Origin: a virus | Taxonomy: Duplodnaviria; Caudoviricetes | Virus record (IMG/VR): IMGVR_UViG_3300034132_000017 | Location: 934-64,933 of that record | Reading direction: 5' to 3' (one strand) | Length of the DNA: 64,000 nucleotides | Part shown: piece by piece, positions 1-64,000 of the stretch | How the letters are laid out: the number at the start of each line of letters is the position of its first letter | Numbering within the stretch: position 1 is the first letter of the stretch | Notes under the pieces: generated by a model | Told to the model about the DNA's origin: nothing | Database searches by the model: none | The model's input: only the letters and a program-made list of their open reading frames with translations | Translations under genes and position numbers: made by a program

Positions 1-117
1 AAACGTTTTCAGCAGTTGCAGGGCGAGAAAGAGCGCTGTGAATGGGATTTGGAAGCGCTCCGGAATGCTCTGAAATATCACGCTGTCGAGAATTCGATAG
101 AGCGGAAACGGGGCTGA
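1..117 (+). CDS. 3' end of an upstream CDS (partial)
   Basis: Open frame from base 1 (KRFQQLQGEKERCEWDLEAL...) to TGA at 115-117. Confidence 0.5.
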   Translation, partial: KRFQQLQGEKERCEWDLEALRNALKYHAVENSIERKRG

Positions 118-154
118 GGGAACTACAGGGCGTTCAACCCTTCTCCCTCAATCC

Positions 155-1582
155 ATGCCTAAGAAATCTGCCGCAGCTCGCACAGCTCACACGCTGAAAT
201 ACACTCCTGAAGTTGAATTGTGGTCAATCGATAGGGTTATCCCCTATGCACTGAACCATAAGAAGCACCCGCCAGAGCAAATCGCCAAACTCAAAAGCGG
301 AATCATTGAGTTTGGTTGGGACGTGCCGATCGTCGTGGATGAGAGCGGTGTGATCATCAAGGGCCATGGACGACGGCTCGCAGCCCTCGACCTGGGATTA
401 ACAGAAGTCCCGGTAATTGTGCGCTCTGATTTGAGCGAAGCGCAGAAGAAAGCGTGTCGCATTCATGACAATAAAAGCGCTGAATCTGACTATGATATCG
501 ATGCTCTGAAGGTTGAATTTGAAGCGTTAGCAGAGCTGAACTATGACCTTGATCTGACGGGTTTCGACAAGCTAGAAATCGGTGATTTTTTTCTGGATGG
601 TGAAGAGAATGACCATGCAGAAAAAAATGAGGAAGAGCAGTCTGGACCTGGTGGACCTGGTGAGGAAGATGAAGAAGAGGAAGCGCCACCAGAAAACCTC
701 GATACAATCGTCAGTCGGGTTAAACCTGGTGAAGTCTGGGAGGTTGCAGGGCATCGGGTGATGTGTGGTGACTGCCGAGATGCAGCACAAGTTAAGTTTC
801 TCCTGGGCAATGAGCCGATCAATCTGTCTGTCACCTCTCCCCCGTATGCCTCGCAGCGCAAATATGATGAGGAGTCAGGATTCAAGCCAATCAAGCCCAA
901 TGACTACTTGAGCTGGTATGAGCCAGTTCAAAGCATCATTAAGCAGCACTTAGCCCAAGACGGCTCCTACTTCCTGAACATCAAAGAGAGTGTTGAGGAC
1001 GGTTCCCGTCACCTGTACGTTAAAAAGCTGACGATCGCCCATGCTGAAGAGTGGAGCTGGCGATTTGTCGATGAGTTTGTCTGGAAGCGTCCAGGTGTCC
1101 CCGGCAAGTGGAAGGACAGATTTAAGAATGCCTGGGAACCTGTGTTTCATTTTGCTGTGTCAAGCGCGATTAAGTTTAACCCGCTGGCAGTTGCCCATCA
1201 CTCCACGGACCTGGTGGGAGATGGTGAAGCGCATGAGGCCAAGTCCAACGGAAAGTATTGGAACATGCCCAAGACTGAGAAGAAAGAGGGTTTGGCGCTT
1301 CCCGGCAACGTGCTAGAGATTGCAGCTTCTACAGGTGATGCAATGGGTCACTCTGCACCCTACCCAGTGAAGCTACCAGCATTTTTTATTCAGGCGTTCA
1401 GTGACGAGGGCGATCGCGTCTATGATCCGTTCCTGGGCAGTGGCACCACCTCTGTTGCAGCTCACAAGCACAAAAGAATAGGGCTGGGTATGGAACTCAG
1501 CCCTAAGCATTGCGAAATAATCCTACGTCGACTGGAAAAAGTAACTGAAACCACAGCTCAACTTGTAGATACCTACAAATAA
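155..1582 (+). CDS. ParB/Srx-domain fused N4/N6 DNA methyltransferase (beta class)
   Basis: N-terminal ParB-like motif (IVVDESGVIIKGHGRRLAA), acidic linker, catalytic SPPY before the SAM-binding DPFLGSGTT. Confidence 0.9.
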   Translation: MPKKSAAARTAHTLKYTPEVELWSIDRVIPYALNHKKHPPEQIAKLKSGIIEFGWDVPIVVDESGVIIKGHGRRLAALDLGLTEVPVIVRSDLSEAQKKACRIHDNKSAESDYDIDALKVEFEALAELNYDLDLTGFDKLEIGDFFLDGEENDHAEKNEEEQSGPGGPGEEDEEEEAPPENLDTIVSRVKPGEVWEVAGHRVMCGDCRDAAQVKFLLGNEPINLSVTSPPYASQRKYDEESGFKPIKPNDYLSWYEPVQSIIKQHLAQDGSYFLNIKESVEDGSRHLYVKKLTIAHAEEWSWRFVDEFVWKRPGVPGKWKDRFKNAWEPVFHFAVSSAIKFNPLAVAHHSTDLVGDGEAHEAKSNGKYWNMPKTEKKEGLALPGNVLEIAASTGDAMGHSAPYPVKLPAFFIQAFSDEGDRVYDPFLGSGTTSVAAHKHKRIGLGMELSPKHCEIILRRLEKVTETTAQLVDTYK

Positions 1583-1613
1583 GCTTGCCGAAAAAGTTCA
1601 AAACTTGTGCAAG

Positions 1614-1910
1614 TTATGAAACTTTTTGTTGTCGTTTGAGGAAGTCAGCAAGGATGCGCCGGAACAGTTCGGTTTTGTTCTCCCCTGTCTCACCCATGAT
1701 TCCTTCTAGCTGTTCCCCAATCTCATTGGGGACCCTGCCGCCGAATTGATAATCCTTGCGCTTCTCCTCTGGGAGCTGGCGGCTTGGGCGAGGCTTCCCA
1801 GGTCCACCGTTGAGGATAGCGCCCGTTTCAGGATCATAGTGTCGATAGCGGTCTTTTTTTCTGCGGCGGATGGCTGGTCTAGCCGCAGCCGCAGATTTTT
1901 TTTCTGTCAT
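1614..1910 (-). CDS. ribbon-helix-helix (CopG-like) DNA-binding protein
   Basis: Basic N-terminus; C-terminal beta-alpha-alpha pattern YQFGGRVPNEIGEQLEGIMGETGENKTELFRRILADFL. Confidence 0.6.
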   Translation of the reverse strand: MTEKKSAAAARPAIRRRKKDRYRHYDPETGAILNGGPGKPRPSRQLPEEKRKDYQFGGRVPNEIGEQLEGIMGETGENKTELFRRILADFLKRQQKVS

Positions 1911-1990
1911 GCGTCACCCCCTAGAGCTTAATCACAGGGTAGAGTCGTTTAGCTGTAAACGTCAATTGATTGAAAAGTCAAGACGCTATT

Positions 1991-2458
1991 CTACCTGTCT
2001 TTTAGCACTTCATAAGGAACTGTAGAAGTCAATCTTGAGTAGAGCGTTTCTAGTTTGGTTTCTACCTCTCCAAACGCTTCCCGCAAGTCGGCGTAGCACT
2101 CCCAAGACTCCTCATCTTTGAGGGAATCCATTGTTGTGAGCTGGTGTAACGGCTCTCTCAAGACATCTAGAAGAGTTTCAAACGTTTCAAGTTTCACCAG
2201 GTCATCTCGCGTAACTTCTACTGGCTCTCGCTTCTCTCCATAGTGTTCGCCAACAGAGCGAACTATAGACTTGAAAGCTACTTGCCAGAAGCAAAGCATC
2301 TTTACGAGTTCAGATGGGGTGTTTGTGGGTTTTCCAGACATCAGCAAATGGGTAATGAAATTGTTAGCGACATCGTTATCGAGGTATATTCCAGTCGCAT
2401 CGAACCACCAGCGCTCTACCTCATGGCGGGAAATTCTTTTTGTATGTTGCTCAGTCAT
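1991..2458 (-). CDS. hypothetical protein
   Basis: ORF; start moved to ATG 2458 (MTEQH), which follows GGAGG. Confidence 0.65.
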   Translation of the reverse strand: MTEQHTKRISRHEVERWWFDATGIYLDNDVANNFITHLLMSGKPTNTPSELVKMLCFWQVAFKSIVRSVGEHYGEKREPVEVTRDDLVKLETFETLLDVLREPLHQLTTMDSLKDEESWECYADLREAFGEVETKLETLYSRLTSTVPYEVLKDR

Positions 2459-2511
2459 TGTTAGAATCCTCCTTATTTTTATTGCAACGGGAACACACGG
2501 CATTCAGAAAC

Positions 2512-2916
2512 TTAGCTGTGAGCGGTTCGCAGTTCAATCACTGCAATCTCTTTACGCTCTATCAGTTTGTAGGTAGAGAACTCGCGTAGAAGTCGATTCA
2601 GCTCTATCTGTAAGCGCTTATAAGAGCGTTTACCTTGCTCTAAAGCATCTAACCGCTCTTTATGTGGTGACTGCGATAGAAGGATTTTTTTCTGTACCTC
2701 CCTCTGCTCGGCATTCTTGAAACTTGAATCAAAGTACACTTCGGCTTCTACCTCAGTCATAGACTGGGATACAGCTTGCTCTAACTGGTAAAGTGTTGCC
2801 GAATAGTCCAGAAGCTTAAGTTCTAATAACTCGATTTCTCTAGATGTGAACTGCAATGATTCGATTGTGGTGGGAGGCAGTGTAGCTCTCGTTTTGGTGC
2901 CGTTGGTAGCTCTCAT
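2512..2916 (-). CDS. coiled-coil hypothetical protein (cyanobacterial type)
   Basis: 134-aa helical ORF preceded by the shared leader core TCGATAATGTTT (2934-2945). Confidence 0.65.
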   Translation of the reverse strand: MRATNGTKTRATLPPTTIESLQFTSREIELLELKLLDYSATLYQLEQAVSQSMTEVEAEVYFDSSFKNAEQREVQKKILLSQSPHKERLDALEQGKRSYKRLQIELNRLLREFSTYKLIERKEIAVIELRTAHS

Positions 2917-2998
2917 TGTGTTAGCCTTGAATTTCGATAATGTTTAAACGTTGGGTAGGGGTGAACTCCCCTACCCGATTTTTTTCAGGACGGTTGGA

Positions 2999-4765
2999 TT
3001 ACTCTTCCAGCATGATTTTTCTGGCTTTGCCTTTGGGCGTGGCTTGCTTGCTGGGCGTGGTGACAGTTTCCACAGTAGACATATTCCGGGCGGCAGTCTT
3101 AGCCCATTCCCGGAGTGCCATCGTCTTATCTGCATTGCTGACACTTAAGGGCGTAACGTCAGCAATAGCGCTGATTAGATGAGCATCATTGATGGTGTCT
3201 AAGTCTTCATCAAAAGCGGCTAGCGCTGCCTCATCCACCACTGCCCGAATCTCAGCACCCACAAACCCATCCGTGAGGGAAGATAGGTAAGCTAATCTTT
3301 CCTCTGGCAAGGTCATCTGATGACGTTGCAGATGGACGGCAAAGATCGCCATCCGTTCGGCGGCGGTGGGCAGATCAGCGAACCAAATTTCATCAAAGCG
3401 CCCTTTCCGGGTGAATTCGGGGGGTAGTTTAGATATGTCGTTACTGGTACAAACCACAAACGCGGGGCATGTTTTGTCGTTGAGCCAGGTCAGGAAGTCA
3501 CCAAATAAGCGCTGAGTTACGCCACCATCACTAGACTCACCGCCAGCGCCAGCTAAACCTTTCTCTACCTCATCAATGAAGAGAACCACTGGACCTAAGC
3601 TTTCAACCAGTCGGGTAAACTCTCTGAATCTGGCTTCAGTTTCGCCAACGTGCTTGTTAAAAAATGAGCCTATATCCATCGCCAGTGTAGGAACCTTGAG
3701 TGTGGCTGCCAGGGCTTTAGCTGCCAGTGATTTACCTGTGCCGGGGTGACCAACCATCAAGCAACCTTTAGGAGCTGGCAGGTCTAACCTGCTGGCGCGA
3801 GAATTTTGGGTCAGCGTGGCTGAGAATAATTTTTTTCTGCGGTTCAGCCATGCTTTGAACTCTTGATATCCTCCCGGCATGACATCAGGCGCGGGTGAGA
3901 ACTTAACACCAAGTTTTTCAAGTTTGACCATTTTGGACTGAATGATCAAATCTGCGGTCTTAGCATCAACGCGGCGGCGTTCCCGCACGTCCAGCCGTAG
4001 GCAGTTTAGAAACTCAGTCTCGGTTAAACCTCTGCCAGCGGTGGCGATTTCTTCCCGGTGGCTTGCTTCTAAGTCAATCGTTAACGTTGCCCCTGCTAAC
4101 CTGAATTCCTGTGAAGTCTCACCAATGAAGGTGTTAAGGCATTCTGTGAGCCGAATAGGTGAGGGCAAACTATATCTGGCTTCATAAACCACGCCAGAGA
4201 ATCGATTATCAAATTTGACATCCTGACCCAGAAATAAGATCCGCTTGTAGCCCTGCTTTAGGCTATCTCCCATTTCTAGAATGAACTCCCGAATTACGGG
4301 TACTTCCTTTTGGCCACACACATACTCAGCCATGCCCCGCAAGATGAAGATTCCGGGCTTCTCGTAGCCTTGAATGAATTGGAGAATTTCAACGATTGCG
4401 GCTTTCTGGCATTTTACCGGGACTGGCTGATAGTCAATTCCTGAAACCGTTCTAACCTCTGCCTTAAGCTGTTCCAAGCCTGGCTCATAAGCGCTGCCAG
4501 CGTACCAATTGCCATCGTTATCCCGGCAGCTATCGCCATCGTAAAGAGTATCGCTTGCGGTTCTCAAAATAACTTCGGTGGCAGGGATTACCTGCCGCAA
4601 TAGTTGAGCCTCAGAAAAAACAAACACGGGCAAGTTTAATCTCATTCCAACTTCCCGGTAGACCTCCTCTGTTACGTTTGCCAGCTCTGCATTGCTGCAA
4701 TGCAACGCCACTACGGGCATGGCAGAACCGAAATAGGAGCGAACTTGTTTCATGGCTTCAGACAT
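2999..4765 (-). CDS. Ycf46-like AAA+ ATPase
   Basis: Walker A GHPGTGKS, Walker B LFIDE, SRH motif SNDISKLPPEFTRKGRFDE, degenerate N-terminal AAA module. Confidence 0.88.
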   Translation of the reverse strand: MSEAMKQVRSYFGSAMPVVALHCSNAELANVTEEVYREVGMRLNLPVFVFSEAQLLRQVIPATEVILRTASDTLYDGDSCRDNDGNWYAGSAYEPGLEQLKAEVRTVSGIDYQPVPVKCQKAAIVEILQFIQGYEKPGIFILRGMAEYVCGQKEVPVIREFILEMGDSLKQGYKRILFLGQDVKFDNRFSGVVYEARYSLPSPIRLTECLNTFIGETSQEFRLAGATLTIDLEASHREEIATAGRGLTETEFLNCLRLDVRERRRVDAKTADLIIQSKMVKLEKLGVKFSPAPDVMPGGYQEFKAWLNRRKKLFSATLTQNSRASRLDLPAPKGCLMVGHPGTGKSLAAKALAATLKVPTLAMDIGSFFNKHVGETEARFREFTRLVESLGPVVLFIDEVEKGLAGAGGESSDGGVTQRLFGDFLTWLNDKTCPAFVVCTSNDISKLPPEFTRKGRFDEIWFADLPTAAERMAIFAVHLQRHQMTLPEERLAYLSSLTDGFVGAEIRAVVDEAALAAFDEDLDTINDAHLISAIADVTPLSVSNADKTMALREWAKTAARNMSTVETVTTPSKQATPKGKARKIMLEE

Positions 4766-4771
4766 GGGGTG

Positions 4772-4840
4772 AACCTCGATAATGTTTGATAGAACTTGAT
4801 TCTAAGCATTAATCGTTTAATCGTCAACAGTTAAACGATT
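4772..4840 (-). promoter_or_regulatory. sigma70-type promoter with operator and shared leader (AAA gene)
   Basis: TTGACG (4822-4827)-17-TAGAAT (4799-4804); CGTTTA-N12-TAAACG straddles the -35; leader TCAAACATTATCGAGGTT. Confidence 0.8.
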
Positions 4841-4890
4841 AAAAGGTAAAAAGTGGGGCAGAGTGTTTATCCTCTGCCCTTTCAGCGTCT

Positions 4891-5088
4891 TTAGAAACTC
4901 TGGGTTAGAGTGTCTACTTGGGTGATAAAGACATCATTGGAGGTGTCTACTGTCATGGTTCGCTCCGGATCAGGATCACCTAGGGCATCCTCAAACGGCT
5001 TGGCAGCATCCAGACAGGATAAGCCCTCAGCATCCTCTACACGGTTGGTTACGTTGCCTTGAAGGTCAATAGAGAAGATTAGTTTCAT
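4891..5088 (-). CDS. DUF2997-like small protein
   Basis: 65 aa with pattern IFSIDLQGNVTNRVEDAEGLSCLDAAKPFEDALG; sits next to DUF1257-like and AAA genes. Confidence 0.7.
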   Translation of the reverse strand: MKLIFSIDLQGNVTNRVEDAEGLSCLDAAKPFEDALGDPDPERTMTVDTSNDVFITQVDTLTQSF

Positions 5089-5128
5089 GATTGTTTTGCC
5101 TCGTTTGTAGCGTGTATTTTTTCCGGGA

Positions 5129-5683
5129 TTAGTACTGACTGAGAAGTGAAGCCGAATTGTAGGTGTTGTTGATGCCCATATATTGCAAGTCTTGGGGCTG
5201 TACTTCTACTTGCCAGCCTACAAACTGCCCTTGCTCATTCAGCTTTTCGGTTACTGCGAAATCATGCCCCAGCTCTTCTGATTTCTGCAAAATAACGTGT
5301 TTAGCGTAAAGGTGATTGATGTTAGCTTCTAAGCGCTTCACAGGGTTATACATGCCATCTGCAACCATTGAATAGCTGCCATCCTCATTCAGTAGGAAGC
5401 CAATATCAACCCCGATAGTTAGATCGCGATAGGTTTCCAGCGCTTCCGGATTGTTCTGGTAGTATTGTTGCTGGCTCATACCCTCAATATCTGCCGGGGT
5501 AAATTGCTTTACAGTTTCCCGCTTGATCACAATATGAGCCTTACTGAATTTATTGCCCTGGTAGGTACTTCTCAGCCAGATAGGCTGATCATGGCATTCA
5601 ACGGTAAAGCCTAATTCCTGCAATGCTGCCACTAAAGCGCGGCGGTTGTTCATTTTGGTTTTGATGCTGGAAAAGTGAGACAT
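5129..5683 (-). CDS. DUF1257 (Ycf35-like) protein
   Basis: Characteristic start MSHFSSIKTKM..LVAALQELG and DIGF...GSYSMVAD. Confidence 0.8.
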   Translation of the reverse strand: MSHFSSIKTKMNNRRALVAALQELGFTVECHDQPIWLRSTYQGNKFSKAHIVIKRETVKQFTPADIEGMSQQQYYQNNPEALETYRDLTIGVDIGFLLNEDGSYSMVADGMYNPVKRLEANINHLYAKHVILQKSEELGHDFAVTEKLNEQGQFVGWQVEVQPQDLQYMGINNTYNSASLLSQY

Positions 5684-5730
5684 AGTAACCTCGATAATGT
5701 TTGAACTGTGCTTAACGTTTGAACTGTGAA

Positions 5731-7107
5731 CTATGCCGCATCCTCTAGGATGATTCCACTGCGGCGGGTGGAAACTTGGGAGCCAGAATTATTTCCTGTG
5801 GCGGGTTCTGACTCATTCAAAATCATGGCAGCATTGCTCACTGTGGGAGATTCAGGAGTATTAACAGGCTCTTCCTCTGCCAGAATCATCCACTTGGCTA
5901 TCGCCCTATGACCTTTAACAGAGCTACGGGAAAGCACTTCCCCTAATTCATCTCTCATGGCATCCCGTAATTTATTTATTCGGGCTTGCAATTTTTCCTT
6001 GCTGACTGAGGAAGTAGACAGTACCTTAAGCTGGCGGGTCACTTCTGCGAACCGTTGCAGAAGTGGATCGGGGTGTTCCCCGTTCACTTGCACACTGTTC
6101 AGAGTATCAAGGCAAGTCTGTAGCTCCCTCATACGGGCTTCAAAGTAGCCCTTAGTGCGATTATTCATATCTGCCGGATCGATAGTTTCCATCCGTTCCA
6201 AGATTTGAGCCATAAAGGTAAACCCGTCATCTTTGGCGCGTTCTATGCCCTCAGCAAAAGACTCTTGAATACTCTTAATCCAATATTGCTCTAACTCCCT
6301 TACAGCGCTTTCTTGACGTTGCTGGGCTTCCCTTTCAGCGTTCAGTACTGAATTCTCGATTTCTTGCTGCATACGGTAATAATCAGCGCGGGATTCTCGC
6401 TCCAATTGCTCTGCCATCTCAGCCGATCTAGTTGCTTCCTCTACTAGGGAAGGAATTCGGATCGGACCCTCCAAAATGACTCCAAACACGTCCCGAATCT
6501 TGTCAGGACTGGGGAAGTTTTCGTCATACTTGGCAAGCAGATAGGAAATTTTTTCTTCAGGCAGGTTGGCACCCCGTAAGATTCGCTCAAACCGCTCTAA
6601 AAAACTTCTATGAGCATCGTCGTAAAGGTCTAAAGCTTGCTGCCGTAGCTTTTCACACATTGGGAACAGCCCGTCATCTTCCCCGGTTGGGTCTTCCTTA
6701 AGCAGGTCATCTCTAAGCGCTGGCATATTGTCTTTACACACATACCAATAAGGACGGGCATAGCGTAAATATTTTTTCTGGATAGCTGCCCGTTTGCTGC
6801 TTAGTTTGGTCCCTGCTTTCTTCAGTTCTGGAAACACAGGGACGCTGATAGTAAAGCGCCCATCAGACTCTTTAACCACCTTGCCTAACTCTGGATTCAT
6901 CTCTAGATCGTCAGAGCAATCTAGAACCAGGTTGCCAGTGGCAGTGTAGACACTCACCCCAAATAGAAAAACTTCCTCTGTCCTTATTGCCTCAATATTG
7001 CGGTGTGCTGTGACTGTGTTAGAAAAATTTTCGGCTACTTGCTCTGACGAATTGGCGCGGGTGGATCGCTGGGCAACTAACCCGCTAATTGTGTCCTTAG
7101 TACTCAT
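5731..7107 (-). CDS. helical hypothetical protein (possibly DUF3150-like)
   Basis: 458-aa ORF with coiled coil, own promoter and shared leader; family guess comes from context only. Confidence 0.6.
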   Translation of the reverse strand: MSTKDTISGLVAQRSTRANSSEQVAENFSNTVTAHRNIEAIRTEEVFLFGVSVYTATGNLVLDCSDDLEMNPELGKVVKESDGRFTISVPVFPELKKAGTKLSSKRAAIQKKYLRYARPYWYVCKDNMPALRDDLLKEDPTGEDDGLFPMCEKLRQQALDLYDDAHRSFLERFERILRGANLPEEKISYLLAKYDENFPSPDKIRDVFGVILEGPIRIPSLVEEATRSAEMAEQLERESRADYYRMQQEIENSVLNAEREAQQRQESAVRELEQYWIKSIQESFAEGIERAKDDGFTFMAQILERMETIDPADMNNRTKGYFEARMRELQTCLDTLNSVQVNGEHPDPLLQRFAEVTRQLKVLSTSSVSKEKLQARINKLRDAMRDELGEVLSRSSVKGHRAIAKWMILAEEEPVNTPESPTVSNAAMILNESEPATGNNSGSQVSTRRSGIILEDAA

Positions 7108-7113
7108 GGCTTA

Positions 7114-7189
7114 AACCTCGATAATGTTTGAATTGACCTTCATAATAAGCAAGTATCGTTTAGATGTCAACATATAAACGATACTTGCT
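7114..7189 (-). promoter_or_regulatory. sigma70 promoter inside a perfect 15-bp inverted repeat, plus shared leader
   Basis: TTGACA (7165-7170)-17-TATTAT (7142-7147); AGCAAGTATCGTTTA-N12-TAAACGATACTTGCT. Confidence 0.8.
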
Positions 7190-7196
7190 GGATGCC

Positions 7197-8291
7197 CTAT
7201 GCTTTGGCAACTGCACGGGCTTTATTTTCAATCGCTGCCATTCCAATTTTTGCAGGATTGCTGCCAGCAATCTTGTAGATGGCAGCCCAAGAGATTTTTT
7301 TGCTGTCATACAATCCCTTGATCACATCAGACTTGGAATAAATTTCAGCGTATGCCCGATAAGCGCGGGTAACATACTCTTTAGTTTTGCCAAACTTCGC
7401 CATGGTTGCTTCTAAGCCATCTGCCTCAAACGTTTGGCACAATTCGATAGTTTGCTGGAAGGTATCGCCCTTGAAGACATTAACCCTGACTGGTGCCATG
7501 CCAGTAGCGGCAGTCTTAGACTTAGAGGATTTTTTCAGCGTTCTAAGCTCTTCCTGCAATGCTGCAATCTGGGCTTGAATTTCGGCAATTCTTTTTTCTG
7601 ACTGAACTTTGCCGAAACTGTTATCCTCTGCCGACTCTACCAGTGAGAGGATTTTTTCTTCAGTGATGTTCTTAGGCATTGCCGGGAAGTTAATTTTTCC
7701 CTCAATCACCTCATTATCAGAAGTGATTTTGAGCCATTGTTGATAGGTGACTGCATTGTGACAATTGAAGAGATAATCGCCTAATTGGGCTACTACATCG
7801 CCTTTTGGAGCATCAATAATTTCTACCTTGTAGATTGGCTTGCCCTGGGCGGTCTTAACCTCTAATACCTCGCGCTTAATCGTCAGCTCAGAATCATCTA
7901 GATCAGCGCCAGCAGTTGTATAGACTGTGAACACGCTTTCAGAGCTGGCATCCTCTGGGGTTAATTCTTGCTCTAATGGTTGTTCTGTAACTTCCTCTGG
8001 TTGCTCTGTTGGTTGTTCTGTAACTTCCTCTGCAACGGGGGCGGGAATTTCAACGGCTGTAACTTCTGATTTCCTAGAATTGCCGCCCTTTCTAGACCTG
8101 GTTGGTTTTGCTGCTTGCTCTTCCTCTGGTTGCTCTGCAACTTCCTCTGGTTGCTTAGATTGAGCTTCTAAAATGCCGTCAATAATTGCAATGTTTTTGC
8201 AAACTGCTGGAAAGGTTAAACACAACTCAGAAGCAATAGCCTTCAATTCCTTCTGCTTTTTGACTTCTAATTCTGCAATTGTGTAAGACAT
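7197..8291 (-). CDS. Rho-N-like (HeH) domain, acidic repeat linker and C-terminal ParB-type HTH protein
   Basis: N-term ELEVKKQKELKAIASEL..IIDGILEAQ; EEVTEQP repeats; C-term FGKTKEYVTRAYRAY...LYDSKKISWAAIYKIA. Confidence 0.55.
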   Translation of the reverse strand: MSYTIAELEVKKQKELKAIASELCLTFPAVCKNIAIIDGILEAQSKQPEEVAEQPEEEQAAKPTRSRKGGNSRKSEVTAVEIPAPVAEEVTEQPTEQPEEVTEQPLEQELTPEDASSESVFTVYTTAGADLDDSELTIKREVLEVKTAQGKPIYKVEIIDAPKGDVVAQLGDYLFNCHNAVTYQQWLKITSDNEVIEGKINFPAMPKNITEEKILSLVESAEDNSFGKVQSEKRIAEIQAQIAALQEELRTLKKSSKSKTAATGMAPVRVNVFKGDTFQQTIELCQTFEADGLEATMAKFGKTKEYVTRAYRAYAEIYSKSDVIKGLYDSKKISWAAIYKIAGSNPAKIGMAAIENKARAVAKA

Positions 8292-8358
8292 CTGACTTGC
8301 TCCAATTCGGTGTGGTGTAGGATTCGCTTGAAAGCGGTTGAATCGCCCTCATGACAAC

Positions 8359-8398
8359 AGTATGCGCCACTTTCAGTTTAAGTGTCAACATATAAACG
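8359..8398 (-). promoter_or_regulatory. sigma70 promoter with operator
   Basis: TTGACA (8383-8388)-18-CATACT (8359-8364); AGTTTA-N12-TAAACG. Confidence 0.7.
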
Positions 8399-8862
8399 AA
8401 ACAAGCTTGAAGGCTTGCCGCCGCAGAATTTCAAGCAATTTAGGGTAGAAATCGCCCAAAATTCACCCATCGGCATTGCCTATAGGTTTCCTGTCTAAAG
8501 CTGGTTTTGCTCCAAGTTTTCCTAATGGGAGTGAGTAAAACTGGGCATTTACGGGCAATTACCCGACAATTGCCCTGCAAAATTGCGATCGCTCTAATCC
8601 CGACAATTGGGACCCCAACATTCCCGAAACTGGCGTATAGAGGGAGTTTTAAGGATTGCTGGCGCGATAGCTTACCAGACTAGCCAGAATCGCTCCTGAG
8701 ACGTTTAAGAGCTGAGACGTAGAAACATAGCAGCAATCCTCTGGCGCTTGCCCTGGTCGATTCTGGTGTGAGCTGATAGCGCGATCGCTCTGTCTGTTGA
8801 TGTTTAGTTGCAGATAGCAGCAAAACCAGCTCTGGCAGCGATTCTAGCTAGTTTCGATCTAT

Positions 8863-8928
8863 CGTCTATATGTTGACACTTAAACGATTAGTGCTTAGAA
8901 TCAAGTTCTATCAAACATTATCGAGGTT
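8863..8928 (+). promoter_or_regulatory. sigma70 promoter with operator and shared leader
   Basis: TTGACA (8873-8878)-17-TAGAAT (8896-8901); about 58 bp nearly identical to the reverse complement of 4772-4829. Confidence 0.82.
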
Positions 8929-8933
8929 TTGAG

Positions 8934-9101
8934 ATGGCAAGGAAAAAACAAGTAGAACCGGCTGAACTGCTGGCAGCTATTCCCCAGGTATTTACTAAGC
9001 AATGGTCAAAAGCAGAAGTGAAGCAATTAAGAGCAAGTTTTAGAGCGATCGGGTTTCCAGGATGGTGGGCAGATCTAATGATTGCAGTTCTCAAGAAATA
9101 G
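8934..9101 (+). CDS. 55-aa small protein (not in the ORF track)
   Basis: MARKKQVEPAELLAAIPQVFTKQWSKAEVKQLRASFRAIGFPGWWADLMIAVLKK, directly behind a near-consensus promoter and the shared leader. Confidence 0.75.
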   Translation: MARKKQVEPAELLAAIPQVFTKQWSKAEVKQLRASFRAIGFPGWWADLMIAVLKK

Positions 9102-9593
9102 GAAAATTGCAAAACTAATTAAGCCCAAAACTTCCTAGAGTTTTGGGCTTGTTTTATGCCTAATGGTTGGGCTACCAACTAATGAAACTGTCTGATAGTC
9201 GGCATTCCAACAGTTAGGGTGCGATCTATCGCGCTGGCACTGCTGGCACATTGCAGGATGAGCCAGGTATCAAAATTGGGCATTGTTGGGACAAAAACAA
9301 CCAACCAGACAACCCAAAATCGACTCTGGCAGGCGATTAGAGGTGTATGAGCGTTCATACTGGCGATCGCCCTATCGTGTCATGGTGACGATTTCGCTCC
9401 AAACGCTCTCCCGGTCTAGCTTGTAGCTGCCAAGTGGGAATGTGCCACTTTCTAAGGATTGCATGGTGTAACCCTTACTGTGAGCCATTTACAGCCACTA
9501 ACACAAACTAGAGCGATCGCCAAGTAATAGGGCATAAACTGACAATCCCCAAAACTTGAGTGAGTTTTGGGGATAAAGGATAAAGGATGAAGG

Positions 9594-9860
9594 CTAAAGG
9601 CTGAAAAACTGATCTTGTGTGATGGGCTGTAATCCCATGCCCCACACTCCAGACTCAAATAGGCACTGGCTGAGGTCTAATCCTCTCAACTTCTCAATTA
9701 CCAGGGCATGTCTGCCCTGATAGTAGGGTATTTGCTTCCCATCAGTGTCAAACGCTCCTACCATGCCATTACTGAAGAGGACTAGATGAGCTGGCACGCT
9801 ACCAGTGTCAACAGGAAGGGCATCCAACGGAGTATCAGAGTTAGAGCTATCAATCATCAT
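9594..9860 (-). CDS. hypothetical protein
   Basis: ORF coupled to the upstream ORF by a 4-bp overlap. Confidence 0.6.
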   Translation of the reverse strand: MMIDSSNSDTPLDALPVDTGSVPAHLVLFSNGMVGAFDTDGKQIPYYQGRHALVIEKLRGLDLSQCLFESGVWGMGLQPITQDQFFSL

Positions 9861-10150
9861 TCGGCAGAGCTGTCATGGGTTACGGAGTCTTCCACTAAGG
9901 CGGCGTAATTAGGGGTTACTGGGCAATTTGGGAACGTCAGCAGAGGGCGATCGCCCTGGCTCATCCCTTCAAGCGAGTCAGCTATAGCGCGTAGCGCGGC
10001 GGGTATGTCCGCCTGGCTTGCCTGGACTGGAAAGCTGATCTCAATCTTAGACAGCGGCGTGTGAGAGAACAGCATCGTTCCCAGCCGTTCATCATTTTGG
10101 GCTATGAACTTTGCCATACCCTCGGTTGATTCAATCGTGATTTTGAGCAT
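9857..10150 (-). CDS. hypothetical protein
   Basis: 97-aa ORF with AGGA upstream of ATG. Confidence 0.6.
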   Translation of the reverse strand: MLKITIESTEGMAKFIAQNDERLGTMLFSHTPLSKIEISFPVQASQADIPAALRAIADSLEGMSQGDRPLLTFPNCPVTPNYAALVEDSVTHDSSAE

Positions 10151-10289
10151 GGCTCATCCTGACTCAGCGATCGCTAGTGTGCCCCTATGCCGGAGTAACC
10201 CGACATTTGAAACCAGCGATTGATAGGGCTTTGAGTCGGGTGTGGGAACTAAAAACAGACATTACCCGACAATACCCGACATTCGGAAT

Positions 10290-10826
10290 GTGCCTAAGAA
10301 GTCAAAGCACAACTGGCAGGCGATTCGAGCCGAATACGTTGAAGCCCCATCAGAGGATAGCCGACCCACGCTTGAAGCGCTGGCGGCGAAGTATGGGGTT
10401 AGCGGTAGCTATTTGCGGGAGAAAGCAAGCACTGAGAAGTGGAAGGATGAAGCCGATAAGTATCTAGCCAGCGTTAGCACTGTCCGGCAGACACAAAAGG
10501 CTGAGGTAGTAGGCACTGAGCAAGCCCAATGGGATAAGCAGTGTTACGAGATGTCCAAAGGGCTGCTTATGCTCCTTCACAACCAATTGAAAGGAGCACT
10601 GCCAAAGGATGGGAAGCCCGGCAGCAAGGCTTTAGACGTTAAAGAGATAGAAACACTCACCAAAGCTCTAGAACGTGTCCACAACATTGGAAAAGCAGCA
10701 TTAGGAGACGCGCCAGATGAAAGCGCGATCGCAGCTGATCCTTCCCAATACTCGCAGATGAGCGCCCAGGAGCTGGCAGCGCTTTATGCAGTCAGAACTA
10801 AGAAGCCAGGAGCGAGGGAGAGCTGA
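10290..10826 (+). CDS. terS: terminase small subunit
   Basis: Probable GTG start (MPKKSKHNWQAIRAEY), N-terminal HTH, abuts terL. Confidence 0.75.
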   Translation: MPKKSKHNWQAIRAEYVEAPSEDSRPTLEALAAKYGVSGSYLREKASTEKWKDEADKYLASVSTVRQTQKAEVVGTEQAQWDKQCYEMSKGLLMLLHNQLKGALPKDGKPGSKALDVKEIETLTKALERVHNIGKAALGDAPDESAIAADPSQYSQMSAQELAALYAVRTKKPGARES

Positions 10827-12433
10827 TGGCAGTCTTAGATCTGCATAGCTCGATAGAACGTCGGCTAGGACTGCTGGAAGATGCAAACGCTGATCCACAA
10901 CTTCGCGCGATCGTGCTGGCTCACTGCAAGAATGATGTCGTTAGCTGGTGTAACGATTGGGTCTGGACAGTTGATCCAAGACGTTCACCCGCTACGCTAC
11001 CGTTTGATCTCTTCCCCAGGCAGGCTGAATTCCTGCTTTGGCTAGATGAACAGTTTGATGGCAGAGAAGATGCGATCGCTGAGAAGTCGCGAGATGTCGG
11101 CTTCACTTGGCTGTGTTGCGCCTGGGCTGTTCATCATTGGCTCTTCTACCCAGGATTCAAAGCAACGTTTGGCAGTCGTAAAAAGACGCTGGTGGATCGC
11201 GTTGGTGATCCGGATTCCATCTTTGAAAAGATGCGGCTATTGCTGCGATCGCTGCCCTGGTGGATGCTGCCCAGTGCTTACAGCGATGGCGAGTTGAAAC
11301 TACTCAATAAGTGCAACGGCGCGGCTATCACTGGCGAGGGTGGAGACAATATGGGTCGCGGCGGGCGCTCGTCTATCTACTTGATGGATGAAGCTGCATT
11401 CGTTGAACGCCCCGATAAAGTTGATGCCGCAGTTTCCAATAACTCAGACTGCAAAATCAAAATCAGCACACCCAACGGGCCAGGGAACCCGTTTGCTAGA
11501 CAACGCAATAGTGGAAACTTCCCCGTGTTCCGATTCGAGTGGATGGACGATCCACGTAAGAACAAATGGGAGCTGCGAGATGAGAACGGCGCGATCGTAA
11601 CAACAGGGGTAGGCAGAGGTGCACCGATCGGTGCACTCTATCCCTGGTACGAAAAGATGAAGCGAACTCTTGACCCAGTGATTTTGGCTCAGGAGGTCGA
11701 TTTAGACTATAACGCCTCGCTTGAGGGTATCTGCATCCCGGCAGCGTGGGTGATGGCAGCGGTAGAACTGCATAAGCGCTTAGAACTGCCCCAGCGTGGC
11801 TTGATCATTGCGGGTTTAGACGTTGCAGATGGTGGCGCGTGTAAGAACGTATTCATTCCCCGGCGTGGTCCTGTAGTTCTGGGCATTGAAGACTGGGCAC
11901 AGGGCAACACTACACAGACAGCCTACAGAACACGAGATCTAGGGCAGCAATGGGGAATCCAACGACTCAACTTTGACGCTGGTGGACCTGGCACAGGAGT
12001 TAACGGAACGCTTAGAAGCTGTGAATACTTGCCCTTTGAAATCGAGGGGATTCTAGGGAATGGTTCATGTACTGAAAAGTGCTGGTCAGCTTTTGGCGAT
12101 CGTGAAAGTGCCGACATCTTTAAGAACTTCAGAGCTGAATCGTGGTGGCTGTTGAGAACACGATTCGAGCGTACTTATGAATTCGTGAACGGGTTAGCAG
12201 TGCATGACCTGGATGATCTGATCAGCATCCCGAATCATGGCGAGTTAATTGCACAGTTATCCTTGCCGCTGGTGTTCTACGACGATAGCGGCAGAATCAG
12301 GATTGAGAGTAAGCCAGAGATGGCTAAGAGAGGCGTAGCATCACCTGACTATGCTGACGCTCTAAGCTATGCCTTCGCCCCTTCTACAGCGGGTGTATGG
12401 GCAACGTCGCACGAAACCTCTTGGGGCTATTAG
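10826..12433 (+). CDS. terL: terminase large subunit
   Basis: EKSRDVG Walker A, IYLMDEAAF Walker B, ISTPNG coupling motif, GLDVA and SPDYADAL nuclease motifs. Confidence 0.95.
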   Translation: MAVLDLHSSIERRLGLLEDANADPQLRAIVLAHCKNDVVSWCNDWVWTVDPRRSPATLPFDLFPRQAEFLLWLDEQFDGREDAIAEKSRDVGFTWLCCAWAVHHWLFYPGFKATFGSRKKTLVDRVGDPDSIFEKMRLLLRSLPWWMLPSAYSDGELKLLNKCNGAAITGEGGDNMGRGGRSSIYLMDEAAFVERPDKVDAAVSNNSDCKIKISTPNGPGNPFARQRNSGNFPVFRFEWMDDPRKNKWELRDENGAIVTTGVGRGAPIGALYPWYEKMKRTLDPVILAQEVDLDYNASLEGICIPAAWVMAAVELHKRLELPQRGLIIAGLDVADGGACKNVFIPRRGPVVLGIEDWAQGNTTQTAYRTRDLGQQWGIQRLNFDAGGPGTGVNGTLRSCEYLPFEIEGILGNGSCTEKCWSAFGDRESADIFKNFRAESWWLLRTRFERTYEFVNGLAVHDLDDLISIPNHGELIAQLSLPLVFYDDSGRIRIESKPEMAKRGVASPDYADALSYAFAPSTAGVWATSHETSWGY

Positions 12434-12681
12434 CGATAGTGGATAGAATCAGGGTTTGAGACCAGGAACCCATTATCGAATTTAGCAGTGAGCTTTTCCC
12501 GAATTACTTGAGAAGCTAAAAGCTGAATGCCGCTCAATGCTTCACTTTCAGTTGACCCAAGAGACGATGTAGGGGTAAGACTGGAAATTGAGGCTTCAAA
12601 TTGTGAGCCTACTTGCTTAATTGAAACAGGAATGTCCAAAGTAACTTGTAGAGTAGTTGAAACCTGGCTATTGATTTCCAT
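12430..12681 (-). CDS. HicB-like small protein
   Basis: VSIKQVGSQFEASIS...GSTESEALSGIQ pattern. Confidence 0.4.
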   Translation of the reverse strand: MEINSQVSTTLQVTLDIPVSIKQVGSQFEASISSLTPTSSLGSTESEALSGIQLLASQVIREKLTAKFDNGFLVSNPDSIHYR

Positions 12682-12835
12682 AGTGCTGGAAGTGTAGGTG
12701 AGTAGTGACAGCGCTAGGATGCCCTAAATCTCTCTCCCCTCTACGCTCTTTAACTGAGTTTCACTCTAAAAGAGCTGACAGCCCGGAAAGACGGGCACAA
12801 AAAGCTTTATCATCTTCCCTAAAAGGGGAGAGGTT

Positions 12836-13153
12836 ATGAATTCGGCAAGCTTAAGGTTTATCAAGCAAAACTGGCAGCTCATATTCCACAAGAGCGCCAA
12901 AGATTTTCAGCCAGTGATTGATAAGACATCTCTCGCATCTCTGCAAGCGATCGTAACGGTCTTAAAGCGTGACAATTGGCGAACGTTGAATGAGCTGGCA
13001 GAGGTAACAGGACTGAACAAAACGACTGTTGCAGAGATCACAGCAGCTCTTGAGAGAGAGCTATTTGAACGCTTCCTCTGCCCTGACCCGGATAGGGGCA
13101 GAGGGGATGAGGTTGCTGTAGGGCTGCTTAAAACTTCGAGGTTTACGCGCTAG
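12836..13153 (+). CDS. winged-HTH protein
   Basis: WRTLNELAEVTGLNKTTVAEIT. Confidence 0.6.
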   Translation: MNSASLRFIKQNWQLIFHKSAKDFQPVIDKTSLASLQAIVTVLKRDNWRTLNELAEVTGLNKTTVAEITAALERELFERFLCPDPDRGRGDEVAVGLLKTSRFTR

Positions 13154-13564
13154 CTTGAACTGGTAGCGCGGATGCAGTTTGGGTGAGTGACTGCGATAGC
13201 GATCGCGTAGTATCTTGACTATCAGCCAATGGTAAAACTCAGCATCTTCCCAGGTACGAAAGCGCCGCTGTAGTTCATTGTGTTCGCCCCCAAAAATCAT
13301 TGTTTCAAATAGCCCCATAGGCAGGCTATCTGGATCGCTCCAAATAATGTGAGGCAACCCCAGAAACACTGTAGAAATCCTGACCTTTCCACCCATGAAA
13401 GAAGTTTGGGCAATTCTGCGATCGCACTGCTCATAACTTATTGCCCAATCCAAGAAGTCTGAGCATGGGACGGGCGTTTTGCCCTTTAGGACATATCGAT
13501 CAAAGGACGCTGTAATCGAGGATAAAAGGTCATCAAAGGAAAGGAGAGGATCATTGTCAGACAT
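13061..13564 (-). CDS. conserved phage hypothetical protein
   Basis: ISTVFLGL...LFETMIFGG...RFRTWEDA motif; probable start MSDND. Confidence 0.6.
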   Translation of the reverse strand: MSDNDPLLSFDDLLSSITASFDRYVLKGKTPVPCSDFLDWAISYEQCDRRIAQTSFMGGKVRISTVFLGLPHIIWSDPDSLPMGLFETMIFGGEHNELQRRFRTWEDAEFYHWLIVKILRDRYRSHSPKLHPRYQFKLARKPRSFKQPYSNLIPSAPIRVRAEEAFK

Positions 13565-13776
13565 TAGCTCACCCCTAATCGCTCTCTTCAGTTTACGGGT
13601 GAAGCTGCGGGAATTCACCAACCGCCTTCATAAAGTGCTTATTTATACCTCTTCATAATTGCAACATACGCACGTTAAGGCTTAAACAAGGCTTAAGAAT
13701 TACCGTGTAAGTACTGGGATGACAGGGTTTCGAGGGTGCCACCATTGATTTAGTTGCATTTCGTGAGTTCCCTGTA

Positions 13777-14535
13777 ATGACCGTCACACCTGAAAGTCTT
13801 AAAGCCCGTAAAAACTCGACTGAACTTCTCTGGAAACACTTTAAACACAGAATTAGCAAGCAGGAAAAAGCACTAGAAAGCAGAAATGCAGCGGTTTTAG
13901 CCCACCAGAAGTTAGTACAGTCTGAAGCTCATAAGATGGCATCCCGGTGCAGAGTCAGCTATGAAGACTTAGAACAGCTTGGCATGATTGGTTTGGTGAG
14001 AGCAGTTGAGCGCTTCGATCCAACAATGGGCGTATCTTTCAGCTCGTTTGCAGTGCCCTACATTCGGGGGCAGATGTTACACCACCTTAGAGATCACGGC
14101 AGCTCTATAAAAGTGCCTCGCCGGATGCGGGAAGCAAACGCGGCGGCTGGAAAGATTGAACGTCAGTGGGTTGCAGTCCGGGGCAAAGCTCCAACTGAGA
14201 CGGAGACAGCAGCAGAGATGGGTATCACTGTTCAGAAATTGCGGAACGTGCGAGCAGCGATCGCCAATCAGATGGCACTGCCTTTACAAGAGGAATACTG
14301 CGATATTCCAGCACCAGAAACCTACACCCTTAACGAAGAAAGCAACGGTAGGCTAGAGCGCGCCTGGTCGCAGCTCCGCACGAACCTACAGCAGTTGCAC
14401 CCATCAGAGCAAGAATTGATTCGCTTGGTGTACTTCAATCGACTCTCTATCAATGCAGTTGCAAAGCTCCACAAGCTCGATGCAGAAGCACTGCGAGGCA
14501 AATTGAATCGGATCTTACTTAGGATTGCTAATTAG
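13777..14535 (+). CDS. group 3 (SigF/SigB/FliA-like) RNA polymerase sigma factor
   Basis: Region 2 DLEQLGMIGLVRAVERFDP..FSSFAVPYIRGQMLHHLRD, IKVPRR; region 4 divergent. Confidence 0.92.
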   Translation: MTVTPESLKARKNSTELLWKHFKHRISKQEKALESRNAAVLAHQKLVQSEAHKMASRCRVSYEDLEQLGMIGLVRAVERFDPTMGVSFSSFAVPYIRGQMLHHLRDHGSSIKVPRRMREANAAAGKIERQWVAVRGKAPTETETAAEMGITVQKLRNVRAAIANQMALPLQEEYCDIPAPETYTLNEESNGRLERAWSQLRTNLQQLHPSEQELIRLVYFNRLSINAVAKLHKLDAEALRGKLNRILLRIAN

Positions 14536-14575
14536 AGAGTGTGGGAACGTTTTAGCAGTAATAGTTTGACTTGTC

Positions 14576-15013
14576 ATGTTCCCTACTGCCCCTATCAATA
14601 CGAATACGATCGCGCTTATCGCAGAAACACCCACCGTCGATCTACCCTCTCCAAAATCGCTAGAAAACTGGGGATTATTCGGGGTAATCGCCTATCTCTG
14701 TGTGCAGAAGGGATGGGAAGTCTTCAGCAAAAAGGAATCCCACGAAGCCGATCTAACCACAAAACTTGTAGAAGGTTTAAACGCTAATCAGGCTCAGATG
14801 TTAGCGAACATGACCAGCTTCTTAGACAAAACTCACGGTGAAACACGCGAGTTGAAAGACGCGATCGTTGAGCTGAAGTCTGCGATGGTGGGACTACAGG
14901 GCACTATCAGAGAAGAGCTGAGAGCCGAATTCCATGATCAGAGTTCCGCTATTGGTGAGCTGAAACTGTCTGTGTGCCAGCTTCAGAAAGATATGGACAG
15001 GCTGAATAAGTAG
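14576..15013 (+). CDS. single-TM coiled-coil protein (holin-like candidate)
   Basis: TM segment WGLFGVIAYLCV followed by coiled coil; late-promoter motif at 14541. Confidence 0.5.
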   Translation: MFPTAPINTNTIALIAETPTVDLPSPKSLENWGLFGVIAYLCVQKGWEVFSKKESHEADLTTKLVEGLNANQAQMLANMTSFLDKTHGETRELKDAIVELKSAMVGLQGTIREELRAEFHDQSSAIGELKLSVCQLQKDMDRLNK

Positions 15014-15074
15014 TTTCCCGAATTACAAAGAAAGTATAAAAAGCTAGAATCTACTCCTGTTGCCGAGTAGCGCT

Positions 15075-15356
15075 ATGCTGACTATCACACCCCCCGTAAT
15101 TACCGATTCGCAGCTTCAAGAGCTGGCGGAAACGGTGACGGTTCGAGAAGGACTGGTGGGTGAATTGATCTGTCTGCTGCAAAAAATCAGAACAGCCTAC
15201 GCCGCTCATGGCACACCAGGACTCAGTTTTAGAGATAGACAGCGGCTCAAGGCGTTAGGCGTTGGGCTTGATCAGAAAGTGAGTTTAGAGCTGTACCAGG
15301 CGTTGCTAGAAACTGGGCAAATAGAAAGCCCCAGGCTATTACTAGCAAGGGGCTGA
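15075..15356 (+). CDS. hypothetical protein
   Basis: ORF, probable start MLTITP. Confidence 0.5.
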   Translation: MLTITPPVITDSQLQELAETVTVREGLVGELICLLQKIRTAYAAHGTPGLSFRDRQRLKALGVGLDQKVSLELYQALLETGQIESPRLLLARG

Positions 15357-15417
15357 TTCCCATTTAAGGAAGCGATTGGATTGGCTAAATCGCCTTAATC
15401 GCTCGATTGTAACCTAC

Positions 15418-15579
15418 CTACTTTTGTTGGTTCCGCTCCTTTACTGGAATGCTCTCTAGCTGAGTTGCCGCTTTATCAGCGGCTTGGCGCAGTGCATCTT
15501 CGGCAGTTTGCCGGAGGATAGAAGCACCAACACTTTTGAGAACAGACAGCAATTTAGAACCAATTAGTTTGAGATTCAT
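15418..15579 (-). CDS. small amphipathic protein (possible lysis accessory)
   Basis: MNLKLIGSKLLSVLKSVGASIL...; GTGGGAAC motif at 15611-15618 on the minus strand. Confidence 0.5.
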   Translation of the reverse strand: MNLKLIGSKLLSVLKSVGASILRQTAEDALRQAADKAATQLESIPVKERNQQK

Positions 15580-15707
15580 CGGAACACCAACGACGCATGA
15601 GCGCTCTAACGTTCCCACGCTCTACAATGGCTGTATCGCTCCTGATTTCGCGTTGTTTAGGGCAGCGCTTGACTCTCACAACTGGTAGGGGCGGTTTTTT
15701 GGTGCAA

Positions 15708-15774
15708 ACTTTTAAGAGTCTGGACGTTTAAGCTCCTAAGAGTCTGGACGTTTAAGAGTTTAAGCGTGTAGAAT
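15708..15774 (+). promoter_or_regulatory. parA promoter overlapped by an octamer array
   Basis: GAGTCTGG ACGTTTAA GCTCCTAA GAGTCTGG ACGTTTAA GAGTTTAA; TGGACG-18-TAGAAT. Confidence 0.7.
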
Positions 15775-15798
15775 GCTCTCACCCAGTTTGAGAGAGTT

Positions 15799-16401
15799 AT
15801 GGCAAAGATCATCATGATTACTTCCCACAAGGGAGGTGTCGGAAAAACCACAACAGCAATCAATCTCGGTTGCTTGTTTGCTAAAGAGGGTAAGCAAGTG
15901 CTGGTGATTGACACAGATCCAAACAAATCAGCGATCGTCTGGGCGCGGAACGGAACACTACCGATCAAGGTAGTGCCGGAAGCTCAATCAGCTCGGCTCC
16001 TGCAAAAGGAGCAATTCGACATCATAATTTTCGATACCCCCGGCAGACCGAACAAGGAAGAGATAGCGGAGCTGGCAGAGGGTAGCGACCTGGTGATCCT
16101 TCCGACTACTCCCCGGACATTAGCGATCGCCACACTGAAAGAGCTTGCAGGGAGTCTATCTGAAACTCAATGCACCTTCAAAGTGCTGATCTGCGACTCA
16201 CCACCAGCACCGCAGACAGACGGCGCTGATGCCTACGAGGGCATCAACGGAATGGGCATCCCTGTCTTCAAAAGGCTGATAAGAAGCTTTAAAGCATACG
16301 AACACGCTGCGAATGCAGGCATACCAGTCTATGAAGTGAAGAGGGTTGGGAAAGTCGCTTGGCGCGATTGGGAAGTGTTGAGGGAGGAAATTGAGCTATG
16401 A
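15799..16401 (+). CDS. parA: type Ib ParA partition ATPase
   Basis: Deviant Walker A KGGVGKTT, IDTDPN, DTPG; short, no N-terminal HTH. Confidence 0.93.
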   Translation: MAKIIMITSHKGGVGKTTTAINLGCLFAKEGKQVLVIDTDPNKSAIVWARNGTLPIKVVPEAQSARLLQKEQFDIIIFDTPGRPNKEEIAELAEGSDLVILPTTPRTLAIATLKELAGSLSETQCTFKVLICDSPPAPQTDGADAYEGINGMGIPVFKRLIRSFKAYEHAANAGIPVYEVKRVGKVAWRDWEVLREEIEL

Positions 16402-16847
16402 GCGCGAAAAAAAGCAGATTCGGAGACATCTTGGGAGCCGCCAGGGGTGAAACTGTTCCTGTTGAGCCTGTAACGCCGGAGGATGATTTACCCCCTAAAC
16501 CCTTACCCCCTACTCCTCACACAACACCTGACACCCAACAACTGAAAACTAATAATTCAAAACCTAAAACTCAAAACTCAAAACTTACACAAGTTTCGAC
16601 ATCGGGGGGGAAAGTGACTAAGAGCAAATCTGGAGAGTATCTGAAAACCAGTATCTATCTGACTCATCAGATCAGTGCTGAACTGGACGCTTTCATCAGT
16701 GCCCAGAATCTTGAGGCTGTCAGGTCAGGGTCAGAAAAACTCGATCGCTCTGATGTGATCGAACTGCTGATCCAGGCTATAGCAAGGCTGAATCAGAGCA
16801 GAATGAGTAAGTCTGAGGTGCTGAACTTCATTAGGAGTTTGGAATAA
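16398..16847 (+). CDS. ParG-like RHH centromere-binding partner
   Basis: 4-bp overlap with parA; disordered N-terminus, C-terminal RHH (TSIYLTHQISAELD...DRSDVIELLI). Confidence 0.75.
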   Translation: MSAKKSRFGDILGAARGETVPVEPVTPEDDLPPKPLPPTPHTTPDTQQLKTNNSKPKTQNSKLTQVSTSGGKVTKSKSGEYLKTSIYLTHQISAELDAFISAQNLEAVRSGSEKLDRSDVIELLIQAIARLNQSRMSKSEVLNFIRSLE

Positions 16848-16913
16848 AAATAGGGATCCACGGTTGGATCCCTTGAAGTTGCATTTCCAAAAACTGACAA
16901 TTTCAGTTTAACC

Positions 16914-17192
16914 TTATGCAACCGCTACTTTCTCCTTGAGTAGCTTGCCAGCACTGAAGGCAGGAACCTTTGTAGCTGGAATTTGAATTGTCGCGCCCGT
17001 CGAAGGATTGCGCCCCTCTCGCGCTGATCTTTCCCTTACTTCAAAGGTGCCAAAGCCAACGAGCGTTACTTTGTCGCCAGAAGCTAGAGCCTCTGTCAAC
17101 ACTTCTAAAAAGGCATCGATCGCTGCATTAGCGTCTTTTTTGGTCATGCTGGCTTTGCCAGCGATCGCGTCTACCAGTTCACCTTTATTCAT
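16914..17192 (-). CDS. hup: histone-like DNA-binding protein HU
   Basis: MNKGELVDAIA...GDKVTLVGFGTFEVRER..REGRNP...VPAFSAGKLLKE. Confidence 0.97.
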   Translation of the reverse strand: MNKGELVDAIAGKASMTKKDANAAIDAFLEVLTEALASGDKVTLVGFGTFEVRERSAREGRNPSTGATIQIPATKVPAFSAGKLLKEKVAVA

Positions 17193-17255
17193 AGTTCTTT
17201 CCCATCCAGTACGCTACAACCCGCATTATATAAGGGTTAACTGGGCGTGAAACAC

Positions 17256-17292
17256 TAAGAGGGGGATGTAAGTTATTTACATCCCCCTCTTA
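17256..17292. terminator. 16-bp perfect inverted repeat (terminator or operator)
   Basis: TAAGAGGGGGATGTAA-gttat-TTACATCCCCCTCTTA. Confidence 0.55.
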
Positions 17293-17437
17293 GATTGAAT
17301 TGAAACGTTTCCATTCAATTAGCTACCCCAACAAGTGGGGCAACTCCAAATTAACTCATCTGGAAAAACACGTCAATAAAAACCCCTCACTTTGGAGGGG
17401 TGATTAACATTGGTGTATAAGTAAGATTGCAATAACT

Positions 17438-18013
17438 TTACGCCAGAATCAGCTCTGGAGTTAAAGTTGGTAGCGGGTCAAACTTGCACCAGCCGATATG
17501 CACCCGATCATAGGGGTGGTGCGGATATTCTGTTGCACTGCTGGGGGCATAGGAGGTGATTCTATCTATCACCCAATCCCCTTCGATTGACTTCACTTTA
17601 GTCGGATGATCATCGATTGGGGTATACCCTGCGATAGTGCGATCGCCGATCTGTGGAAAGTCTTCAGCGTCGTACATAACGCTGATTCCTAATTGCTTCT
17701 CGTTATTAATCCCGGAAACTTCAATTACTAGATCGAAGCGAGTGAAACCTAAATCTGGGTATTCATAACGAGCTGTGTTGCAGCTCCACTTTTCAAACGG
17801 TGGAAGAGCTGACCCTACAGGTTTAAACTCGATCAAGTTAACCTGCAAGTCTTCTGATAGCTCCATCCCTTTATAGGTGAAGATTGCGGCGATCTCAAAG
17901 TCTAGATCATCCATCCTAACGATGTCACCGATCGCTGGAGTTTCCCCCCATTCAGTTCGGAGATGATCCGCATCGCTGCCATACTTGACGGCTTCAAAGA
18001 TGTTTAATTTCAT
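17438..18013 (-). CDS. hypothetical protein with internal duplication
   Basis: PAIGD..FEIAAIFTY and PQIGD..WVIDRITSY repeats; SD AAGGAG. Confidence 0.7.
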   Translation of the reverse strand: MKLNIFEAVKYGSDADHLRTEWGETPAIGDIVRMDDLDFEIAAIFTYKGMELSEDLQVNLIEFKPVGSALPPFEKWSCNTARYEYPDLGFTRFDLVIEVSGINNEKQLGISVMYDAEDFPQIGDRTIAGYTPIDDHPTKVKSIEGDWVIDRITSYAPSSATEYPHHPYDRVHIGWCKFDPLPTLTPELILA

Positions 18014-18025
18014 TTCCTCTCCTTA

Positions 18026-18472
18026 CTAGGGGCTATCAAACTCTCTAGATGAATTATAGCGAGTATCTCTGTCGCTGTAATACCCGCTATTGGCTGAATC
18101 CGGCGGGGTAACTCTGAATCTACAGATCCACTTCAGCGGTCCAGTTCCACCGACAAACCGAGGGCGAAGCATGGTTACATTCCGCTGATCTCGCTCCATA
18201 CTCCTGAACATGCTCAGGCAAGCTTCAGGTGATACCGCTGCATGTTCTTCGATACTGCTTTCTTCTGCTCCCGGTTCTTGCTGGGTGTTGAACTCAGGAG
18301 CGGGAGCGGGGGCGAGATTTTGCGGTGGAGGATCAACAGGGGCAGCTCTACTCGCCGCAGCTCCACCACTTACCGCAGCTCCCCCGCCAACTCCAACTCC
18401 AGCTTCAGAGCTTACTGAATGTGCAACGCAACCAGTAAGCAGTATGAACACTAAAAAATAAACAAACTTCAT
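18026..18472 (-). CDS. lipoprotein
   Basis: Signal peptide with lipobox LLTGC; GGAAA and PQNLAPAPAPE tether. Confidence 0.75.
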   Translation of the reverse strand: MKFVYFLVFILLTGCVAHSVSSEAGVGVGGGAAVSGGAAASRAAPVDPPPQNLAPAPAPEFNTQQEPGAEESSIEEHAAVSPEACLSMFRSMERDQRNVTMLRPRFVGGTGPLKWICRFRVTPPDSANSGYYSDRDTRYNSSREFDSP

Positions 18473-18897
18473 CGTCCCATTTTCCCTCTCCAGTCGTCGT
18501 TTTTAGAACTACTGAACCCATTGATATAGTACGGGTCATCAGGTAGCTTTTGATAGATACAAACCCATCTATGCCGGCTTGAGCGGTTGGGATTTGGCCG
18601 CTTTCCAGTCCACCGCAGTCGCCGCCCATCTTGCTTTTCAAGAACTTCCTGCCTGTATGTTTCACAATCTTCGTCATCAGTGATAACGAATTGGACCTCA
18701 TTGATCTGGGAATACATTTCAGGAGCAGGAGCAGGAGCTAAATTCTGAGGTGCTTCATAGCTCCCAGAATTGGCAGCAGTACCCGCCGCCGCTCCGCCGC
18801 TAATAGCTCTGCTTTCGACTCCCGACTCCTGTGCAACCGGAGAGGCAACACAGGAGGACAGAAGAAATAGAGATGGCAATAGCAAGAATCGCTTCAT
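18469..18897 (-). CDS. lipoprotein, paralog of 18026-18472
   Basis: Lipobox LSSC; same GGAAA and PQNLAPAPAPE motifs. Confidence 0.75.
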   Translation of the reverse strand: MKRFLLLPSLFLLSSCVASPVAQESGVESRAISGGAAAGTAANSGSYEAPQNLAPAPAPEMYSQINEVQFVITDDEDCETYRQEVLEKQDGRRLRWTGKRPNPNRSSRHRWVCIYQKLPDDPYYINGFSSSKNDDWRGKMGR

Positions 18898-18901
18898 AGT
18901 C

Positions 18902-19261
18902 CTAATAGTTTAAGGTGTTGATCGGGGGCTGACTCACAATCCTTTGACTTGGACAATTGACTTTATTAACAAAGGTTGCGGTTGTTTTTGCGTAGTTAAC
19001 TACCACCCAACAGACTCCCTCAAATCTGTAATAATCAGCGGATTGAGTGTAATAGTTAGCGCTCCCAAACCGCTTCCTCATTGCTTTATAGCTTTGAGGA
19101 AACGCCAAATTATCAAACTCAATCAGGCGCGAAAGTGAGAGAGTTTTATCCACGCCGTAAGCGATCGCCCCTGGTGGTGGCATTTGGCTGTTAGCTGCAA
19201 CCTCATTCAATCCAATAGTTGAAAACAACAGAGCGCTTAAAACAAGAAATTGATGCTTCAT
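18902..19261 (-). CDS. secreted protein (possible BamE/BLIP-like fold)
   Basis: Signal peptide; PQSYKAMRKRFGSA motif; Cys pair. Confidence 0.6.
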   Translation of the reverse strand: MKHQFLVLSALLFSTIGLNEVAANSQMPPPGAIAYGVDKTLSLSRLIEFDNLAFPQSYKAMRKRFGSANYYTQSADYYRFEGVCWVVVNYAKTTATFVNKVNCPSQRIVSQPPINTLNY

Positions 19262-19292
19262 ATTGACTCCCTGAGTGGATCAGGCTTGGGGT

Positions 19293-19643
19293 TTATAGAT
19301 AAACAATCCGATAGGCAACAAATTGAAACTGCCCTCTGTAGGGAGTCACCGTAATGGCGATGCCTTTGCCGCTACCGATCGCCCAAACGTATTCCCCTTG
19401 ATAGGTGCGGCAATACATGTGCCCCAAACCCTCGAAGTTATTGATAACCCTTCCAGGAGTGGCACTTAGGAACCTGCTTAGAGTCATGCCATCCATTTGC
19501 CCGTATGGATAGCGTTCGGTTGCACAAAGAGAGTCGGCTTTAGCTGACGGTCCCATGACCCCCAGCATCAGCAAACTTGTCACAATTGCCAACGGCAAAC
19601 GGCGTGAATCAAAGCGCTTCAGACGCTTGAACGATAAGATCAT
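19293..19643 (-). CDS. secreted protein
   Basis: Signal peptide ending AKA; GMTLSRF motif; Cys pair. Confidence 0.6.
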   Translation of the reverse strand: MILSFKRLKRFDSRRLPLAIVTSLLMLGVMGPSAKADSLCATERYPYGQMDGMTLSRFLSATPGRVINNFEGLGHMYCRTYQGEYVWAIGSGKGIAITVTPYRGQFQFVAYRIVYL

Positions 19644-19723
19644 TGATAGTTCTCCTTGTTGAGAGCGCTATCGGGGCACAGGCGACCAACCAATCGCCCC
19701 GATAGAACTCGGTTTATTTTGAA

Positions 19724-19996
19724 TTAGCCAGCAGGGGTTAGAACTTGAGTCCCTATCACTCTGCCGTTACTGAAGTTGATTACAAGAACTTTCCCGCCCT
19801 GGATTGTGTAGTAATAACTTCCGTTTTGAACACAATTCGGAGCCCCCATCTTTCTTTCAACCTGGCTCTTTGTCATCCCTTGAGAGATGTTTGCATTTTT
19901 ATGAATTGGTTGATACGGGCATCCCTGCTGCGCCAAAACGGGGGGTGTCAAGATTCCCAAGGTAACGACAATGGGAAGAATAGATCTGAGTATCAT
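19724..19996 (-). CDS. secreted SmpA/OmlA(BamE)-like protein
   Basis: Signal peptide ending VLA; ISQGMTKSQVERKMGAP. Confidence 0.7.
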   Translation of the reverse strand: MILRSILPIVVTLGILTPPVLAQQGCPYQPIHKNANISQGMTKSQVERKMGAPNCVQNGSYYYTIQGGKVLVINFSNGRVIGTQVLTPAG

Positions 19997-20067
19997 TGAT
20001 TCAGCTCCTTTGTTTGTGGGAGTTCAACCGGGGCAAGATTTCCAGTCGCCGCCCCGGTTAGAACTAT

Positions 20068-20754
20068 TTACTCGGTCATCATTTTTCTTAGCTCTGCCTC
20101 AGTCTCAAGCTCCGCTTCAAACTCGACTTGGAACTTAGCTACAGCGCGGTTTTGTCCTCTCTGACGAGCAGTTTCTATCTCTTTAGTTGAAAGGTTCGCC
20201 CTGAGAGTTTGAGCCTGTTTGATCACTTCTAAAAGCTGGTCTTTTTTGGTGTTTCCTTCCTCCCTAAATTGAGTAAGTCTGTTTTCAGCGATCGCTAATT
20301 GCCCCCCCACTTCTGGGGGAAGTAGTTCGCAGTCCACTACTTCCCCAATCCCTGTATCAGTTGCAGCAAAGCGTTTTCTCGCGTCCTGAATCCAGGTTTC
20401 CGGGGTCATAGACCCCCGCTTTACGTGTCTGTGGAAATCAGCAAACAGATCCCAAGCGAGTCGAGAGTAGCCTTTGCCAGAGCGCAAATTACGCTCCGAA
20501 GCAACCTTCAACAAATGGGGATACCAGCGAGTTCTGATAGTCACATCCTGCACATCCCAAAAATCCGCTATTTCCCTGGCGGTGTACGGTTCGTCGTGTG
20601 CGGGTTCACTGTGCGGTAGGTGTGCGGGTGTGCGGTAGCTCTCTTGTGCGGGGTGTGCGTTGGGTGTGCTGACTATGTGCTGTGCTGGGTGCTGTAGCAC
20701 GTTCGGCGGGTGTGCTGATAAGGGTATTGGATCGAAGTTATCGGCAGAAAACAT
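20068..20754 (-). CDS. HTH plus coiled-coil DNA-binding protein
   Basis: YTAREIADFWDVQDVTIRTRW; N-terminal PAH repeats encoded by TGTGC repeats. Confidence 0.6.
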   Translation of the reverse strand: MFSADNFDPIPLSAHPPNVLQHPAQHIVSTPNAHPAQESYRTPAHLPHSEPAHDEPYTAREIADFWDVQDVTIRTRWYPHLLKVASERNLRSGKGYSRLAWDLFADFHRHVKRGSMTPETWIQDARKRFAATDTGIGEVVDCELLPPEVGGQLAIAENRLTQFREEGNTKKDQLLEVIKQAQTLRANLSTKEIETARQRGQNRAVAKFQVEFEAELETEAELRKMMTE

Positions 20755-20895
20755 AATCTTTCAAATCCTCCAAAATGCTTCACCGTAAGGGTTTTCACGA
20801 TGTGCGATTGGCTAATGCTTGAGTGTGCGAACCGCTGATCGACCTCTGTGCTTTATTTGTGCGGTGGCACTGTGCGGTAGATGTGCGACCGCACG
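20596..20895. repeat. cluster of about 16 TGTGC(G) direct repeats
   Basis: Counted in the 5' part of the 20068-20754 gene and in its upstream non-coding region. Confidence 0.8.
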
Positions 20896-20968
20896 TTCAA
20901 TATAGTGCTAAAATGCTAAATTATCAAGTTAGTAATTAAGTAAAAAATCATTAAGCCAATTTACAGGA

Positions 20969-21262
20969 ATGATTATGAGAGAATTTGCCAGGTTGAATAC
21001 TGGGGAACGAATGGGGAAGATTCAGCTCAGAGTGCAAATCCCAAAAGGATTGGACGCGATCGTAAGAATGATTGCGCCCTTCCTAAACGCTGGGCGCATG
21101 TGGACACCCGCCGAAGTTGTCACAGAAGCATTAGTTCTCTGGCTGCTGCAACCAGAGAATCAGGAGCTTATAAAAAGGCACAAGATAGAAGAACGGCTGA
21201 AGGAATTACTCACTAAGCCTGAGCAGGAAGAATTTGAGGAACTATTCAAAGAAGAGGAGTAG
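20969..21262 (+). CDS. RHH-like DNA-binding protein
   Basis: IQLRVQIPKGLDAIVR...AEVVTEALVLWL. Confidence 0.5.
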   Translation: MIMREFARLNTGERMGKIQLRVQIPKGLDAIVRMIAPFLNAGRMWTPAEVVTEALVLWLLQPENQELIKRHKIEERLKELLTKPEQEEFEELFKEEE

Positions 21263-21532
21263 TTGACCTGGGCAGCTCTCAGCTTCCCATCTATGCTCTG
21301 CAAGGTGGCAGACCGAGCATAGGAATTCCCAGTTATCGCGATCGTTGTTTTCCCGGTTGCGATCTTTGTGATGCAATTGCAGCGCAAACTTGCCTGACTC
21401 AGAGCGTGAGCCGCTCCCTTCACCATGTCGGGAACACTGCTTATTGCAACGCTCACAACAATAATCAAGCGCTTGTCTGATCTCCTCTGCAAGCGCTTCT
21501 AATTCATCAGTCGGTAGCTTCAGTTTGGGCAT
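21242..21532 (-). CDS. HNH endonuclease
   Basis: CERC...LQLHHKDRNRENNDRDNWEFLCSVCHLAEH. Confidence 0.85.
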   Translation of the reverse strand: MPKLKLPTDELEALAEEIRQALDYCCERCNKQCSRHGEGSGSRSESGKFALQLHHKDRNRENNDRDNWEFLCSVCHLAEHRWEAESCPGQLLLFFE

Positions 21533-21833
21533 CGGGAGAAACCAGATACATTACCGATTTGCCGTGAAAAGTAACCTTAAACGCCCCGATTTCTTCAGTC
21601 TGTAATCGGCTCGCATACTGAGGAAATTCTGACTTCAATGTTTGAATATTGACTGGCTCAATCTTATCTTTATTTGAAATTGATGCCAAGTCTTCAAGGG
21701 GTATTAATACCCCTTCCAATCGAGAATTTAGATAAATTTCGACCCGAATACCTCTGTCGTGAACATGCCTTCTATAGTGAGCTACTGAATGTCTTAGCCC
21801 ATGAAGGCTAACTTTTATAGTTCTATCTTTCAT
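21507..21833 (-). CDS. tandem Phd/YefM-like protein
   Basis: Two halves with the Phd pattern (VSLHGLRHSVAHY..VEIY..GVLIPLED; VNIQTLKSEFPQY..FKVTFHGKSVMYLVSP). Confidence 0.55.
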   Translation of the reverse strand: MKDRTIKVSLHGLRHSVAHYRRHVHDRGIRVEIYLNSRLEGVLIPLEDLASISNKDKIEPVNIQTLKSEFPQYASRLQTEEIGAFKVTFHGKSVMYLVSPDAQTEATD

Positions 21834-21960
21834 GTAGTTTCTATTAGTTTAATATTTACATATTCTAGTTAATTCTAGATAATAAGAAAACAGCTAAAGC
21901 AATCGCAAGCGCGAAGACTTTAGCTGTTCAGTCAGAATTTTAACGTATGGAGATATTGTA

Positions 21961-22431
21961 ATGCTTGCCACAGATTCCGGGCAACTAACTTTAGAGTTGG
22001 TTGCAAGTTTGATCAAACCAATTGCCTCAATCAAGAAAGCTAATCGCCCATCTCCTAAACGTCAGTTTGTAGTGGTCCACAAAGGGCGACCTAATGGCGT
22101 TGCAAGCTTAGAGAACGTTATTGAATGGTTCAACCTCTACGGTCAAACAGAGGTTTGCCAGAACAGAGAAAGGTTCTCTATTGACTCTCAATTTGATGCA
22201 GAGTGCATCACAGCAGCAGCAGTACAGGTAGGAGACAAAATCCACACTCAATATGACAGCAGAGGCGTTATGCAGGTTCTTGAAATTGTCGGCAGAGGTG
22301 AAACTGACATCCTCTTCCGATTGCAATCTAAAGGCTCTCCACCACATGAGGAGTTTTATCACAAGCTCTGGCGATTCAACTTGATTGAGCCAGCGCCCGA
22401 TCGTCCAATTACAACACTACAGGAGTTCTAA
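21961..22431 (+). CDS. hypothetical protein
   Basis: First ORF of a rightward operon, GGAG upstream. Confidence 0.6.
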   Translation: MLATDSGQLTLELVASLIKPIASIKKANRPSPKRQFVVVHKGRPNGVASLENVIEWFNLYGQTEVCQNRERFSIDSQFDAECITAAAVQVGDKIHTQYDSRGVMQVLEIVGRGETDILFRLQSKGSPPHEEFYHKLWRFNLIEPAPDRPITTLQEF

Positions 22432-22658
22432 TGAGTAAAAAAACAGTTCAATCTCTTTTTGAAGACTCTGCATTCCCTCATGGATTGGGGGAAGAAGTGG
22501 GCATGTCGAAGCGCGAGTTAGTAGCAGCGATCGCGCTTCATGCACTGATAGGAAAGGAGTCTGGAAGACCGGGACTTGAATCGATTATTACTCTCAAGGT
22601 TGACATCGCGTTCAAGTATGCCGATGAGTTCCTGAGACAGTCTACGGCTGAACAGTAA
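22431..22658 (+). CDS. conserved phage hypothetical protein
   Basis: AFP...GMSKRELVAAIALHALI motif. Confidence 0.6.
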   Translation: MSKKTVQSLFEDSAFPHGLGEEVGMSKRELVAAIALHALIGKESGRPGLESIITLKVDIAFKYADEFLRQSTAEQ

Positions 22659-22741
22659 CAAAAGAGGGAGAAGAGTTCCGGAGGTGCATAATACCTGCCA
22701 ACTCTTCTCCCCGCCAAATTACATGAGTAGAGTTTAGCACT

Positions 22742-23797
22742 ATGACAACTAATTCAAACACTGCAAAAGTTAGGGGGAAGCAAAACGGGGGGATGATTCT
22801 AGAGGGTGACAACCTTCTTATGGTTTCACCTCTCAAGTCCAGTATTTTCAAGCCCGTTCAGTTAAGGAAGGGATTCGCCAGAGTTGGGATCTGTGGTGTT
22901 CCCGGCAGCGGCAAGACAAAGACGGCTTTAGAAGTAGCTTGCGGTCTAGGGAAGCGAATTGCACTTATTGACACAGACGATCGTGCCTGGATGTACCAAC
23001 GCTCCTATGAGTTTGAGCGGGGCGAACTGGTTGATTACGCCGTAGATTCCTGGATCGAGGCAATTTACGACGCTGAAGACTCAGGGTTTGATGTGCTGAT
23101 ACTGGATAACTTCTCTGAAGCGTGGGCGGGTCTGAAAGGGCTTCAGGAATATCATCAGAGCATCCTGAATGAGAACAAAAATGTAGATAGCTTTCAAGCT
23201 TGGAATTTTGTGAATCCCTTGCAGCGAAAGCTGCTAGATGCGCTCACAATGAGCCGATTGCACATAGTTTGCACTTTTCAGGCAAAGGTTGAATATGAAC
23301 GAATCCTCAGGCCTGATGGAAAAACAGCCAAGCTAACTGCTGTAGGGTACGGTCCCGTTTGGCGTTCAGGAATCGAAGGGAAGTTTGATTTCTTTGGGCA
23401 AATTGAACTTGAAAACCACGAATTGAGATGGACTAAGGAAATGTTCCATCTGTTCGGCGGTGAAACGTTCCAGTGCCCTACAGCGGAACTGGGAGCGCGA
23501 ATCAAAGCCTGGTGTGATCAGGGTGAGGATGGATGGGAATTCAAGCCTACTCATAGGGTGAGGCTGATCGAACTGCTGAAAAAGAACCAATGGAGTAATC
23601 AGCAGGTAGCCGAACTTCTGGAGATGTATGAAATCTCCAGATTCGATGAAGTGAAGCAATATCGGCACTATCAAGAGCTTCGGCAAATTCTCTCTCTAAC
23701 TGCTGAGAGAGGCTTTGAACGTGCTGAATACTTCACTCAAAACAAACGACCAACACAGTCTAAATCGTTTCTAGAATCCACAGGAGAAGTTGAATGA
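22742..23797 (+). CDS. AAA_24/Sak4-like NTP-binding recombination protein
   Basis: GVPGSGKT, ALIDTD, VLILDNFSEAW, HIVCT, EGKFDFF. Confidence 0.8.
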   Translation: MTTNSNTAKVRGKQNGGMILEGDNLLMVSPLKSSIFKPVQLRKGFARVGICGVPGSGKTKTALEVACGLGKRIALIDTDDRAWMYQRSYEFERGELVDYAVDSWIEAIYDAEDSGFDVLILDNFSEAWAGLKGLQEYHQSILNENKNVDSFQAWNFVNPLQRKLLDALTMSRLHIVCTFQAKVEYERILRPDGKTAKLTAVGYGPVWRSGIEGKFDFFGQIELENHELRWTKEMFHLFGGETFQCPTAELGARIKAWCDQGEDGWEFKPTHRVRLIELLKKNQWSNQQVAELLEMYEISRFDEVKQYRHYQELRQILSLTAERGFERAEYFTQNKRPTQSKSFLESTGEVE

Positions 23798-24051
23798 GCA
23801 ACACTATAGAGCAGAAAATAGAGCATGTATTGAGGACTGTCAGAACCTTTCAGCATAGGCAATCTGCCGCTGAGTGTTGTCACCTTGTACGATTTTCAAT
23901 CGCACTCTTCCCCGAACTGGACACTCCTGAAATTCGTCAGGCGTTAGCTAGAGGTATGTGGGACTGGTTTGACCCAAATAATGCAGATATAGGCTTCAGG
24001 AGTTTTCTTGAGTCGCAATTGGACAAGAACCAACCCCGCCCAAACCTATGA
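23794..24051 (+). CDS. hypothetical protein
   Basis: Overlaps the upstream stop codon. Confidence 0.55.
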   Translation: MSNTIEQKIEHVLRTVRTFQHRQSAAECCHLVRFSIALFPELDTPEIRQALARGMWDWFDPNNADIGFRSFLESQLDKNQPRPNL

Positions 24052-24108
24052 GATGCCCTTATTGTGGCGCTTACGCTTCGCTAAACTTACACTACAGGAG
24101 AAACACCA

Positions 24109-24258
24109 ATGACAAATATTGAATTTTTAGAGAGTCTAAGCGACGAGCAGCTAGAAGCGCTTTCTGCTGCTTTGACAGACGATCAGACTGTCAAAGAGCT
24201 TTTTGAGACTTTGGAAGAAGTAATGGATGAGCGAGGGTTGATTTTGTTGATTGAGTAA
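24109..24258 (+). CDS. 49-aa acidic protein (not in the ORF track)
   Basis: AGGAG SD, MTNIEFLESLSDEQLEALSAAL... Confidence 0.6.
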   Translation: MTNIEFLESLSDEQLEALSAALTDDQTVKELFETLEEVMDERGLILLIE

Positions 24259-24336
24259 ACCACCACAATCTCAAAACTTGAGTGAGTTTTGAGTTTTTTG
24301 GAAACTATAGGTTCCTGATGATGAAAAAGTTTTCAG

Positions 24337-24360
24337 GCGGGGCTTTGTCCCCGCTTTTTT
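24337..24360 (+). terminator. intrinsic terminator
   Basis: GCGGGG-ctttgt-CCCCGC followed by a T run. Confidence 0.7.
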
Positions 24361-24378
24361 GTGGCTTTTTTGTGAGAT

Positions 24379-24960
24379 TCAGGAAATCAAATGAACCCAG
24401 AACGACCCATCGGTGAGAATGAGTCGGGTGAACGTAGAGTGAGATAGCCAGTATTTTCCTAAATCCGGATCGTCGCCATAGTTGCGTTCATACCCGTCAG
24501 GAAAAAACTCCCCATACGGGTCTGTAATATGCCACTGCGTCGGCTTGCTCTGGGCATCCAGTCGAACTCCAGTTAAACAAACAATGTGACCTGTTTTAGT
24601 TAAATATGTGTGGGCGATCGCGGGAAACCCTTGCTTCAGGTGGCTGATCGTGGAATACACGGCAGTGCCAACATCCTTCCATCCCTCCGCAATCAGAAGG
24701 TTGTCCTTTGCGCCATAGAGTTCAGCAACGCGCTTCATGGCTATGGGTTCGTGGCGGTCCCAGCCGTTATCAGCGCACCGCTGCTGTAGCTCATCTTCCC
24801 ATTGACCAAAGCGTGAATAACGAGCGTCCCTTGACTTCTTAAGGAACGTAAGACACATAGCCACAGAAGTCATATTGCAGGAGCCGTAAGGGTTCTCTGT
24901 GTTATCTAACTGGGTCAGCAAGGGGAAATTCTTGATAAAAATTTCGGTCATGGTGGTCAT
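24379..24960 (-). CDS. C39-like cysteine peptidase (endolysin candidate)
   Basis: GSCNMTSVAM, GHIVCLTG, ITDPYG (Cys-His-Asp). Confidence 0.8.
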   Translation of the reverse strand: MTTMTEIFIKNFPLLTQLDNTENPYGSCNMTSVAMCLTFLKKSRDARYSRFGQWEDELQQRCADNGWDRHEPIAMKRVAELYGAKDNLLIAEGWKDVGTAVYSTISHLKQGFPAIAHTYLTKTGHIVCLTGVRLDAQSKPTQWHITDPYGEFFPDGYERNYGDDPDLGKYWLSHSTFTRLILTDGSFWVHLIS

Positions 24961-25047
24961 GGCGGGTTCCAGGAAAGTTTGGGTCTAGTGTTCCCGCTGG
25001 CAACGTAGCCCAAACCTGCTAAAAATCTCAGGTGGGAACTCCAGAGC

Positions 25048-26628
25048 ATGGCTAACCTGACTCTGGGAACCAATCCCCCTACCGATAATCCCAACCTCCC
25101 ATCGTTTATCGATGCTGAAGCTCTGGACATTGCCCCAGAGCTGCAACTTGTGTTGGATTGCTGGACAAACTTGAAGGGTAGGAAATCGCTCTATCTCAAT
25201 CAGGAAGAGCGGGAACCTGCTAGAGCATATAAAAATCGCTTAGACCGCACTCGCTTTGATAACCGCTTTGAGCCAGTCATTAAAGGTCATGCGGGGCTGC
25301 TTTCAGACTTTCAGCTTACAGACGATGCGCCTCCCACACTGGAGGAGGCAGAGGAAAACATCGACCTGCAAGGAAACGACTTACAAACGTTCTTTCAGAA
25401 TCTAGATGAACACGTTCTAAGGGATGGAGGCGTAGGGATTCTAGTTGAATATCCCAAAGAAGATCCAGGCATCAGAAGCAACGGGGATATGCTCGAATCG
25501 GGTCGTAGACCCTATTTAGTGCTAATTGATAGGCGCAATATTTTGAATTGGGATGTTGCTTGCGTTAACGGTGTTCCAACGATTCAGCGGGTAACTGTTC
25601 GTGAACAGCGCAAGGTAGCTAAGGGTTTATTTGGTTCTGAGACACAAATTTTTTATCGTGTCCTCACGCCTGGACGCTTCGACCTTTTTCAGGTTCTTCA
25701 GGGCGAAGACGGTTGGAGAGCAGTTCACATTGAAGAGGAGAGCGGCGATACCGACTTAGATGTTGTGCCGATGGTCTGGTACGGGGCAGATTCAGACTCG
25801 CAGCTATTTGTCAGCAAGCCTCCATTTATCAATCTGGCGGGGCTGAATATTGAGCATCTACAGAAGCGCTCAAACTTGAATGAAGTGCTTTGGAAGTGCA
25901 ACATGCCTGTTCCAGTGCGGAAGGGGTTTGTGCAAAATTCAGACTCAAAGAAACCAATTCCGCCCCTAGTGATTGGTCCTAACTCGGTTGTAGATGTCCC
26001 GAAAGATGGAGATTTCGCATTCGCAGAACCAACGGGAACAGCGATCGACTCAACCCAAACTGACATTGAGAAGCTAGAAGGTGCGATGGACCGTGAATCT
26101 CTCGCGTTCCTGAACGGTGGGGAAGCTGAGAAGACTGCTACTGAAGTCGTAATCGACAGCGCCCAAACCTCCTGCACATTAAAGGGAATGGCGCGACGGA
26201 AAGAAAATACCTTCAAGAAAGTCTGTGTTGTCTGGTGTGCCTATACTGGCGAGGAAGAGCCAGCAGATAGCGCGGGGATTAAAGTTGCTGATAACGTGCT
26301 GCAAGCGCCGCCTAATCCGCAGGACATCCAATTGATCCTTGATGCGATGGGCAATAAACTTTCGCTCAAGCTGGGCTTAGAAATGCTCCTACAGCGCAAG
26401 TGGTTGCCCGCAGATACCGACATTGAAGAAGAGCTGAAGAACCTAGAGCAGGCTGAACAGGAGAAAGCGGAGCAGGTTCTAGCAGAGCAGCAGGGGATTA
26501 CTGAAGCGGCTGGCAGCGGAACTGTGACACCGATGAAGGGCAACAAAAACGCCCGTGATCCTCAAGCAACCCAGGACGCGCAGGGAATTACTGATAGCGC
26601 TAATCAGAAGTCAGCAGCGGGGGTGTAA
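25048..26628 (+). CDS. portal protein (DUF4055-type)
   Basis: Size, YKNRL start, RPYLVLIDRRNILNW, KTATEV motif, position at the start of the structural operon. Confidence 0.88.
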   Translation: MANLTLGTNPPTDNPNLPSFIDAEALDIAPELQLVLDCWTNLKGRKSLYLNQEEREPARAYKNRLDRTRFDNRFEPVIKGHAGLLSDFQLTDDAPPTLEEAEENIDLQGNDLQTFFQNLDEHVLRDGGVGILVEYPKEDPGIRSNGDMLESGRRPYLVLIDRRNILNWDVACVNGVPTIQRVTVREQRKVAKGLFGSETQIFYRVLTPGRFDLFQVLQGEDGWRAVHIEEESGDTDLDVVPMVWYGADSDSQLFVSKPPFINLAGLNIEHLQKRSNLNEVLWKCNMPVPVRKGFVQNSDSKKPIPPLVIGPNSVVDVPKDGDFAFAEPTGTAIDSTQTDIEKLEGAMDRESLAFLNGGEAEKTATEVVIDSAQTSCTLKGMARRKENTFKKVCVVWCAYTGEEEPADSAGIKVADNVLQAPPNPQDIQLILDAMGNKLSLKLGLEMLLQRKWLPADTDIEEELKNLEQAEQEKAEQVLAEQQGITEAAGSGTVTPMKGNKNARDPQATQDAQGITDSANQKSAAGV

Positions 26629-26801
26629 TGGAGCCGAACCCAGACGATGCGATTCTGAAGCCGATTGGAATGCCGATCAGCGCTGAAGATCTTCGCAAGC
26701 ACACCCAAATTACCCGCGGGGATTTAGAGAGGGCACTACAGGACAGCAGCAGGCGGCTGAAACCGTTTGTTAATGCAAAGCTCTATGTCCGTAAGCTATA
26801 A
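26628..26801 (+). CDS. 57-aa protein (not in the ORF track)
   Basis: TAATG coupling to the portal gene, MEPNPDDAILKPIG... Confidence 0.55.
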   Translation: MEPNPDDAILKPIGMPISAEDLRKHTQITRGDLERALQDSSRRLKPFVNAKLYVRKL

Positions 26802-27432
26802 CCCCTCAGCGGGGCGTTTTATTGACTCTGCTGGTAAGTTTGTCGCTCAATCCGTAGTTGATAATTTGCTGGAGCAGGAGCAGTCACAGCTTGCGGTCAG
26901 GCTGAAAGCACTCACCCGCTTACTGTCTGACCAGAAAATATCGCTGTCTGACTGGCAACTACGGTTCGCAGATACTTTGAAAGCATCGCACCTCCGTATG
27001 CTCTCACTTGGGGCAGGTGGGCAAGAGCGCTTAACCTCCCGTCATTACGGAGCCGCGGGCTATCAGCTTGGTAAGCAATATGACTACTTGAGCAATTTTG
27101 CCCAACAGATCCACCAGGGCGAGATCACGATTAAACGGGCAATCCAGAGAGCGGGGCAATATGCCAGCTCAATCCGCCCGACGTTCGCCAGGGCAGTACA
27201 GCTCTCGCGTGAGGCGGAGGGGTTCAATGAAGCAAAGCGGAGCCTTGACCCACAGGCTAATCACTGTCCAAGCTGCATTGGGCATAGCACTAACGGGCGA
27301 TGGGTACCGATCGCCCAAATTACGCCAGTAGGAACTAATTGTGAGTGCGGGCAGCGCTGCCGCTGCTCCATCCAGTATCGCCGCAGAGTGCCTGTGAGCC
27401 TGAACCGGGGAACTCTAAGCACGACAGCTTAG
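26785..27432 (+). CDS. head morphogenesis protein (gpF/SPP1 gp7-like)
   Basis: Follows portal; C-terminal HCPSC...CECGQRCRCSIQY. Confidence 0.75.
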   Translation: MSVSYNPSAGRFIDSAGKFVAQSVVDNLLEQEQSQLAVRLKALTRLLSDQKISLSDWQLRFADTLKASHLRMLSLGAGGQERLTSRHYGAAGYQLGKQYDYLSNFAQQIHQGEITIKRAIQRAGQYASSIRPTFARAVQLSREAEGFNEAKRSLDPQANHCPSCIGHSTNGRWVPIAQITPVGTNCECGQRCRCSIQYRRRVPVSLNRGTLSTTA

Positions 27433-27449
27433 AGTTTAGGAGTAGGGCG

Positions 27450-27830
27450 ATGCCCTGGAACACGGTTACTTTCCCATCTGACCTCGAACGGATTCGGGAT
27501 TTATTTGATATTGAGAATGGTCGGTTGCCCCTACTCAAGGCAGCTATGACCTGGGTGGAAGAGAACACACCGGAGGCGATCGCTACAGTGCAAAACTATC
27601 TGACTAAGGTAGACGCTAATTTAGCGACGATAGAGGATATCTACGGAGATCCGGACTATGCGCTGTCTCAGGCTGATGTTGTCAAGCTTGATATTGATAT
27701 GAAAGCAGCCGGAGCGCTCAACCTCGAAGCTCGGTTCAAGCTGAAAATCTGGAAAGCTCTGAACCTCGAAAACTACTTTGATGCCTCTGAATGTGGAATG
27801 GTGATATATGGGCAGACCGTTAGAAGCTAA
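27450..27830 (+). CDS. putative head-tail adaptor
   Basis: Helical 126-aa protein, late motif at 27408, position. Confidence 0.5.
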   Translation: MPWNTVTFPSDLERIRDLFDIENGRLPLLKAAMTWVEENTPEAIATVQNYLTKVDANLATIEDIYGDPDYALSQADVVKLDIDMKAAGALNLEARFKLKIWKALNLENYFDASECGMVIYGQTVRS

Positions 27831-28113
27831 GAACATCAGCCAATTGTTGATGCTGGCAGTTGAAGCTGAACAAATCAACGACGAATCTTTGAAGCGAGAG
27901 GTCACAGGAACCCTCGCGCTACTGGTTGGGACAATCATCAGAAAAAAAGATGCAGAAGCGTTTCGCGCTTCTTGGCGCGAGATTGCCCAGTTCTGCGAGA
28001 CTTCTGGGGCAAAATGGATACTAAAAGCTGCGGCTCAAGGTCTATCTCCAGATGAGCTGGAATGGATGCAAGCCCAAATCCAGCACATCATGAGCGGTGT
28101 AGAGGATGAATGA
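27808..28113 (+). CDS. hypothetical protein
   Basis: Overlapping ORF in the operon. Confidence 0.5.
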   Translation: MGRPLEAKNISQLLMLAVEAEQINDESLKREVTGTLALLVGTIIRKKDAEAFRASWREIAQFCETSGAKWILKAAAQGLSPDELEWMQAQIQHIMSGVEDE

Positions 28114-28990
28114 CTATTACTGGTCTCAATTAATTACTTCAGAGCTTCTTGAGAGAGCGGCAAGGAAGCATTTGAATCAAAACCGTTTGTTTTCGCAGAT
28201 CTCAGAGATGCGCCCCTCGCAGTGGGGAGAAAGAATCTCAATCCACTCAACCTCAGGAGCCGATGGAATGAGCATTACCGAGTTTGATGAAACGGGTGAA
28301 CAGGTTGTAATTAGAGCGGATTACGGCTTTACTGCTCAAGAGTCTGGGAGTTTAAGCGTTCAAGAGCCTGAACTTCCAAGCGTTCAGGACTGGTGCGCCC
28401 AGAACGGCTGGAGTGAGCCGCATTGGGTCAACGACGGTCACGATGGTTTTGCCCGTTCTGGTCGTTGGTGGGGGTTTTGTGGCGCGTCAGTTATGGCAGA
28501 GCTGTTGCCCTGGCAACCACCAAAGCAGACTTATGAAGAACGGCTTGGAGGACCGCAGCGTAGAGCCTCTGACTATAACCAGCAATACAACGAACACAGC
28601 CAACGCTTTTATGTCGGCAGGAGCGGCAGGGATGAGGATCAGTTAGATGCCGAGTTGATTCGATCTCACATGGAATCGATCCGCCGAAGTGCGATCGAAG
28701 TGTTCATTCCCGCACTTCGCCTAACTGTGAGAAATCTTGGCGATAGTAGAGATCGCTTTGAATACACAGCGGCAACTGAAGGCAATGAGTTGCTGATGGT
28801 GCAAGTAATCAAGTTAGCTAGGGCTACTAGGGCGATAACAAATGACGGGATTCTTCCCTCATCAAGAGCAGAGATCAGGTACTACATGATGCAAATCCCT
28901 CAGCGGGATTTGCTGTCAGCGGTCCTGAGCGATCGCCTGGGGTCTTTCGCTCTTCATTGGGCAAATCTGGTTGTTCGCTTCTTTAATTGA
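28106..28990 (+). CDS. hypothetical protein with WC..GW...WWGF module
   Basis: 294-aa ORF; contains an octamer array at 28334-28395. Confidence 0.55.
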   Translation: MNDYYWSQLITSELLERAARKHLNQNRLFSQISEMRPSQWGERISIHSTSGADGMSITEFDETGEQVVIRADYGFTAQESGSLSVQEPELPSVQDWCAQNGWSEPHWVNDGHDGFARSGRWWGFCGASVMAELLPWQPPKQTYEERLGGPQRRASDYNQQYNEHSQRFYVGRSGRDEDQLDAELIRSHMESIRRSAIEVFIPALRLTVRNLGDSRDRFEYTAATEGNELLMVQVIKLARATRAITNDGILPSSRAEIRYYMMQIPQRDLLSAVLSDRLGSFALHWANLVVRFFN

Positions 28991-29026
28991 GATGAGGGAA
29001 CTACACAGCAGTTTTGAGTAACTGCT

Positions 29027-29446
29027 GTGAAAAAATCCCCGTTCAAAAGGCTTCAAAATGCGACCATAACCTTTACTGCACTTGCCAGTGCGCCTACTGC
29101 GAATGCTTTAGGAAATCTCACTGTAACGACTCGAAACATTACCGTTACAGCTTATTTAGAGCTGAAAGACCATCACCCGAAGGACAACCGACCTGAAGGG
29201 GTGCCGATCATCTCTGACTACTTCGAGGGCCATGCAACGAGCATCGATGGCGTTGAGTCTGCAATCATCCTGCCTCCCCAAATTCACCCGTTGAGCAAGG
29301 GTGAAGCGATGATCTCAGGGGAACGCGGCAGCTTCACTATGGACGGTTCAATTATCAATCCTCCCTATGGGCGGGAGGGAATTGGAGCGATTCTAGAGCG
29401 GAAGACAGGTACAAAATTTGGCGGCTGGTTCGTGAGGTCAGCATGA
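29027..29446 (+). CDS. putative head-closure protein
   Basis: Beta-rich 139 aa, late motif at 28994, position. Confidence 0.5.
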   Translation: MKKSPFKRLQNATITFTALASAPTANALGNLTVTTRNITVTAYLELKDHHPKDNRPEGVPIISDYFEGHATSIDGVESAIILPPQIHPLSKGEAMISGERGSFTMDGSIINPPYGREGIGAILERKTGTKFGGWFVRSA

Positions 29447-29931
29447 GCGATCGCTACCGGGGACCCAAGAGCCAGCTAGGAAAAATCAGGATTAAGCCGG
29501 GGGCGGTCGCAGAGCTGCGAAAGAAGATTCAGGATAGCTTTGCAGTCGTGGTTGAAGAGCTTGATTACGAATATCACGTAACGATTCAAGACCCCGACGC
29601 TTTTGAATATCTGGGGTTTTTCGATCAAGATATCGTAGACACTGGACGGTTTGACGACTCCCAAATTATTGATGTGCAGACGAAAGGGAATGTCACAACT
29701 GCCCGTTGGATCTGGAATCCAACTTCACCCGATGATGGGTACCACTATGCTTCAGCGCTCTACTATGGCTTCCATCCCTATGGCGGGACTGGTTATTGCC
29801 CTGGGCGACCATGGGTAGATTTTTCAATCAGAAAGCTAGACCCCGTTTCGTTGCTGGTCAAAGAGCTGAAGAGCCGAGGGCTAAAGGCGCGAGTGATTCA
29901 GAACAACGTCAGCACTTTGCAATTAGGTTAG
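29443..29931 (+). CDS. putative tail-completion/neck protein (HK97 gp10-like)
   Basis: IVDTGRF...YASALYYG...GRPWV motif. Confidence 0.65.
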   Translation: MSDRYRGPKSQLGKIRIKPGAVAELRKKIQDSFAVVVEELDYEYHVTIQDPDAFEYLGFFDQDIVDTGRFDDSQIIDVQTKGNVTTARWIWNPTSPDDGYHYASALYYGFHPYGGTGYCPGRPWVDFSIRKLDPVSLLVKELKSRGLKARVIQNNVSTLQLG

Positions 29932-29966
29932 TGGGAACTTCAGGGCATCCTATCAAAGGACGCTCT

Positions 29967-30071
29967 ATGCTCGTCACAGATATTATTCCCAGCCTCATTT
30001 TTATTTTTGCTACTGGAATCATCACAGCGCTTTACCAGCACTCTGTTATGCGGAGTGTGCATCGCAAGTAG
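29967..30071 (+). CDS. 34-aa membrane peptide
   Basis: MLVTDIIPSLIFIFATGIITALY..., directly after the late motif at 29931. Confidence 0.5.
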   Translation: MLVTDIIPSLIFIFATGIITALYQHSVMRSVHRK

Positions 30072-30121
30072 TTCAAAACTGGCGTAAGTTTTGAGGTTTA
30101 GATTTTGTTTAGAGGTTCACT

Positions 30122-30277
30122 ATGCTCGTAATTCTCTGTTTGCTGCTCTGCCTGTTGCTCTGGTTCGGTGGCGTGACTATAAACGTCAATCTGACCTTGA
30201 TTGTTGAACCTGCTCAAACCAGCAACTTAGTTAATGTGACTACTAAGCAATCAGGACAGAAATGCTTGACCCCTTAG
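30122..30277 (+). CDS. 51-aa membrane peptide
   Basis: MLVILCLLLCLLLWFGG...; not in the ORF track. Confidence 0.4.
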   Translation: MLVILCLLLCLLLWFGGVTINVNLTLIVEPAQTSNLVNVTTKQSGQKCLTP

Positions 30278-30690
30278 TATTGCGAACGCTGGTGTCTGGG
30301 CTCCTGACTGATGCGATCGGCACCTATTCACTAGATACTGATGCCGGGACAGTGACTCAAAGCGCGATCGCCGTACTGCCAGATCTTGACGTTGGCTACA
30401 ATTACCCCCCAAGCGGCACAACGGTCACAGGGCTGGAAGTTGTAATCTATAAGCCTACTGCTGATTACGTTCCCATCATGGGGGGGAAGATGCAGCCGGC
30501 GACGTGGGAAGTGAGATTAAAGCAGTGGGACACAAACGCGAGTTTGACTGATCTCATGAACGCTTTAGTCCCGCAGCTTGCAAGCGCTCTAATTTACTGC
30601 CGATTTCTCAAGCCTGGTTATATTCCACCCAATCCACAGAAGGGGATAGTAGAGCAGGGAGTTATAAAATTCACTGAGTATTTAGCTTGA
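30262..30690 (+). CDS. putative tail terminator
   Basis: 142 aa immediately before the tail tube gene. Confidence 0.6.
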   Translation: MLDPLVLRTLVSGLLTDAIGTYSLDTDAGTVTQSAIAVLPDLDVGYNYPPSGTTVTGLEVVIYKPTADYVPIMGGKMQPATWEVRLKQWDTNASLTDLMNALVPQLASALIYCRFLKPGYIPPNPQKGIVEQGVIKFTEYLA

Positions 30691-30819
30691 TTTGGGCATT
30701 CTAAATTAGCTAGATAGTCACCTAATTTTCAATCGATCGCAACGCCCGGAGCGCCTTTCCGGGCGTTTTCTTTTGGTGGGAACTCCAGAGCGACCAACAA
30801 CCTCTAGAGGTCGTTCTGA

Positions 30820-31470
30820 ATGACTAACCAAAACTTTGTAATTGGTAACCAGACCAAGTTCTTTTTCTCGATTCTGCCTGCTTCAATGCTGGACAATCCG
30901 GCAGCTCCTACAGATGTCACGATCACTGTGGACGTTCCAGGCTCAGGCGGAAGCGTTGCTGTCAATGCAACTGCCATCCCAACTGTTGCACTTTCTAACC
31001 CAGTTCCAGAGGGTACACCAATCCCCTTTGTTGCAGGCGGCGCAACTTATTGGGCTTATACAACTCTGTCTGCTGCTGCTGGCGCAACCAGTCTGACTGT
31101 AGAGCCTTTACTGGTCGCAATTCCTGACGGTGCTCAAGGCGTTTATACCGCAATGCTGGAACTCATCGGGGGTACTACTTCTGATGAACAGATTCAGGCA
31201 CAGGATCAAGAAACGATGGTGTACGGTATGCCCCTTGGCTACTCTACCGGGATTGTTACCAAGGCATCTTGGAACCTGTCTTACACGTTTAACGTGTTGC
31301 CTTCTGACCCTGGCTACTTTCGCCTCGCTTATGCCGCTTCTCACGCGGTTGGTGGCGTTCGCGGTTGGGTGCGTAAAGAAGATCCAGCACCTTCAGGCTA
31401 TTCTCACGGCGAACGCATTGAAGGGCTTTGTGATGTGACTGACTTCAGCAAAACAAATCCTGCTGACGGT
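30820..31470 (+). CDS. major tail tube protein, exon 1 (217 codons)
   Basis: Tube-like beta pattern with an inserted Ig-like segment; ends at GGT before the intron. Confidence 0.8.
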
Positions 31471-31707
31471 AAACAATTGATTGCCGCCTAATTCAGTAAT
31501 GAGTTAGTGAACATGGGGTGAATTGCTGGAAACCTAAAGCGCAAGCCAAGGCAATCAGCAGCCAAGCCGGGGGAAGGGTTAAAAGTATCCCGGAAGGTTC
31601 AACGACTAGCGAGTGAGGAACCCATCCAATAAGCTCCACCAGCGCCCCACAACCCAAGCGGTTGAAGATATAGTCTGAGCCGTCTAGAAATAGCGGATTC
31701 CCGATCG
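31471..31707 (+). ncRNA. group I self-splicing intron (IA-like, no homing endonuclease)
   Basis: P AATTGCTGGAAAC, Q AATCAGCAGCC, R GTTCAACGACTAG, S AAGATATAGTCT; P1 with U.G pair; P2, P3, P4, P7, P8, P9 all pair; terminal G. Confidence 0.92.
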
Positions 31708-31770
31708 ATCATCACCGGGAAATGCACCTTTAAGGGTCGTGGCGCTCCTGTGCAGAAGCACTACAGCTAA
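31708..31770 (+). CDS. major tail tube protein, exon 2
   Basis: In frame after splicing: IITGKCTFKGRGAPVQKHYS*. Confidence 0.82.
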   Translation: MITGKCTFKGRGAPVQKHYS

Positions 31771-31893
31771 TCGCCAAAAAGAAAGGACACGCGGAGCCTC
31801 AACCCTCTGCCGCATGTCCATATTCTGTTGTTCCCTCGCATTCATTTCACTTGTGGGAACTCCATCACAACAATGTGATTAGAGAGTTCCAAA

Positions 31894-32436
31894 ATGCCTC
31901 AACAACTACCCCAACTGCCTTTTATCACTAAGCCTCAAGGTACTGAGAAGTACAACGTAGGCAATGCAATTATCGGTGAATTGGCAATCCCTAAACTTGG
32001 CGATCTATCAATCAATGAGCGTCGTTATCTCAAGCAAGTAACCGCAGAGCTGCCCGACCTTCGCAAAGAAGCAGTCAAGATGGCGAAGGTGATCGCTGAT
32101 GATATGGAAGCCAATCTACTCGATGTCTATAACGCACTGACCGCAGGCGATACCTACTACCTGTCAAACCATTTAGGCGAAGTAATTGAATTTCAAGACA
32201 AGATGGATCTCGTTAGTTCTCAACGACAGATGCACCTTGCAACAATGATTATTAAGTTCAGGATTGAGCCAGCCTGGGAAACCGAAAACACCGGAAACGC
32301 TGACCTGATTCACCCTGACCTTGTTAAAGAAATCGCTCAATTCGCTTCCAAAGAAGAGAACGGCTGGATTGTTGCCAAGCCTGAAGAAGAAGAGCCGACA
32401 ACTGAGGAAGACTTGGGAAAATCGCCGGAAGCGTAG
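31894..32436 (+). CDS. tail assembly chaperone (G-like)
   Basis: Between tube and tape measure genes; slippery site near its 3' end. Confidence 0.8.
   Translation: MPQQLPQLPFITKPQGTEKYNVGNAIIGELAIPKLGDLSINERRYLKQVTAELPDLRKEAVKMAKVIADDMEANLLDVYNALTAGDTYYLSNHLGEVIEFQDKMDLVSSQRQMHLATMIIKFRIEPAWETENTGNADLIHPDLVKEIAQFASKEENGWIVAKPEEEEPTTEEDLGKSPEA
32415..32421 (+). other. programmed -1 frameshift site G GGA AAA
   Basis: Canonical XXXYYYZ heptamer; the -1 frame is open from here through 33059. Confidence 0.85.
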
Positions 32437-33059
32437 ACGAGGAACCCGATTGGGCTTCTATCTACTGGCGGGTTAACCGCTATTGGTCAAACGATTCTAG
32501 ATTCTCGGCTGAAAACTTCGGTAATCAGCCGACTTACTTAATTTTGCAGGCGCTGGAGTTTGGGGCGAAGTTCAACGCTGAACAGTTGCACCTGGAAGAG
32601 TTGGGCATCGCAACGCTCACAGCGTTCTTTGTCAACAGCAATCGTGATCCTAAGAAAGGTAGTCCGGTCAAGGCTTCTGACTTCTTTCACTTTGCACCTA
32701 AAGATGCGAAGGATGAAATCAAAATTCCGGGACTGGCTTGTGATGCGTTCTTCTCGCTCATTGCTGATCGGCTGCTACCCAATTGGGTGTTAAACGTTGC
32801 GCCGATCGACCTTCTACGTTCCCAGAAGAGTAAGAATATTCGCTCTGTAGTCAAGCCTCGCGCCTGGCTCAGTGAAAATTTACTGCTGATCCTTCCTCGC
32901 GTGAAGGATGGGCAGGTTGAAGCTGCTTTGGCGTTTTCTAATAACGCTTCTGGGCTGGTGGAACTCTATGACGTGGACTCTCAGACTCGCTTCATCGTGC
33001 AGATTGAGAAACCCCAGATTGCCTGGATGCTTGACGCTGAGTTTGAAGTTGCATTATGA
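32415..33059 (+). CDS. tail chaperone GT extension (-1 frame)
   Basis: KIAGSVDEEPDWASIYWR... continues without a stop into the 32544-33059 ORF. Confidence 0.75.
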   Translation, partial: GKIAGSVDEEPDWASIYWRVNRYWSNDSRFSAENFGNQPTYLILQALEFGAKFNAEQLHLEELGIATLTAFFVNSNRDPKKGSPVKASDFFHFAPKDAKDEIKIPGLACDAFFSLIADRLLPNWVLNVAPIDLLRSQKSKNIRSVVKPRAWLSENLLLILPRVKDGQVEAALAFSNNASGLVELYDVDSQTRFIVQIEKPQIAWMLDAEFEVAL

Positions 33060-36000
33060 CCGAGTTAGGAGATGTCGGAATAGGTCTACAGCTTGACCTT
33101 AATGGGCTTGAAGAGCAGTTACAGCAGCTAGAGCAGTACACCGCTAAACCCATTAAGGTCAAGCTTCAATTAGACAAAGACGCAAAAGAGGCTATTCAGA
33201 GGGAGATTAAAGCTCTCAAAATTGAGCCTGTAAAAGTTGACATCGTTATCAACGATAAAGAGCTTGAAAGGCAGCTCAAGCGGCTCCAGAAGGTTAAAAA
33301 TGAGCTTGGCAACTATGAGATCAAGATTGACACCTCAAAGAGTGAAGCGAATCTTGCCAGGTTAGGTAGTGCGGTCAACGAAGTCAGATCCCAGATTAGG
33401 GGATTAGACCGTGATATTCGGCGGCTGGAAGATGTCAGCATCAATGTAAATACCCGTTTTAGCGATCGGCAGATTAAATCAGCTCTCAAAGAACTTGAGA
33501 ATCCTGAAGTTACTGTCGATGCAAAGTTTCGTAGAAAGCAGGTACAGAAAGAACTAGACCAGTTAGACAACTTAACTGTACTTGCTAAGGTTGTTCCAAT
33601 TGTTGACGAAAAAAGAGCGCTTCAACAACTTAAGCAACTTGAAGAGCCAATCAGACCGATCATTGCCCCCAGACTGCAAACCCGAAACCTCGAACGGCAA
33701 GTAGAGGAAAGCGTAGCAAGGGGCACTAAGGTTGGGTTTGAAACGGGTCTGAACAAAGTAAAAATCAAGTTTTTCAACCCAGACGACTATACAAAAGTCG
33801 AGCTATCTAAAAGTCCTAAATTTATTCGGAACGATTACAGACCTGATGCGCTGTTCTCAAAAGTCGAGGTATCTAAGACTCCTAAGCTAGTTCTGAACAC
33901 AGATTCACCATTAGTTAGAGACACGCTAACTAGAGGCTTTCAGGGGCTTCTGCAAGCGATTACAAATGCTGACGAACACAATCAGAGTGTCACAAGGTCT
34001 TCAGGAGGTCAGAAGGGTTCTAGTGGTCCTCTTAGCACCCCCATTGCTTTAGCGAGTAAAGCTGCATCTATCGCGATCAACCCAGAGAAGCAAGTTTATC
34101 AAGGCTTCATGAGTGGAATCGGGCAGAACCTTGCAGCACCTTTAACTAAAAACTTAATCAAAACGCTCAACAAAGAGTTAGGAACTGATCTCACCGCTCT
34201 AGGAACTGCTTTAGGAAAGCGGCTAATCTCAAAGGGTGCTGGACTCTCAAAAAGCCTGGGGATTACTCAAACTAGAGAAGACTTTTCCCTATTCGCTAAA
34301 GAAATTATTGAATTCTACAAAGATGTTGCAGGCGATATAAGTTTGCTCGATGGCGCAAAGCGCCGCTATCACGAAAACTACAAGTCAACTGCTGAACGGG
34401 TTAAAGCGAATGCGATCACCCGCTCTCAGGAAATCCAGAAAACCGATAAAGAAGCGGTAACGATTGTCTCTGGTGGGTTTGCAGGAAAGAAGGGTGAACA
34501 CGCAAAAGAGAATGTCATCCCTTTATTTCAGAAGCACAACCTATTAGAAAACCATGAGTTAGTTGATTTTAAGAATACGAACTCAGACACGAATGCTGGC
34601 TTATTCTCAGCCCCTCAGAAATGGTTACCAGAGGTATTAGTTAATAAGCTGTTGCGGAATGTCGTTAGGGGCAGTAATCCCGACGCTGAGAGGATGGCAA
34701 CTGAGGCACTAGCGCATCAGATGGCTAATCCTGGCAAACCTGTGAATTTGTTTGGCACCTCTGGAGGTGGTTTGAATGTTAGCGATGCTCTGGAAATCCT
34801 CAAAGCTACAGGCTCACAGGGCTTTAGGGGTGTGAGCGAGGGTACGCCGATCTCAGGTTTAATCAACAACAACAAGCGGGACGAATTTACAAACTTCATG
34901 GGGATGCTGGATCCCGCTGTACTCTTGACCTTGACACCCCAAGGTAGAGAAAACAATCGCTATCTAACAACAGGTGGCGCGGGGCACTACACACCCAACT
35001 ACTTCAAGGACAAAAATTTTAGGGATGAAACGACTGAATTCTACTCCCGCTCTAAGCCGCCAAAAGTACCACTAGGCTTTAGGATTGACAATTTAGGTAA
35101 GGAATCTCAGGGTGTTCAGGTTGGCATTAATGACCTGAAGGCGCGACAAGAGAAGCTGATCAGAGAACTTGAAATAGCTAACGCTGAATTAGATCAGAGC
35201 TTCCAACAGTTAGAGCAGTCAAGCAAAGAAACGAGCGCAAAGGCAACGAAACGGGCACGAAAGAGCTTAGAAGTCAGGCAGCGTAGGGATCAGTATCTTG
35301 CGAATCGTCAAGGCTTATCTGCAAATCCCCCACCAGAAAGTACCCAAGTAGTTCAGGGTCAGTCTCAGTTAAGCGATGTCAAAGTTAGCTCGGTTGTTGG
35401 AACTCAAAACCCCAGCAAAGAACAGTTTCAAGAAGTAATTGCCCGTAGAAAAGAATTATTCAAAACCCAGCTAAAGGCAGTTGAAGGATTAAATGGTGCA
35501 GAGAAAGCGGAAGCGCTTCGCCGAATCCTTCAAGTAGCACAGCAGGAAGAAGAGCGGGTTAATACTGATGTTGCTCAGAAGTTTGGGCGCAATATCAGCG
35601 GCGTATTAGCCAGCTATCGCAGGTTTTTAAGCTCTTCAGGTAATAAGCCTGGTGTTCAGCAAAACATTACACAGCAGCTCAACCAGCTATCGCCTGAAGC
35701 AGGTATCAGGGGAGGAAGGCAACGGGCAGAAGGACGGCTCTCAAGCCAAACACAGCAACAGTTAGATCGGTTCTCGCAGTCGTTCAACCTGGGCGGCACA
35801 CAACCACCCAACAGCACAATACCTGACGGACCTGATCAACTCTCAAAAGTTGCAGTCCCTACAGGTGTTAGCGGTCTTTTTGGAAAACTAAAGGCTTTTG
35901 TTGCCAGTGAGAAAGGATCGAATCTAATCTCAACAGTTGGAATCACTGCCAGCAAAGTGGCAGGTGCTCGACTTGGCAGCGAGTTAGGAATCGTTGGTGA

Positions 36001-39000
36001 GCTAGTAGGAGGTCTGGGCACTGGGCTAGTTGCACGAAACGCGATCGCTCTGGGTCGTTCTGGTGCGAGTGCTTACACAGGGCTGAAAGGTGACAAAGAC
36101 TTTCAATCGGCTGGTTTCAGAGAAAAGTTTAAGCGTGTTGCCCAACAAACAGGGGTCAACTTTAACTCTGAAGCTAATCAGAAGGATCTGGGTTCTGGTG
36201 TTTCTGGGGATCTGATCGGCGCGGGGGTTGGTGCTGCTGTCGGTAAAGGTCTAAGCCCACTACTTGGACGAATAGCGTCTGAACTCGATCAATCCGGCGT
36301 ACTGAAGCTGATAGAAAGCATTCCAGGTAAGGGGGCGATTGCCGCAGCAGTAGCAACACCGGGATTAGTCAAGTTAAGAGAAAGAATTGCAACTGCAACC
36401 ACTAAGCCTTCAAAGGACTTAGAGCAGTCTTCAGAGGTTGATGTAAAGCAGTTATCTAAAGTCGAGCAAAATCCTTTACAGGCTTTTGCTGATCGATTCA
36501 AAGCGCTGTTTAGTAAGCAACGGCTGGACGCTCAAAAGACTTATGAAGCAATCATCCGAGAAACTGCAAAGCTCTCAGGAATCAATATCAAGCCTGGTGA
36601 CATCCCCAAGCTAGTTGTAAGCAACTCAAAGCTAGACGGCTCAAAAGCGCTCTACGACATCAAATCAAATCAAATCATTATCTCAAAGGCTACTGGCGAA
36701 TTACTCGGTAGCACGATCGAGAACATTCAGCGTCACCAGAAAAAGATAGCTGATGTCGTTCATGAAGCTAGACACGCTCTACAGCTTAACTTTGGCAAAA
36801 CTTCAATCGGTGAGATTGCTGGAGGGATAAAGCAGCCTAACGTACCTTTATTTGACCCTAACAAACCTCATTCTGAATATGTAGCAAAAGGTGCTGATTT
36901 ATCAGTACAGGCATCAGTAAACAGTGCAGCGGCTAAAGGTTATACAGTCCCACAGATAGGACTAGAAACCCTTAAGCGCTTAGAGCTAGATGCTTATCAG
37001 TTTGAAGAGCAGTTCACAGGAAAAATAGTTGATTCGGTTGCTCAAGCGCTCAAGTCTGTTGGTGAAGAGTTCAACCCTGATGTTCTTTACAAGAGAGAGA
37101 AGAGCGAGAGCCAGAGAAAGCTACAGCAGGCAGTTTTCAAGGGTGGACAGAAAACACCCAATCCCGAAGTAAAAACGTCAGTCGTTGAAGTCTTGCCCCC
37201 AGAAGCGCTCAAACTTCCAGAAGCAAGACCCAAAACTGACACAACTCAGACCATAGATGTCGGACAGACTCAAGCAGCTCCTAAGAGTGCGAATCAGCGA
37301 CGGCTCAGAGAAGTTTTCTTCGCAAAGGGAGAGGATCGCGAAGCATTAATTTCTGAGGCGATCGGATTCAGAGCTGGAAAAGTCAATCGGGCAAGATATG
37401 AAGCTGTTCGAGCGGTTAGCCCTGAGTTTGGGGAACAGTTCGCAGATGACATCTCACGTAGAAAAGCGCGGAAAATTGCCGGAGATCAAGCGAGGCAAGA
37501 GGTTAAAGAGACTGTTAAATCTGGGGTCAAAGAAGCCACAAACAACTTTAGCCAGAGAATCTCCGGAAACGTCCCACCGACTGAAGCAGGAAAAAGCTTA
37601 CCCTTCAGACCAAGCATAGGAAATGCTAAAGCGGCTTTCCAAGGGTTGTTTGAAGACCTTGACACCCTGAAAGGAAAGTTGAATATCGAAGGCGTTTTAT
37701 CGGGCTTCTCAAAGAACTTCGATAAAACATTCGCTTCGATTCGGAAAGGTTTTGATGTCGGCACAGGTGGCGACTTAGGGGTAGTTTACCGACTTCAGAA
37801 CTACGCGAGAGGGATTCAGGGGGCGTTTAATTTTGGTCGAAAAATTGATCAACCTTTTGACAAGCTCAAAGAAGCTGGTGATCGGGTTTTCCCCAATCTT
37901 GGAACTAAAGCTTTACAACTCGGTAAAGCATTTCTGGGTATAGCTGGCGTAGCAATTATAGCCAGTGAAGTTATCAAGCTTGGAAAGGCTTCATTTGGCG
38001 CGTTCGTTGAGTTAGACAAGCTCAAGACTGCCCTTAACTTTGCTGTGGGTGGTCAATCTCAAGGGGCAAGCGCTCTCAAGTTTGTAGGTGAAACAGTTGA
38101 TCAGCTCAAGATTCCCCTAGCTGGCTCAGTTAAAGGTTTCACACAGTTAGCGGCTGCCACCAGGGGAACCACCGCAGAGGGTAAGGGCACTCGCGATGTG
38201 TTTCTGGGTCTATCACAGGCATCTACAGTTCTCAGTTTGTCTGCTGATGAAACTCAAGGTGCTCTACTTGCACTTTCCCAAAGCGCTTCCAAGGGAGTGG
38301 TCAGTTCTGAAGAGCTTCGGCAGCAGTTAAGCGAACGTATTCCCGGCGCAATGGGCATTGCAGCGAGAAGCATGGGGCTTACTGAGTCTGCTTTCAACTC
38401 ACTTCTAGAGTCAGGTCAGATTCTATCAAGTGATTTTCTACCCAGGTTTGGTAAGCAACTGCAAGCAGAGTTTGGGGATGCCGCTAAAAGTGCTGCTGGC
38501 AATGCTCAGAGCGCTATTTTTAATCTTCAGAACGCATTCACCAAACTACAGCAAGGGTTTGGTGAGGGTATTTCTCCAGCAGCGATCGGCATTCTAAATA
38601 TCTTTGCAGTTGTTGTTGAGGTAGTAGCGAACAACATTCAGCATTTGGTTTTAGCCCTAACTGCTATTGGGTTAACTCTAACTCAGATGTTCATCTCTTC
38701 TCTAGTCGCTTCAATCGGCTGGATGGGCATCGCTAAAGCTGTAGTAGGTTCGCTGTCTACTGTCTTAGGAGCATTAACTACAGTAGTTCAGCGGTTCGGT
38801 AAAGAGCTGGCGATAGCTGGCTTGAGCTTTGTGATCATTGAGATGATCAAAGCGGTTGCAGATGCCGTTAACAACGATTTGAGCCAGTCTTTCAAAAAGG
38901 CGGCTGAGGAAGCGAGAAAGACTGCTGAAGCTGCGAAGGACATCAAACCCCCGCCCAACGGCAAAGACGGGAATGGTAACGGTCAGGGTAATGAACCTGA

Positions 39001-42000
39001 GAAGCCTAAAACCACTGCTGAGGTGCAGGGTAGAGGGGGTCAAAAGGGTTTACCCTCAAACGGCGTTATTGATGATGTCAGCAGGGATAAAGAGAAGGGT
39101 GGCATTAATGGAATCTTCGATATAGCAACTCTCGGAATAGGGAAAATCGGAGAGCAGATAAATCGAGGTGTTACCTACCTCAAAACTGGGAGCGCTGACT
39201 ATTACTCTTATGCAGACTTAAGGCGAGATGACGTAATCAAAGGCGTTGCCGATATGACGGGCTATAACTCTGAGTTTTCGGGTGACGCTCGTAGTCGGCT
39301 GGCTGAACTGAAAATGGGTACCGGGAGGGGTGCCCAGTTCAAAAAGATTGATAAAGATCTGCAAAATGCACAGGATGAGCAGAAAGCGCTGAAGTCTGAG
39401 GCAGATCAGAAGTACACCCGCAAAGGGTTAGCAGTCGATCCTGACCTGCAATTTAAGATTCAGCAGAACCAGGACAAAATTAAAACTCTCAATCAACAGC
39501 GTCAGGATGCGGCTGAGCCGTTCCAGCAAAACTTAGCTGGAATTGAGAAGCTGATCAATAACACGAAAGGCAAAATTGAAGAGCTGAAAGACCCTGAAGT
39601 TGTGAAAGCAGTTGGGGGTCAGGCAGTCGCAGACGAGCGGAGGGGAGCGCTTCAGGAGTCACTGAACAACCTCAATAAACTCAAGGTTGAATATCAGTCA
39701 ACGATGAGCGCTTTGAGGACTGATCCAGTTCTGGCTTTAGGGAATGCGTTTGAACAGCTAACTAAGCAGCTTGACGATGCAAAGCGTTCTACAGAGCGCT
39801 ATCTAGCAACCCAGAAAGAGAAGAATATTCGGGGTGAAATTGCGGGTTTTGCAACTGATCCCAATGCAGGGCGTAAAGCAGCTCTGGCAAACCTTCAGGC
39901 TGAACGCAACGGGGCTGAAGATGAACTGAATTCAACTAATAAAGGGATTGCAGATCTCAAACCTGTTGTTGAAAGTCAGGCAACTAGCGCAGCTCTGGCA
40001 GGGTTCGGATTATCTCAAGACAGCACGATCGGAGACATTGATAAAGAACTTGGGCGAACAGGTCAAACTGATGCAGACAAGCCGAAACGCCAGGTTCTAG
40101 AGCAGTTCAAGAAATATAAAGAGCTGCAAGATAAAGTCCCTCAATTAAACCTGAATGTTGCTGAAAAAGAGAAGGCAATTCAGGAGCAAGTACAGACAAA
40201 CACCCTCGCTGACCTTGATCGCGACACTGCTAATCGGGAGTCGAGAGTTAAGCGTACTGAAAGCTCTCAGACTGCGGCTGTTCGTGCCCGTCAGCTAAAG
40301 ACTGGTGAGAGCGATACACAGGTAGGTGATCAACTCGCACGAATTCAGCTTAACGCTACTAAGGACTATCAAAAGAGTCTGAATACTCAACTTCAATCGC
40401 TTGAAGATGCCCATCAGAAAGGCATTATCAGCGCTGAAGAGTACGAAAAGAGACGGCGCGACATTGAGGATCGGTTGGGTGATCTAGGGGTCAAGAAAGC
40501 TGAACAAGAGTTAGCAGTCAGAAAGGCTGTCAGTGCAAAGATTCTAGAGAACCTTCAGATTGCGGCTGATAAGGCTCAACTTGAAGCTAAGAAGATTCAA
40601 AACACCGCAGTTATCAGCATTAAGCGGAACATTATCAAGAAGGGGTTAGACGCTAACGATTCAGAAGCGGGAGTAGATTTGGCGAAGGCTGATCTAGATG
40701 CGACCAACCGACAGGAAGGGCTTATCGGTAATCAACTCGCTGAACTAACCGCCAACAAAGACAAGATTGACCCTGAAGAATTTCGTAAGAAGTCGATGGA
40801 GCTGGAAGGTCAGCTTTCAGACTTGGGTGTTCAGAAGGCAGATAAAGAGCTGGCTTTAAGAGATGCGATCAACCGCAAAATCATCGAAGGGTTGGAGCTG
40901 GCTAACCAGCAGGCAACGGCAGCGGTTCAACTTTCTGAGACTGAAAGAGTTACTGCAAATAAAGCGACTCTAGCAACGAGTGATCCTGACGTTGGTAAGT
41001 ATTCTGAAGCGGCTGTAGAGCGCTCTAACGTCCTGATAGAAGCTGACTCTACCAGTCAGAGGATCGCGCTTAAACAGCGTGAGATTGAACAGAACCGGAA
41101 GTTGGTTGCTGATAAGAATCGCAGCGCTAAAGAAGGGCAAAAAATTGAGCTTCAGTTGCAGCAGGAAGTAGCAGAACTCAATCAGAAGCGAGTTGATCAG
41201 GAAATCCGCTTGCAGAAGGAGTTACGGGACAAGCGAATTCAACTGCTTGAGGATGTTGAAAAATACGAACTTAAGAGTCTGCAACGCTCTAAAGACCTCG
41301 TGCAGGCCCAACAGGGGTTAGCTAAAGCTCTCAATGATCTAGCAAATGCTGGTGATAAGGGCAGAGCTGATCAGTTTGGTCGTGCAGCAGAACTGATTAA
41401 GAAACGCGACGACGAAAACTCTGGTCCCGAAACTCAGGAAGCGGCTCGAAACCAGCTCAAGCGGTTGGGTGTCGATGAGAACGCGACTGAGCTTGATGTT
41501 TTGGCTAAAAAGGCTGAGATTGAAAACCGGATTGCAGAACGCAAGATGGCAGCTCAGGAGCTGGAGTTTGACTATCAGAAGAAAATTCTGGAGTTAGAAA
41601 TCCAGCGCGATAAGTTGGCAGCTAAACAGGAAATCAGGAAAGCGAAGAAGGATGTTCGCGATGCTGAAAAGGCTGATAGACAGGCAAAATCAGACCTACT
41701 AGAAGCCTATAAGAGCGGTGATCCTGAAAAAATTCGCGATGCCGAGTTAGCGGCTGAGAGTGCAGGAATTGATGTCAAAGATGCAAAGCTCAACCTCAAA
41801 GATGCCCAGGAAAACTCTGACGCTGTAGATAAGACCGCAGATTACAAACGCCAAACGCTGGCGGCCACCCAAGACACTCAGCGGCAAGATACCTATTACC
41901 AGGAAGAGAACCGGGCTGAAACCCAGGATATGACCCTCGCAGAGCTGAGGGATAAGTACGGTGACGATGGGAAATCGCGGGGGATTGCCGATCGCGGCTA

Positions 42001-42349
42001 TAGGCAAGTAGATGCTTACGGGCAGAGGCTCACAGACATCTACAACACTCAGAACAAGAACGAATTTGCCAACCTCGAAATGAAACCCAACTCGCAGTTT
42101 GCCTATGCGCCTGCGGGCCCCACGGCTGGAACATTCGATCAAGCGGGAGCTGCACAGCAACCCGCCAGTGTTTCTAGCGCACTGGGCGAGGGGTTCACCT
42201 ACATGGGTCAGAAGTTTGATGAGTTGAGCCAGAAGATTGAAGCGGCGATCAATAGACCAACTTCTGTAGCGTTCCACAGTCAGAAACCTGTAGACGACTA
42301 TGCCGACTACCAGAATCGGCAAGCAGGTAACACTCTGAGAGCTTGGTAG
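33056..42349 (+). CDS. tape measure protein with embedded hydrolase- and peptidase-like domains
   Basis: 3097 aa; tape-measure domain (LSQSASKGVVSSEELRQQLSERIPGA); GTSGG at 34754; HEARH at 36761. Confidence 0.93.
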   Translation: MTELGDVGIGLQLDLNGLEEQLQQLEQYTAKPIKVKLQLDKDAKEAIQREIKALKIEPVKVDIVINDKELERQLKRLQKVKNELGNYEIKIDTSKSEANLARLGSAVNEVRSQIRGLDRDIRRLEDVSINVNTRFSDRQIKSALKELENPEVTVDAKFRRKQVQKELDQLDNLTVLAKVVPIVDEKRALQQLKQLEEPIRPIIAPRLQTRNLERQVEESVARGTKVGFETGLNKVKIKFFNPDDYTKVELSKSPKFIRNDYRPDALFSKVEVSKTPKLVLNTDSPLVRDTLTRGFQGLLQAITNADEHNQSVTRSSGGQKGSSGPLSTPIALASKAASIAINPEKQVYQGFMSGIGQNLAAPLTKNLIKTLNKELGTDLTALGTALGKRLISKGAGLSKSLGITQTREDFSLFAKEIIEFYKDVAGDISLLDGAKRRYHENYKSTAERVKANAITRSQEIQKTDKEAVTIVSGGFAGKKGEHAKENVIPLFQKHNLLENHELVDFKNTNSDTNAGLFSAPQKWLPEVLVNKLLRNVVRGSNPDAERMATEALAHQMANPGKPVNLFGTSGGGLNVSDALEILKATGSQGFRGVSEGTPISGLINNNKRDEFTNFMGMLDPAVLLTLTPQGRENNRYLTTGGAGHYTPNYFKDKNFRDETTEFYSRSKPPKVPLGFRIDNLGKESQGVQVGINDLKARQEKLIRELEIANAELDQSFQQLEQSSKETSAKATKRARKSLEVRQRRDQYLANRQGLSANPPPESTQVVQGQSQLSDVKVSSVVGTQNPSKEQFQEVIARRKELFKTQLKAVEGLNGAEKAEALRRILQVAQQEEERVNTDVAQKFGRNISGVLASYRRFLSSSGNKPGVQQNITQQLNQLSPEAGIRGGRQRAEGRLSSQTQQQLDRFSQSFNLGGTQPPNSTIPDGPDQLSKVAVPTGVSGLFGKLKAFVASEKGSNLISTVGITASKVAGARLGSELGIVGELVGGLGTGLVARNAIALGRSGASAYTGLKGDKDFQSAGFREKFKRVAQQTGVNFNSEANQKDLGSGVSGDLIGAGVGAAVGKGLSPLLGRIASELDQSGVLKLIESIPGKGAIAAAVATPGLVKLRERIATATTKPSKDLEQSSEVDVKQLSKVEQNPLQAFADRFKALFSKQRLDAQKTYEAIIRETAKLSGINIKPGDIPKLVVSNSKLDGSKALYDIKSNQIIISKATGELLGSTIENIQRHQKKIADVVHEARHALQLNFGKTSIGEIAGGIKQPNVPLFDPNKPHSEYVAKGADLSVQASVNSAAAKGYTVPQIGLETLKRLELDAYQFEEQFTGKIVDSVAQALKSVGEEFNPDVLYKREKSESQRKLQQAVFKGGQKTPNPEVKTSVVEVLPPEALKLPEARPKTDTTQTIDVGQTQAAPKSANQRRLREVFFAKGEDREALISEAIGFRAGKVNRARYEAVRAVSPEFGEQFADDISRRKARKIAGDQARQEVKETVKSGVKEATNNFSQRISGNVPPTEAGKSLPFRPSIGNAKAAFQGLFEDLDTLKGKLNIEGVLSGFSKNFDKTFASIRKGFDVGTGGDLGVVYRLQNYARGIQGAFNFGRKIDQPFDKLKEAGDRVFPNLGTKALQLGKAFLGIAGVAIIASEVIKLGKASFGAFVELDKLKTALNFAVGGQSQGASALKFVGETVDQLKIPLAGSVKGFTQLAAATRGTTAEGKGTRDVFLGLSQASTVLSLSADETQGALLALSQSASKGVVSSEELRQQLSERIPGAMGIAARSMGLTESAFNSLLESGQILSSDFLPRFGKQLQAEFGDAAKSAAGNAQSAIFNLQNAFTKLQQGFGEGISPAAIGILNIFAVVVEVVANNIQHLVLALTAIGLTLTQMFISSLVASIGWMGIAKAVVGSLSTVLGALTTVVQRFGKELAIAGLSFVIIEMIKAVADAVNNDLSQSFKKAAEEARKTAEAAKDIKPPPNGKDGNGNGQGNEPEKPKTTAEVQGRGGQKGLPSNGVIDDVSRDKEKGGINGIFDIATLGIGKIGEQINRGVTYLKTGSADYYSYADLRRDDVIKGVADMTGYNSEFSGDARSRLAELKMGTGRGAQFKKIDKDLQNAQDEQKALKSEADQKYTRKGLAVDPDLQFKIQQNQDKIKTLNQQRQDAAEPFQQNLAGIEKLINNTKGKIEELKDPEVVKAVGGQAVADERRGALQESLNNLNKLKVEYQSTMSALRTDPVLALGNAFEQLTKQLDDAKRSTERYLATQKEKNIRGEIAGFATDPNAGRKAALANLQAERNGAEDELNSTNKGIADLKPVVESQATSAALAGFGLSQDSTIGDIDKELGRTGQTDADKPKRQVLEQFKKYKELQDKVPQLNLNVAEKEKAIQEQVQTNTLADLDRDTANRESRVKRTESSQTAAVRARQLKTGESDTQVGDQLARIQLNATKDYQKSLNTQLQSLEDAHQKGIISAEEYEKRRRDIEDRLGDLGVKKAEQELAVRKAVSAKILENLQIAADKAQLEAKKIQNTAVISIKRNIIKKGLDANDSEAGVDLAKADLDATNRQEGLIGNQLAELTANKDKIDPEEFRKKSMELEGQLSDLGVQKADKELALRDAINRKIIEGLELANQQATAAVQLSETERVTANKATLATSDPDVGKYSEAAVERSNVLIEADSTSQRIALKQREIEQNRKLVADKNRSAKEGQKIELQLQQEVAELNQKRVDQEIRLQKELRDKRIQLLEDVEKYELKSLQRSKDLVQAQQGLAKALNDLANAGDKGRADQFGRAAELIKKRDDENSGPETQEAARNQLKRLGVDENATELDVLAKKAEIENRIAERKMAAQELEFDYQKKILELEIQRDKLAAKQEIRKAKKDVRDAEKADRQAKSDLLEAYKSGDPEKIRDAELAAESAGIDVKDAKLNLKDAQENSDAVDKTADYKRQTLAATQDTQRQDTYYQEENRAETQDMTLAELRDKYGDDGKSRGIADRGYRQVDAYGQRLTDIYNTQNKNEFANLEMKPNSQFAYAPAGPTAGTFDQAGAAQQPASVSSALGEGFTYMGQKFDELSQKIEAAINRPTSVAFHSQKPVDDYADYQNRQAGNTLRAW

Positions 42350-42388
42350 GAATGTAGGAACAACAGGGCGACTCCACTAGATCGCCCT

Positions 42389-42865
42389 ATGCAAACCTTA
42401 GTCCTCACCCTTGGAAGCTCTGTTGCAGTTCTCAAAGAATTTGCATCAGGAAACGGCTATGACCGCACTACAGCGGAAACCGGGGATGTTGAATACTCGC
42501 TCAACGGCACACCGATCGCCGATGGGCATCTCTATGAACCCAAGTGGGTGTGGACGGTCAGCGCTTACACAGAGGAAGCAACGGCGCTCACTATAGAGCG
42601 CATATTCAGGCGTTCAGAGCGCTATAGAGCGGCTGAGATCAGTTTTGGGATTCTCCTAGCGGATTACGTCAAACCCTGCACTGAAGACGCGCCACAGAGC
42701 AGGCAGCTTGCGCCTGGTGGCTCAATCGTTTCTACAGACGATGAATTGATTTATCCAGCGGTCTACAGCGTTCGGATGTTTCAGCCGAAGGTGTTGCCCA
42801 CAGGCAACGGGCACACCTGGCTAGTTTCATTCGTGCTGAAAGAACTAGACAGGGTGGCACCATGA
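42389..42865 (+). CDS. putative distal tail protein
   Basis: Directly after the tape measure gene; late motif at 42354. Confidence 0.6.
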   Translation: MQTLVLTLGSSVAVLKEFASGNGYDRTTAETGDVEYSLNGTPIADGHLYEPKWVWTVSAYTEEATALTIERIFRRSERYRAAEISFGILLADYVKPCTEDAPQSRQLAPGGSIVSTDDELIYPAVYSVRMFQPKVLPTGNGHTWLVSFVLKELDRVAP

Positions 42866-45306
42866 CGGTGAACCTCAGCATTCGGAATTATCAAGTAGTA
42901 GTAGCGGGTCTGAACTGTACAGACGGCATTACCAGCTTTCGCGGGAGTGATAGCAAGCTAGACCAGTCGGGGCTAGTGACCTTCAAAGGTGAATTGGTAA
43001 TTGGAAAGCCGCTCGGATTTGAAAGTCTGGACGATCGGCGCAACGACCGATGGAGTAGGGGCAACACAGTCACTATCAAAATTGCGGATTCCTCTGGCGT
43101 TCCCCGACTGTCCCCAAGAGGGGGCACGCTCAAAATCCTCAGCAGCTCCTACGCTCCGGCGACCCGCAAGCTAACCCTGCAACTGGGAGATCAGCTAGAA
43201 CTGCTACGCTTCCGCGAACCTAACGGGGATGCTTCAAAAATTTGCCTGGGAACTAGCGTCAGCCGAACTGGAGTAGTGAACACGCTCTTAGCTGCCGCAG
43301 GATGCCCCGCTCTCGTAGGCTCCTCGATTCCTGGAAGTCTAAGCGCTCCGACTCCTAAACTCTTAGAGGGCTCATACATTGACCAGGCAGCAGCGATCGC
43401 AGCCGCAGCGGGATATGTCCTGTATGTGGACAGCGCGGGACTTGTGCGGTGTACGCCGATCAATATCAAGCAATCTAGTCCAGTAATGCTCGTCGGCAAT
43501 GGGGCGATTGTCCTAGCGGAAAGAGTCGCTGGAGAGCAACCACCCTGCAATCTGATTGTGAAGGGCAAGGCTTCAATCGTTCGGGCTACCCAATCTTCTA
43601 CCAGTTCATTCATCGAGGAAACTGGTCCCGCTTTCATGGCGGGGGCTCAATCTAAATCGACCATCCTGACCAAGCGGATTCAGAAGGTAGATACCTTTGA
43701 CCGGGGCAGCAAGACCAGAAGGATTGAAACGAAGGAGCAAGCGCCTGTAGGTCTACTGCTGCCGGATGACAAAAACTATTACGGAAAAACTGATCTGATT
43801 AATTCAGAATTTAAGCGGGAGATCTATACCTACGAGCAAAATTCGCCCGTATCAGGGGATTCAGCATCTACTCATTGTGAACAGGGCAATAAAGGGCGGC
43901 TCAAAACCTACGAGAGCTACACCTATCAGTTGAGAGGTGTGGTTTTGCGAGATGTCCTTTCGACCTACCCGCAGCGGTTAGCAACCACTAAGAACGCCAT
44001 TCCGCTCAACAAAACAGCGTTGATGGTTGGCGAGTACAAGATCACCACGTATGAGTACAACGATGGCGCAGGAGGAAGATCAGGGAATTTCACCGGGACC
44101 GGAAACCCCGACGACTTCACCGACTGGCAAGATGAACCTTTGGGCAGTGGACCGAGAATTGTTACTCGCGTCTTTAATGCAGTCGGAGCAATCGATCCAG
44201 CCGACTTCAAGTACAGTGCAAAATTCTCGCGGGGTGATCCAACGCGGTTGGTTGAAAGCGATCGACTGGTGCAGTATTGGCGAGAACTCAGCGCCGGAGA
44301 ATGGGAAGCCGACAAAACAGAGTACAAATCTCTGATCCTGGTTAGCTCAACTGCGGCTGATAAGCTTAGAGCGCTATTCAAAAGCTCCAACAAGGTCAGA
44401 AGCTTTGCATCTTCACCGTTAGACTTTTCAGCAGAACTGACAGGGTTGACCACTTCCAGCAGTGAGGAAACCATCTCAAACTCTGGGCAAGCCCAACCGC
44501 CAGCACCCGATACCTATCCGGCGGCGTTCACCACAAAGGATGTGGTGGTGAAGGGTAGAGCGATTCTGCCTACCAATGCAGAGAGCGACTATCGCCAGGT
44601 CAAGAAAGAAATGGATTTCCAATACCTCACAGGGGTTGGAAAGGGGGCAGCTCAGTCTGAAGCTGACAATCTAGCGAAGCTTTGGGGTGTGCTTCTTTGG
44701 GGACGATCGAAGGCAACCAGCTACACTACAGACCTCAATAATTCCTGGTGGAACTATGCGCCAGGGGCGAGAGTGGACGTACAGGAAGATGAGGCGAAAT
44801 TCTCTTATCTGGGCGATGGCTTCTGCATTGCAATGGCGGGTAAGCGCTGCGTCGTCAGCTTTGATGGGCTGTACATGGGTGAAGTTCGCACCGTTCCCGC
44901 ACCCCCGAACCTGGGGGGCAGTGGTGGGGGTAGCAGTGGTGGGGGCAGCGGTGGGGGCGAAGGCTCAGAAACGATTGAAGTAATCATCCCTCCCTACAAG
45001 CGTGTTTACCTGGGCGAGTTTGCCGGGGGCAGCGGGGCGATCGTTTCTCACCGCAACTATTCAACAGAACCGCATCGGGTGACAGTTCAGGCAGCCGGAG
45101 GCAGCGCAATCAAAGCGATTAACCGAGATGCGATCGTGATTAAAGCAGCCAGTGGGGGAGCTGCTAAGGTCATCTGCCGCAGGCGTTCTGTGAGAGCAGG
45201 ATCAGCAAGCGCTGTAGAAGCGGCTCACACGATTCGTTGGAGTGAGGTTGATCTAAGCTTGTGGCGGGGGATGACTGCCCTACAATGGCGGCTCTTAACT
45301 CGTTAA
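42862..45306 (+). CDS. putative baseplate hub/central tail protein
   Basis: 814 aa, position after the Dit-like gene. Confidence 0.6.
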   Translation: MTVNLSIRNYQVVVAGLNCTDGITSFRGSDSKLDQSGLVTFKGELVIGKPLGFESLDDRRNDRWSRGNTVTIKIADSSGVPRLSPRGGTLKILSSSYAPATRKLTLQLGDQLELLRFREPNGDASKICLGTSVSRTGVVNTLLAAAGCPALVGSSIPGSLSAPTPKLLEGSYIDQAAAIAAAAGYVLYVDSAGLVRCTPINIKQSSPVMLVGNGAIVLAERVAGEQPPCNLIVKGKASIVRATQSSTSSFIEETGPAFMAGAQSKSTILTKRIQKVDTFDRGSKTRRIETKEQAPVGLLLPDDKNYYGKTDLINSEFKREIYTYEQNSPVSGDSASTHCEQGNKGRLKTYESYTYQLRGVVLRDVLSTYPQRLATTKNAIPLNKTALMVGEYKITTYEYNDGAGGRSGNFTGTGNPDDFTDWQDEPLGSGPRIVTRVFNAVGAIDPADFKYSAKFSRGDPTRLVESDRLVQYWRELSAGEWEADKTEYKSLILVSSTAADKLRALFKSSNKVRSFASSPLDFSAELTGLTTSSSEETISNSGQAQPPAPDTYPAAFTTKDVVVKGRAILPTNAESDYRQVKKEMDFQYLTGVGKGAAQSEADNLAKLWGVLLWGRSKATSYTTDLNNSWWNYAPGARVDVQEDEAKFSYLGDGFCIAMAGKRCVVSFDGLYMGEVRTVPAPPNLGGSGGGSSGGGSGGGEGSETIEVIIPPYKRVYLGEFAGGSGAIVSHRNYSTEPHRVTVQAAGGSAIKAINRDAIVIKAASGGAAKVICRRRSVRAGSASAVEAAHTIRWSEVDLSLWRGMTALQWRLLTR

Positions 45307-45310
45307 GTTC

Positions 45311-45482
45311 GGATTTTTAGCTCTTAACTTCTAAACTCCTAAACTCCTAAACGTTTAAGCTTTTAGGCTCCTAAACTTTCAGCCTCTTAGGTGTTTAGAC
45401 TTCTCAACTTCCAACTCTCAACTCTCAACCCTCTAGGCTTCCAGACTTTTAGAAGTTTAAGAGTTTAAGAGTTTAGAAGTTT
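45311..45482. repeat. octamer array (centromere candidate)
   Basis: About 20 units with 7-8 bp period (ACTCCTAA, ACGTTTAA, GCTCCTAA, GAGTTTAA), shared with the parA promoter. Confidence 0.8.
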
Positions 45483-45584
45483 ATTCATTAGCGCTATTCA
45501 TTAAGGGTTAGTGAACACTCTCAAAACTTACGCAAGTTTTGGGCATTCTGAGGGCATGTTCTCTCAGCTTGGAACCCAACTGTT

Positions 45585-46292
45585 GTGCCTGCTTTTTTTC
45601 ATAACGACTGGATAACCCGCAAGGGCGAGATTCTATATCGGGGTGCGACTCCTCCGGATGCTGACAAGTTCTACTTCTGTCTGACCGACAGTAGTTTACT
45701 GAACAGGTCAAGCAGTTTGGCGGATTTCATTAGTGCAGAATTGCCCGTTGAACTGGGCTACCAGCGGAAAAAAATTAAGTGGGAGGATCCCGGCGTTTTT
45801 AGCAATAGCAACAAGCGGTATGAGCTTCCCAGGCAAGAAGCCGAATTCGTAGCCGATGGTGGCTCCTTGCAGTCTCAGATCGCTTTTTTGCTGGCTGACG
45901 CTCACGCCAGGGCAGCGGAAACAATTGGTTCAAGCAACGTGACTGCCGGGGGGGCGAATTTATTCACTGTCTCCGGTGGTCATTTGCTCTCAACTGGAGA
46001 TAAGTTCATGCTGACTCCTGACGCTGGCTCAACGCTTCCAGACCCGCTGGAAGAGGGCACAGTGTACACAGCGATCGGCGCAAGTTCAACCAACTTTCAG
46101 CCTTCAATCGATGGTCTAACGGCTGTCACGCTTAGTAACGTTGGCTCAGGCACGTTTCGGGTCAAGTATGCGAGCGGCTCAGTGGTTTTGCTCTTCATTG
46201 ATGAAGATCCAATAATTACCCCTGATACCAAGCCGTTGATCTATGACCTGGACATTGTTGAGATGAATACCCTGTATGCGGCGGGGGTGTAG
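45585..46292 (+). CDS. minor tail protein
   Basis: GTG start, tail module context. Confidence 0.55.
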   Translation: MPAFFHNDWITRKGEILYRGATPPDADKFYFCLTDSSLLNRSSSLADFISAELPVELGYQRKKIKWEDPGVFSNSNKRYELPRQEAEFVADGGSLQSQIAFLLADAHARAAETIGSSNVTAGGANLFTVSGGHLLSTGDKFMLTPDAGSTLPDPLEEGTVYTAIGASSTNFQPSIDGLTAVTLSNVGSGTFRVKYASGSVVLLFIDEDPIITPDTKPLIYDLDIVEMNTLYAAGV

Positions 46293-46736
46293 GTGACTAC
46301 TATCTACACTGGCTACGGGGTTCGCACTGTCGCAGAACTCAAAGACATCGCGCCGGACGATCGCGAGGATGGGATGATCCTTGCAGTTTACGATACCCGG
46401 CGCTTCTATCAGTTTGAGGAAACCAGCGAAGCGACCAACGATGACGAGACAGTGATCGCACCCTACAGTGGGGATGGTCGCTGGCTCTCGCTCAAAGCTG
46501 AAAGTGATAGCGGGGAAGGTGGGGGCGGCTCAGGTGGTTCAGGAGAGCCGATCATCACCTACGAGATCACCTACCCAGATGGAACCTACACCCCAAGCTT
46601 TATCGGGCAGCTCTACATCACCTACGACAATAACGGAAATAGCAATGTCTCCAACTACACCTATCACAGGATTTACATCGCTTACAGATTGAGTAACCAG
46701 GGTTGGGAATTTTTGCGTGAGGGTGGGGGAAGCTAG
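46293..46736 (+). CDS. minor tail protein with tailspike-type N-terminal module
   Basis: TVAELK...FYQF...DDETVIAP..GDGRW. Confidence 0.55.
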   Translation: MTTIYTGYGVRTVAELKDIAPDDREDGMILAVYDTRRFYQFEETSEATNDDETVIAPYSGDGRWLSLKAESDSGEGGGGSGGSGEPIITYEITYPDGTYTPSFIGQLYITYDNNGNSNVSNYTYHRIYIAYRLSNQGWEFLREGGGS

Positions 46737-48112
46737 TGGATGAGGCAGTCAAGCTGATTCGGCACACACAAGCTGAAAACCGCGCCGAATTTGCAAATAA
46801 AGTGTCTGAGCAAAGGGAGCAGGAAAGCCAGCTTCAGCCTGCTTACGAGTATCAGGGGAAAAATGCGGATACCGGGGAAGGGGTAATCAAGTCACAGGGA
46901 GGGGATGAAACTGTAACTGGACAGGTGATCACCAGTGGCAGCATTAAGGAAGGGGAACAGGTTTGTGTAGGGGCAGCTCCTGGAATGGTGACGATCAATC
47001 AGATGCCCTCGCCCAAAGTTAATCCCCAAACAACCACACCGCAGAAGCCCAAAAGCCGGATTAAATATCTGTACTTGATTGCCGAAAAAGACAAAATAAT
47101 TTTACTCGTCGGTGGCTGGAAGCAAGATAACGTAGTGGTTGGAGAGCTACCGAAAGATGCAGTTATCACCAATTCTGCAATTACAAACCTTGGAAATGAT
47201 GACTGGCTAGTTGATTTGATTTATTACCAGGCTTCAAAGCCAACGATAAGAAAGTTCCAAACATTTTCCTCAAACGAGGAGAGGAATTGGGAGATCACAG
47301 CTCCTTCAAATGACTATTTTCAAGCGGGCGACTATATAGCAGGCAACACTTTCTTCTGTACGCCTGTCTTTGAATGGTTTCCCATTGGTGCCCCAATTAT
47401 TGGCGGAGATCCAGGCGATCCAGATTCAATTACTCGGATTATTTATTCAGGGTCTATCAACTATTGGTTTCAAACCAAACACGACAAAACAACGGCACAG
47501 GGAGGATTTGAGGCATACACCGTCACAAGTCGCTATCAAGAAGGTGATTTCGTTAAGTCATACACCGTTCAGCGGCATAACACCTTTGATTTAATGATGC
47601 TACCCTCTGAAGATTTTGATAATCCCTTAATCGTCACAGCAAGGGATGAAATATTCATCAGCACCAATCAAGGGGTTAGCACTAGCACACTCGATTATGA
47701 TTTTTATTTTGTAACTCGAATCAATGAAACGGGTTCGACTGGGCTTGCAGTCAGAGAGAGTACAGGAAACGGGAAACAGCTACTCTGGCTGGAAGAAAGC
47801 GGGGTAAAAGCAATCACGCTTGATGACAGCACTCTTTCAGAACAGGTTGGAGCGCCATTAGACACAGTGGGGTTCTATCAAGATGTCGCTGATGATAGTT
47901 TTTCGTACATCTACCCTTATGACTTCCTAAAAGACCAGGAGGGTACTGAATACCAGCCTTCCTTACCGATGGAAGATAGATTAATCAAAGTTACTCGGTT
48001 TCACTCTGACGGCTCGATCGCTGAAGAACTCCAGGAAAACGTCTACAAGGTTGATCAGGATGTCAAAAGTAGTTCTGGTATCCAATTTTTAGGAGCGTCC
48101 TATCATGCCTGA
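46736..48112 (+). CDS. putative receptor-binding/tail tip protein
   Basis: N-terminus paralogous to 48105-48398; beta-rich, AT-richer C-terminus. Confidence 0.55.
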   Translation: MDEAVKLIRHTQAENRAEFANKVSEQREQESQLQPAYEYQGKNADTGEGVIKSQGGDETVTGQVITSGSIKEGEQVCVGAAPGMVTINQMPSPKVNPQTTTPQKPKSRIKYLYLIAEKDKIILLVGGWKQDNVVVGELPKDAVITNSAITNLGNDDWLVDLIYYQASKPTIRKFQTFSSNEERNWEITAPSNDYFQAGDYIAGNTFFCTPVFEWFPIGAPIIGGDPGDPDSITRIIYSGSINYWFQTKHDKTTAQGGFEAYTVTSRYQEGDFVKSYTVQRHNTFDLMMLPSEDFDNPLIVTARDEIFISTNQGVSTSTLDYDFYFVTRINETGSTGLAVRESTGNGKQLLWLEESGVKAITLDDSTLSEQVGAPLDTVGFYQDVADDSFSYIYPYDFLKDQEGTEYQPSLPMEDRLIKVTRFHSDGSIAEELQENVYKVDQDVKSSSGIQFLGASYHA

Positions 48113-48398
48113 CCCTGACCCAATTCAACTCATTAGACAAGAGCAGGCGGATAACCGCGCCGATTTTGCTAAGAAGGGCGAATCTCAGAAGCGCAAAGAA
48201 GCGCTACAGCAACAGTTTGTAGGCACCTATCTTGGTCCCAATGCAGATCAAGATGTGGGTGTCGTGCAGATTGAAGGGAGCGCTCAGACCGTCCCTTGTG
48301 AAGTGATCACCAATGGGGCGATTACAGAAGGGGATAGGGTTCTAGTGTCATTTCCCAAAGGTTCTCGCATTGGGTTTCTAACTGCGATGCCGTCTTAA
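48105..48398 (+). CDS. small tail protein (possible OB-fold)
   Basis: Paralog of the previous gene's N-terminus. Confidence 0.5.
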   Translation: MPDPDPIQLIRQEQADNRADFAKKGESQKRKEALQQQFVGTYLGPNADQDVGVVQIEGSAQTVPCEVITNGAITEGDRVLVSFPKGSRIGFLTAMPS

Positions 48399-48480
48399 TC
48401 GAAATAATCGAAATAGCTGAAATAGCCGCAACTTCATGAGGTGGGAACACCAGGGCACAATCTTTACGGCGGGATGCCCT

Positions 48481-49299
48481 ATGAAGTTCCAATTTTTTCG
48501 ATTCAGACCTCAACAAGACCTTGCACCCAACGCTGAGGGTGGTGGTGAAGGTGGCAGCGGTGCCCCTGCTGCTACACCTCCTGCTGCTGAAAACCAAACA
48601 GGCGAAGACCTGACAGGGCTAAAGAATGCGCTTGCAGCAGAGCGTAAACGTGCCTCTCAGCTCGACACTGAATATAAGCAGTACAAAGCTGCTTTTGAAG
48701 GGATTGATCCTGAAGTTGCAAAGCAGGCAGCGACTAAGCTTGCCCAGCTACAAGCTAATCAAGAAGAGTGGAATCAGAAAGAAACTGCTCTGAAAACTTC
48801 ACTTCAGGAAGAATTCAATCGGCAGATCACGAAGGAAAAAGAAACTGCAAAGACCTGGCAAGAGAAGCATGATGGGCTGCTAACTCGCACTCTGGCACAG
48901 CAGGCTTACGAAGCGGCTGGCGGTCAGTCGGGCGGCTCTGACGATGGCACAACGTTCTTTGATGCCTTCTTCAACAACGTCAAAGGTGGGTTGCGTCTCA
49001 ACGAAAAAGGTCAAGTTGAAGTGGTAGACGGCACTGGGGCACGGCGTTTTAGCGCTAAGAACTCTGCTGAACCAATGAGCGCTGCTGAATTTTTTGCAGG
49101 TTACAGCTCACACCCTGTTTACTCTCACTTCTTTGCACCTCAAAAAAATTCTAAGGGTGGTGGAATGCAGCCCGGAGCTGGCACACAGAAGCACAACGGG
49201 ACTGTGAGAGTGATTGATCGGCACGACACCTCTTCTCTATCTGACCCCGGCGTAATCGAAGCGCTGGCGAAGGGTGACGGAAGTGTAATCATCCGATGA
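48481..49299 (+). CDS. capsid scaffolding protein
   Basis: LKNALAAERK coiled coil, upstream of the capsid gene; probable start MKFQFF. Confidence 0.8.
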   Translation: MKFQFFRFRPQQDLAPNAEGGGEGGSGAPAATPPAAENQTGEDLTGLKNALAAERKRASQLDTEYKQYKAAFEGIDPEVAKQAATKLAQLQANQEEWNQKETALKTSLQEEFNRQITKEKETAKTWQEKHDGLLTRTLAQQAYEAAGGQSGGSDDGTTFFDAFFNNVKGGLRLNEKGQVEVVDGTGARRFSAKNSAEPMSAAEFFAGYSSHPVYSHFFAPQKNSKGGGMQPGAGTQKHNGTVRVIDRHDTSSLSDPGVIEALAKGDGSVIIR

Positions 49300-49589
49300 A
49301 AAGCATCATTGTCCAAACCCCTGATAACGGCTACGTCGCCAGAACAGCAGTCTTGATTGACGGGATAGAGATCAAAGACGTTACCAACGTTCAGATAGAA
49401 ATCAGAGCTGGCGAAGTGGCTCCTACACTCGTAATCACACGATTCAAGCGGAACGCGATCGGTGAGTATTACCTGATCGGTGAAAACATCGCAACAGAGC
49501 GGGTTCTGTACCGTGGACGACTCACAATCGAGTTTGAAGAAGTTGATTACAACTCAAAACTTACGCAAGTTTTGGGGTGCGGGAACTAA
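49296..49589 (+). CDS. hypothetical protein
   Basis: 4-bp overlap with the scaffold gene. Confidence 0.55.
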   Translation: MKSIIVQTPDNGYVARTAVLIDGIEIKDVTNVQIEIRAGEVAPTLVITRFKRNAIGEYYLIGENIATERVLYRGRLTIEFEEVDYNSKLTQVLGCGN

Positions 49590-49621
49590 ATAGCGTCATT
49601 GTTTCTCCTTTGGTGGACTCA

Positions 49622-49649
49622 AGAGCGGGTTAATTCCCGCTCTTTTTTT
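49622..49649 (+). terminator. intrinsic terminator just before the capsid promoter
   Basis: AGAGCGGG-ttaatt-CCCGCTCT followed by a T run. Confidence 0.75.
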
Positions 49650-49781
49650 GTGGGAACTACAGCGCGAGTGAAAAACACTCGCCCAGATTTCAATACGGCG
49701 GGATGCCGGAATCGAATAGCCAAGCGGGATGCGAGGCACTGGGACATCAAACCAAACCTTGCATTTCCAACATTTCTAAAG

Positions 49782-50894
49782 ATGGCTAACGACGTTTCAG
49801 CAGTAATTCCCCAGGTTTTGGCACAAGCAATCATCATTCTTCGCCAAAACGCGATCATGCCCCGCTTGATCAACACCGACTATTCTTCACAGGTTGCAGA
49901 GTACGGCGACACCGTTGATATTCCTATTCCTTCCAGCGTTGCAACTCGCGACGTTGCGCCTGGCGCGGTTCCTCCCGCTCCAAACAACGATGTCAAACCT
50001 AAGAAAATGCAGCTCTCTCTAGACAACTGGAAAGAAGCTCCGTTCACGATGAATGACAAGGAATTAACCTCTGTCATGAAGGGCGTTGCACCCCGGCAGC
50101 TTGAGGAAGCTGTCAAGGCAATTGCAAACGATGTCGATACTTCAATTCTGAGCCTCTACAAAGAGATCTACGGGGTTGCTGGTAGCGCTGGTACTGTGCC
50201 CTTTGCAAGTTCTACAGCAGAAGCTCAGGCGGCATTCAGAACTTTAAACATTCAGCTTTGCCCTCGCGATAATCGCCGGATTGTTTTAGACCCATTCGCA
50301 GAAGCGAACGCGATCGGTCTACCCCAGTTCCAACAAGCTCAAATGAGCGGTTCTACTGAAACGCTGACTAACGCAACGATCGGTAAGAAGTTGGGCTTTG
50401 ACTGGTATCAGGATCAGAACATTCAGCGTCACAGCGCTGGCTCTGCGGCTGGCTTCCTGGTCAATCAAGCGAATCACGCTATTGGTGATACGGCAGTCAC
50501 AGTAGACACGGGAACAGGCACGTTTGTAGCGGGTGACTTGTTCACTGTTGCAGGCGATAGCCAAACCTACGTTGTGAAGACTCACGCAACAGGCGTTGTC
50601 ACTTACAGCCCTGCTGCTAAGACTGCATTCGCTGATAACGCAGCGCTGACCAAAATTGCCAGTCACACAGTCAACCTTGCATTCCACCGGGATGCTTTCG
50701 GCTTTGCTTCTCGCCCAATGACTGATGTGTTTAGTGGTGGCTCCGAGATCATGAGCATGGTCGATCCCCTTTCTGGGATTGTGCTTCGCTTAGAAGTTTC
50801 ACGCCAACACAAGCAAACTCAATGGTCACTTGATTGCCTCTGGGGAGTCAAAACCATTCGTTCTGAAATGGCTTGCAGAATTTTAGGTCAATAG
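49782..50894 (+). CDS. major capsid protein (P22 coat-like)
   Basis: MANDVSAVIPQVLAQA...GDTVDIPIP...LAFHRDAF...LDCLWGVK; true start ATG 49782. Confidence 0.9.
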   Translation: MANDVSAVIPQVLAQAIIILRQNAIMPRLINTDYSSQVAEYGDTVDIPIPSSVATRDVAPGAVPPAPNNDVKPKKMQLSLDNWKEAPFTMNDKELTSVMKGVAPRQLEEAVKAIANDVDTSILSLYKEIYGVAGSAGTVPFASSTAEAQAAFRTLNIQLCPRDNRRIVLDPFAEANAIGLPQFQQAQMSGSTETLTNATIGKKLGFDWYQDQNIQRHSAGSAAGFLVNQANHAIGDTAVTVDTGTGTFVAGDLFTVAGDSQTYVVKTHATGVVTYSPAAKTAFADNAALTKIASHTVNLAFHRDAFGFASRPMTDVFSGGSEIMSMVDPLSGIVLRLEVSRQHKQTQWSLDCLWGVKTIRSEMACRILGQ

Positions 50895-50895
50895 A

Positions 50896-51117
50896 ATGTT
50901 CTCCCTTGAAACGGTTTTAGTTCAGCACCCAGACGGATATCAGGTCATCAACAAAACTGACTTCGATCCCGATCTGCATCTGCTGTACACGACTGAGAGT
51001 TTAGAAGTTGAAACTCCTGAACTCTCAGACGCTCAAGAATCTGAGGGTCAAAAGCCCTCAGAGAAACTGTCTGAACAGGTGAAACCACCTGTTAATCGCT
51101 CTCGCAAGAAGGCTTAA
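50896..51117 (+). CDS. small post-capsid protein
   Basis: LETVLVQHPDGYQVINKTDFDP with basic tail. Confidence 0.6.
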   Translation: MFSLETVLVQHPDGYQVINKTDFDPDLHLLYTTESLEVETPELSDAQESEGQKPSEKLSEQVKPPVNRSRKKA

Positions 51118-51118
51118 A

Positions 51119-51841
51119 GTGTCTGACTTTCTTACCTGGAATGAACGGGTTCTCCACCTACTGGAGGACATCAGGAATAACGGCACTCCGCAGGGTTCGG
51201 CTGAGGGGCTGAACTTTCGGATTGCTGATCAAGATATTTCTGATTCAAACCCTTGTCCCATCTCTGATGCAGGCGGATCGATTACAGTCGATGGCTCAAT
51301 TGATGTCGCGAACTTCCCGGCAAATCAGCTCGTTTCCGGCTCAGTGAGCATCGACAACTTCCCCGATACTCAGGAGGTATCAGGTCAAGTTTCAATTAGC
51401 AATCTGCCCGCAACTCAGACAGTAGACGGCTCGGTCACAGTTAATAATTTTCCAGACACTCAGACAGTTGATGGAGCTGTGGGGGTGAGTAACTTACCCT
51501 CACAGCCTTATCTCAATTCAGAAGATTTTGGTACAGCTTCAGCAGTCGTAGTTAAAGCGTCGGCTGGAGTAGTTTTCTCAATTTGCGCTCACAATCTCTC
51601 TAGCGATTGCAAGCGCTACCTGCAACTGCATGACACAAGCAGCATCCCTCAAACCGGAGACACACCAAAGCTGTTCTTTCCGGTCTGTGGCGGAAATTCT
51701 TGGATGCTAGGGAATGAATATTTTGGATTGCTTGGGCGGCACTTTGAGCATGGGATCGCCTGGGCGTGGAGCAATACCGCAAAGACTTACAGCCCCATAC
51801 AGTCAGCCAGCGAACACGCGACTTTTATCAACTACCAGTGA
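51119..51841 (+). CDS. fiber/decoration-like protein with 14-aa repeats
   Basis: V(S/T)(I/V)xN(F/L)PxxQxVxG repeated about 5 times. Confidence 0.6.
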   Translation: MSDFLTWNERVLHLLEDIRNNGTPQGSAEGLNFRIADQDISDSNPCPISDAGGSITVDGSIDVANFPANQLVSGSVSIDNFPDTQEVSGQVSISNLPATQTVDGSVTVNNFPDTQTVDGAVGVSNLPSQPYLNSEDFGTASAVVVKASAGVVFSICAHNLSSDCKRYLQLHDTSSIPQTGDTPKLFFPVCGGNSWMLGNEYFGLLGRHFEHGIAWAWSNTAKTYSPIQSASEHATFINYQ

Positions 51842-51975
51842 AATCAAAAATTCATCTCAGGGATTTTAAGGGAATTCTTTGTCAATCAGGCAAGCGCTGG
51901 AAGTCTTGCGTAATGAGCAGCACAGAGAATTATTTAAGAGTCACCTGTAAACACTGCCTGAAGAAAGTTAAATGA
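51838..51975 (+). CDS. small Cys/His protein
   Basis: IHL..C...VTCKHCLK; overlaps both neighbours by 4 bp. Confidence 0.5.
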   Translation: MKSKIHLRDFKGILCQSGKRWKSCVMSSTENYLRVTCKHCLKKVK

Positions 51976-52412
51976 GCGGAATCAACAATCAATCGGGCGG
52001 TTGTCGTCCTGCTAGTGCCCAGATTCAGCAGGAACAGCTTGAGATTGAGCGTCAGATGCTCTGGCAGCTCAAGGCGATCTCTGCCCCTGAAAGCCCACTG
52101 AAGGCAAAATTAGAGTTTTCATACTCTGACGTTCACGAACGCCAGATTTACCCACCGAAGGGTACAGAGCTATTTACGCGAGTGATTCTGGTTGTCACAG
52201 AAGCGTTTGACGACACAGAATCTACACTGTCAGTTGGGACTGACGCTAACCCTCAAGGCTTGTTCCCAGTTGAAGCGAGTGATTTAAGAATGGGATGCGC
52301 TTTTGAAACACACCCCAATATCCAGACAACAAATTCCGCATCTATCAAACTTTATCTCTCCCCTGCTGGAGCGACACAGGGCAGAGGAATTATTTATCTA
52401 TATGCTGATTAA
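51972..52412 (+). CDS. virion structural protein (putative)
   Basis: C-terminus resembles that of 53002-53685 (LVVTEAFD..LSVG..GATQGRGIIYL). Confidence 0.55.
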   Translation: MSGINNQSGGCRPASAQIQQEQLEIERQMLWQLKAISAPESPLKAKLEFSYSDVHERQIYPPKGTELFTRVILVVTEAFDDTESTLSVGTDANPQGLFPVEASDLRMGCAFETHPNIQTTNSASIKLYLSPAGATQGRGIIYLYAD

Positions 52413-52885
52413 TTGACGACTCCAGGCGGCAGCGGTGCGCTGGTCGCGTCGGGACCGTGATCAGCAACAATCATTGGTTCTGGTTCAGTTACAGGTGAAG
52501 CGGGAACTGCGGAGCTATCTGTAGATGAGGTAGATTCTGCGGTGGGTACAGTCGATGGGGTAGGGTCCGGCGCTGTTACAGGAGTTGGGTTGACAGTACC
52601 CGCTTTAGCTTGAAGCCTGGTCGCGAGATCAGTCAGTGACAGGAATTGCTTGAGCTTGTCTTCATCGCCCTGATAGACCTGTTCCAGAGCTGCATATTTA
52701 TTCTGAGATGCTGTGAGCTGCTGTTGCAGTTCACCTACTTGCTGTCGCAGTTGGGCGATTAACTCAGCTTCATTTGTTTCAGCCGCTAACCGCGCTTCCA
52801 GCTCTTCAATGTAATTAAGGCTGCTTTCAAGCGCTCTAGAAACTAATTGATAAATATCGGGTTGCCTGACCTGGGCTTGAACCAT
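52409..52885 (-). CDS. coiled-coil protein with P/S/T-rich tail
   Basis: ORF opposite to the structural genes. Confidence 0.6.
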   Translation of the reverse strand: MVQAQVRQPDIYQLVSRALESSLNYIEELEARLAAETNEAELIAQLRQQVGELQQQLTASQNKYAALEQVYQGDEDKLKQFLSLTDLATRLQAKAGTVNPTPVTAPDPTPSTVPTAESTSSTDSSAVPASPVTEPEPMIVADHGPDATSAPLPPGVVN

Positions 52886-53001
52886 AAGACCTCTGGGGGT
52901 TGAAAGAATAAAATTACAATACCCAAAAGCCTCAAAACTTACTCAAGTTTTGAGGTTATGGATCACTGTGGGAACTCCATTGCAGAATTTGATTTCCTGC
53001 A

Positions 53002-53685
53002 ATGGCATTTTTTCCAGACCTGATCGGCACCACACTGTCCTACTTCAAAATCGGCATCAATGGGGTGCGGCTGAAGCTATCAGGCTCAAATTTATTTATT
53101 CGCAATGCTGGCGATACGGCTGATGCAGAGCTAACCGCTTCTAAGCTCAATGCCAGCGGTGACGACATCGTGATCAACTCTGATGCAGCAGGAAGCGGCT
53201 CAGATTATCTCTACACGCTTCGCAGACCCAGCACACAGACAGCCGCAACTGTGCTGATTCTGCCTCCCACGATGGGCACAGCAGGGCAAGTGTTAGGCAC
53301 AGATGGCACAAACACCAGTTGGGTTAGTGCTGCCTCTACAGCGTCCTGTGTGAGCTGCGACACTACGACGCTCAATTACAACTCAGCTTCTAGCGTGGCA
53401 ATGTTCACGCTCCCGGCAAATGCCGTTGTCCACAAAGTTCAAGTCATTATCGATACCCAATTCAGTGGGGGCACTCCTACCGCTTCTGTGGGCTACAGCG
53501 GCTCGACAAGCGCTTTTATGGGGGCAAACCAATTAAGCCTCACAGACTCAGCAGGGGTCATCTACGAGGCGAATCCTTCGGTAGCAGCGTCCGGCACGAC
53601 TACAGCGCTGATCATCACCTATGCCGCTGGCGGTGCATCGGCTGGCTCTGCTCGATTCCTCGTCTACTACTCAGTTCCGGCGTAG
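53002..53685 (+). CDS. virion fiber-associated protein
   Basis: Small-residue-rich; late motif at 52968. Confidence 0.6.
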   Translation: MAFFPDLIGTTLSYFKIGINGVRLKLSGSNLFIRNAGDTADAELTASKLNASGDDIVINSDAAGSGSDYLYTLRRPSTQTAATVLILPPTMGTAGQVLGTDGTNTSWVSAASTASCVSCDTTTLNYNSASSVAMFTLPANAVVHKVQVIIDTQFSGGTPTASVGYSGSTSAFMGANQLSLTDSAGVIYEANPSVAASGTTTALIITYAAGGASAGSARFLVYYSVPA

Positions 53686-53696
53686 GTAGGTGGCTG

Positions 53697-54491
53697 ATGG
53701 GCTGGATGGATTTAGTAGGTACCACTGCAAGCAGCTTCATTCTGGGAATTGGGGGGGCACTGCTGCGGAGCAATTCGGGAACTGTCGAAGCTCGGAGCAA
53801 TGACAACTCAAGCTATGCCCCATTCAAAAGCTCAAACCTGAGCGTTGTCGATGCTGCAACCACACAGAGCAATCTGGGCATCACGCGCATTGTGGGGTCA
53901 GTTCAGCTCTATACAGGCACAGACAGCACATCACAAGGCTACATCGACGACTTTGATGGGAAATGGATTTATCTAACCCTCGACTCGATCAGGACGATCG
54001 GGAACGCCAGCAGTGGGGCGGCGATCGCCGCAAGCTGGACACAAACGCTCTTCACTCACCTATGGACGAATTACACCCAATCGCAATGCCCAGTCCTGAC
54101 CAGCGCCGGGGGAGCTTCAACCCGGGGCGCGAGTGCAGCGGCTGACTGGGCGGCCAACAAGAGAATCACACTATTTGACTATCGAGGTCGGGTCATTATT
54201 GGAGCTGGCAGCGGCTCATCGCTCACTACTCGATCTAAGGGCGCAGCCGGCGGGGAAGAAACGCACATAAACACTACGACTGAAATTCCTGCCCACAATC
54301 ACCAATCAAAAGGTTCTGGTTTCATAACCAATGGCACAAGCAGCGATCGCGCTCAACTTGCATCAACTGGTACGGGTGCCTCGAATTGGGCGGTAAATGA
54401 TTTTACTCAAAATTCTGGTGGGGGCGGCGGGCACAATAACATGCAGCCTTACGCGGCTGAACACCTACTCATCTCAGCAGGAGCTAGATAA
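53697..54491 (+). CDS. tail fiber protein with collar-like domain
   Basis: LFDYRGRVIIGAG...GGEETH...EIPAHNH...HNNMQPY. Confidence 0.8.
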   Translation: MGWMDLVGTTASSFILGIGGALLRSNSGTVEARSNDNSSYAPFKSSNLSVVDAATTQSNLGITRIVGSVQLYTGTDSTSQGYIDDFDGKWIYLTLDSIRTIGNASSGAAIAASWTQTLFTHLWTNYTQSQCPVLTSAGGASTRGASAAADWAANKRITLFDYRGRVIIGAGSGSSLTTRSKGAAGGEETHINTTTEIPAHNHQSKGSGFITNGTSSDRAQLASTGTGASNWAVNDFTQNSGGGGGHNNMQPYAAEHLLISAGAR

Positions 54492-55154
54492 ATGGCAGCA
54501 AACACCCTGATACACCACCCAGACGGCAACATTATTTTCAAGGAAGCTGACGGCACAGAAAGCCTGATCTTGACCTTGCCGCAGTTCCTACAGATGGAAT
54601 CTGCCTACACGATTAAAGATGGAAGTGAAGACGACAGAACGCCAATTTCTCGGATTTATCGTCAAGAGGATTACCATATCCTCTCGAATGGTTCTGACCA
54701 ATGGAGCGGGTTTATGCCCTGGAATGAAGGCGACATATACCTTTCCAGAGTAGAGGCATACAGAGCAGAGCTGGCATCGATGCAGCCCCAACCCACGCTG
54801 GAAGACATCAAAGCAGGTAAGCTGGCGGCTCTGAGCTACGCCTGTCAGGAAGAGGTTTTTAGTGGATTTAGTAGCGATGCCCTGGGCAGTCCTCACACCT
54901 ACTCTTCTCAAATAGAGGATCAAATGAACCTAATTGGTGTCCAAATTCAAGCGATTGCAGGTCAATCAGTTAATTATGTTTGCGTCGATTCAGCAGGTGT
55001 GAAAGAAGGTAGATTGCACACTCCGGCGCAAATTCAGCAGGTGTTTGCTGCGGGTGCAGGCATCAAGCAGAATTTGATTAGCAAATTCCATCAGCTCAGA
55101 GAGCAGGTAGAAGCGGCGACGATCGCCGATGTCGTTCACCAAATCAGTTGGTAG
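54492..55154 (+). CDS. tail fiber assembly protein (DUF4376-like)
   Basis: IKAGKLAALSYACQEEVFSGF.SDALG.PHTY...DQMNL. Confidence 0.75.
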   Translation: MAANTLIHHPDGNIIFKEADGTESLILTLPQFLQMESAYTIKDGSEDDRTPISRIYRQEDYHILSNGSDQWSGFMPWNEGDIYLSRVEAYRAELASMQPQPTLEDIKAGKLAALSYACQEEVFSGFSSDALGSPHTYSSQIEDQMNLIGVQIQAIAGQSVNYVCVDSAGVKEGRLHTPAQIQQVFAAGAGIKQNLISKFHQLREQVEAATIADVVHQISW

Positions 55155-55244
55155 TCTGGTAACGAGCGAATTCTAAGCGAATTCAAATTCAAGAACAAAA
55201 GCCCAAAACTTACGCAAGTTTTGGGCTTTCCCTGCATTTTTCTC

Positions 55245-55688
55245 CTACTCATCGAACTCGCCCTTGAGAGCGTTCAGATGTGCTTGTAGTCTGCAAGCCA
55301 GCTTGTTATGAGACTCAGAAGAGCTAACGCAGTCTATCTGTTTAGTTAGATAGACTTTAGCGTGGTAAATGATTCTTCCATCCTCCTCATACGGACACAA
55401 GAACGGGCACCATTCGTTATCGTAAGCAGCTTGCACTACTGCTTGCTCTAGTTGTTCTAACTGAAACTCCGAAGGATGCCAGTCGCAGGAAGCAACGGGA
55501 TTACCCACTTCAATGAATGTGCAATCGTGAGAACGTGCCAACAGCACCTCATAACAGAAGTTACCGACCTTGCGGCAACTCTCCGGCTCATACTTTGACC
55601 ACTTTTCAAACAACCTGAGTAGAGCGATCGAAGTCAGATTGTCGATCGCTGAAAATGGGAATGGTAATGGCATTGCACGGGCGTACAT
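55245..55688 (-). CDS. hypothetical protein
   Basis: Probable start MYARAM after AAGGAG. Confidence 0.55.
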   Translation of the reverse strand: MYARAMPLPFPFSAIDNLTSIALLRLFEKWSKYEPESCRKVGNFCYEVLLARSHDCTFIEVGNPVASCDWHPSEFQLEQLEQAVVQAAYDNEWCPFLCPYEEDGRIIYHAKVYLTKQIDCVSSSESHNKLACRLQAHLNALKGEFDE

Positions 55689-55698
55689 ATTCAACTCC

Positions 55699-56136
55699 TT
55701 AAGCAGGTACAGGTAATGACAACTGTTCAACAGACACAGGAACATCCATCCCGCCAGCACAATCAGGGCGGTAAGTCTGAACCAACTTGAAAGCTAAATT
55801 TCTGTGGGAAAACTCACCCGCTTTAGCTTTACTGAGCCAGGTTTCATCTTGTTCAGGGTCAAGCTCTTTGAGGTAAGCGCGGATTAGAGGTAAGTTCTCT
55901 CGAAGCTGCTCAATGTAAGCCGACTTAAAGACTTGAATCGCCTCTTCCTGACCGTGTTGACTAACAGCCTGTTTGTAGAGCGGCACAAGCGCCCTCGCAG
56001 GGATCAGAAAGTCAAGACGATTTTGAGGATAGATCAGCAACCTCTTTCCCTTCTCAATGCAAGGGATTCGCCAACACAAGCTTTTAAGAGTGCCGTGGTG
56101 ATGCTCTTTGGCATCAAACGACGCTGTGTAAATCAT
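55699..56136 (-). CDS. DUF488-like protein
   Basis: MIYTAS...LIP...F..AYIEQL...GEFSHRNL. Confidence 0.65.
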   Translation of the reverse strand: MIYTASFDAKEHHHGTLKSLCWRIPCIEKGKRLLIYPQNRLDFLIPARALVPLYKQAVSQHGQEEAIQVFKSAYIEQLRENLPLIRAYLKELDPEQDETWLSKAKAGEFSHRNLAFKLVQTYRPDCAGGMDVPVSVEQLSLPVPA

Positions 56137-57275
56137 GAAACCTCCCTAGTGATTCTGTTTCGCTTTATCCTGAATCCCCAGTGTGGGGACTGCCCTACCA
56201 ACTGCTGCACCAATCCATCGCGATAGCTGAGCCATTGCGAAAGAACCTGCTGCATGTCTGTGTATGCGCCGTTCTCGAATAGAATTTCGAGTGACTTGCG
56301 GCGATTCTCTAAAACTTGTGATGCTGTGAGCTGCGGTTCTGCGGGTTTGGAGTTCTGATGAGCTTCGCCGCTTCCGTTCTGCATTGGGGGTGCAGTCGGC
56401 TCAGATGGCCGTCCTTTTTTGCACCAGGACTCATAACGTTCGGCACCCTGGTTCTGAATGCAGCGCTTCGTGAAATCGTCAATATTACCGATCTGATTGT
56501 CCTGCTTCCTCCGCAGTCTCTCCTGAGCTATCAGAACGACCTGAGCGCGAGTGTAGATATAAAACTCAATCGGACTCCCTGCAAATCCTGGTCCTGAATA
56601 CTCAGACCAGTTAAAACACCCCGGTTCAAGTTCAAAACTTACATAAGTTTCGGGCGCGGAAGAATCGTTCTCTGTAGTTTGTGGAAAACTTTCAGCAGTA
56701 GATTCAGGAATTACATCACTCGGAGATGTGGAGCCGTTAAAGGTTACACACTGATCCCTATAATTTTCTCTTTCTAAATTATTTTGTGTTTCTCTCTCTC
56801 TCTCTTTTAAAGAAGATCTATATAGATCTGGAGAGCTGCTAGAAGCATTGCAGAGCGCGCGATTTGAGTCTTCAAATTCTAGGATCTGAGAATTTGACTC
56901 TAGGATCTGAGAATTTATTCTAGGATCCTGATTCTCATTCTTAGACTCTGGAGTGCTTTCTAAGACTCTAGACAATTCTCTGTTAGAATGATTCCAGATA
57001 AGCTTGAGTTCTCCATCTTTGATAGTGAACTCTCCCCATTCTCTAAGTGTGCCGATCGCAGCATAAAAGCTGCTCTGAGGTATCCCCCAGCTCAATCGAA
57101 AGCTCTTAATATCAATTCTGAACTCTCCTCTTAGGTTTGAAGGAAAGTCAAGCTGGAGGGCAAAGTAGACAAAAAACACGTTAGGCAAGCCGTGTTTTTT
57201 GAGCTTGAGTAATTCTTCTCTGGTGACCGGGAAAAACGGAGAGAGAATTTTCTTTCTAACGTTTGGTTGATTCAT
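56133..57275 (-). CDS. replication initiator (HTH) with internal iterons
   Basis: N-terminal HTH (SWGIPQSSFYAAIGTL), internal direct repeats and AT-rich tract. Confidence 0.7.
   Translation of the reverse strand: MNQPNVRKKILSPFFPVTREELLKLKKHGLPNVFFVYFALQLDFPSNLRGEFRIDIKSFRLSWGIPQSSFYAAIGTLREWGEFTIKDGELKLIWNHSNRELSRVLESTPESKNENQDPRINSQILESNSQILEFEDSNRALCNASSSSPDLYRSSLKERERETQNNLERENYRDQCVTFNGSTSPSDVIPESTAESFPQTTENDSSAPETYVSFELEPGCFNWSEYSGPGFAGSPIEFYIYTRAQVVLIAQERLRRKQDNQIGNIDDFTKRCIQNQGAERYESWCKKGRPSEPTAPPMQNGSGEAHQNSKPAEPQLTASQVLENRRKSLEILFENGAYTDMQQVLSQWLSYRDGLVQQLVGQSPHWGFRIKRNRITREVS
56760..56936. other. candidate replication origin
   Basis: TCTAGGATCTGAGAATTT at 56878 and 56899, partial copy at 56919; AGATCTATATAGATCT palindrome and AT/CT-rich tract adjacent. 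Confidence 0.55.
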
Positions 57276-57676
57276 CCCTCAATCTCCTCAAACGTTGCAA
57301 TCTCAAGCGAAACAAACGACTGTACTATTTGGTCTGTATTTGCCATAATTAAGAACTTCGATCTTCGGTACTTGTGCGGGGGATCAGGTGTAGGATGCAG
57401 ACTTTGATAGCAAGTTAAAGTCTGAAAAAATGCAAATAGAAAAAGCCCAGATTCGCCATCACCAGCGAATCTTGGGCTTTACTAAGTTAGACTTACAACA
57501 GTATGTAAGTCGTGAAAAAAATGCTAAAGTGGTGTATAACATGCTGAATTACTCGGCATAAAAGAGCGGAAGTGTTTGGCAACACTTCTGAATTTGAAGC
57601 CCTTCCTATTGGCGGCAAACCGGGGGAGTGGGCGTATAAATCAAAAAACGGTGGAAATTGGCGTTTCCATCGTTTT

Positions 57677-58042
57677 TTATGCGGCTATAAGCACTTGTTC
57701 AGAAATACAATTTTGATCTTTATTTGCCTTTGGAGCAAGGCAGATAATCATTAGCTCTGCTTCGGCTGGCAACACCCTCTGCTTCTTTCTTCTGAGGTCA
57801 ATCCCCAAAAGAAGGAGGTATTTTGGCATCCCTAACTGAACCGCGAAAGAGTCTAATGTACTGTCGAGAATTGGCGTTCCCGAAAAGTACTTTGACCATC
57901 TTGCCCGATCTGTTCCTGTAGCCGTGGCTATGGCTTCTAGAGACATTTCAAGAAACTTTTTAAGTTGCTCAATTTGCTGACTAGAACCAGCGTTTTGATC
58001 GTTTTGCATAACTGTACAAGTGCAGTATGAGAAGAGTAGCAC
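57677..58042 (-). CDS. XRE-type HTH protein (Cro-like)
   Basis: MSLEAIATATGTDRARWSKYFSG; true start probably ATG 58009. Confidence 0.6.
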   Translation of the reverse strand: MLLFSYCTCTVMQNDQNAGSSQQIEQLKKFLEMSLEAIATATGTDRARWSKYFSGTPILDSTLDSFAVQLGMPKYLLLLGIDLRRKKQRVLPAEAELMIICLAPKANKDQNCISEQVLIAA

Positions 58043-58139
58043 AGAGTTGTCTTAAGGAACAACATATTTTACACAAGACTTAGTAAAGTGAACTTTGCTT
58101 GTGCAATTCACCTATTAGAGAACGTTATGCGAAAAGGAT

Positions 58140-58409
58140 ATGGATCATAGGGACGCTTTCAATTTCGTGGTTGCCACTTTTAAGTTGAGCATGGCTGAAC
58201 TTTCTAGAAAATCAGGCGTCCCGCAAGAATCAATTACTAGATTTAGAAAAAAACAGAAAGATTTTGTAGCTGAAACATTGTTCAAGTTGATAGGAGCTAT
58301 GGATAGGAAGCATCAAGCCGTTTTCTATGGGTTAATGCAGAATGGGCAGAATGGCAAGAATAATGAGGTTGAAAAGGATGAGGTTGAAAAAGGAGGGGCT
58401 GATGAATAG
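58140..58409 (+). CDS. XRE-type HTH protein (repressor-like)
   Basis: LSMAELSRKSGVPQESITRFR; divergent from the previous gene. Confidence 0.7.
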   Translation: MDHRDAFNFVVATFKLSMAELSRKSGVPQESITRFRKKQKDFVAETLFKLIGAMDRKHQAVFYGLMQNGQNGKNNEVEKDEVEKGGADE

Positions 58410-58449
58410 TTCCATCAGCCCCGTGCAGTCTATGAGAGGAAAGCCAGAT

Positions 58450-59601
58450 TTAATCAGAAGATTCCAGGATCGAGCTATCAGCAGGAAGCATACTTTTTGC
58501 CGTCTCAATTAGCTTTGAGCGCTTGTGCAATCTCAGTCCTTTGCGTACCTTGATTACCGACAAAATCTTATCCATATAACGCTCTGCCTCTGCAAATTGC
58601 TCGTTATCTTCGGGAACTGGGGGCAGGGCTGCTAATTTTTGCAAAACCTCAACCCTCTTCTCCTCATCCCACGGTCGTTGTGCTTGGAGGAAGTTACCGA
58701 TCGTCCTCTCGTCTTTGTTTGATTTGAGGAAGCTTGAGAGGCGCGTAGAGCTGGTAGTTTTTGTTTCAGGAGGCTCCACAGTCTTTGCAGCTCTAGGCTT
58801 TGTTGCGGTTGCTGTGTTGCTACGGCTTCTCCCCCTTCTCGCGGGCGGTGTCTTTTCAACGTTGTCAACAGCGCTCATCGCTGGCTCTGCCCCGTTGGTT
58901 TGGGACTGCTCAATCATTGGTGTTTTTTGTAGCAAATTCACCAATGACCGCATAAAAATTTCCCAGTGAACTTGGGTGGTCCAGTAAGTTCCTTCCTCGG
59001 TCATAAACGCAGACATCCCATCGGCGTTCATTGCCTCAACAACAACCTCGACTGGAACGCCGATCGCTTCCGTCCGACTTGTAAGACTGATCAATAGAGG
59101 GGCATTAACTGTCTTTGCTGTTTGTTCTCCTTTATTTAAAGTGGATCTTCCTTGGCTTTTTTGAGCGGAACGTGAAGCTCCCTTTTCCATCGTGGTTTGG
59201 GTCATAGGTTTAGTTTTCAAAGACGTGCTTTTTCCCAGTTTATTAAACCTTCCCGAATCTGGATCGATGTTTTCCTCAAAATCAGAGTTATTTCGATTGC
59301 ACAGCACTAAAGCTGGAAACGTAGAGCAGTTATAGATTATGTCCGAATTGGTCGTCAATACAAGGCTGGAAGCACCTGTAATTAGCCAGGCTTGCCAACG
59401 CAAATCAACCACTTCTTTGAGGAGATGATCGGCTGATTCGCTCTGGCAGACCAGGTACATACCGTTGTCAAGACTGCTGAGATGGATGTGGCAGTTATCT
59501 AGCAGGTTCCCAAAGCACGCTCTATACCGCTCCATTCGGGCGGCTTCAAAGCAGAGAAGGTCATCTTCAGTAAATTCAGTAAGTTCAAACTCTTCAGGCA
59601 T
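58450..59601 (-). CDS. hypothetical protein
   Basis: 383 aa; GTAGGAACTCTAGGGC motif upstream (59623-59638). Confidence 0.65.
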   Translation of the reverse strand: MPEEFELTEFTEDDLLCFEAARMERYRACFGNLLDNCHIHLSSLDNGMYLVCQSESADHLLKEVVDLRWQAWLITGASSLVLTTNSDIIYNCSTFPALVLCNRNNSDFEENIDPDSGRFNKLGKSTSLKTKPMTQTTMEKGASRSAQKSQGRSTLNKGEQTAKTVNAPLLISLTSRTEAIGVPVEVVVEAMNADGMSAFMTEEGTYWTTQVHWEIFMRSLVNLLQKTPMIEQSQTNGAEPAMSAVDNVEKTPPARRGRSRSNTATATKPRAAKTVEPPETKTTSSTRLSSFLKSNKDERTIGNFLQAQRPWDEEKRVEVLQKLAALPPVPEDNEQFAEAERYMDKILSVIKVRKGLRLHKRSKLIETAKSMLPADSSILESSD

Positions 59602-59634
59602 GGCTAGGACGTTGTTGAGGTCGCCCTAGAGTTC

Positions 59635-60261
59635 CTACCTGACTCCTACCCGCTTTTTCTCTGCCCTGGCATCAGCGATCGCGCGGTTAATCAACGCCAT
59701 CATCTTTTCATTTCCAGTTGAGCTGTCTGGGTGGTAGTACCTCGCCAAATCCCTATATGCCTGCTCAATCTCTGAGAGTGAAGCGTTTGGGTCAACTTTC
59801 AGCACAACCCACCAGTTCCCCGCTATCTGTCCAGCGGTTACTGTCTGCCCTGGCGGGGTCAGATACTTCATTTCCTCGTACAGCTCTTCCTGTGTCTTCA
59901 CTCCCCACCTGAGCCGCCCCCGTTGAGCGTCAATATCTTTAGCAATTGCCCAAAGATTATCCTTCACCCTATCCCATAGATCGCAGCCGGTGGCTCTAGG
60001 AATTCCCTTGGGGTCTTTGAAGTAAACACCCACACCCGGATCATCCGGCTCTGCAAAGCGACTGTACGGCTTTCCCACTTTGGTGATTGGGATATTCGTC
60101 GTCACGATTATTTCTCGCGCTCCAAACAGCTCAAGCTGCCTCACCAGCTCCTCATAAGCTTGAAGGATTGTTCGCCTTCCCTGCGGGTCAAAACTGGAGC
60201 GGAAGCGTTTTTTTGAGCGCTCGATCGTGTGGGGATACTCCAGCGGGAATCTAGGGGGCAT
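59635..60261 (-). CDS. J-domain (DnaJ-like) protein
   Basis: WWVVLKVDPNASLSEIEQAYRDLARYYHPD. Confidence 0.85.
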   Translation of the reverse strand: MPPRFPLEYPHTIERSKKRFRSSFDPQGRRTILQAYEELVRQLELFGAREIIVTTNIPITKVGKPYSRFAEPDDPGVGVYFKDPKGIPRATGCDLWDRVKDNLWAIAKDIDAQRGRLRWGVKTQEELYEEMKYLTPPGQTVTAGQIAGNWWVVLKVDPNASLSEIEQAYRDLARYYHPDSSTGNEKMMALINRAIADARAEKKRVGVR

Positions 60262-60907
60262 TGTTACGAAATCCTCCTAAAACCGCATCCGTCGGTTGGG
60301 GTTGCCTCTCAAGCACTCCCAGAACTGCTGATCCTGGCTCTGGTTTTGGACCTTCATCGAACTTCTCTCGCCATTCGTTCAGTAGAGATCGTGCCTTACC
60401 CAGACGAAACCGGAAGCGCTCTATGTAGTGCTGATAGAACTCTGGGCTGAATGTCGCGTTAGTGTAAATTTCAAGGTCATTCAAGTCATGATAGATGAGC
60501 CTCAGTGATTGCTTAATTTCCTTCAAGCACTCCTTCTGCCGCTTCGCATGGGCTTTTCTCTCGCGTTCTGCCTGATGCTTGGGTAGCACCTCAAGGTAAA
60601 GCTTCGGTATTGTCTCTGGGTCTTTACCCAGTAAAACAATTTGTTCTAGAAAGTCAATTTTGAGTTCCCAGTTAGCTTTTAACTTCCAACAGCCGTAGCG
60701 TCGATCCTCGCGCTCCCAAATTATCATTTGGATCTTGTATGCGTCCCAAAGCTTCTGACGATGTGTGAGATCGTAGCTAACCAACGGCTCAATTTCTTTA
60801 CCCAAAGCTCTCATCAGTGTTTCGGCTTGAGCATAGCCACCATGCGCGGCCATCCACTCGCAGATGTCGCGCCATTGAACCAATTCTTCGTAGGTGATGA
60901 CTGTCAT
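60251..60907 (-). CDS. hypothetical protein
   Basis: ORF with GGAG SD. Confidence 0.6.
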   Translation of the reverse strand: MTVITYEELVQWRDICEWMAAHGGYAQAETLMRALGKEIEPLVSYDLTHRQKLWDAYKIQMIIWEREDRRYGCWKLKANWELKIDFLEQIVLLGKDPETIPKLYLEVLPKHQAERERKAHAKRQKECLKEIKQSLRLIYHDLNDLEIYTNATFSPEFYQHYIERFRFRLGKARSLLNEWREKFDEGPKPEPGSAVLGVLERQPQPTDAVLGGFRNNAP

Positions 60908-60925
60908 GACATCTCTCCCTTTACC

Positions 60926-61183
60926 TCACCGAGTTAAGCGATCGTCTAATTCAGTCCAGTCACCGACGTTCGACTTCTCGCTTTCATCCTGAAAGATTTC
61001 GAGTGCTGTGATTACCTCTCCTAAGCCCTTATAGGCATCATCTAGCCATCTCTTAGTTCTGGGGGATGCCTCAGTTTTCAAAATCCGTTTCCGCATCGAC
61101 TCAAGCGCTTTAATATCTTCCTCAATCATCCTCTTTTCCCTTTTCCCTAGTTGAGCGCTGTTACTCGCTTGTGTACTTAACAT
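60926..61183 (-). CDS. hypothetical protein
   Basis: ORF in the leftward operon; start uncertain. Confidence 0.5.
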   Translation of the reverse strand: MLSTQASNSAQLGKREKRMIEEDIKALESMRKRILKTEASPRTKRWLDDAYKGLGEVITALEIFQDESEKSNVGDWTELDDRLTR

Positions 61184-61338
61184 CGACCTCCCTCAACTAC
61201 CGCTCTAGCTCCTCAATGACACCCACGATCGCATCTTTGCAGAGCTAATGCAACACTGGACTAACATTTTCTGGTGGCTCATCCGTCCATGCTGCCAGAG
61301 CTTCGCGGAACTTTTCTAACTGCTGTTCAGTTACTTGC

Positions 61339-61560
61339 CTATTCATTCTCTCGCTCAATTGCTCCATCCTCCAGCCGCTCTATCTCTGCCAGGTCGTTTT
61401 CAGTTGCGATGCCCAAATCATACTTGCTGTAGAGCGATGCCAGAATCGAGTCAATTTTGAAGAACTTTGTACCTCGCGACTTTTCCTCTGCAATCCAGCG
61501 ATCGCAGTCCTGATTTAGTTGTGCGATTTGCTCAGATGTAGGCTTCCTCGTCGATTTCAT
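61339..61560 (-). CDS. hypothetical protein
   Basis: ORF in the leftward operon. Confidence 0.5.
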   Translation of the reverse strand: MKSTRKPTSEQIAQLNQDCDRWIAEEKSRGTKFFKIDSILASLYSKYDLGIATENDLAEIERLEDGAIERENE

Positions 61561-61798
61561 TTTGAATGCGCTCTCTTTCGTCTGGGAAGATTCGGTCTAC
61601 AACCCGCATAAACAGGTGATCAAGGTCATCATAATCAAGACTTTCAAGTTTTTCAGCTAGAGGAATATTAACTTCCTCTACTCTAGAGGGCAATTCACAA
61701 GGACTACCCACCCGCTGACTCAGAAGCTTTAACAAAATGGCTTGTTCGTCCTCAGACAAATCACTCAGCTCCATGTTCGCAATCTCATCTGTTTCCAC
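61532..61798 (-). CDS. hypothetical protein
   Basis: GGAGG SD. Confidence 0.55.
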   Translation of the reverse strand: METDEIANMELSDLSEDEQAILLKLLSQRVGSPCELPSRVEEVNIPLAEKLESLDYDDLDHLFMRVVDRIFPDERERIQNEIDEEAYI

Positions 61799-61991
61799 GC
61801 TCCCTCCTCAGCTCACTATCTAACCACAAATGATAGATCAGCTCTTCCCGTCGCATTCTGTCTAAATAAGCCTTTGCCACTTCATCCAATGATGAATTCC
61901 CAAGGATGACTCTGGTGTAGTCATCCATCATGCACCACGCGAGATATTCGTACTCGCTACCCGATGGTGGTTTCCAGCCAAATAGTTTCAT
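61785..61991 (-). CDS. hypothetical protein
   Basis: Overlapping ORF. Confidence 0.5.
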   Translation of the reverse strand: MKLFGWKPPSGSEYEYLAWCMMDDYTRVILGNSSLDEVAKAYLDRMRREELIYHLWLDSELRRERGNR

Positions 61992-62077
61992 AACGCTTCA
62001 CTCGTCAGGTGAAATAAGATAGCGATATCGCCTTGCTCGTTAAGATTGCTATAGAGAGCCAACCATGTTTTTCAGGT

Positions 62078-62491
62078 TTACTCATTACTCTTTTCTTCAG
62101 GCTCGTAGTTACTGAGTGTCAGTCTGATTTTTTGGGACAAAATCTCAACGTCATCGTCTCCCCAATCTTTCCCGAAGACGTCTGCCCAATCCAAAGCGAT
62201 TCCCCCTATCACATCGATCATATCTAGCTGTTCTTTCCTCTCAAGCTCCTGCTCAACGCCAGGAAGTGTTTTCGTTGCGATCACCTGCCACATCGCCCAC
62301 TCTACAGATTCCTGCTTGGCAAACCACGTTAAGACTTCACAAAATTTTCTCAGCGTATATAGATCGAGCTGGGACCAATCCCTATTGCTTATGCCTAAAT
62401 CTTCAAATGTTCGATCTTGATCCTCACTCATACTGCACCTCTCTGTGGGAACTTCAACGTGGTGATAGTGATTATGTACTATCCTGATCAA
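62078..62491 (-). CDS. hypothetical protein
   Basis: ORF; start uncertain (possibly MSEDQD). Confidence 0.5.
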   Translation of the reverse strand: MIRIVHNHYHHVEVPTERCSMSEDQDRTFEDLGISNRDWSQLDLYTLRKFCEVLTWFAKQESVEWAMWQVIATKTLPGVEQELERKEQLDMIDVIGGIALDWADVFGKDWGDDDVEILSQKIRLTLSNYEPEEKSNE

Positions 62492-62493
62492 AG

Positions 62494-62523
62494 TTGTACA
62501 GTAAACGAGCGTTTACTGTACAA
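62494..62523. other. perfect 14-bp inverted repeat with 2-bp core (candidate recombinase site)
   Basis: TTGTACAGTAAACG-AG-CGTTTACTGTACAA, immediately upstream of the serine recombinase. Confidence 0.6.
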
Positions 62524-62546
62524 ATACAAGTTACTGTACGCCTCAA

Positions 62547-63395
62547 ATGCGCCGAAGACAGCGATCACAGCCCGAACGAATTCAACTTCAATTGCTCCAT
62601 CAAGATGTCAAAGTTGGGCTGTATCTTCGTGTTTCAACTGAAGATCAAGCACAGTCAGGACTTGGCTTAGATGCTCAGTTGAGCCGGGGACTTGCAATGG
62701 CAGAAGTGAAGGGATGGACTGAGCTTCCCATCTGCGTTTATCGGGACGACGGTATTTCGGGAACTAAGGACGCATCGAAGCGCCCAGGACTGCAATGCTT
62801 ACTTGAGGATGCCAAAGCAGGCGTGATTAATGTTGTAATCATCCTTGACCTGTCACGGTTGGGACGTAAGACGCGACTGGTCTTAAATCTCGTAGAAGAG
62901 CTGACCTCCTATGGTGTTTCGCTCATCTCCTGCAAGGAAAGTCTAGACACGCTCACACCTCAAGGTCAGTTCGTTCTGACGCTGTTTGCGGCAGTAGCAC
63001 AGCTCGAACGCGACATGATTGCCCAAAGAACTAAGGCAGCTCTGGATGAGCGAGAGAAAATTGATGGTGAAACTGGGGGAAGACTACCTTATGGCTACCA
63101 GCGATCGCCAGATGGTTTGCTAGTGGATGACCAGCAGGCAGAAGCAATCAGAAAGATTTTCTACTGCGATAAGCAGTCGATGAGCCTGCGGAAAATTGCA
63201 GCGCTTCTTAATGGCGTGTATCCTCCACCGAGAGGTAAGCAGTGGTGGGCTACTAGTGTTCGTGAAATCTTACTGAATGAGTGGGCATACCGTGGAGGGG
63301 TGCGGGGTGATAGCTCAACATCTTTCCCATCAATTTTAGAACCATCTGAACCGATAGATGAAACAAGTATCCTAAACCTGGAGGGCATTGTATGA
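62547..63395 (+). CDS. serine recombinase (resolvase domain plus recombinase domain)
   Basis: YLRVSTEDQ catalytic Ser, LSRLGR, PYGY...SLRKIAALLN...WWATSVREIL; no zinc ribbon. Confidence 0.92.
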   Translation: MRRRQRSQPERIQLQLLHQDVKVGLYLRVSTEDQAQSGLGLDAQLSRGLAMAEVKGWTELPICVYRDDGISGTKDASKRPGLQCLLEDAKAGVINVVIILDLSRLGRKTRLVLNLVEELTSYGVSLISCKESLDTLTPQGQFVLTLFAAVAQLERDMIAQRTKAALDEREKIDGETGGRLPYGYQRSPDGLLVDDQQAEAIRKIFYCDKQSMSLRKIAALLNGVYPPPRGKQWWATSVREILLNEWAYRGGVRGDSSTSFPSILEPSEPIDETSILNLEGIV

Positions 63396-64000
63396 CTTTG
63401 AAAGATCAGCTTCAAGAAATCGCTACCTGTAAGCTTGAGGAAGAGCCAGAATTGTTGCAACTTTCTCTTAGCATGTACCGCAATGCCTCTTCCCGCTACA
63501 TCGACAAAGGGAAGCCATGGGAAATCAGTTATCGAAGTCTCTTTCTAGAAGAGTTTGAGAAAACAGATAGTTTCACAGCAGGCTATCTGCTTAATCTGAT
63601 TCACTGTAAATTGCATGAGGGCAACATCAAAGTATTTGTTACTGATGTATCACAGGGACCATATAAGGACTTTGCAAAAGATCAGAACAACGCGATTCTC
63701 AGCGGAATTAAGCCGCCATTTAGAGCTGAGTTTTGGGGTGGAAAGCCCGGTGCCGATATAGGTGATGATGGATATCTTGAGTGGGATGTCAAACACACGC
63801 TTGCACCTGTAGGTTCTGATTCACTTCCTACTGACGACGGAAAGGCTCATCTTCCGTTGGAAGTTGGTTCATGCAGCTTAATCTCAATTTGGGCGCATCT
63901 CTGGGAGCGCTACGGGTTTACTAGGTGGGTGTATGGCTCGAAGTACATCTATGGATTCATAAATACAGAACGTATTAATCCTCTCGATTTTCTTGAGTGA
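63392..64000 (+). CDS. hypothetical protein
   Basis: 4-bp overlap with the recombinase gene. Confidence 0.6.
   Translation: MTLKDQLQEIATCKLEEEPELLQLSLSMYRNASSRYIDKGKPWEISYRSLFLEEFEKTDSFTAGYLLNLIHCKLHEGNIKVFVTDVSQGPYKDFAKDQNNAILSGIKPPFRAEFWGGKPGADIGDDGYLEWDVKHTLAPVGSDSLPTDDGKAHLPLEVGSCSLISIWAHLWERYGFTRWVYGSKYIYGFINTERINPLDFLE

Follow-up and report, generated by a model that had tools for sequence, protein, structure and literature searches.

Sigma cascades are familiar from Bacillus phages, e.g., SPO1 gp28 and gp33/34, and the late sigma factor gp55 of phage T4, with its TATAAATA promoters, dispenses with a −35 element. A first-pass annotation of the DNA analyzed here had cited GGGTA(A/T)-type −10 elements for SigB/SigF-family sigmas in general. 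In cyanobacteria, SigF and SigJ read a GGG-led −10 with a weak or absent −35 (PMC2532724, PMC6495340). SigJ of Nostoc punctiforme uses the J-Box, an extended −10 promoter GGGaAtacT with a weak −35 (PMC6495340), and Synechocystis SigF reads a −12 element, GGGTAAG (PMC2532724). Translational gating has been described for the T4 genes e, soc, 49 and I-TevI (PMC3014915, reviewing McPheeters 1986).

The window analyzed here, a 64,000-nucleotide stretch recorded as an IMG/VR provirus, carries a comparable signal: across its whole length, the 16-base sequence tGTGGGAACTnCAGRGC stands ahead of nearly every virion gene. The window is rich in HIP1 (62 copies), and its host is therefore a cyanobacterium. 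Like the J-Box and the SigF element, the motif places an A-rich −10 immediately after GGG, has little or no −35, lies 30–40 nt before start codons and has a predicted reader of the cyanobacterial group-3 sigma type. In contrast to both, its hexamer is AACTnC rather than aAtacT or TAAG, its conservation extends through the CAGRGC discriminator to the predicted start, and in its complete form it is a phage-specific element that goes together with a sigma encoded by the phage; the −32 TAGGC element additionally needed by SigF is absent from the prophage. The likeness to T4 lies in a phage sigma that recruits the core polymerase of the host to late promoters, short and numerous, scattered ahead of virion genes. 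However, the prophage factor is a full-length group-3 sigma with sigma2, sigma3 and sigma4, unlike the minimal gp55, and it comes from a temperate, siphovirus-like phage that resides as a prophage in filamentous cyanobacteria. A second likeness is to T4 gene e, whose start codon region is masked by the 3′ strand of a hairpin. The matching 5′ strand is encoded within the late promoter, and an open conformation is predicted solely for transcripts initiated late. T4 gates few genes in this way, whereas the prophage arrangement, which is predicted, involves about 12 of 19 sites and uses the conserved promoter sequence itself as the 5′ arm.

At two or fewer mismatches, GTGGGAACTNNAGRGC matches the window 14 times against 0.74 expected, a count reached by 0 of 100 shuffles; plain GGGAAC occurs 55 times against 26.4 expected. 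A scoring matrix built from 17 sites gave 17 window matches at ≥14 bits, compared with 0.8 in shuffles. All 17 strong sites are co-oriented with the downstream start codon, which at 14 sites lies 31–46 nt from the first G of GGG (binomial P ~2e-20); the distance is +14 at the portal and +130 at the capsid. Information is confined to a single block, positions −2 to +14, in which A9 is nearly invariant, and conservation stops at C13/R14, as expected of a pyrimidine/purine transcription start. Because no upstream position exceeds 0.6 bit in the aligned sites, there is no −35 element, in agreement with the first-pass annotation, which had seen none. The late region shows no excess of sigma-70-like matches (10 vs. 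15.6 expected).

The sites listed in the first-pass annotation were all found in the sequence, with a few adjustments. The first precedes a DNA methylase gene (116..131, plus strand, 23.4 bits; ATG 155; Pfam N6_N4_Mtase 1.9e-34). The site reported for the small terminase is present (10242..10257, plus, 17.4 bits), although it matches poorly in its 3′ half and lacks a hairpin, and the gene start was corrected to GTG 10290; this putative label has weak PHROGs support, and the ortholog in relative G001 has TGTGGGAATACCAGCGGC upstream. Just past the sigma stop, a site precedes a 145-aa gene (14541..14556, plus, 17.1 bits; ATG 14576), and G001 has a weaker GGGAAG-core match in the same place (77558, 13.2 bits). 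The minus-strand site assigned to the gene at 15579 lies at 15603..15618 (20.1 bits), with ATG 15579 as the corrected start of this 53-aa gene and a hairpin 3′ arm over that ATG. The sites of a C39-like peptidase (24982..24997, minus, 15.8 bits; ATG 24960; Pfam Peptidase_C39_2 3.1e-11) and of the portal (25032..25047, plus, 25.3 bits) share a divergent gap of 87 bp, where they stand back to back and no sigma-70-type match occurs, and the portal motif lies directly against ATG 25048, predicting a leaderless mRNA. Downstream of the portal, a weak GGGCAC variant precedes a 219-aa gene (26729..26744, plus, 13.0 bits; ATG 26773). The site reported at 27408 before a 126-aa gene (ATG 27450) is present at 27406..27421 (plus) but weak, at 8.3 bits; orthologs keep its GGGAAC core, and a CTCTAAGC/GCTTAGAG hairpin follows it (−12.5 kcal/mol).

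Further along the plus strand, the site of a 139-aa gene (28994..29009, 20.8 bits; GTG 29027) has a 10-bp hairpin of −16.2 kcal/mol with the start codon within its 3′ arm, and the next overlaps the stop of the preceding gene, ahead of a 34-aa ORF (29931..29946, 22.7 bits; ATG 29967). An intrinsic terminator with an 11-bp stem and a T run (30741..30767, plus) lies directly 5′ of the motif at 30776..30791 (25.4 bits), which precedes a 223-aa gene (ATG 30820) called tail tube in the first-pass annotation; here the hairpin reaches −18.9 kcal/mol, and its 3′ arm ends at −1 of the ATG. The motif before a 180-aa gene (31853..31868, 20.2 bits; ATG 31894) is kept in the G001 and G005 orthologs (13.2 and 15.9 bits). 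After the tape-measure stop, an GTAGGAAC variant precedes a 158-aa gene (42354..42369, 21.3 bits; ATG 42389; ortholog scores 21.8 and 12.7 bits), with an AGGGCGA/TCGCCCT hairpin abutting the ATG. The site of the putative scaffold gene (48441..48456, 23.0 bits; ATG 48481) scores 20.8–22.9 bits in the G001, G005 and G003 orthologs. A motif at 49579..49594 (plus, 20.5 bits), a candidate short-RNA source or decoy, has an intrinsic terminator with a 9-bp stem (49621..49644, plus) roughly 30 nt behind it. This terminator, whose T run continues into GTGGGAAC, lies directly 5′ of the major capsid motif (49650..49665, plus, 24.4 bits). The capsid gene has a predicted 116-nt leader and starts at ATG 49782, which is residue 62 of the long ORF, where the first match begins (Pfam P22_CoatProtein 1.1e-23); its stem-loop sits at the predicted transcript 5′ end, well away from the start codon. 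Downstream of a diverging minus-strand gene, the motif before a 227-aa gene (52968..52983, plus, 22.6 bits; ATG 53002) forms a CCATTGCAG/CTGCAATGG hairpin over the ATG (−15.0 kcal/mol). The GTAGGAAC variant recurs before a 383-aa gene (59623..59638, minus, 21.5 bits; ATG 59601) and its orthologs in G001, G005 and G003. A doubtful site 100 nt before a serine recombinase gene (62445..62460, plus, 16.4 bits; Pfam Resolvase 5.9e-37) has a poor 3′ half and no hairpin. Among the late-region labels, most of which are positional, Pfam backs only those of methylase, C39 peptidase, portal, capsid and, weakly, large terminase.

In relatives whose proteins are 42–60% identical, the motif is retained ahead of orthologous late genes, including those for portal, chaperone, Dit, scaffold, terS and the 383-aa protein, while the flanks diverge. 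The same SigF-like sigma is present in each of the nine relatives checked; the distant G008 and G009 have the sigma and lack the full motif. In one 7-Mb host MAG, 6 of 10 strict matches fell on a 73-kb phage contig, all on one strand, and only 2 matches occurred in 1.26 Mb of cyanobacterial sequence surrounding host SigF genes. The full motif is thus specific to the phage, not the host.

The sigma itself, a 252-aa protein (13777..14535, plus), was recognized as group-3 SigB/SigF-type by Pfam (Sigma70_r2 4.4e-16, r3 0.0031), NCBIfam (SigF PRK07408, below its cut-off) and PDB sequence matches (best, sigmaF 1l0o_C, 8.5e-30), which bears out its initial identification. Its region 4 is divergent in sequence, as previously remarked; the AF2 model nevertheless predicts a normal four-helix sigma4 along with the sigma2 and sigma3 helices. 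No motif lies upstream of the sigma gene in the window or in relatives, and its expression must therefore depend on another kind of promoter. A Pfam scan of 40 ORFs detected neither an RNA polymerase gene nor a further sigma factor, and a weak winged-HTH protein (12836-13153) was the only other candidate regulator.

A feature new relative to the first-pass annotation is that the 3′ half of the motif also provides a hairpin arm. Motif positions 5–18 are complementary to a segment abutting or covering the start codon, with compensatory changes, and read-through transcripts can therefore fold a hairpin there. Such hairpins occur at about 12 of 19 window sites and also in relatives; nine of the 12 strong ones place the 3′ arm on the start codon or right beside it. 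Each motif pairs with its own downstream partner at −8.55 kcal/mol, compared with −6.65 for swapped partners (the observed mean was attained in none of 5000 permutations), and the CCAGAG/CTCTGG pairing at the portal covaries in relatives. The cost of opening the initiation region falls from 10.0 kcal/mol in RNA with its 5′ end at −40 to 7.3 when that end is at +8 and to 4.2 when it is at +14. The long-minus-short difference is 6.0 kcal/mol, vs. 1.65 for 182 control starts, taken as the first ATG of long ORFs and including some wrong ones (P = 3e-7). From these features we infer translational gating by the hairpin.

The motif is most likely read by the host core RNA polymerase with the phage SigF-like sigma, as one of the "GGG plus −10" promoters, devoid of a −35, that cyanobacterial group-3 sigmas recognize. 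Judging from SigF and J-Box geometry, transcription should start at the purine just past the conserved GC, position 14 from the first G. With a start at this position the portal mRNA would be leaderless, as suggested earlier; this reading gains support from the portal ATG, which lies at +14 or +15 in six lineages (W, G001, G002/G005, G004, G006 and L116). Predicted leaders at most other late genes would be ~17–30 nt. Some points argue against this view: AACTnC as a −10 lacks the final T of the J-Box hexamer, the sigma scores 162 bits against PRK07408, under the curated cut-off of 261, and G008 and G009 have the sigma without the full motif. A host group-3 sigma of the SigF/SigJ type could instead read the promoter, with the phage sigma doing something else, for example redirecting host genes or competing with host sigmas. 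The GGGAA core is common to SigF GGGTAAG and the J-Box, and the phage sigma is 36–42% identical to host SigF-like proteins, with a very similar region 2. We nevertheless regard this as unlikely, given that host DNA contains hardly any copies of the full motif, that every motif-bearing relative has the sigma as a conserved core gene, and that the region 2.4 helix differs consistently between the phage clade (RG[EQS][IM]LH[HF]LRD) and host SigF (RGEIQHYLRD); a host motility sigma driving late genes would also couple lysis to host development.

The hairpin arms begin at positions 5–10, which, with the nearly invariant A9, would fit a start near position 7–9 (the conserved CA), or cleavage of long late transcripts there, so that mRNAs begin with a protective 5′-terminal stem-loop and GUGGGAAC is the site of a nuclease or RNA-binding protein rather than a −10. 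The capsid stem-loop, far from its start codon, suits this idea, and covariation of the pairing implies selection on these motif bases at the RNA level, in some transcripts at least. Still, we give it a small chance. A start near A9 disagrees with the assumed group-3 geometry and puts GGGAAC at −9 to −4, unlike any sigma-70-family promoter, and hairpins at the start codon would mean poor translation of the most abundant virion proteins. Sites directly after terminators or in the divergent gap have no upstream transcript to process, Pfam and PHROGs revealed no nuclease or RNA-binding gene, and Rfam had no match at any motif site. That a non-sigma late activator or repressor, such as the winged-HTH protein encoded near the sigma gene, binds the motif beside weak host-type promoters is improbable: a 16-bp block is about a typical operator in size, but the motif is asymmetric and strictly co-oriented with genes, lies 17–30 nt from start codons with no sigma-70-like hexamers at matching positions, and several gaps are too small for another promoter. 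Short repeats are abundant in cyanobacterial genomes, as HIP1 is here, yet a chance or selfish repeat, whether HIP1-like or akin to a miniature mobile element, that plays no part in expression is hardly credible; it is contradicted by the strand and position bias and by conserved positions before orthologous genes in diverged genomes, and sequences flanking different sites are mutually unrelated.

Together, our results make it probable that tGTGGGAACTnCAGRGC and the following purine form the late promoter of this temperate, siphovirus-like cyanobacterial prophage, read by the phage sigma, with transcription starting after the GC and translation gated by the hairpin. Read-through transcripts from upstream would fold the hairpin over the initiation region and silence the gene, while transcripts started at the promoter, without the 5′ arm, would leave it open.

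The element tGTGGGAACTnCAGRGC, its positions counted from the first G of GGG, is strongly enriched in the window. When up to two mismatches were allowed, GTGGGAACTNNAGRGC occurred 14 times against 0.74 expected, a number equalled in none of 100 shuffles. Reading the context of every GGGAAC in the window yielded 17 sites, from which a matrix was built; at a threshold of at least 14 bits it returned 17 matches in the window and 0.8 in shuffles. Every site listed in the first-pass annotation is present, with small coordinate corrections only. All 17 window sites have a start codon downstream in the same orientation, at 31–46 nt from the first G in 14 cases (binomial P ~2e-20), at +14 for the portal gene and at +130 for the capsid gene. 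The information content is restricted to a single block from -2 to +14, i.e., tGTGGGAACTnCAGRGC and a following purine. Upstream of it every column holds 0.6 bit or less, and neither a -35 nor an AT-rich element could be found there; the motif is therefore one without a -35. Two of the 17 hand-picked sites have A in place of the first G (GTAGGAAC), while the second and third G are invariant in all of them. Across 33 sites, the second and third G are kept in 33/33 and the first in 30/33, position 13 is C in 29/33 and position 14 a purine in 30/33, counts that are partly circular because the matrix was used to choose the sites. No Rfam family matched at any motif site.

An IMG/VR provirus record of 64,933 bases (CheckV completeness 73%) contains the 64,000-base window, whose GC content is 48%. 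The HIP1 octamer GCGATCGC is present in 62 copies against 1.6 expected, which identifies the host as a cyanobacterium. Pfam recognized a DNA methylase, a weakly matching large terminase, a portal protein (DUF4055/SPP1-like), a P22-type coat protein, a C39-like peptidase and the sigma factor, together with a ParA-like ATPase (15799-16401), a Phd/YefM antitoxin (21507-21833), a DnaJ-domain protein (59635-60261) and a serine recombinase (62547-63395). The recombinase and the provirus call point to a temperate phage. No RNA polymerase gene or second sigma factor was detected by Pfam among the 40 window ORFs scanned. PHROGs supplied names for almost none of the motif-driven or virion-region genes, so the labels tail tube, chaperone, Dit, holin and fibre are positional guesses of the first-pass annotation. 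The gene labelled tail tube is split by a group I intron at 31461-31696 (+) (Rfam RF00028, 91.5 bits, E = 3.7e-22), and a 200-nt non-coding stretch with short direct repeats (CTCCTAAAC, AGTTTAAGAG and similar) lies between two late genes at 45307-45520.

Related phages were retrieved with alignments of the sigma clade and of the portal protein; single-protein queries with either gave nothing. The collection comprises G001 (89.5 kb, complete, with terminal repeats), G002 and G005 contig 32 (Oscillatoriales MAG), the further relatives G004, G003 (113.6 kb), G006, G010 and L116, and the more distant G007 to G009. The portal proteins of G001, G002/G005 and G004 are 57–60% identical to that of the window and those of further relatives 48–55%; in G003 no portal match was found. 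Matrix matches of at least 14 bits numbered 7 in G002 (0.4 expected), 10 in G005 contig 32 (0.8) and 5 in G001 (1.1). In the window, G001, G002/G005, G004, G006 and L116, the motif adjoins the portal ATG while all sequence upstream differs. It is also kept in place before orthologs of the chaperone, Dit, scaffold, terS, 29027 and 383-aa genes, the last of these preceded by the unusual GTAGGAAC variant in the window (59623-59638, minus strand), G001, G005 and G003. The 3' half varies between lineages (G006, G003), and the full motif is missing in G008 and G009, which are the most distant; in G009, however, terminators are repeatedly followed at once by GGGAAY.

Comparison with host DNA bore out the assignment of the motif to the phage. 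The strict pattern GGGAACNNNAGRGC had 10 matches in a 7-Mb host MAG, of which 6 fell on a 73-kb phage contig, all on one strand, and a reversed-pattern control gave 2 matches in the same MAG; 1.26 Mb of cyanobacterial sequence flanking host SigF genes contained 2. By these counts, the full motif is a phage element and no part of a host regulon.

Several other repeated sequences were considered and rejected. The GGG motifs GGGACGTA, GGGTCGAG and GGGTATTG, which emerged from naive k-mer enrichment in 20-kb sigma loci of the relatives, were coding repeats or chance. The repeats GGTTCTGTGGGT, with 14 copies against 0.8 expected in G001 (L093-L097), and GGTTCGGGGGGTG, with 24 against 0.1 in G003 (L106-L111) and 9 in G004 (L100-L101), lie mostly inside genes and on both strands; they are not promoters and are possibly Chi-like or host-specific repeats. 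Perfect palindromes in G008 (TGAAAAATTTTTCA, ~17 copies; L126-L128) and G009 (CCCTRTGGAAAATTTTCCAYAGGG, ~9 copies; L129-L132) look like operators and were rejected as the late motif.

The arrangement of the sites argues for a promoter acting on DNA. Intrinsic terminators stand directly before two of them (30741-30767 before 30776, and 49621-49644 before 49650), and in G004 and G006 the portal motif is likewise preceded by a terminator-like hairpin and a T run. The 87-bp divergent gap between the C39 peptidase and portal genes contains a single motif for each direction and nothing that matches a sigma-70-type promoter. The gene at 53002, downstream of a minus-strand gene, has a motif of its own. 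Throughout the late region, 10 sigma-70-like matches were found where 15.6 were expected, none of them positioned ahead of a late gene. The sites have mutually unrelated flanks, which rules out a dispersed repeat element. A role of the inverted repeats as DNA cruciforms was set aside, their loops being 4–20 nt long and a precedent for sigma-dependent polymerases lacking.

The candidate reader of the motif is the SigF-like protein encoded at 13777-14535. Pfam matches region 2 of this 252-aa protein clearly (Sigma70_r2, 4.4e-16) and region 3 weakly. Among NCBIfam families it scores highest against PRK07408, the cyanobacterial SigF subfamily (162 bits, short of the curated 261-bit cut-off), followed by SigB/F/G. 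Region 2, including the core-binding and -10-recognition helices, is present, and the alignment with host SigF is conserved through FSSFAVPYIRG..LRD. The architecture is that of group 3: regions 3 and 4 are present, region 1.1 is absent, there is no long insertion and the length is ~250 aa. With a profile of the clade, the best solved relatives were Geobacillus sigmaF (1l0o_C, 8.5e-30, residues 24-246) and the S. aureus sigmaB open-complex chain, and Foldseek matched sigma chains over the full length of the model. The AlphaFold model (AF2, mean pLDDT 77.6) contains sigma2, sigma3 (helices 115-163), a disordered 3.2 linker and a four-helix sigma4 at residues 187-251 (pLDDT 80-91). Region 4 had been described as divergent, which holds for the sequence, since Pfam did not detect it in the phage sigma itself, though it did in clade members, but not for the predicted fold; the modelled sigma4 suggests that region 4 is divergent in sequence yet probably intact.

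At least 13 metagenomic or provirus homologs of the phage sigma form a separate clade with 43–56% identity among its members, to which host SigF-like proteins are 30–42% identical. Among 50,697 cultured phage records no close relative was found, every match being below 32% identity. All nine relatives checked carry a sigma of the phage family. The region 2.4 helix reads RG[EQS][IM]LH[HF]LRD in the phage clade and RGEIQHYLRD in host SigF; the Q-to-L position presumably corresponds to sigma70 T440, which contacts -12, a mapping we treat as a lead. Neither in the window nor in the relatives is the sigma gene itself preceded by the motif (best upstream scores 1.7 bits or less), which fits a sigma made earlier from another promoter.

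The motif resembles known cyanobacterial promoters in part. Synechocystis SigF requires GGTAA in the -12 region (within GGGTAAG) and TAGGC at -32 (PMC2532724), and the SigJ promoters of Nostoc punctiforme carry the J-Box GGGaAtacT, in which GGG is the extended -10 and aAtacT the -10 hexamer, with a weak -35 (PMC6495340). The phage element shares with this type a GGG immediately before the -10 hexamer and a weak or absent -35, no upstream column exceeding 0.6 bit. Its core GGGAACT begins with GGG-A-A as in the SigF and J-Box elements and diverges after that: the hexamer is AACTnC instead of aAtacT, with the A at position 2 retained but the T at position 6 not kept, C standing there in 22 of 33 phage sites. 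By SigF/J-Box geometry, in which transcripts begin about 7 nt past the hexamer, we infer that +1 would be position 14 or 15 from the first G, i.e., the purine after the conserved GC, and this prediction coincides exactly with the end of conservation (C13/R14). The portal ATG lies at +14 in the window, G002/G005, G004, G006 and L116 and at +15 in G001, which lends such a start indirect support as well; in these genomes a Shine-Dalgarno sequence before this ATG is impossible. By the same geometry, a leaderless portal mRNA is a conserved predicted arrangement.

At most sites, motif positions 5-18 are complementary to a segment 19-45 nt downstream, and this partner changes along with the non-consensus 3' half of the motif. 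Pairs of this kind are CCATTGCAG/CTGCAATGG at 52968, CACAGCAGTT/AACTGCTGTG at 28994 and CTCTAAGC/GCTTAGAG at 27406; before the portal gene they are CCAGAG/CTCTGG in the window, AAGGGG/CCCCTT in G001 and CTGGGG/CCCCAG in G004. Over 33 non-redundant sites, mean pairing energy was -8.55 kcal/mol with the own partner and -6.65 kcal/mol with swapped partners, and 0/5000 permutations reached the observed mean. Of the 12 strong hairpins in the window, 9 have a 3' arm that overlaps or adjoins the start codon. Opening the initiation region, taken as -13 to +5 around this codon, was predicted to cost 10.0 kcal/mol for transcripts with 5' ends at -40, 7.3 at +8 and 4.2 at +14. Compared with 182 control starts, motif genes were predicted to be more closed on long transcripts (9.8 vs 7.5 kcal/mol, P = 0.004) and more open on those from +14 (3.8 vs 5.9 kcal/mol, P = 0.0004), the long-minus-short difference being 6.0 vs 1.65 kcal/mol (P = 3e-7).

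At the T4 genes e, soc, 49 and I-TevI, late promoters encode the 5' strand of a translation-inhibiting helix, so that only late transcripts are translated (PMC3014915). The helix predicted over the start codon on long phage transcripts matches this gene e-type gating, and a promoter in the DNA of the 5' strand would fit as well if phage transcripts start at +14. Alternatively, transcripts might start or be cut near +9 and bear a protective 5'-terminal stem-loop. This is conceivable because A9 hardly varies and the hairpin arms start between positions 5 and 10; the resulting mRNAs, however, would have buried start codons. A start there would also place GGGAAC at -9 to -4, unlike any sigma-70-family promoter, and a cut would leave the sites right after terminators with no precursor transcript for processing; we rate this alternative lower. 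Gene e-type gating across the late regulon is a reading that is plausible but somewhat short of probable: in a family of temperate filamentous-cyanobacterial phages, nearly every virion gene would be translated only from transcripts initiated at its own sigma-specific promoter, the 16-bp promoter doubling as the 5' arm that buries the start codon on upstream transcripts, with a leaderless portal mRNA and the whole acting as a prophage fail-safe.

Further elements occur near the motif sites. Downstream of the late motif, the leaders of the scaffold and capsid genes share the segment (A/G)CGGCGGGATGCC (48466-48478 and ~49694-49706 in the window), which also occurs at G001 31054, G005c32 35386, G003 23812 and 24694, G006 7983 and 8856, and L120 7438. 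Nearly unchanged in six diverged genomes and far better kept than the leader around it, this segment is a candidate RNA element for protein binding. At 49579-49648 (+), a motif copy of 20.5 bits is followed ~30 nt later by the terminator at 49621-49644; this copy may yield a ~50-nt RNA or act as a decoy or attenuator. GCGGGAACTAA is able to pair with TTAATTCCCGC in the descending arm of this terminator. Near-identical hairpins CAAAACTTAnnCAAGTTTTG sit at the ends of late gene blocks, with four exact copies against 0 expected (45522-45541, 49555-49574, 52933-52952 and 55204-55223, plus strand) and a variant at 24270-24293; by score, the copy at 52930-52955 is a terminator on the minus strand and the variant one on the plus strand.

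Together, our results confirm the dispersed motif reported in the first-pass annotation and support its interpretation as a late promoter read by the phage sigma; sigma dependence, start site and gating are what we infer. To our knowledge, little is known about the regulation of cyanobacterial prophages. When sigma genes carried by cyanophages are discussed, it is usually as metabolic modulators (e.g., PMC12284385). Phage sigmas with late promoters devoid of a -35 are a known kind, and the literature searched contained no description of a SigF-like sigma paired with a phage-specific late promoter in cyanobacterial prophages. New here are a full-length SigF-like sigma in filamentous-cyanobacterial prophages, the 16-bp phage-specific promoter it would read, and apparent gene e-type gating across the late regulon. 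The system gives one phage-borne sigma a concrete, testable job, with a defined 16-bp promoter and ~17 target sites per genome, and natural motif variants in the relatives can be used for specificity mapping. Given the near absence of the full motif from host DNA, the sigma–promoter pair may be orthogonal to the host and could then serve as an expression switch for cyanobacterial engineering. If hairpin gating is true, it would offer a general way for a prophage to silence lysis and virion genes despite read-through transcription.

Follow-up and report, generated by a model that had tools for sequence, protein, structure and literature searches.

The window analyzed here, the whole 64,000-nt stretch taken from IMG/VR record IMGVR_UViG_3300034132_000017, contains on its + strand a predicted major tail (tube) gene whose frame is split by a 237-nt insert. 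Exon 1 (30820-31470), as delimited by the ORF list and 18 homologs, has 217 codons and ends ...TNPADG with GGU as its last codon; exon 2 (31708-31770), as delimited by homolog C-termini and intron-less loci, has 20 codons (IITGKCTFKGRGAPVQKHYS) plus TAA. The next gene begins 123 nt beyond the tube stop, and two ORFs (31894-32436 and 32544-33059, both +) occupy the tail-assembly-chaperone position ahead of the tape measure gene (33056-42349, +; 3097 aa), whose homologs in the related loci L002 and L225 carry PF20155 (TMP_3). The order of tube, two chaperone-position genes and tape measure is the same in L002 and L225. Relatives of the tape measure occur in versions of 3058-3403 aa, and the window's 3097-aa ORF is likewise very long. 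Just 3' of the tube stop (31786-31835) there is a ~10-bp GC-rich inverted repeat (GGACACGCGG ... CCGCAUGUCC) with a T-rich run, which resembles an intrinsic terminator separating the tube gene from the chaperone genes; the motif GTGGGAACTCC recurs ahead of the tube gene, at ~30777, and ahead of the gene that follows it, at ~31854. Other genes of the element include those for a P22-type coat protein, a portal protein (DUF4055), a sigma factor, a methylase and a serine recombinase. Scans of genomes and metagenomes with a tube profile returned few loci, whose named hosts are Stigonema and Oscillatoriales MAGs. The element is a temperate, siphovirus-like one of filamentous cyanobacteria, and its record is ~73% complete by CheckV.

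The assignment of the split gene came from structure and gene order. Exon 1 has 18 homologs at 40-73% identity, but neither a Pfam match (E <= 0.1) nor a PHROG match (E <= 0.01), and among the tube neighbours the only Pfam or PHROG match is to phrog_34388, of unknown function, at 32544-33056. An AF2 model of the intron-less homolog P0005 (66-67% identical; 16-sequence alignment; pLDDT 81, pTM 0.74) has as its best PDB matches the tail tubes of FCWL1/T1, monocin, lambda gpV and 80alpha (E 5e-8 to 1e-3), and its matches among the BFVD predicted viral structures are major tail proteins. This fold match, together with the gene order, points to a siphovirus major tail (tube) protein, in agreement with the first-pass annotation, which had named the gene and proposed a group I intron within it.

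That proposal is borne out by Rfam: RF00028 (Intron_gpI) matches 31461-31696 (+) at 91.5 bits (E 3.7e-22; gathering cut-off 50 bits) over its full length (model positions 1-253), and this is the sole gathering-level RNA match both in the window and across the whole 64,933-bp IMG/VR provirus record. The intron itself spans 31471-31707 (237 nt) and holds no ORF, hence no endonuclease gene, again as first described. Its 5' border falls after U31470, the last exon base, and its 3' border after omega-G 31707. Joining U31470 to A31708 gives NPADG followed by IITGKCTFKGRG..., just as encoded by the intron-less homologs (mostly 233-241 aa or ~305 aa), in which NP(A/S)DG is followed by IITGKCTFKGRG(A/T)Pxx(K/H)HY(S/A/V). 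At the DNA level the intron-less locus L017 is collinear with two window segments that adjoin each other in it, 31168-31469 and 31708-31764, and the tube gene is likewise uninterrupted at the junction in L016, L008, L009 and others. The collinearity and the homolog C-termini together fix the intron at 31471-31707 and the spliced product at 237 aa (217 + 20, ending ...DG-IITGKCTFKGRGAPVQKHYS), so that the splice sites and the in-frame protein proposed at first both stand.

Among the candidate terminal Gs, only G31707 restores the frame seen in homologs. Two other 3' splice sites were considered and rejected: G31696, at the end of the Rfam match, gives an exon 2 frame that is absent from homologs, and G31703, which would allow a longer P10 (AUCGAU/AUUGAU), reads IDHHREMHL-stop, a frame like that of no homolog. 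Several biocrust and soil DNA runs, independent of one another, contain contigs that read through both junctions and include the intron, which rules out an assembly artefact; in the contigs of the four DNA runs examined the intron-less joint was absent, all being intron-bearing, and no RNA run was listed for 30820-31900. These sequence comparisons confirm both the group I identity of the insert and its exact borders.

The predicted ribozyme appears complete. P1 (31467-31486) pairs exon CGGU and intron AA (31467-31472) with the internal guide UUGCCG (31481-31486), giving 6 bp that include U31470.G31483 at the 5' splice site, as seen in the Rfam match and in a three-copy alignment of the window intron with its counterparts in L002 and L003. 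P2 is an 8-bp hairpin (31488-31507; 31488-95 with 31500-07) closed by a GUAA loop, which becomes GGAA or GCAA in the other two copies, and three of its pairs are compensated in L003. P3 (31514-20 with 31643-49) encloses P4 (31524-29/31555-60), P5/P5a (31533-35/31549-51 and 31539-40/31545-46) and P6/P6a (31561-62/31597-98 and 31567-71/31589-93), and its span (31514-31649) also holds the 5' strand of P7. The register of P4 is the one first drawn, and the Rfam helix end differs from it by one pair. P7 (31604-31675; GACUA 31604-08 with UAGUC 31671-75) forms a pseudoknot with P3, and within it lie P8 (31650-54/31660-64) and J8/7. Between P7 and P3 is a bipartite P7.1-type hairpin (31613-31639; 31613-15/31637-39 and 31617-19/31625-27), one G-C pair of which is C-G in L002. 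P9 (31680-86 with 31691-96) has a GAAA loop and several compensated pairs. P9.0 pairs G31677-A31678 with U31705-C31706 ahead of omega-G 31707, and P9.0, P9 and omega-G together span 31677-31707; in the alignment P9.0 is, by eye, GA/UC in the window and L002 and swapped to UC/GA in L003. Finally, AUCA 31708-11 is able to pair with UGAU 31478-81 as P10. All features lie on the + strand, and across the three copies compensatory changes occur in P2, P3, P5a, P6a, the P7-P3 hairpin, P8 and P9.

A search model (R1) built from these three copies retrieved 138 related introns in 99 viral-metagenome loci, and every helix that the first-pass annotation had listed (P1, P2, P3, P4, P7, P8, P9 and P9.0, with omega-G) is present at its stated place in the window. 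Standard pairs form in 91.8% of 7001 pair cells (shuffled 67%; slid partners 30-42%), and both sides have changed at 55 of 63 pairs; a caveat is that the alignment was fitted to R1. P1 shows compensatory changes at 6/6 pairs, and of the 110 family sequences with letters at the splice-site pair, 80 have U.G. The share of family cells paired is 92% for P2, 84% for P3, 99% for P4, 95% for P5, 98% for P6a and 96.6% for P7; the two parts of the P7.1-type hairpin reach 76% and 89%, with compensatory changes. R1 had mis-nested P3 and P7 into three false helices (41-62% paired), and the counts given here treat P7 as a pseudoknot. Because R1 lacked the correct P3/P7 arrangement, the 84% and 97% pairing of these two helices is an independent check of both. 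The window copy matches 45/45 columns conserved at >=90% in the family and thus appears free of any sign of decay.

The 34 nt between P7 and P3 form the one bipartite hairpin with covariation support; two separate hairpins could not be drawn. Extra pairings here (P7.1/P7.2) are reportedly a criterion for subgroup IA, one said to go back to Michel and Westhof in 1990. Peripheral elements serve to define group I subgroup classes (PMC3984707). When R1 was run against Staphylococcus phage Twort, it gave two full-length matches (16969-17188 and 17246-17475; 38-43 bits, E 1e-10 to 1e-11) in an unannotated gap after ORF106, which, from their spacing and their place after the large ORF011, we take to be orf142 introns 2 and 3, both assigned to subgroup IA2 (PMC10136302). 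The window intron is IA-like in these respects, and a subgroup IA call is plausible.

What the intron would do to the gene follows from where it sits. The unspliced ORF (30820-31491) ends ...TNPADGKQLIAA (...GKQLIAA) at an in-frame TAA (31489-31491, +) between P1 and P2, which terminates unspliced translation at 223 aa and is kept at the same position in L002 and L003; an early stop of this kind is typical of phage introns (PMC2504315, PMC3984707). In the proposed pathway the pre-mRNA would fold into the P1-P10 ribozyme, an external guanosine would attack after U31470, and the freed exon 1 would attack after omega-G 31707, joining ...NPADG to IITGKCTFKGRGAPVQKHYS in a 237-aa tube protein; the predicted spliced junction is ...GCUGACGGU joined to AUCAUCACC. 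Ribosomes on unspliced RNA would instead halt at the TAA and release the 223-aa product without its last two beta strands. In the P0005 model the exon 2 residues form exactly these strands (223-231 and 236-238), and F229, R232, G233 and P235 (P0005 numbering) in this part are nearly invariant; a working, complete tube protein would therefore need splicing, as far as the model of this homolog can tell.

Relatives place the same intron lineage at two nearby sites. Introns of the same kind at the same site occur in L002 (238 nt, Rfam 92.3 bits) and L003 (239 nt, 85.6 bits), i.e., at site A, after GAC-GGU, as in the window. In L222 and L224 the window's intron lineage (181.8 bits) lies at site B, 12 nt downstream, after ACU-GGU, that is, after ...IITG instead of ...ADG. 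Each site ends in GGU, and a single internal guide, GCCG, suits both. Intron identity between relatives (71-84%) exceeds that of the adjoining exon DNA (57-65%), a difference that could reflect transfer but fits structural constraint too. The family retrieved by R1 consists of compact (~200-290 nt), ORF-less introns of uncultivated viral contigs, up to six per contig (e.g., L178, L217, L102, L098 and L097 among the 99 loci), and the host genes checked include cyanophage psbA (D1), major head proteins (phrog_1328, phrog_283) and RNA polymerase. The closest relatives outside tube genes (L024, L083, L182 and L204) split a gene that resembles a major capsid gene by eye and has no PHROG match. A blastn search of 30000-32500 against a phage collection returned just three ~60-nt matches to the core.

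A further insert occupies the downstream position in other relatives. In L004 (4871-5107; also L005, L006 and L012) an unrelated 237-nt insert lies 12 nt downstream of the window site (...VITG/KLTFKGRG). It folds well (z -5.05) at an Rfam score of just 18 bits, and its layout is group I-like, with P1 carrying a U.G pair, P2, P3/P7, P8, three 3' hairpins and a terminal G. Searches with nhmmer found four relatives in viral contigs (L236:~8206-8368(-), L293:~7288-7452(-), L344:~1778-1993(-) and L252:~774-979(+)), none of them detected by Rfam, and their alignment shows compensatory changes by eye; a 14-mer scan for this intron stayed at chance level, leaving the nhmmer search as the informative one. 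The insert may represent a group I lineage that RF00028 misses.

The region beside the tube gene also has a recurrent neighbour. In six relatives a GIY-YIG gene abuts the tube gene 3' end (L002:2690-4039(-), L004:5162-6496(-), L007:3842-5167(+), L222:3001-4347 and L225:3001-4224, with a further copy in L223). The proteins form a free-standing family of ~407-449 aa with repeated NUMOD-like C-terminal modules, encoded on one strand or the other between the tube gene and the chaperone genes, and in L002 the 3' end of the gene overlaps the last tube codons. The GIY-YIG domain scores 40, 25 and 27 bits in L002, L004 and L007 (Pfam cut-off 22.6), and precomputed PF01541 matches exist for P0022 (L222-L224) and P0028 (L225). 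In L002 the cassette accompanies the window's intron at site A; in L004, L005, L006 and L012, the different intron 12 nt downstream; and in L222 and L224, the window's lineage at the downstream site. It also stands beside intron-less tube genes in L223, in L225 and, on the other strand and with a diverged target region, in L007. L223 belongs to the same phage population as L222: the two (L222:4437-4687(-), with L224, versus L223:~2554-2640) have an identical GIY-YIG protein and identical tube exons, and their sole difference is the 251-nt intron, a natural presence/absence polymorphism. The target sequence of L223 is ordinary-looking. Since L223, L225 and L007 bear the cassette and are intron-less, the intron is not required for protection from the neighbouring enzyme.

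In the window itself, tblastn found no homolog of either GIY-YIG protein. With no endonuclease gene within the intron or beside the tube gene, the window intron is a passive passenger in this element. It most likely arrived, or was left behind, by DNA-level homing in trans driven by a free-standing GIY-YIG cassette such as its relatives carry, a suggestion we make tentatively from the arrangement of these loci. A more specific version of this idea is possible, though on balance we doubt it: the last ~60 nt of the tube gene would be a contested homing hot spot, with the GIY-YIG cassette targeting the conserved DGIITGKCTFKGRG coding segment and the window intron an orphan of trans homing. As equally uncertain parts of the same scenario, at least two unrelated intron lineages would have become established there, in two sites separated by 12 nt, and the window's lineage would have jumped from the site after GAC-GGU to the site after ACU-GGU, as one guide fits both.

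The same observation feeds a different account, in which the intron spread without any endonuclease, by reverse splicing into RNA, reverse transcription and recombination, and the GIY-YIG gene is an unrelated neighbour. As both sites, 12 nt apart and occupied by one lineage, fit the guide GCCG, site switching by reverse splicing is a live alternative, and the intron-less state of half of the GIY-YIG-bearing loci agrees with it. However, no reverse transcriptase is known to take part, and introns are present at 3/6 cassette loci versus 1/~6 cassette-free ones, counts too small for significance; we regard this account as unlikely, if worth keeping in view. It is much harder to see the intron as a decayed, splicing-dead remnant and the tube gene as a pseudogene in a degrading prophage. 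A missing homing endonuclease and an incomplete record (~73% by CheckV) could be read this way, but the 45/45 strongly conserved core positions are intact, P1, P9.0, P10 and omega-G are all in place, the reading frame is open and conserved in both exons, compensatory changes preserve the structure across three copies that have diverged to 78-84% identity, and the intron-bearing form recurs in several independent metagenome runs, all of which makes such decay very improbable. Least credible of all is mobilization in trans by the small HNH-like protein of 21242-21532 (-; 96 aa), the candidate named in the first-pass annotation: the ORF has an HNH-like Cys/His/Asn motif by eye (CxxC..HH..N..CxxCH), and in phage T4 the free-standing HNH enzyme mobE can drive homing of the I-TevIII intron in trans (PMC2790892), but a Pfam search with this ORF gave nothing at E <= 0.001, 10 kb separate it from the intron with nothing to link the two, and beside the tube gene the relatives examined have no HNH gene, six of them having the GIY-YIG cassette at that place. 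We favor, with high confidence, an intact, ORF-less group I intron with an IA-type core in the 3' end of the tube gene that would be spliced in vivo, is carried passively, and was probably moved by GIY-YIG-driven homing in trans.

The elements of this reading have precedents, and it changes no concept: tail-tube introns, and partnerships of introns with free-standing endonucleases, are already described. The location is therefore less rare than first implied, given the published tail-tube introns of Twort orf142 (PMC11878797, PMC10136302) and of the Bacillus cereus-group prophage BwK1/B4264 (Tourasse and Kolsto 2008, PMC2504315), and the spliced introns in capsid and tail genes of siphoviruses (PMC3706429). 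The Twort introns are likewise small, ORF-less group I introns within a tail-tube gene; however, Twort, a myovirus, infects a Gram-positive host and has three introns, with exon skipping, in the one gene, whereas the cyanobacterial element of the window has a single intron, with one bipartite hairpin in its P7-P3 region, in a tube gene of siphovirus type, and the tube proteins have no detectable sequence similarity. The B. cereus-group prophage resembles the window in that an in-frame intron with an early stop in P1/P2 and an IA-class core interrupts a structural prophage gene. The same study covers introns of tape-measure genes, and reports that neighbouring sites can carry similar introns and one site different introns (PMC2504315), a pattern like that of sites A and B in the window's family, but the host phylum is another, the tube protein is unrelated, and no adjacent free-standing endonuclease is described.

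Collaborative homing, as summarized in reviews (PMC3984707; PMC6083498), pairs the ORF-less psbA intron of cyanophage S-PM2 with the free-standing F-CphI (Zeng et al. 2009) and also operates in phage T3/phiI (Bonocora and Shub). The likeness lies in an ORF-less intron within a conserved gene and, in L002, L004 and L222, an adjoining free-standing endonuclease gene; the model R1 family even includes cyanophage psbA introns. The differences are that the partner is absent from the window, that the enzyme in its relatives is GIY-YIG rather than EndoVII-like or HNH with a cleavage site that is only putative, and that three cassette-bearing relatives are intron-less. In Cluster J mycobacteriophages, temperate siphoviruses as well, group I introns that are spliced interrupt capsid genes and minor tail genes (Pope et al. 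2013, PMC3706429). At 265 bp the BAKA tail intron is similarly small; it has no ORF, follows a U at its 5' splice site and ends in G. However, its host gene encodes a minor tail protein, not the tube, and splicing was demonstrated there by RT-PCR, whereas here it is deduced from sequence.

For annotation, the practical consequence is that gene-calling programs end this tube protein early, at 223 aa, and overlook exon 2 with its 20 codons. Public gene calls are truncated where the intron is present (P0006, P0013, P0017, and the 297-aa calls of L222/L224), and spurious intron-encoded ends have entered database proteins (GKQLIAA, GKKMIAA, GTLLNAA, GKQLCPAL and GKRLSKVAIAA). For phage biology, the window adds a cyanobacterial, temperate, siphovirus-type case to the few tail-tube genes that would need RNA splicing. 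Its relatives, in which one lineage occupies two sites, another is found at one of the two, and the GIY-YIG cassette occurs with and without an intron, make a compact natural data set on how partnerships between ORF-less introns and free-standing homing endonucleases arise. If the hot-spot scenario were true, these loci, including the pair L222 and L223, would form a natural series of stages in the birth of mobile introns.
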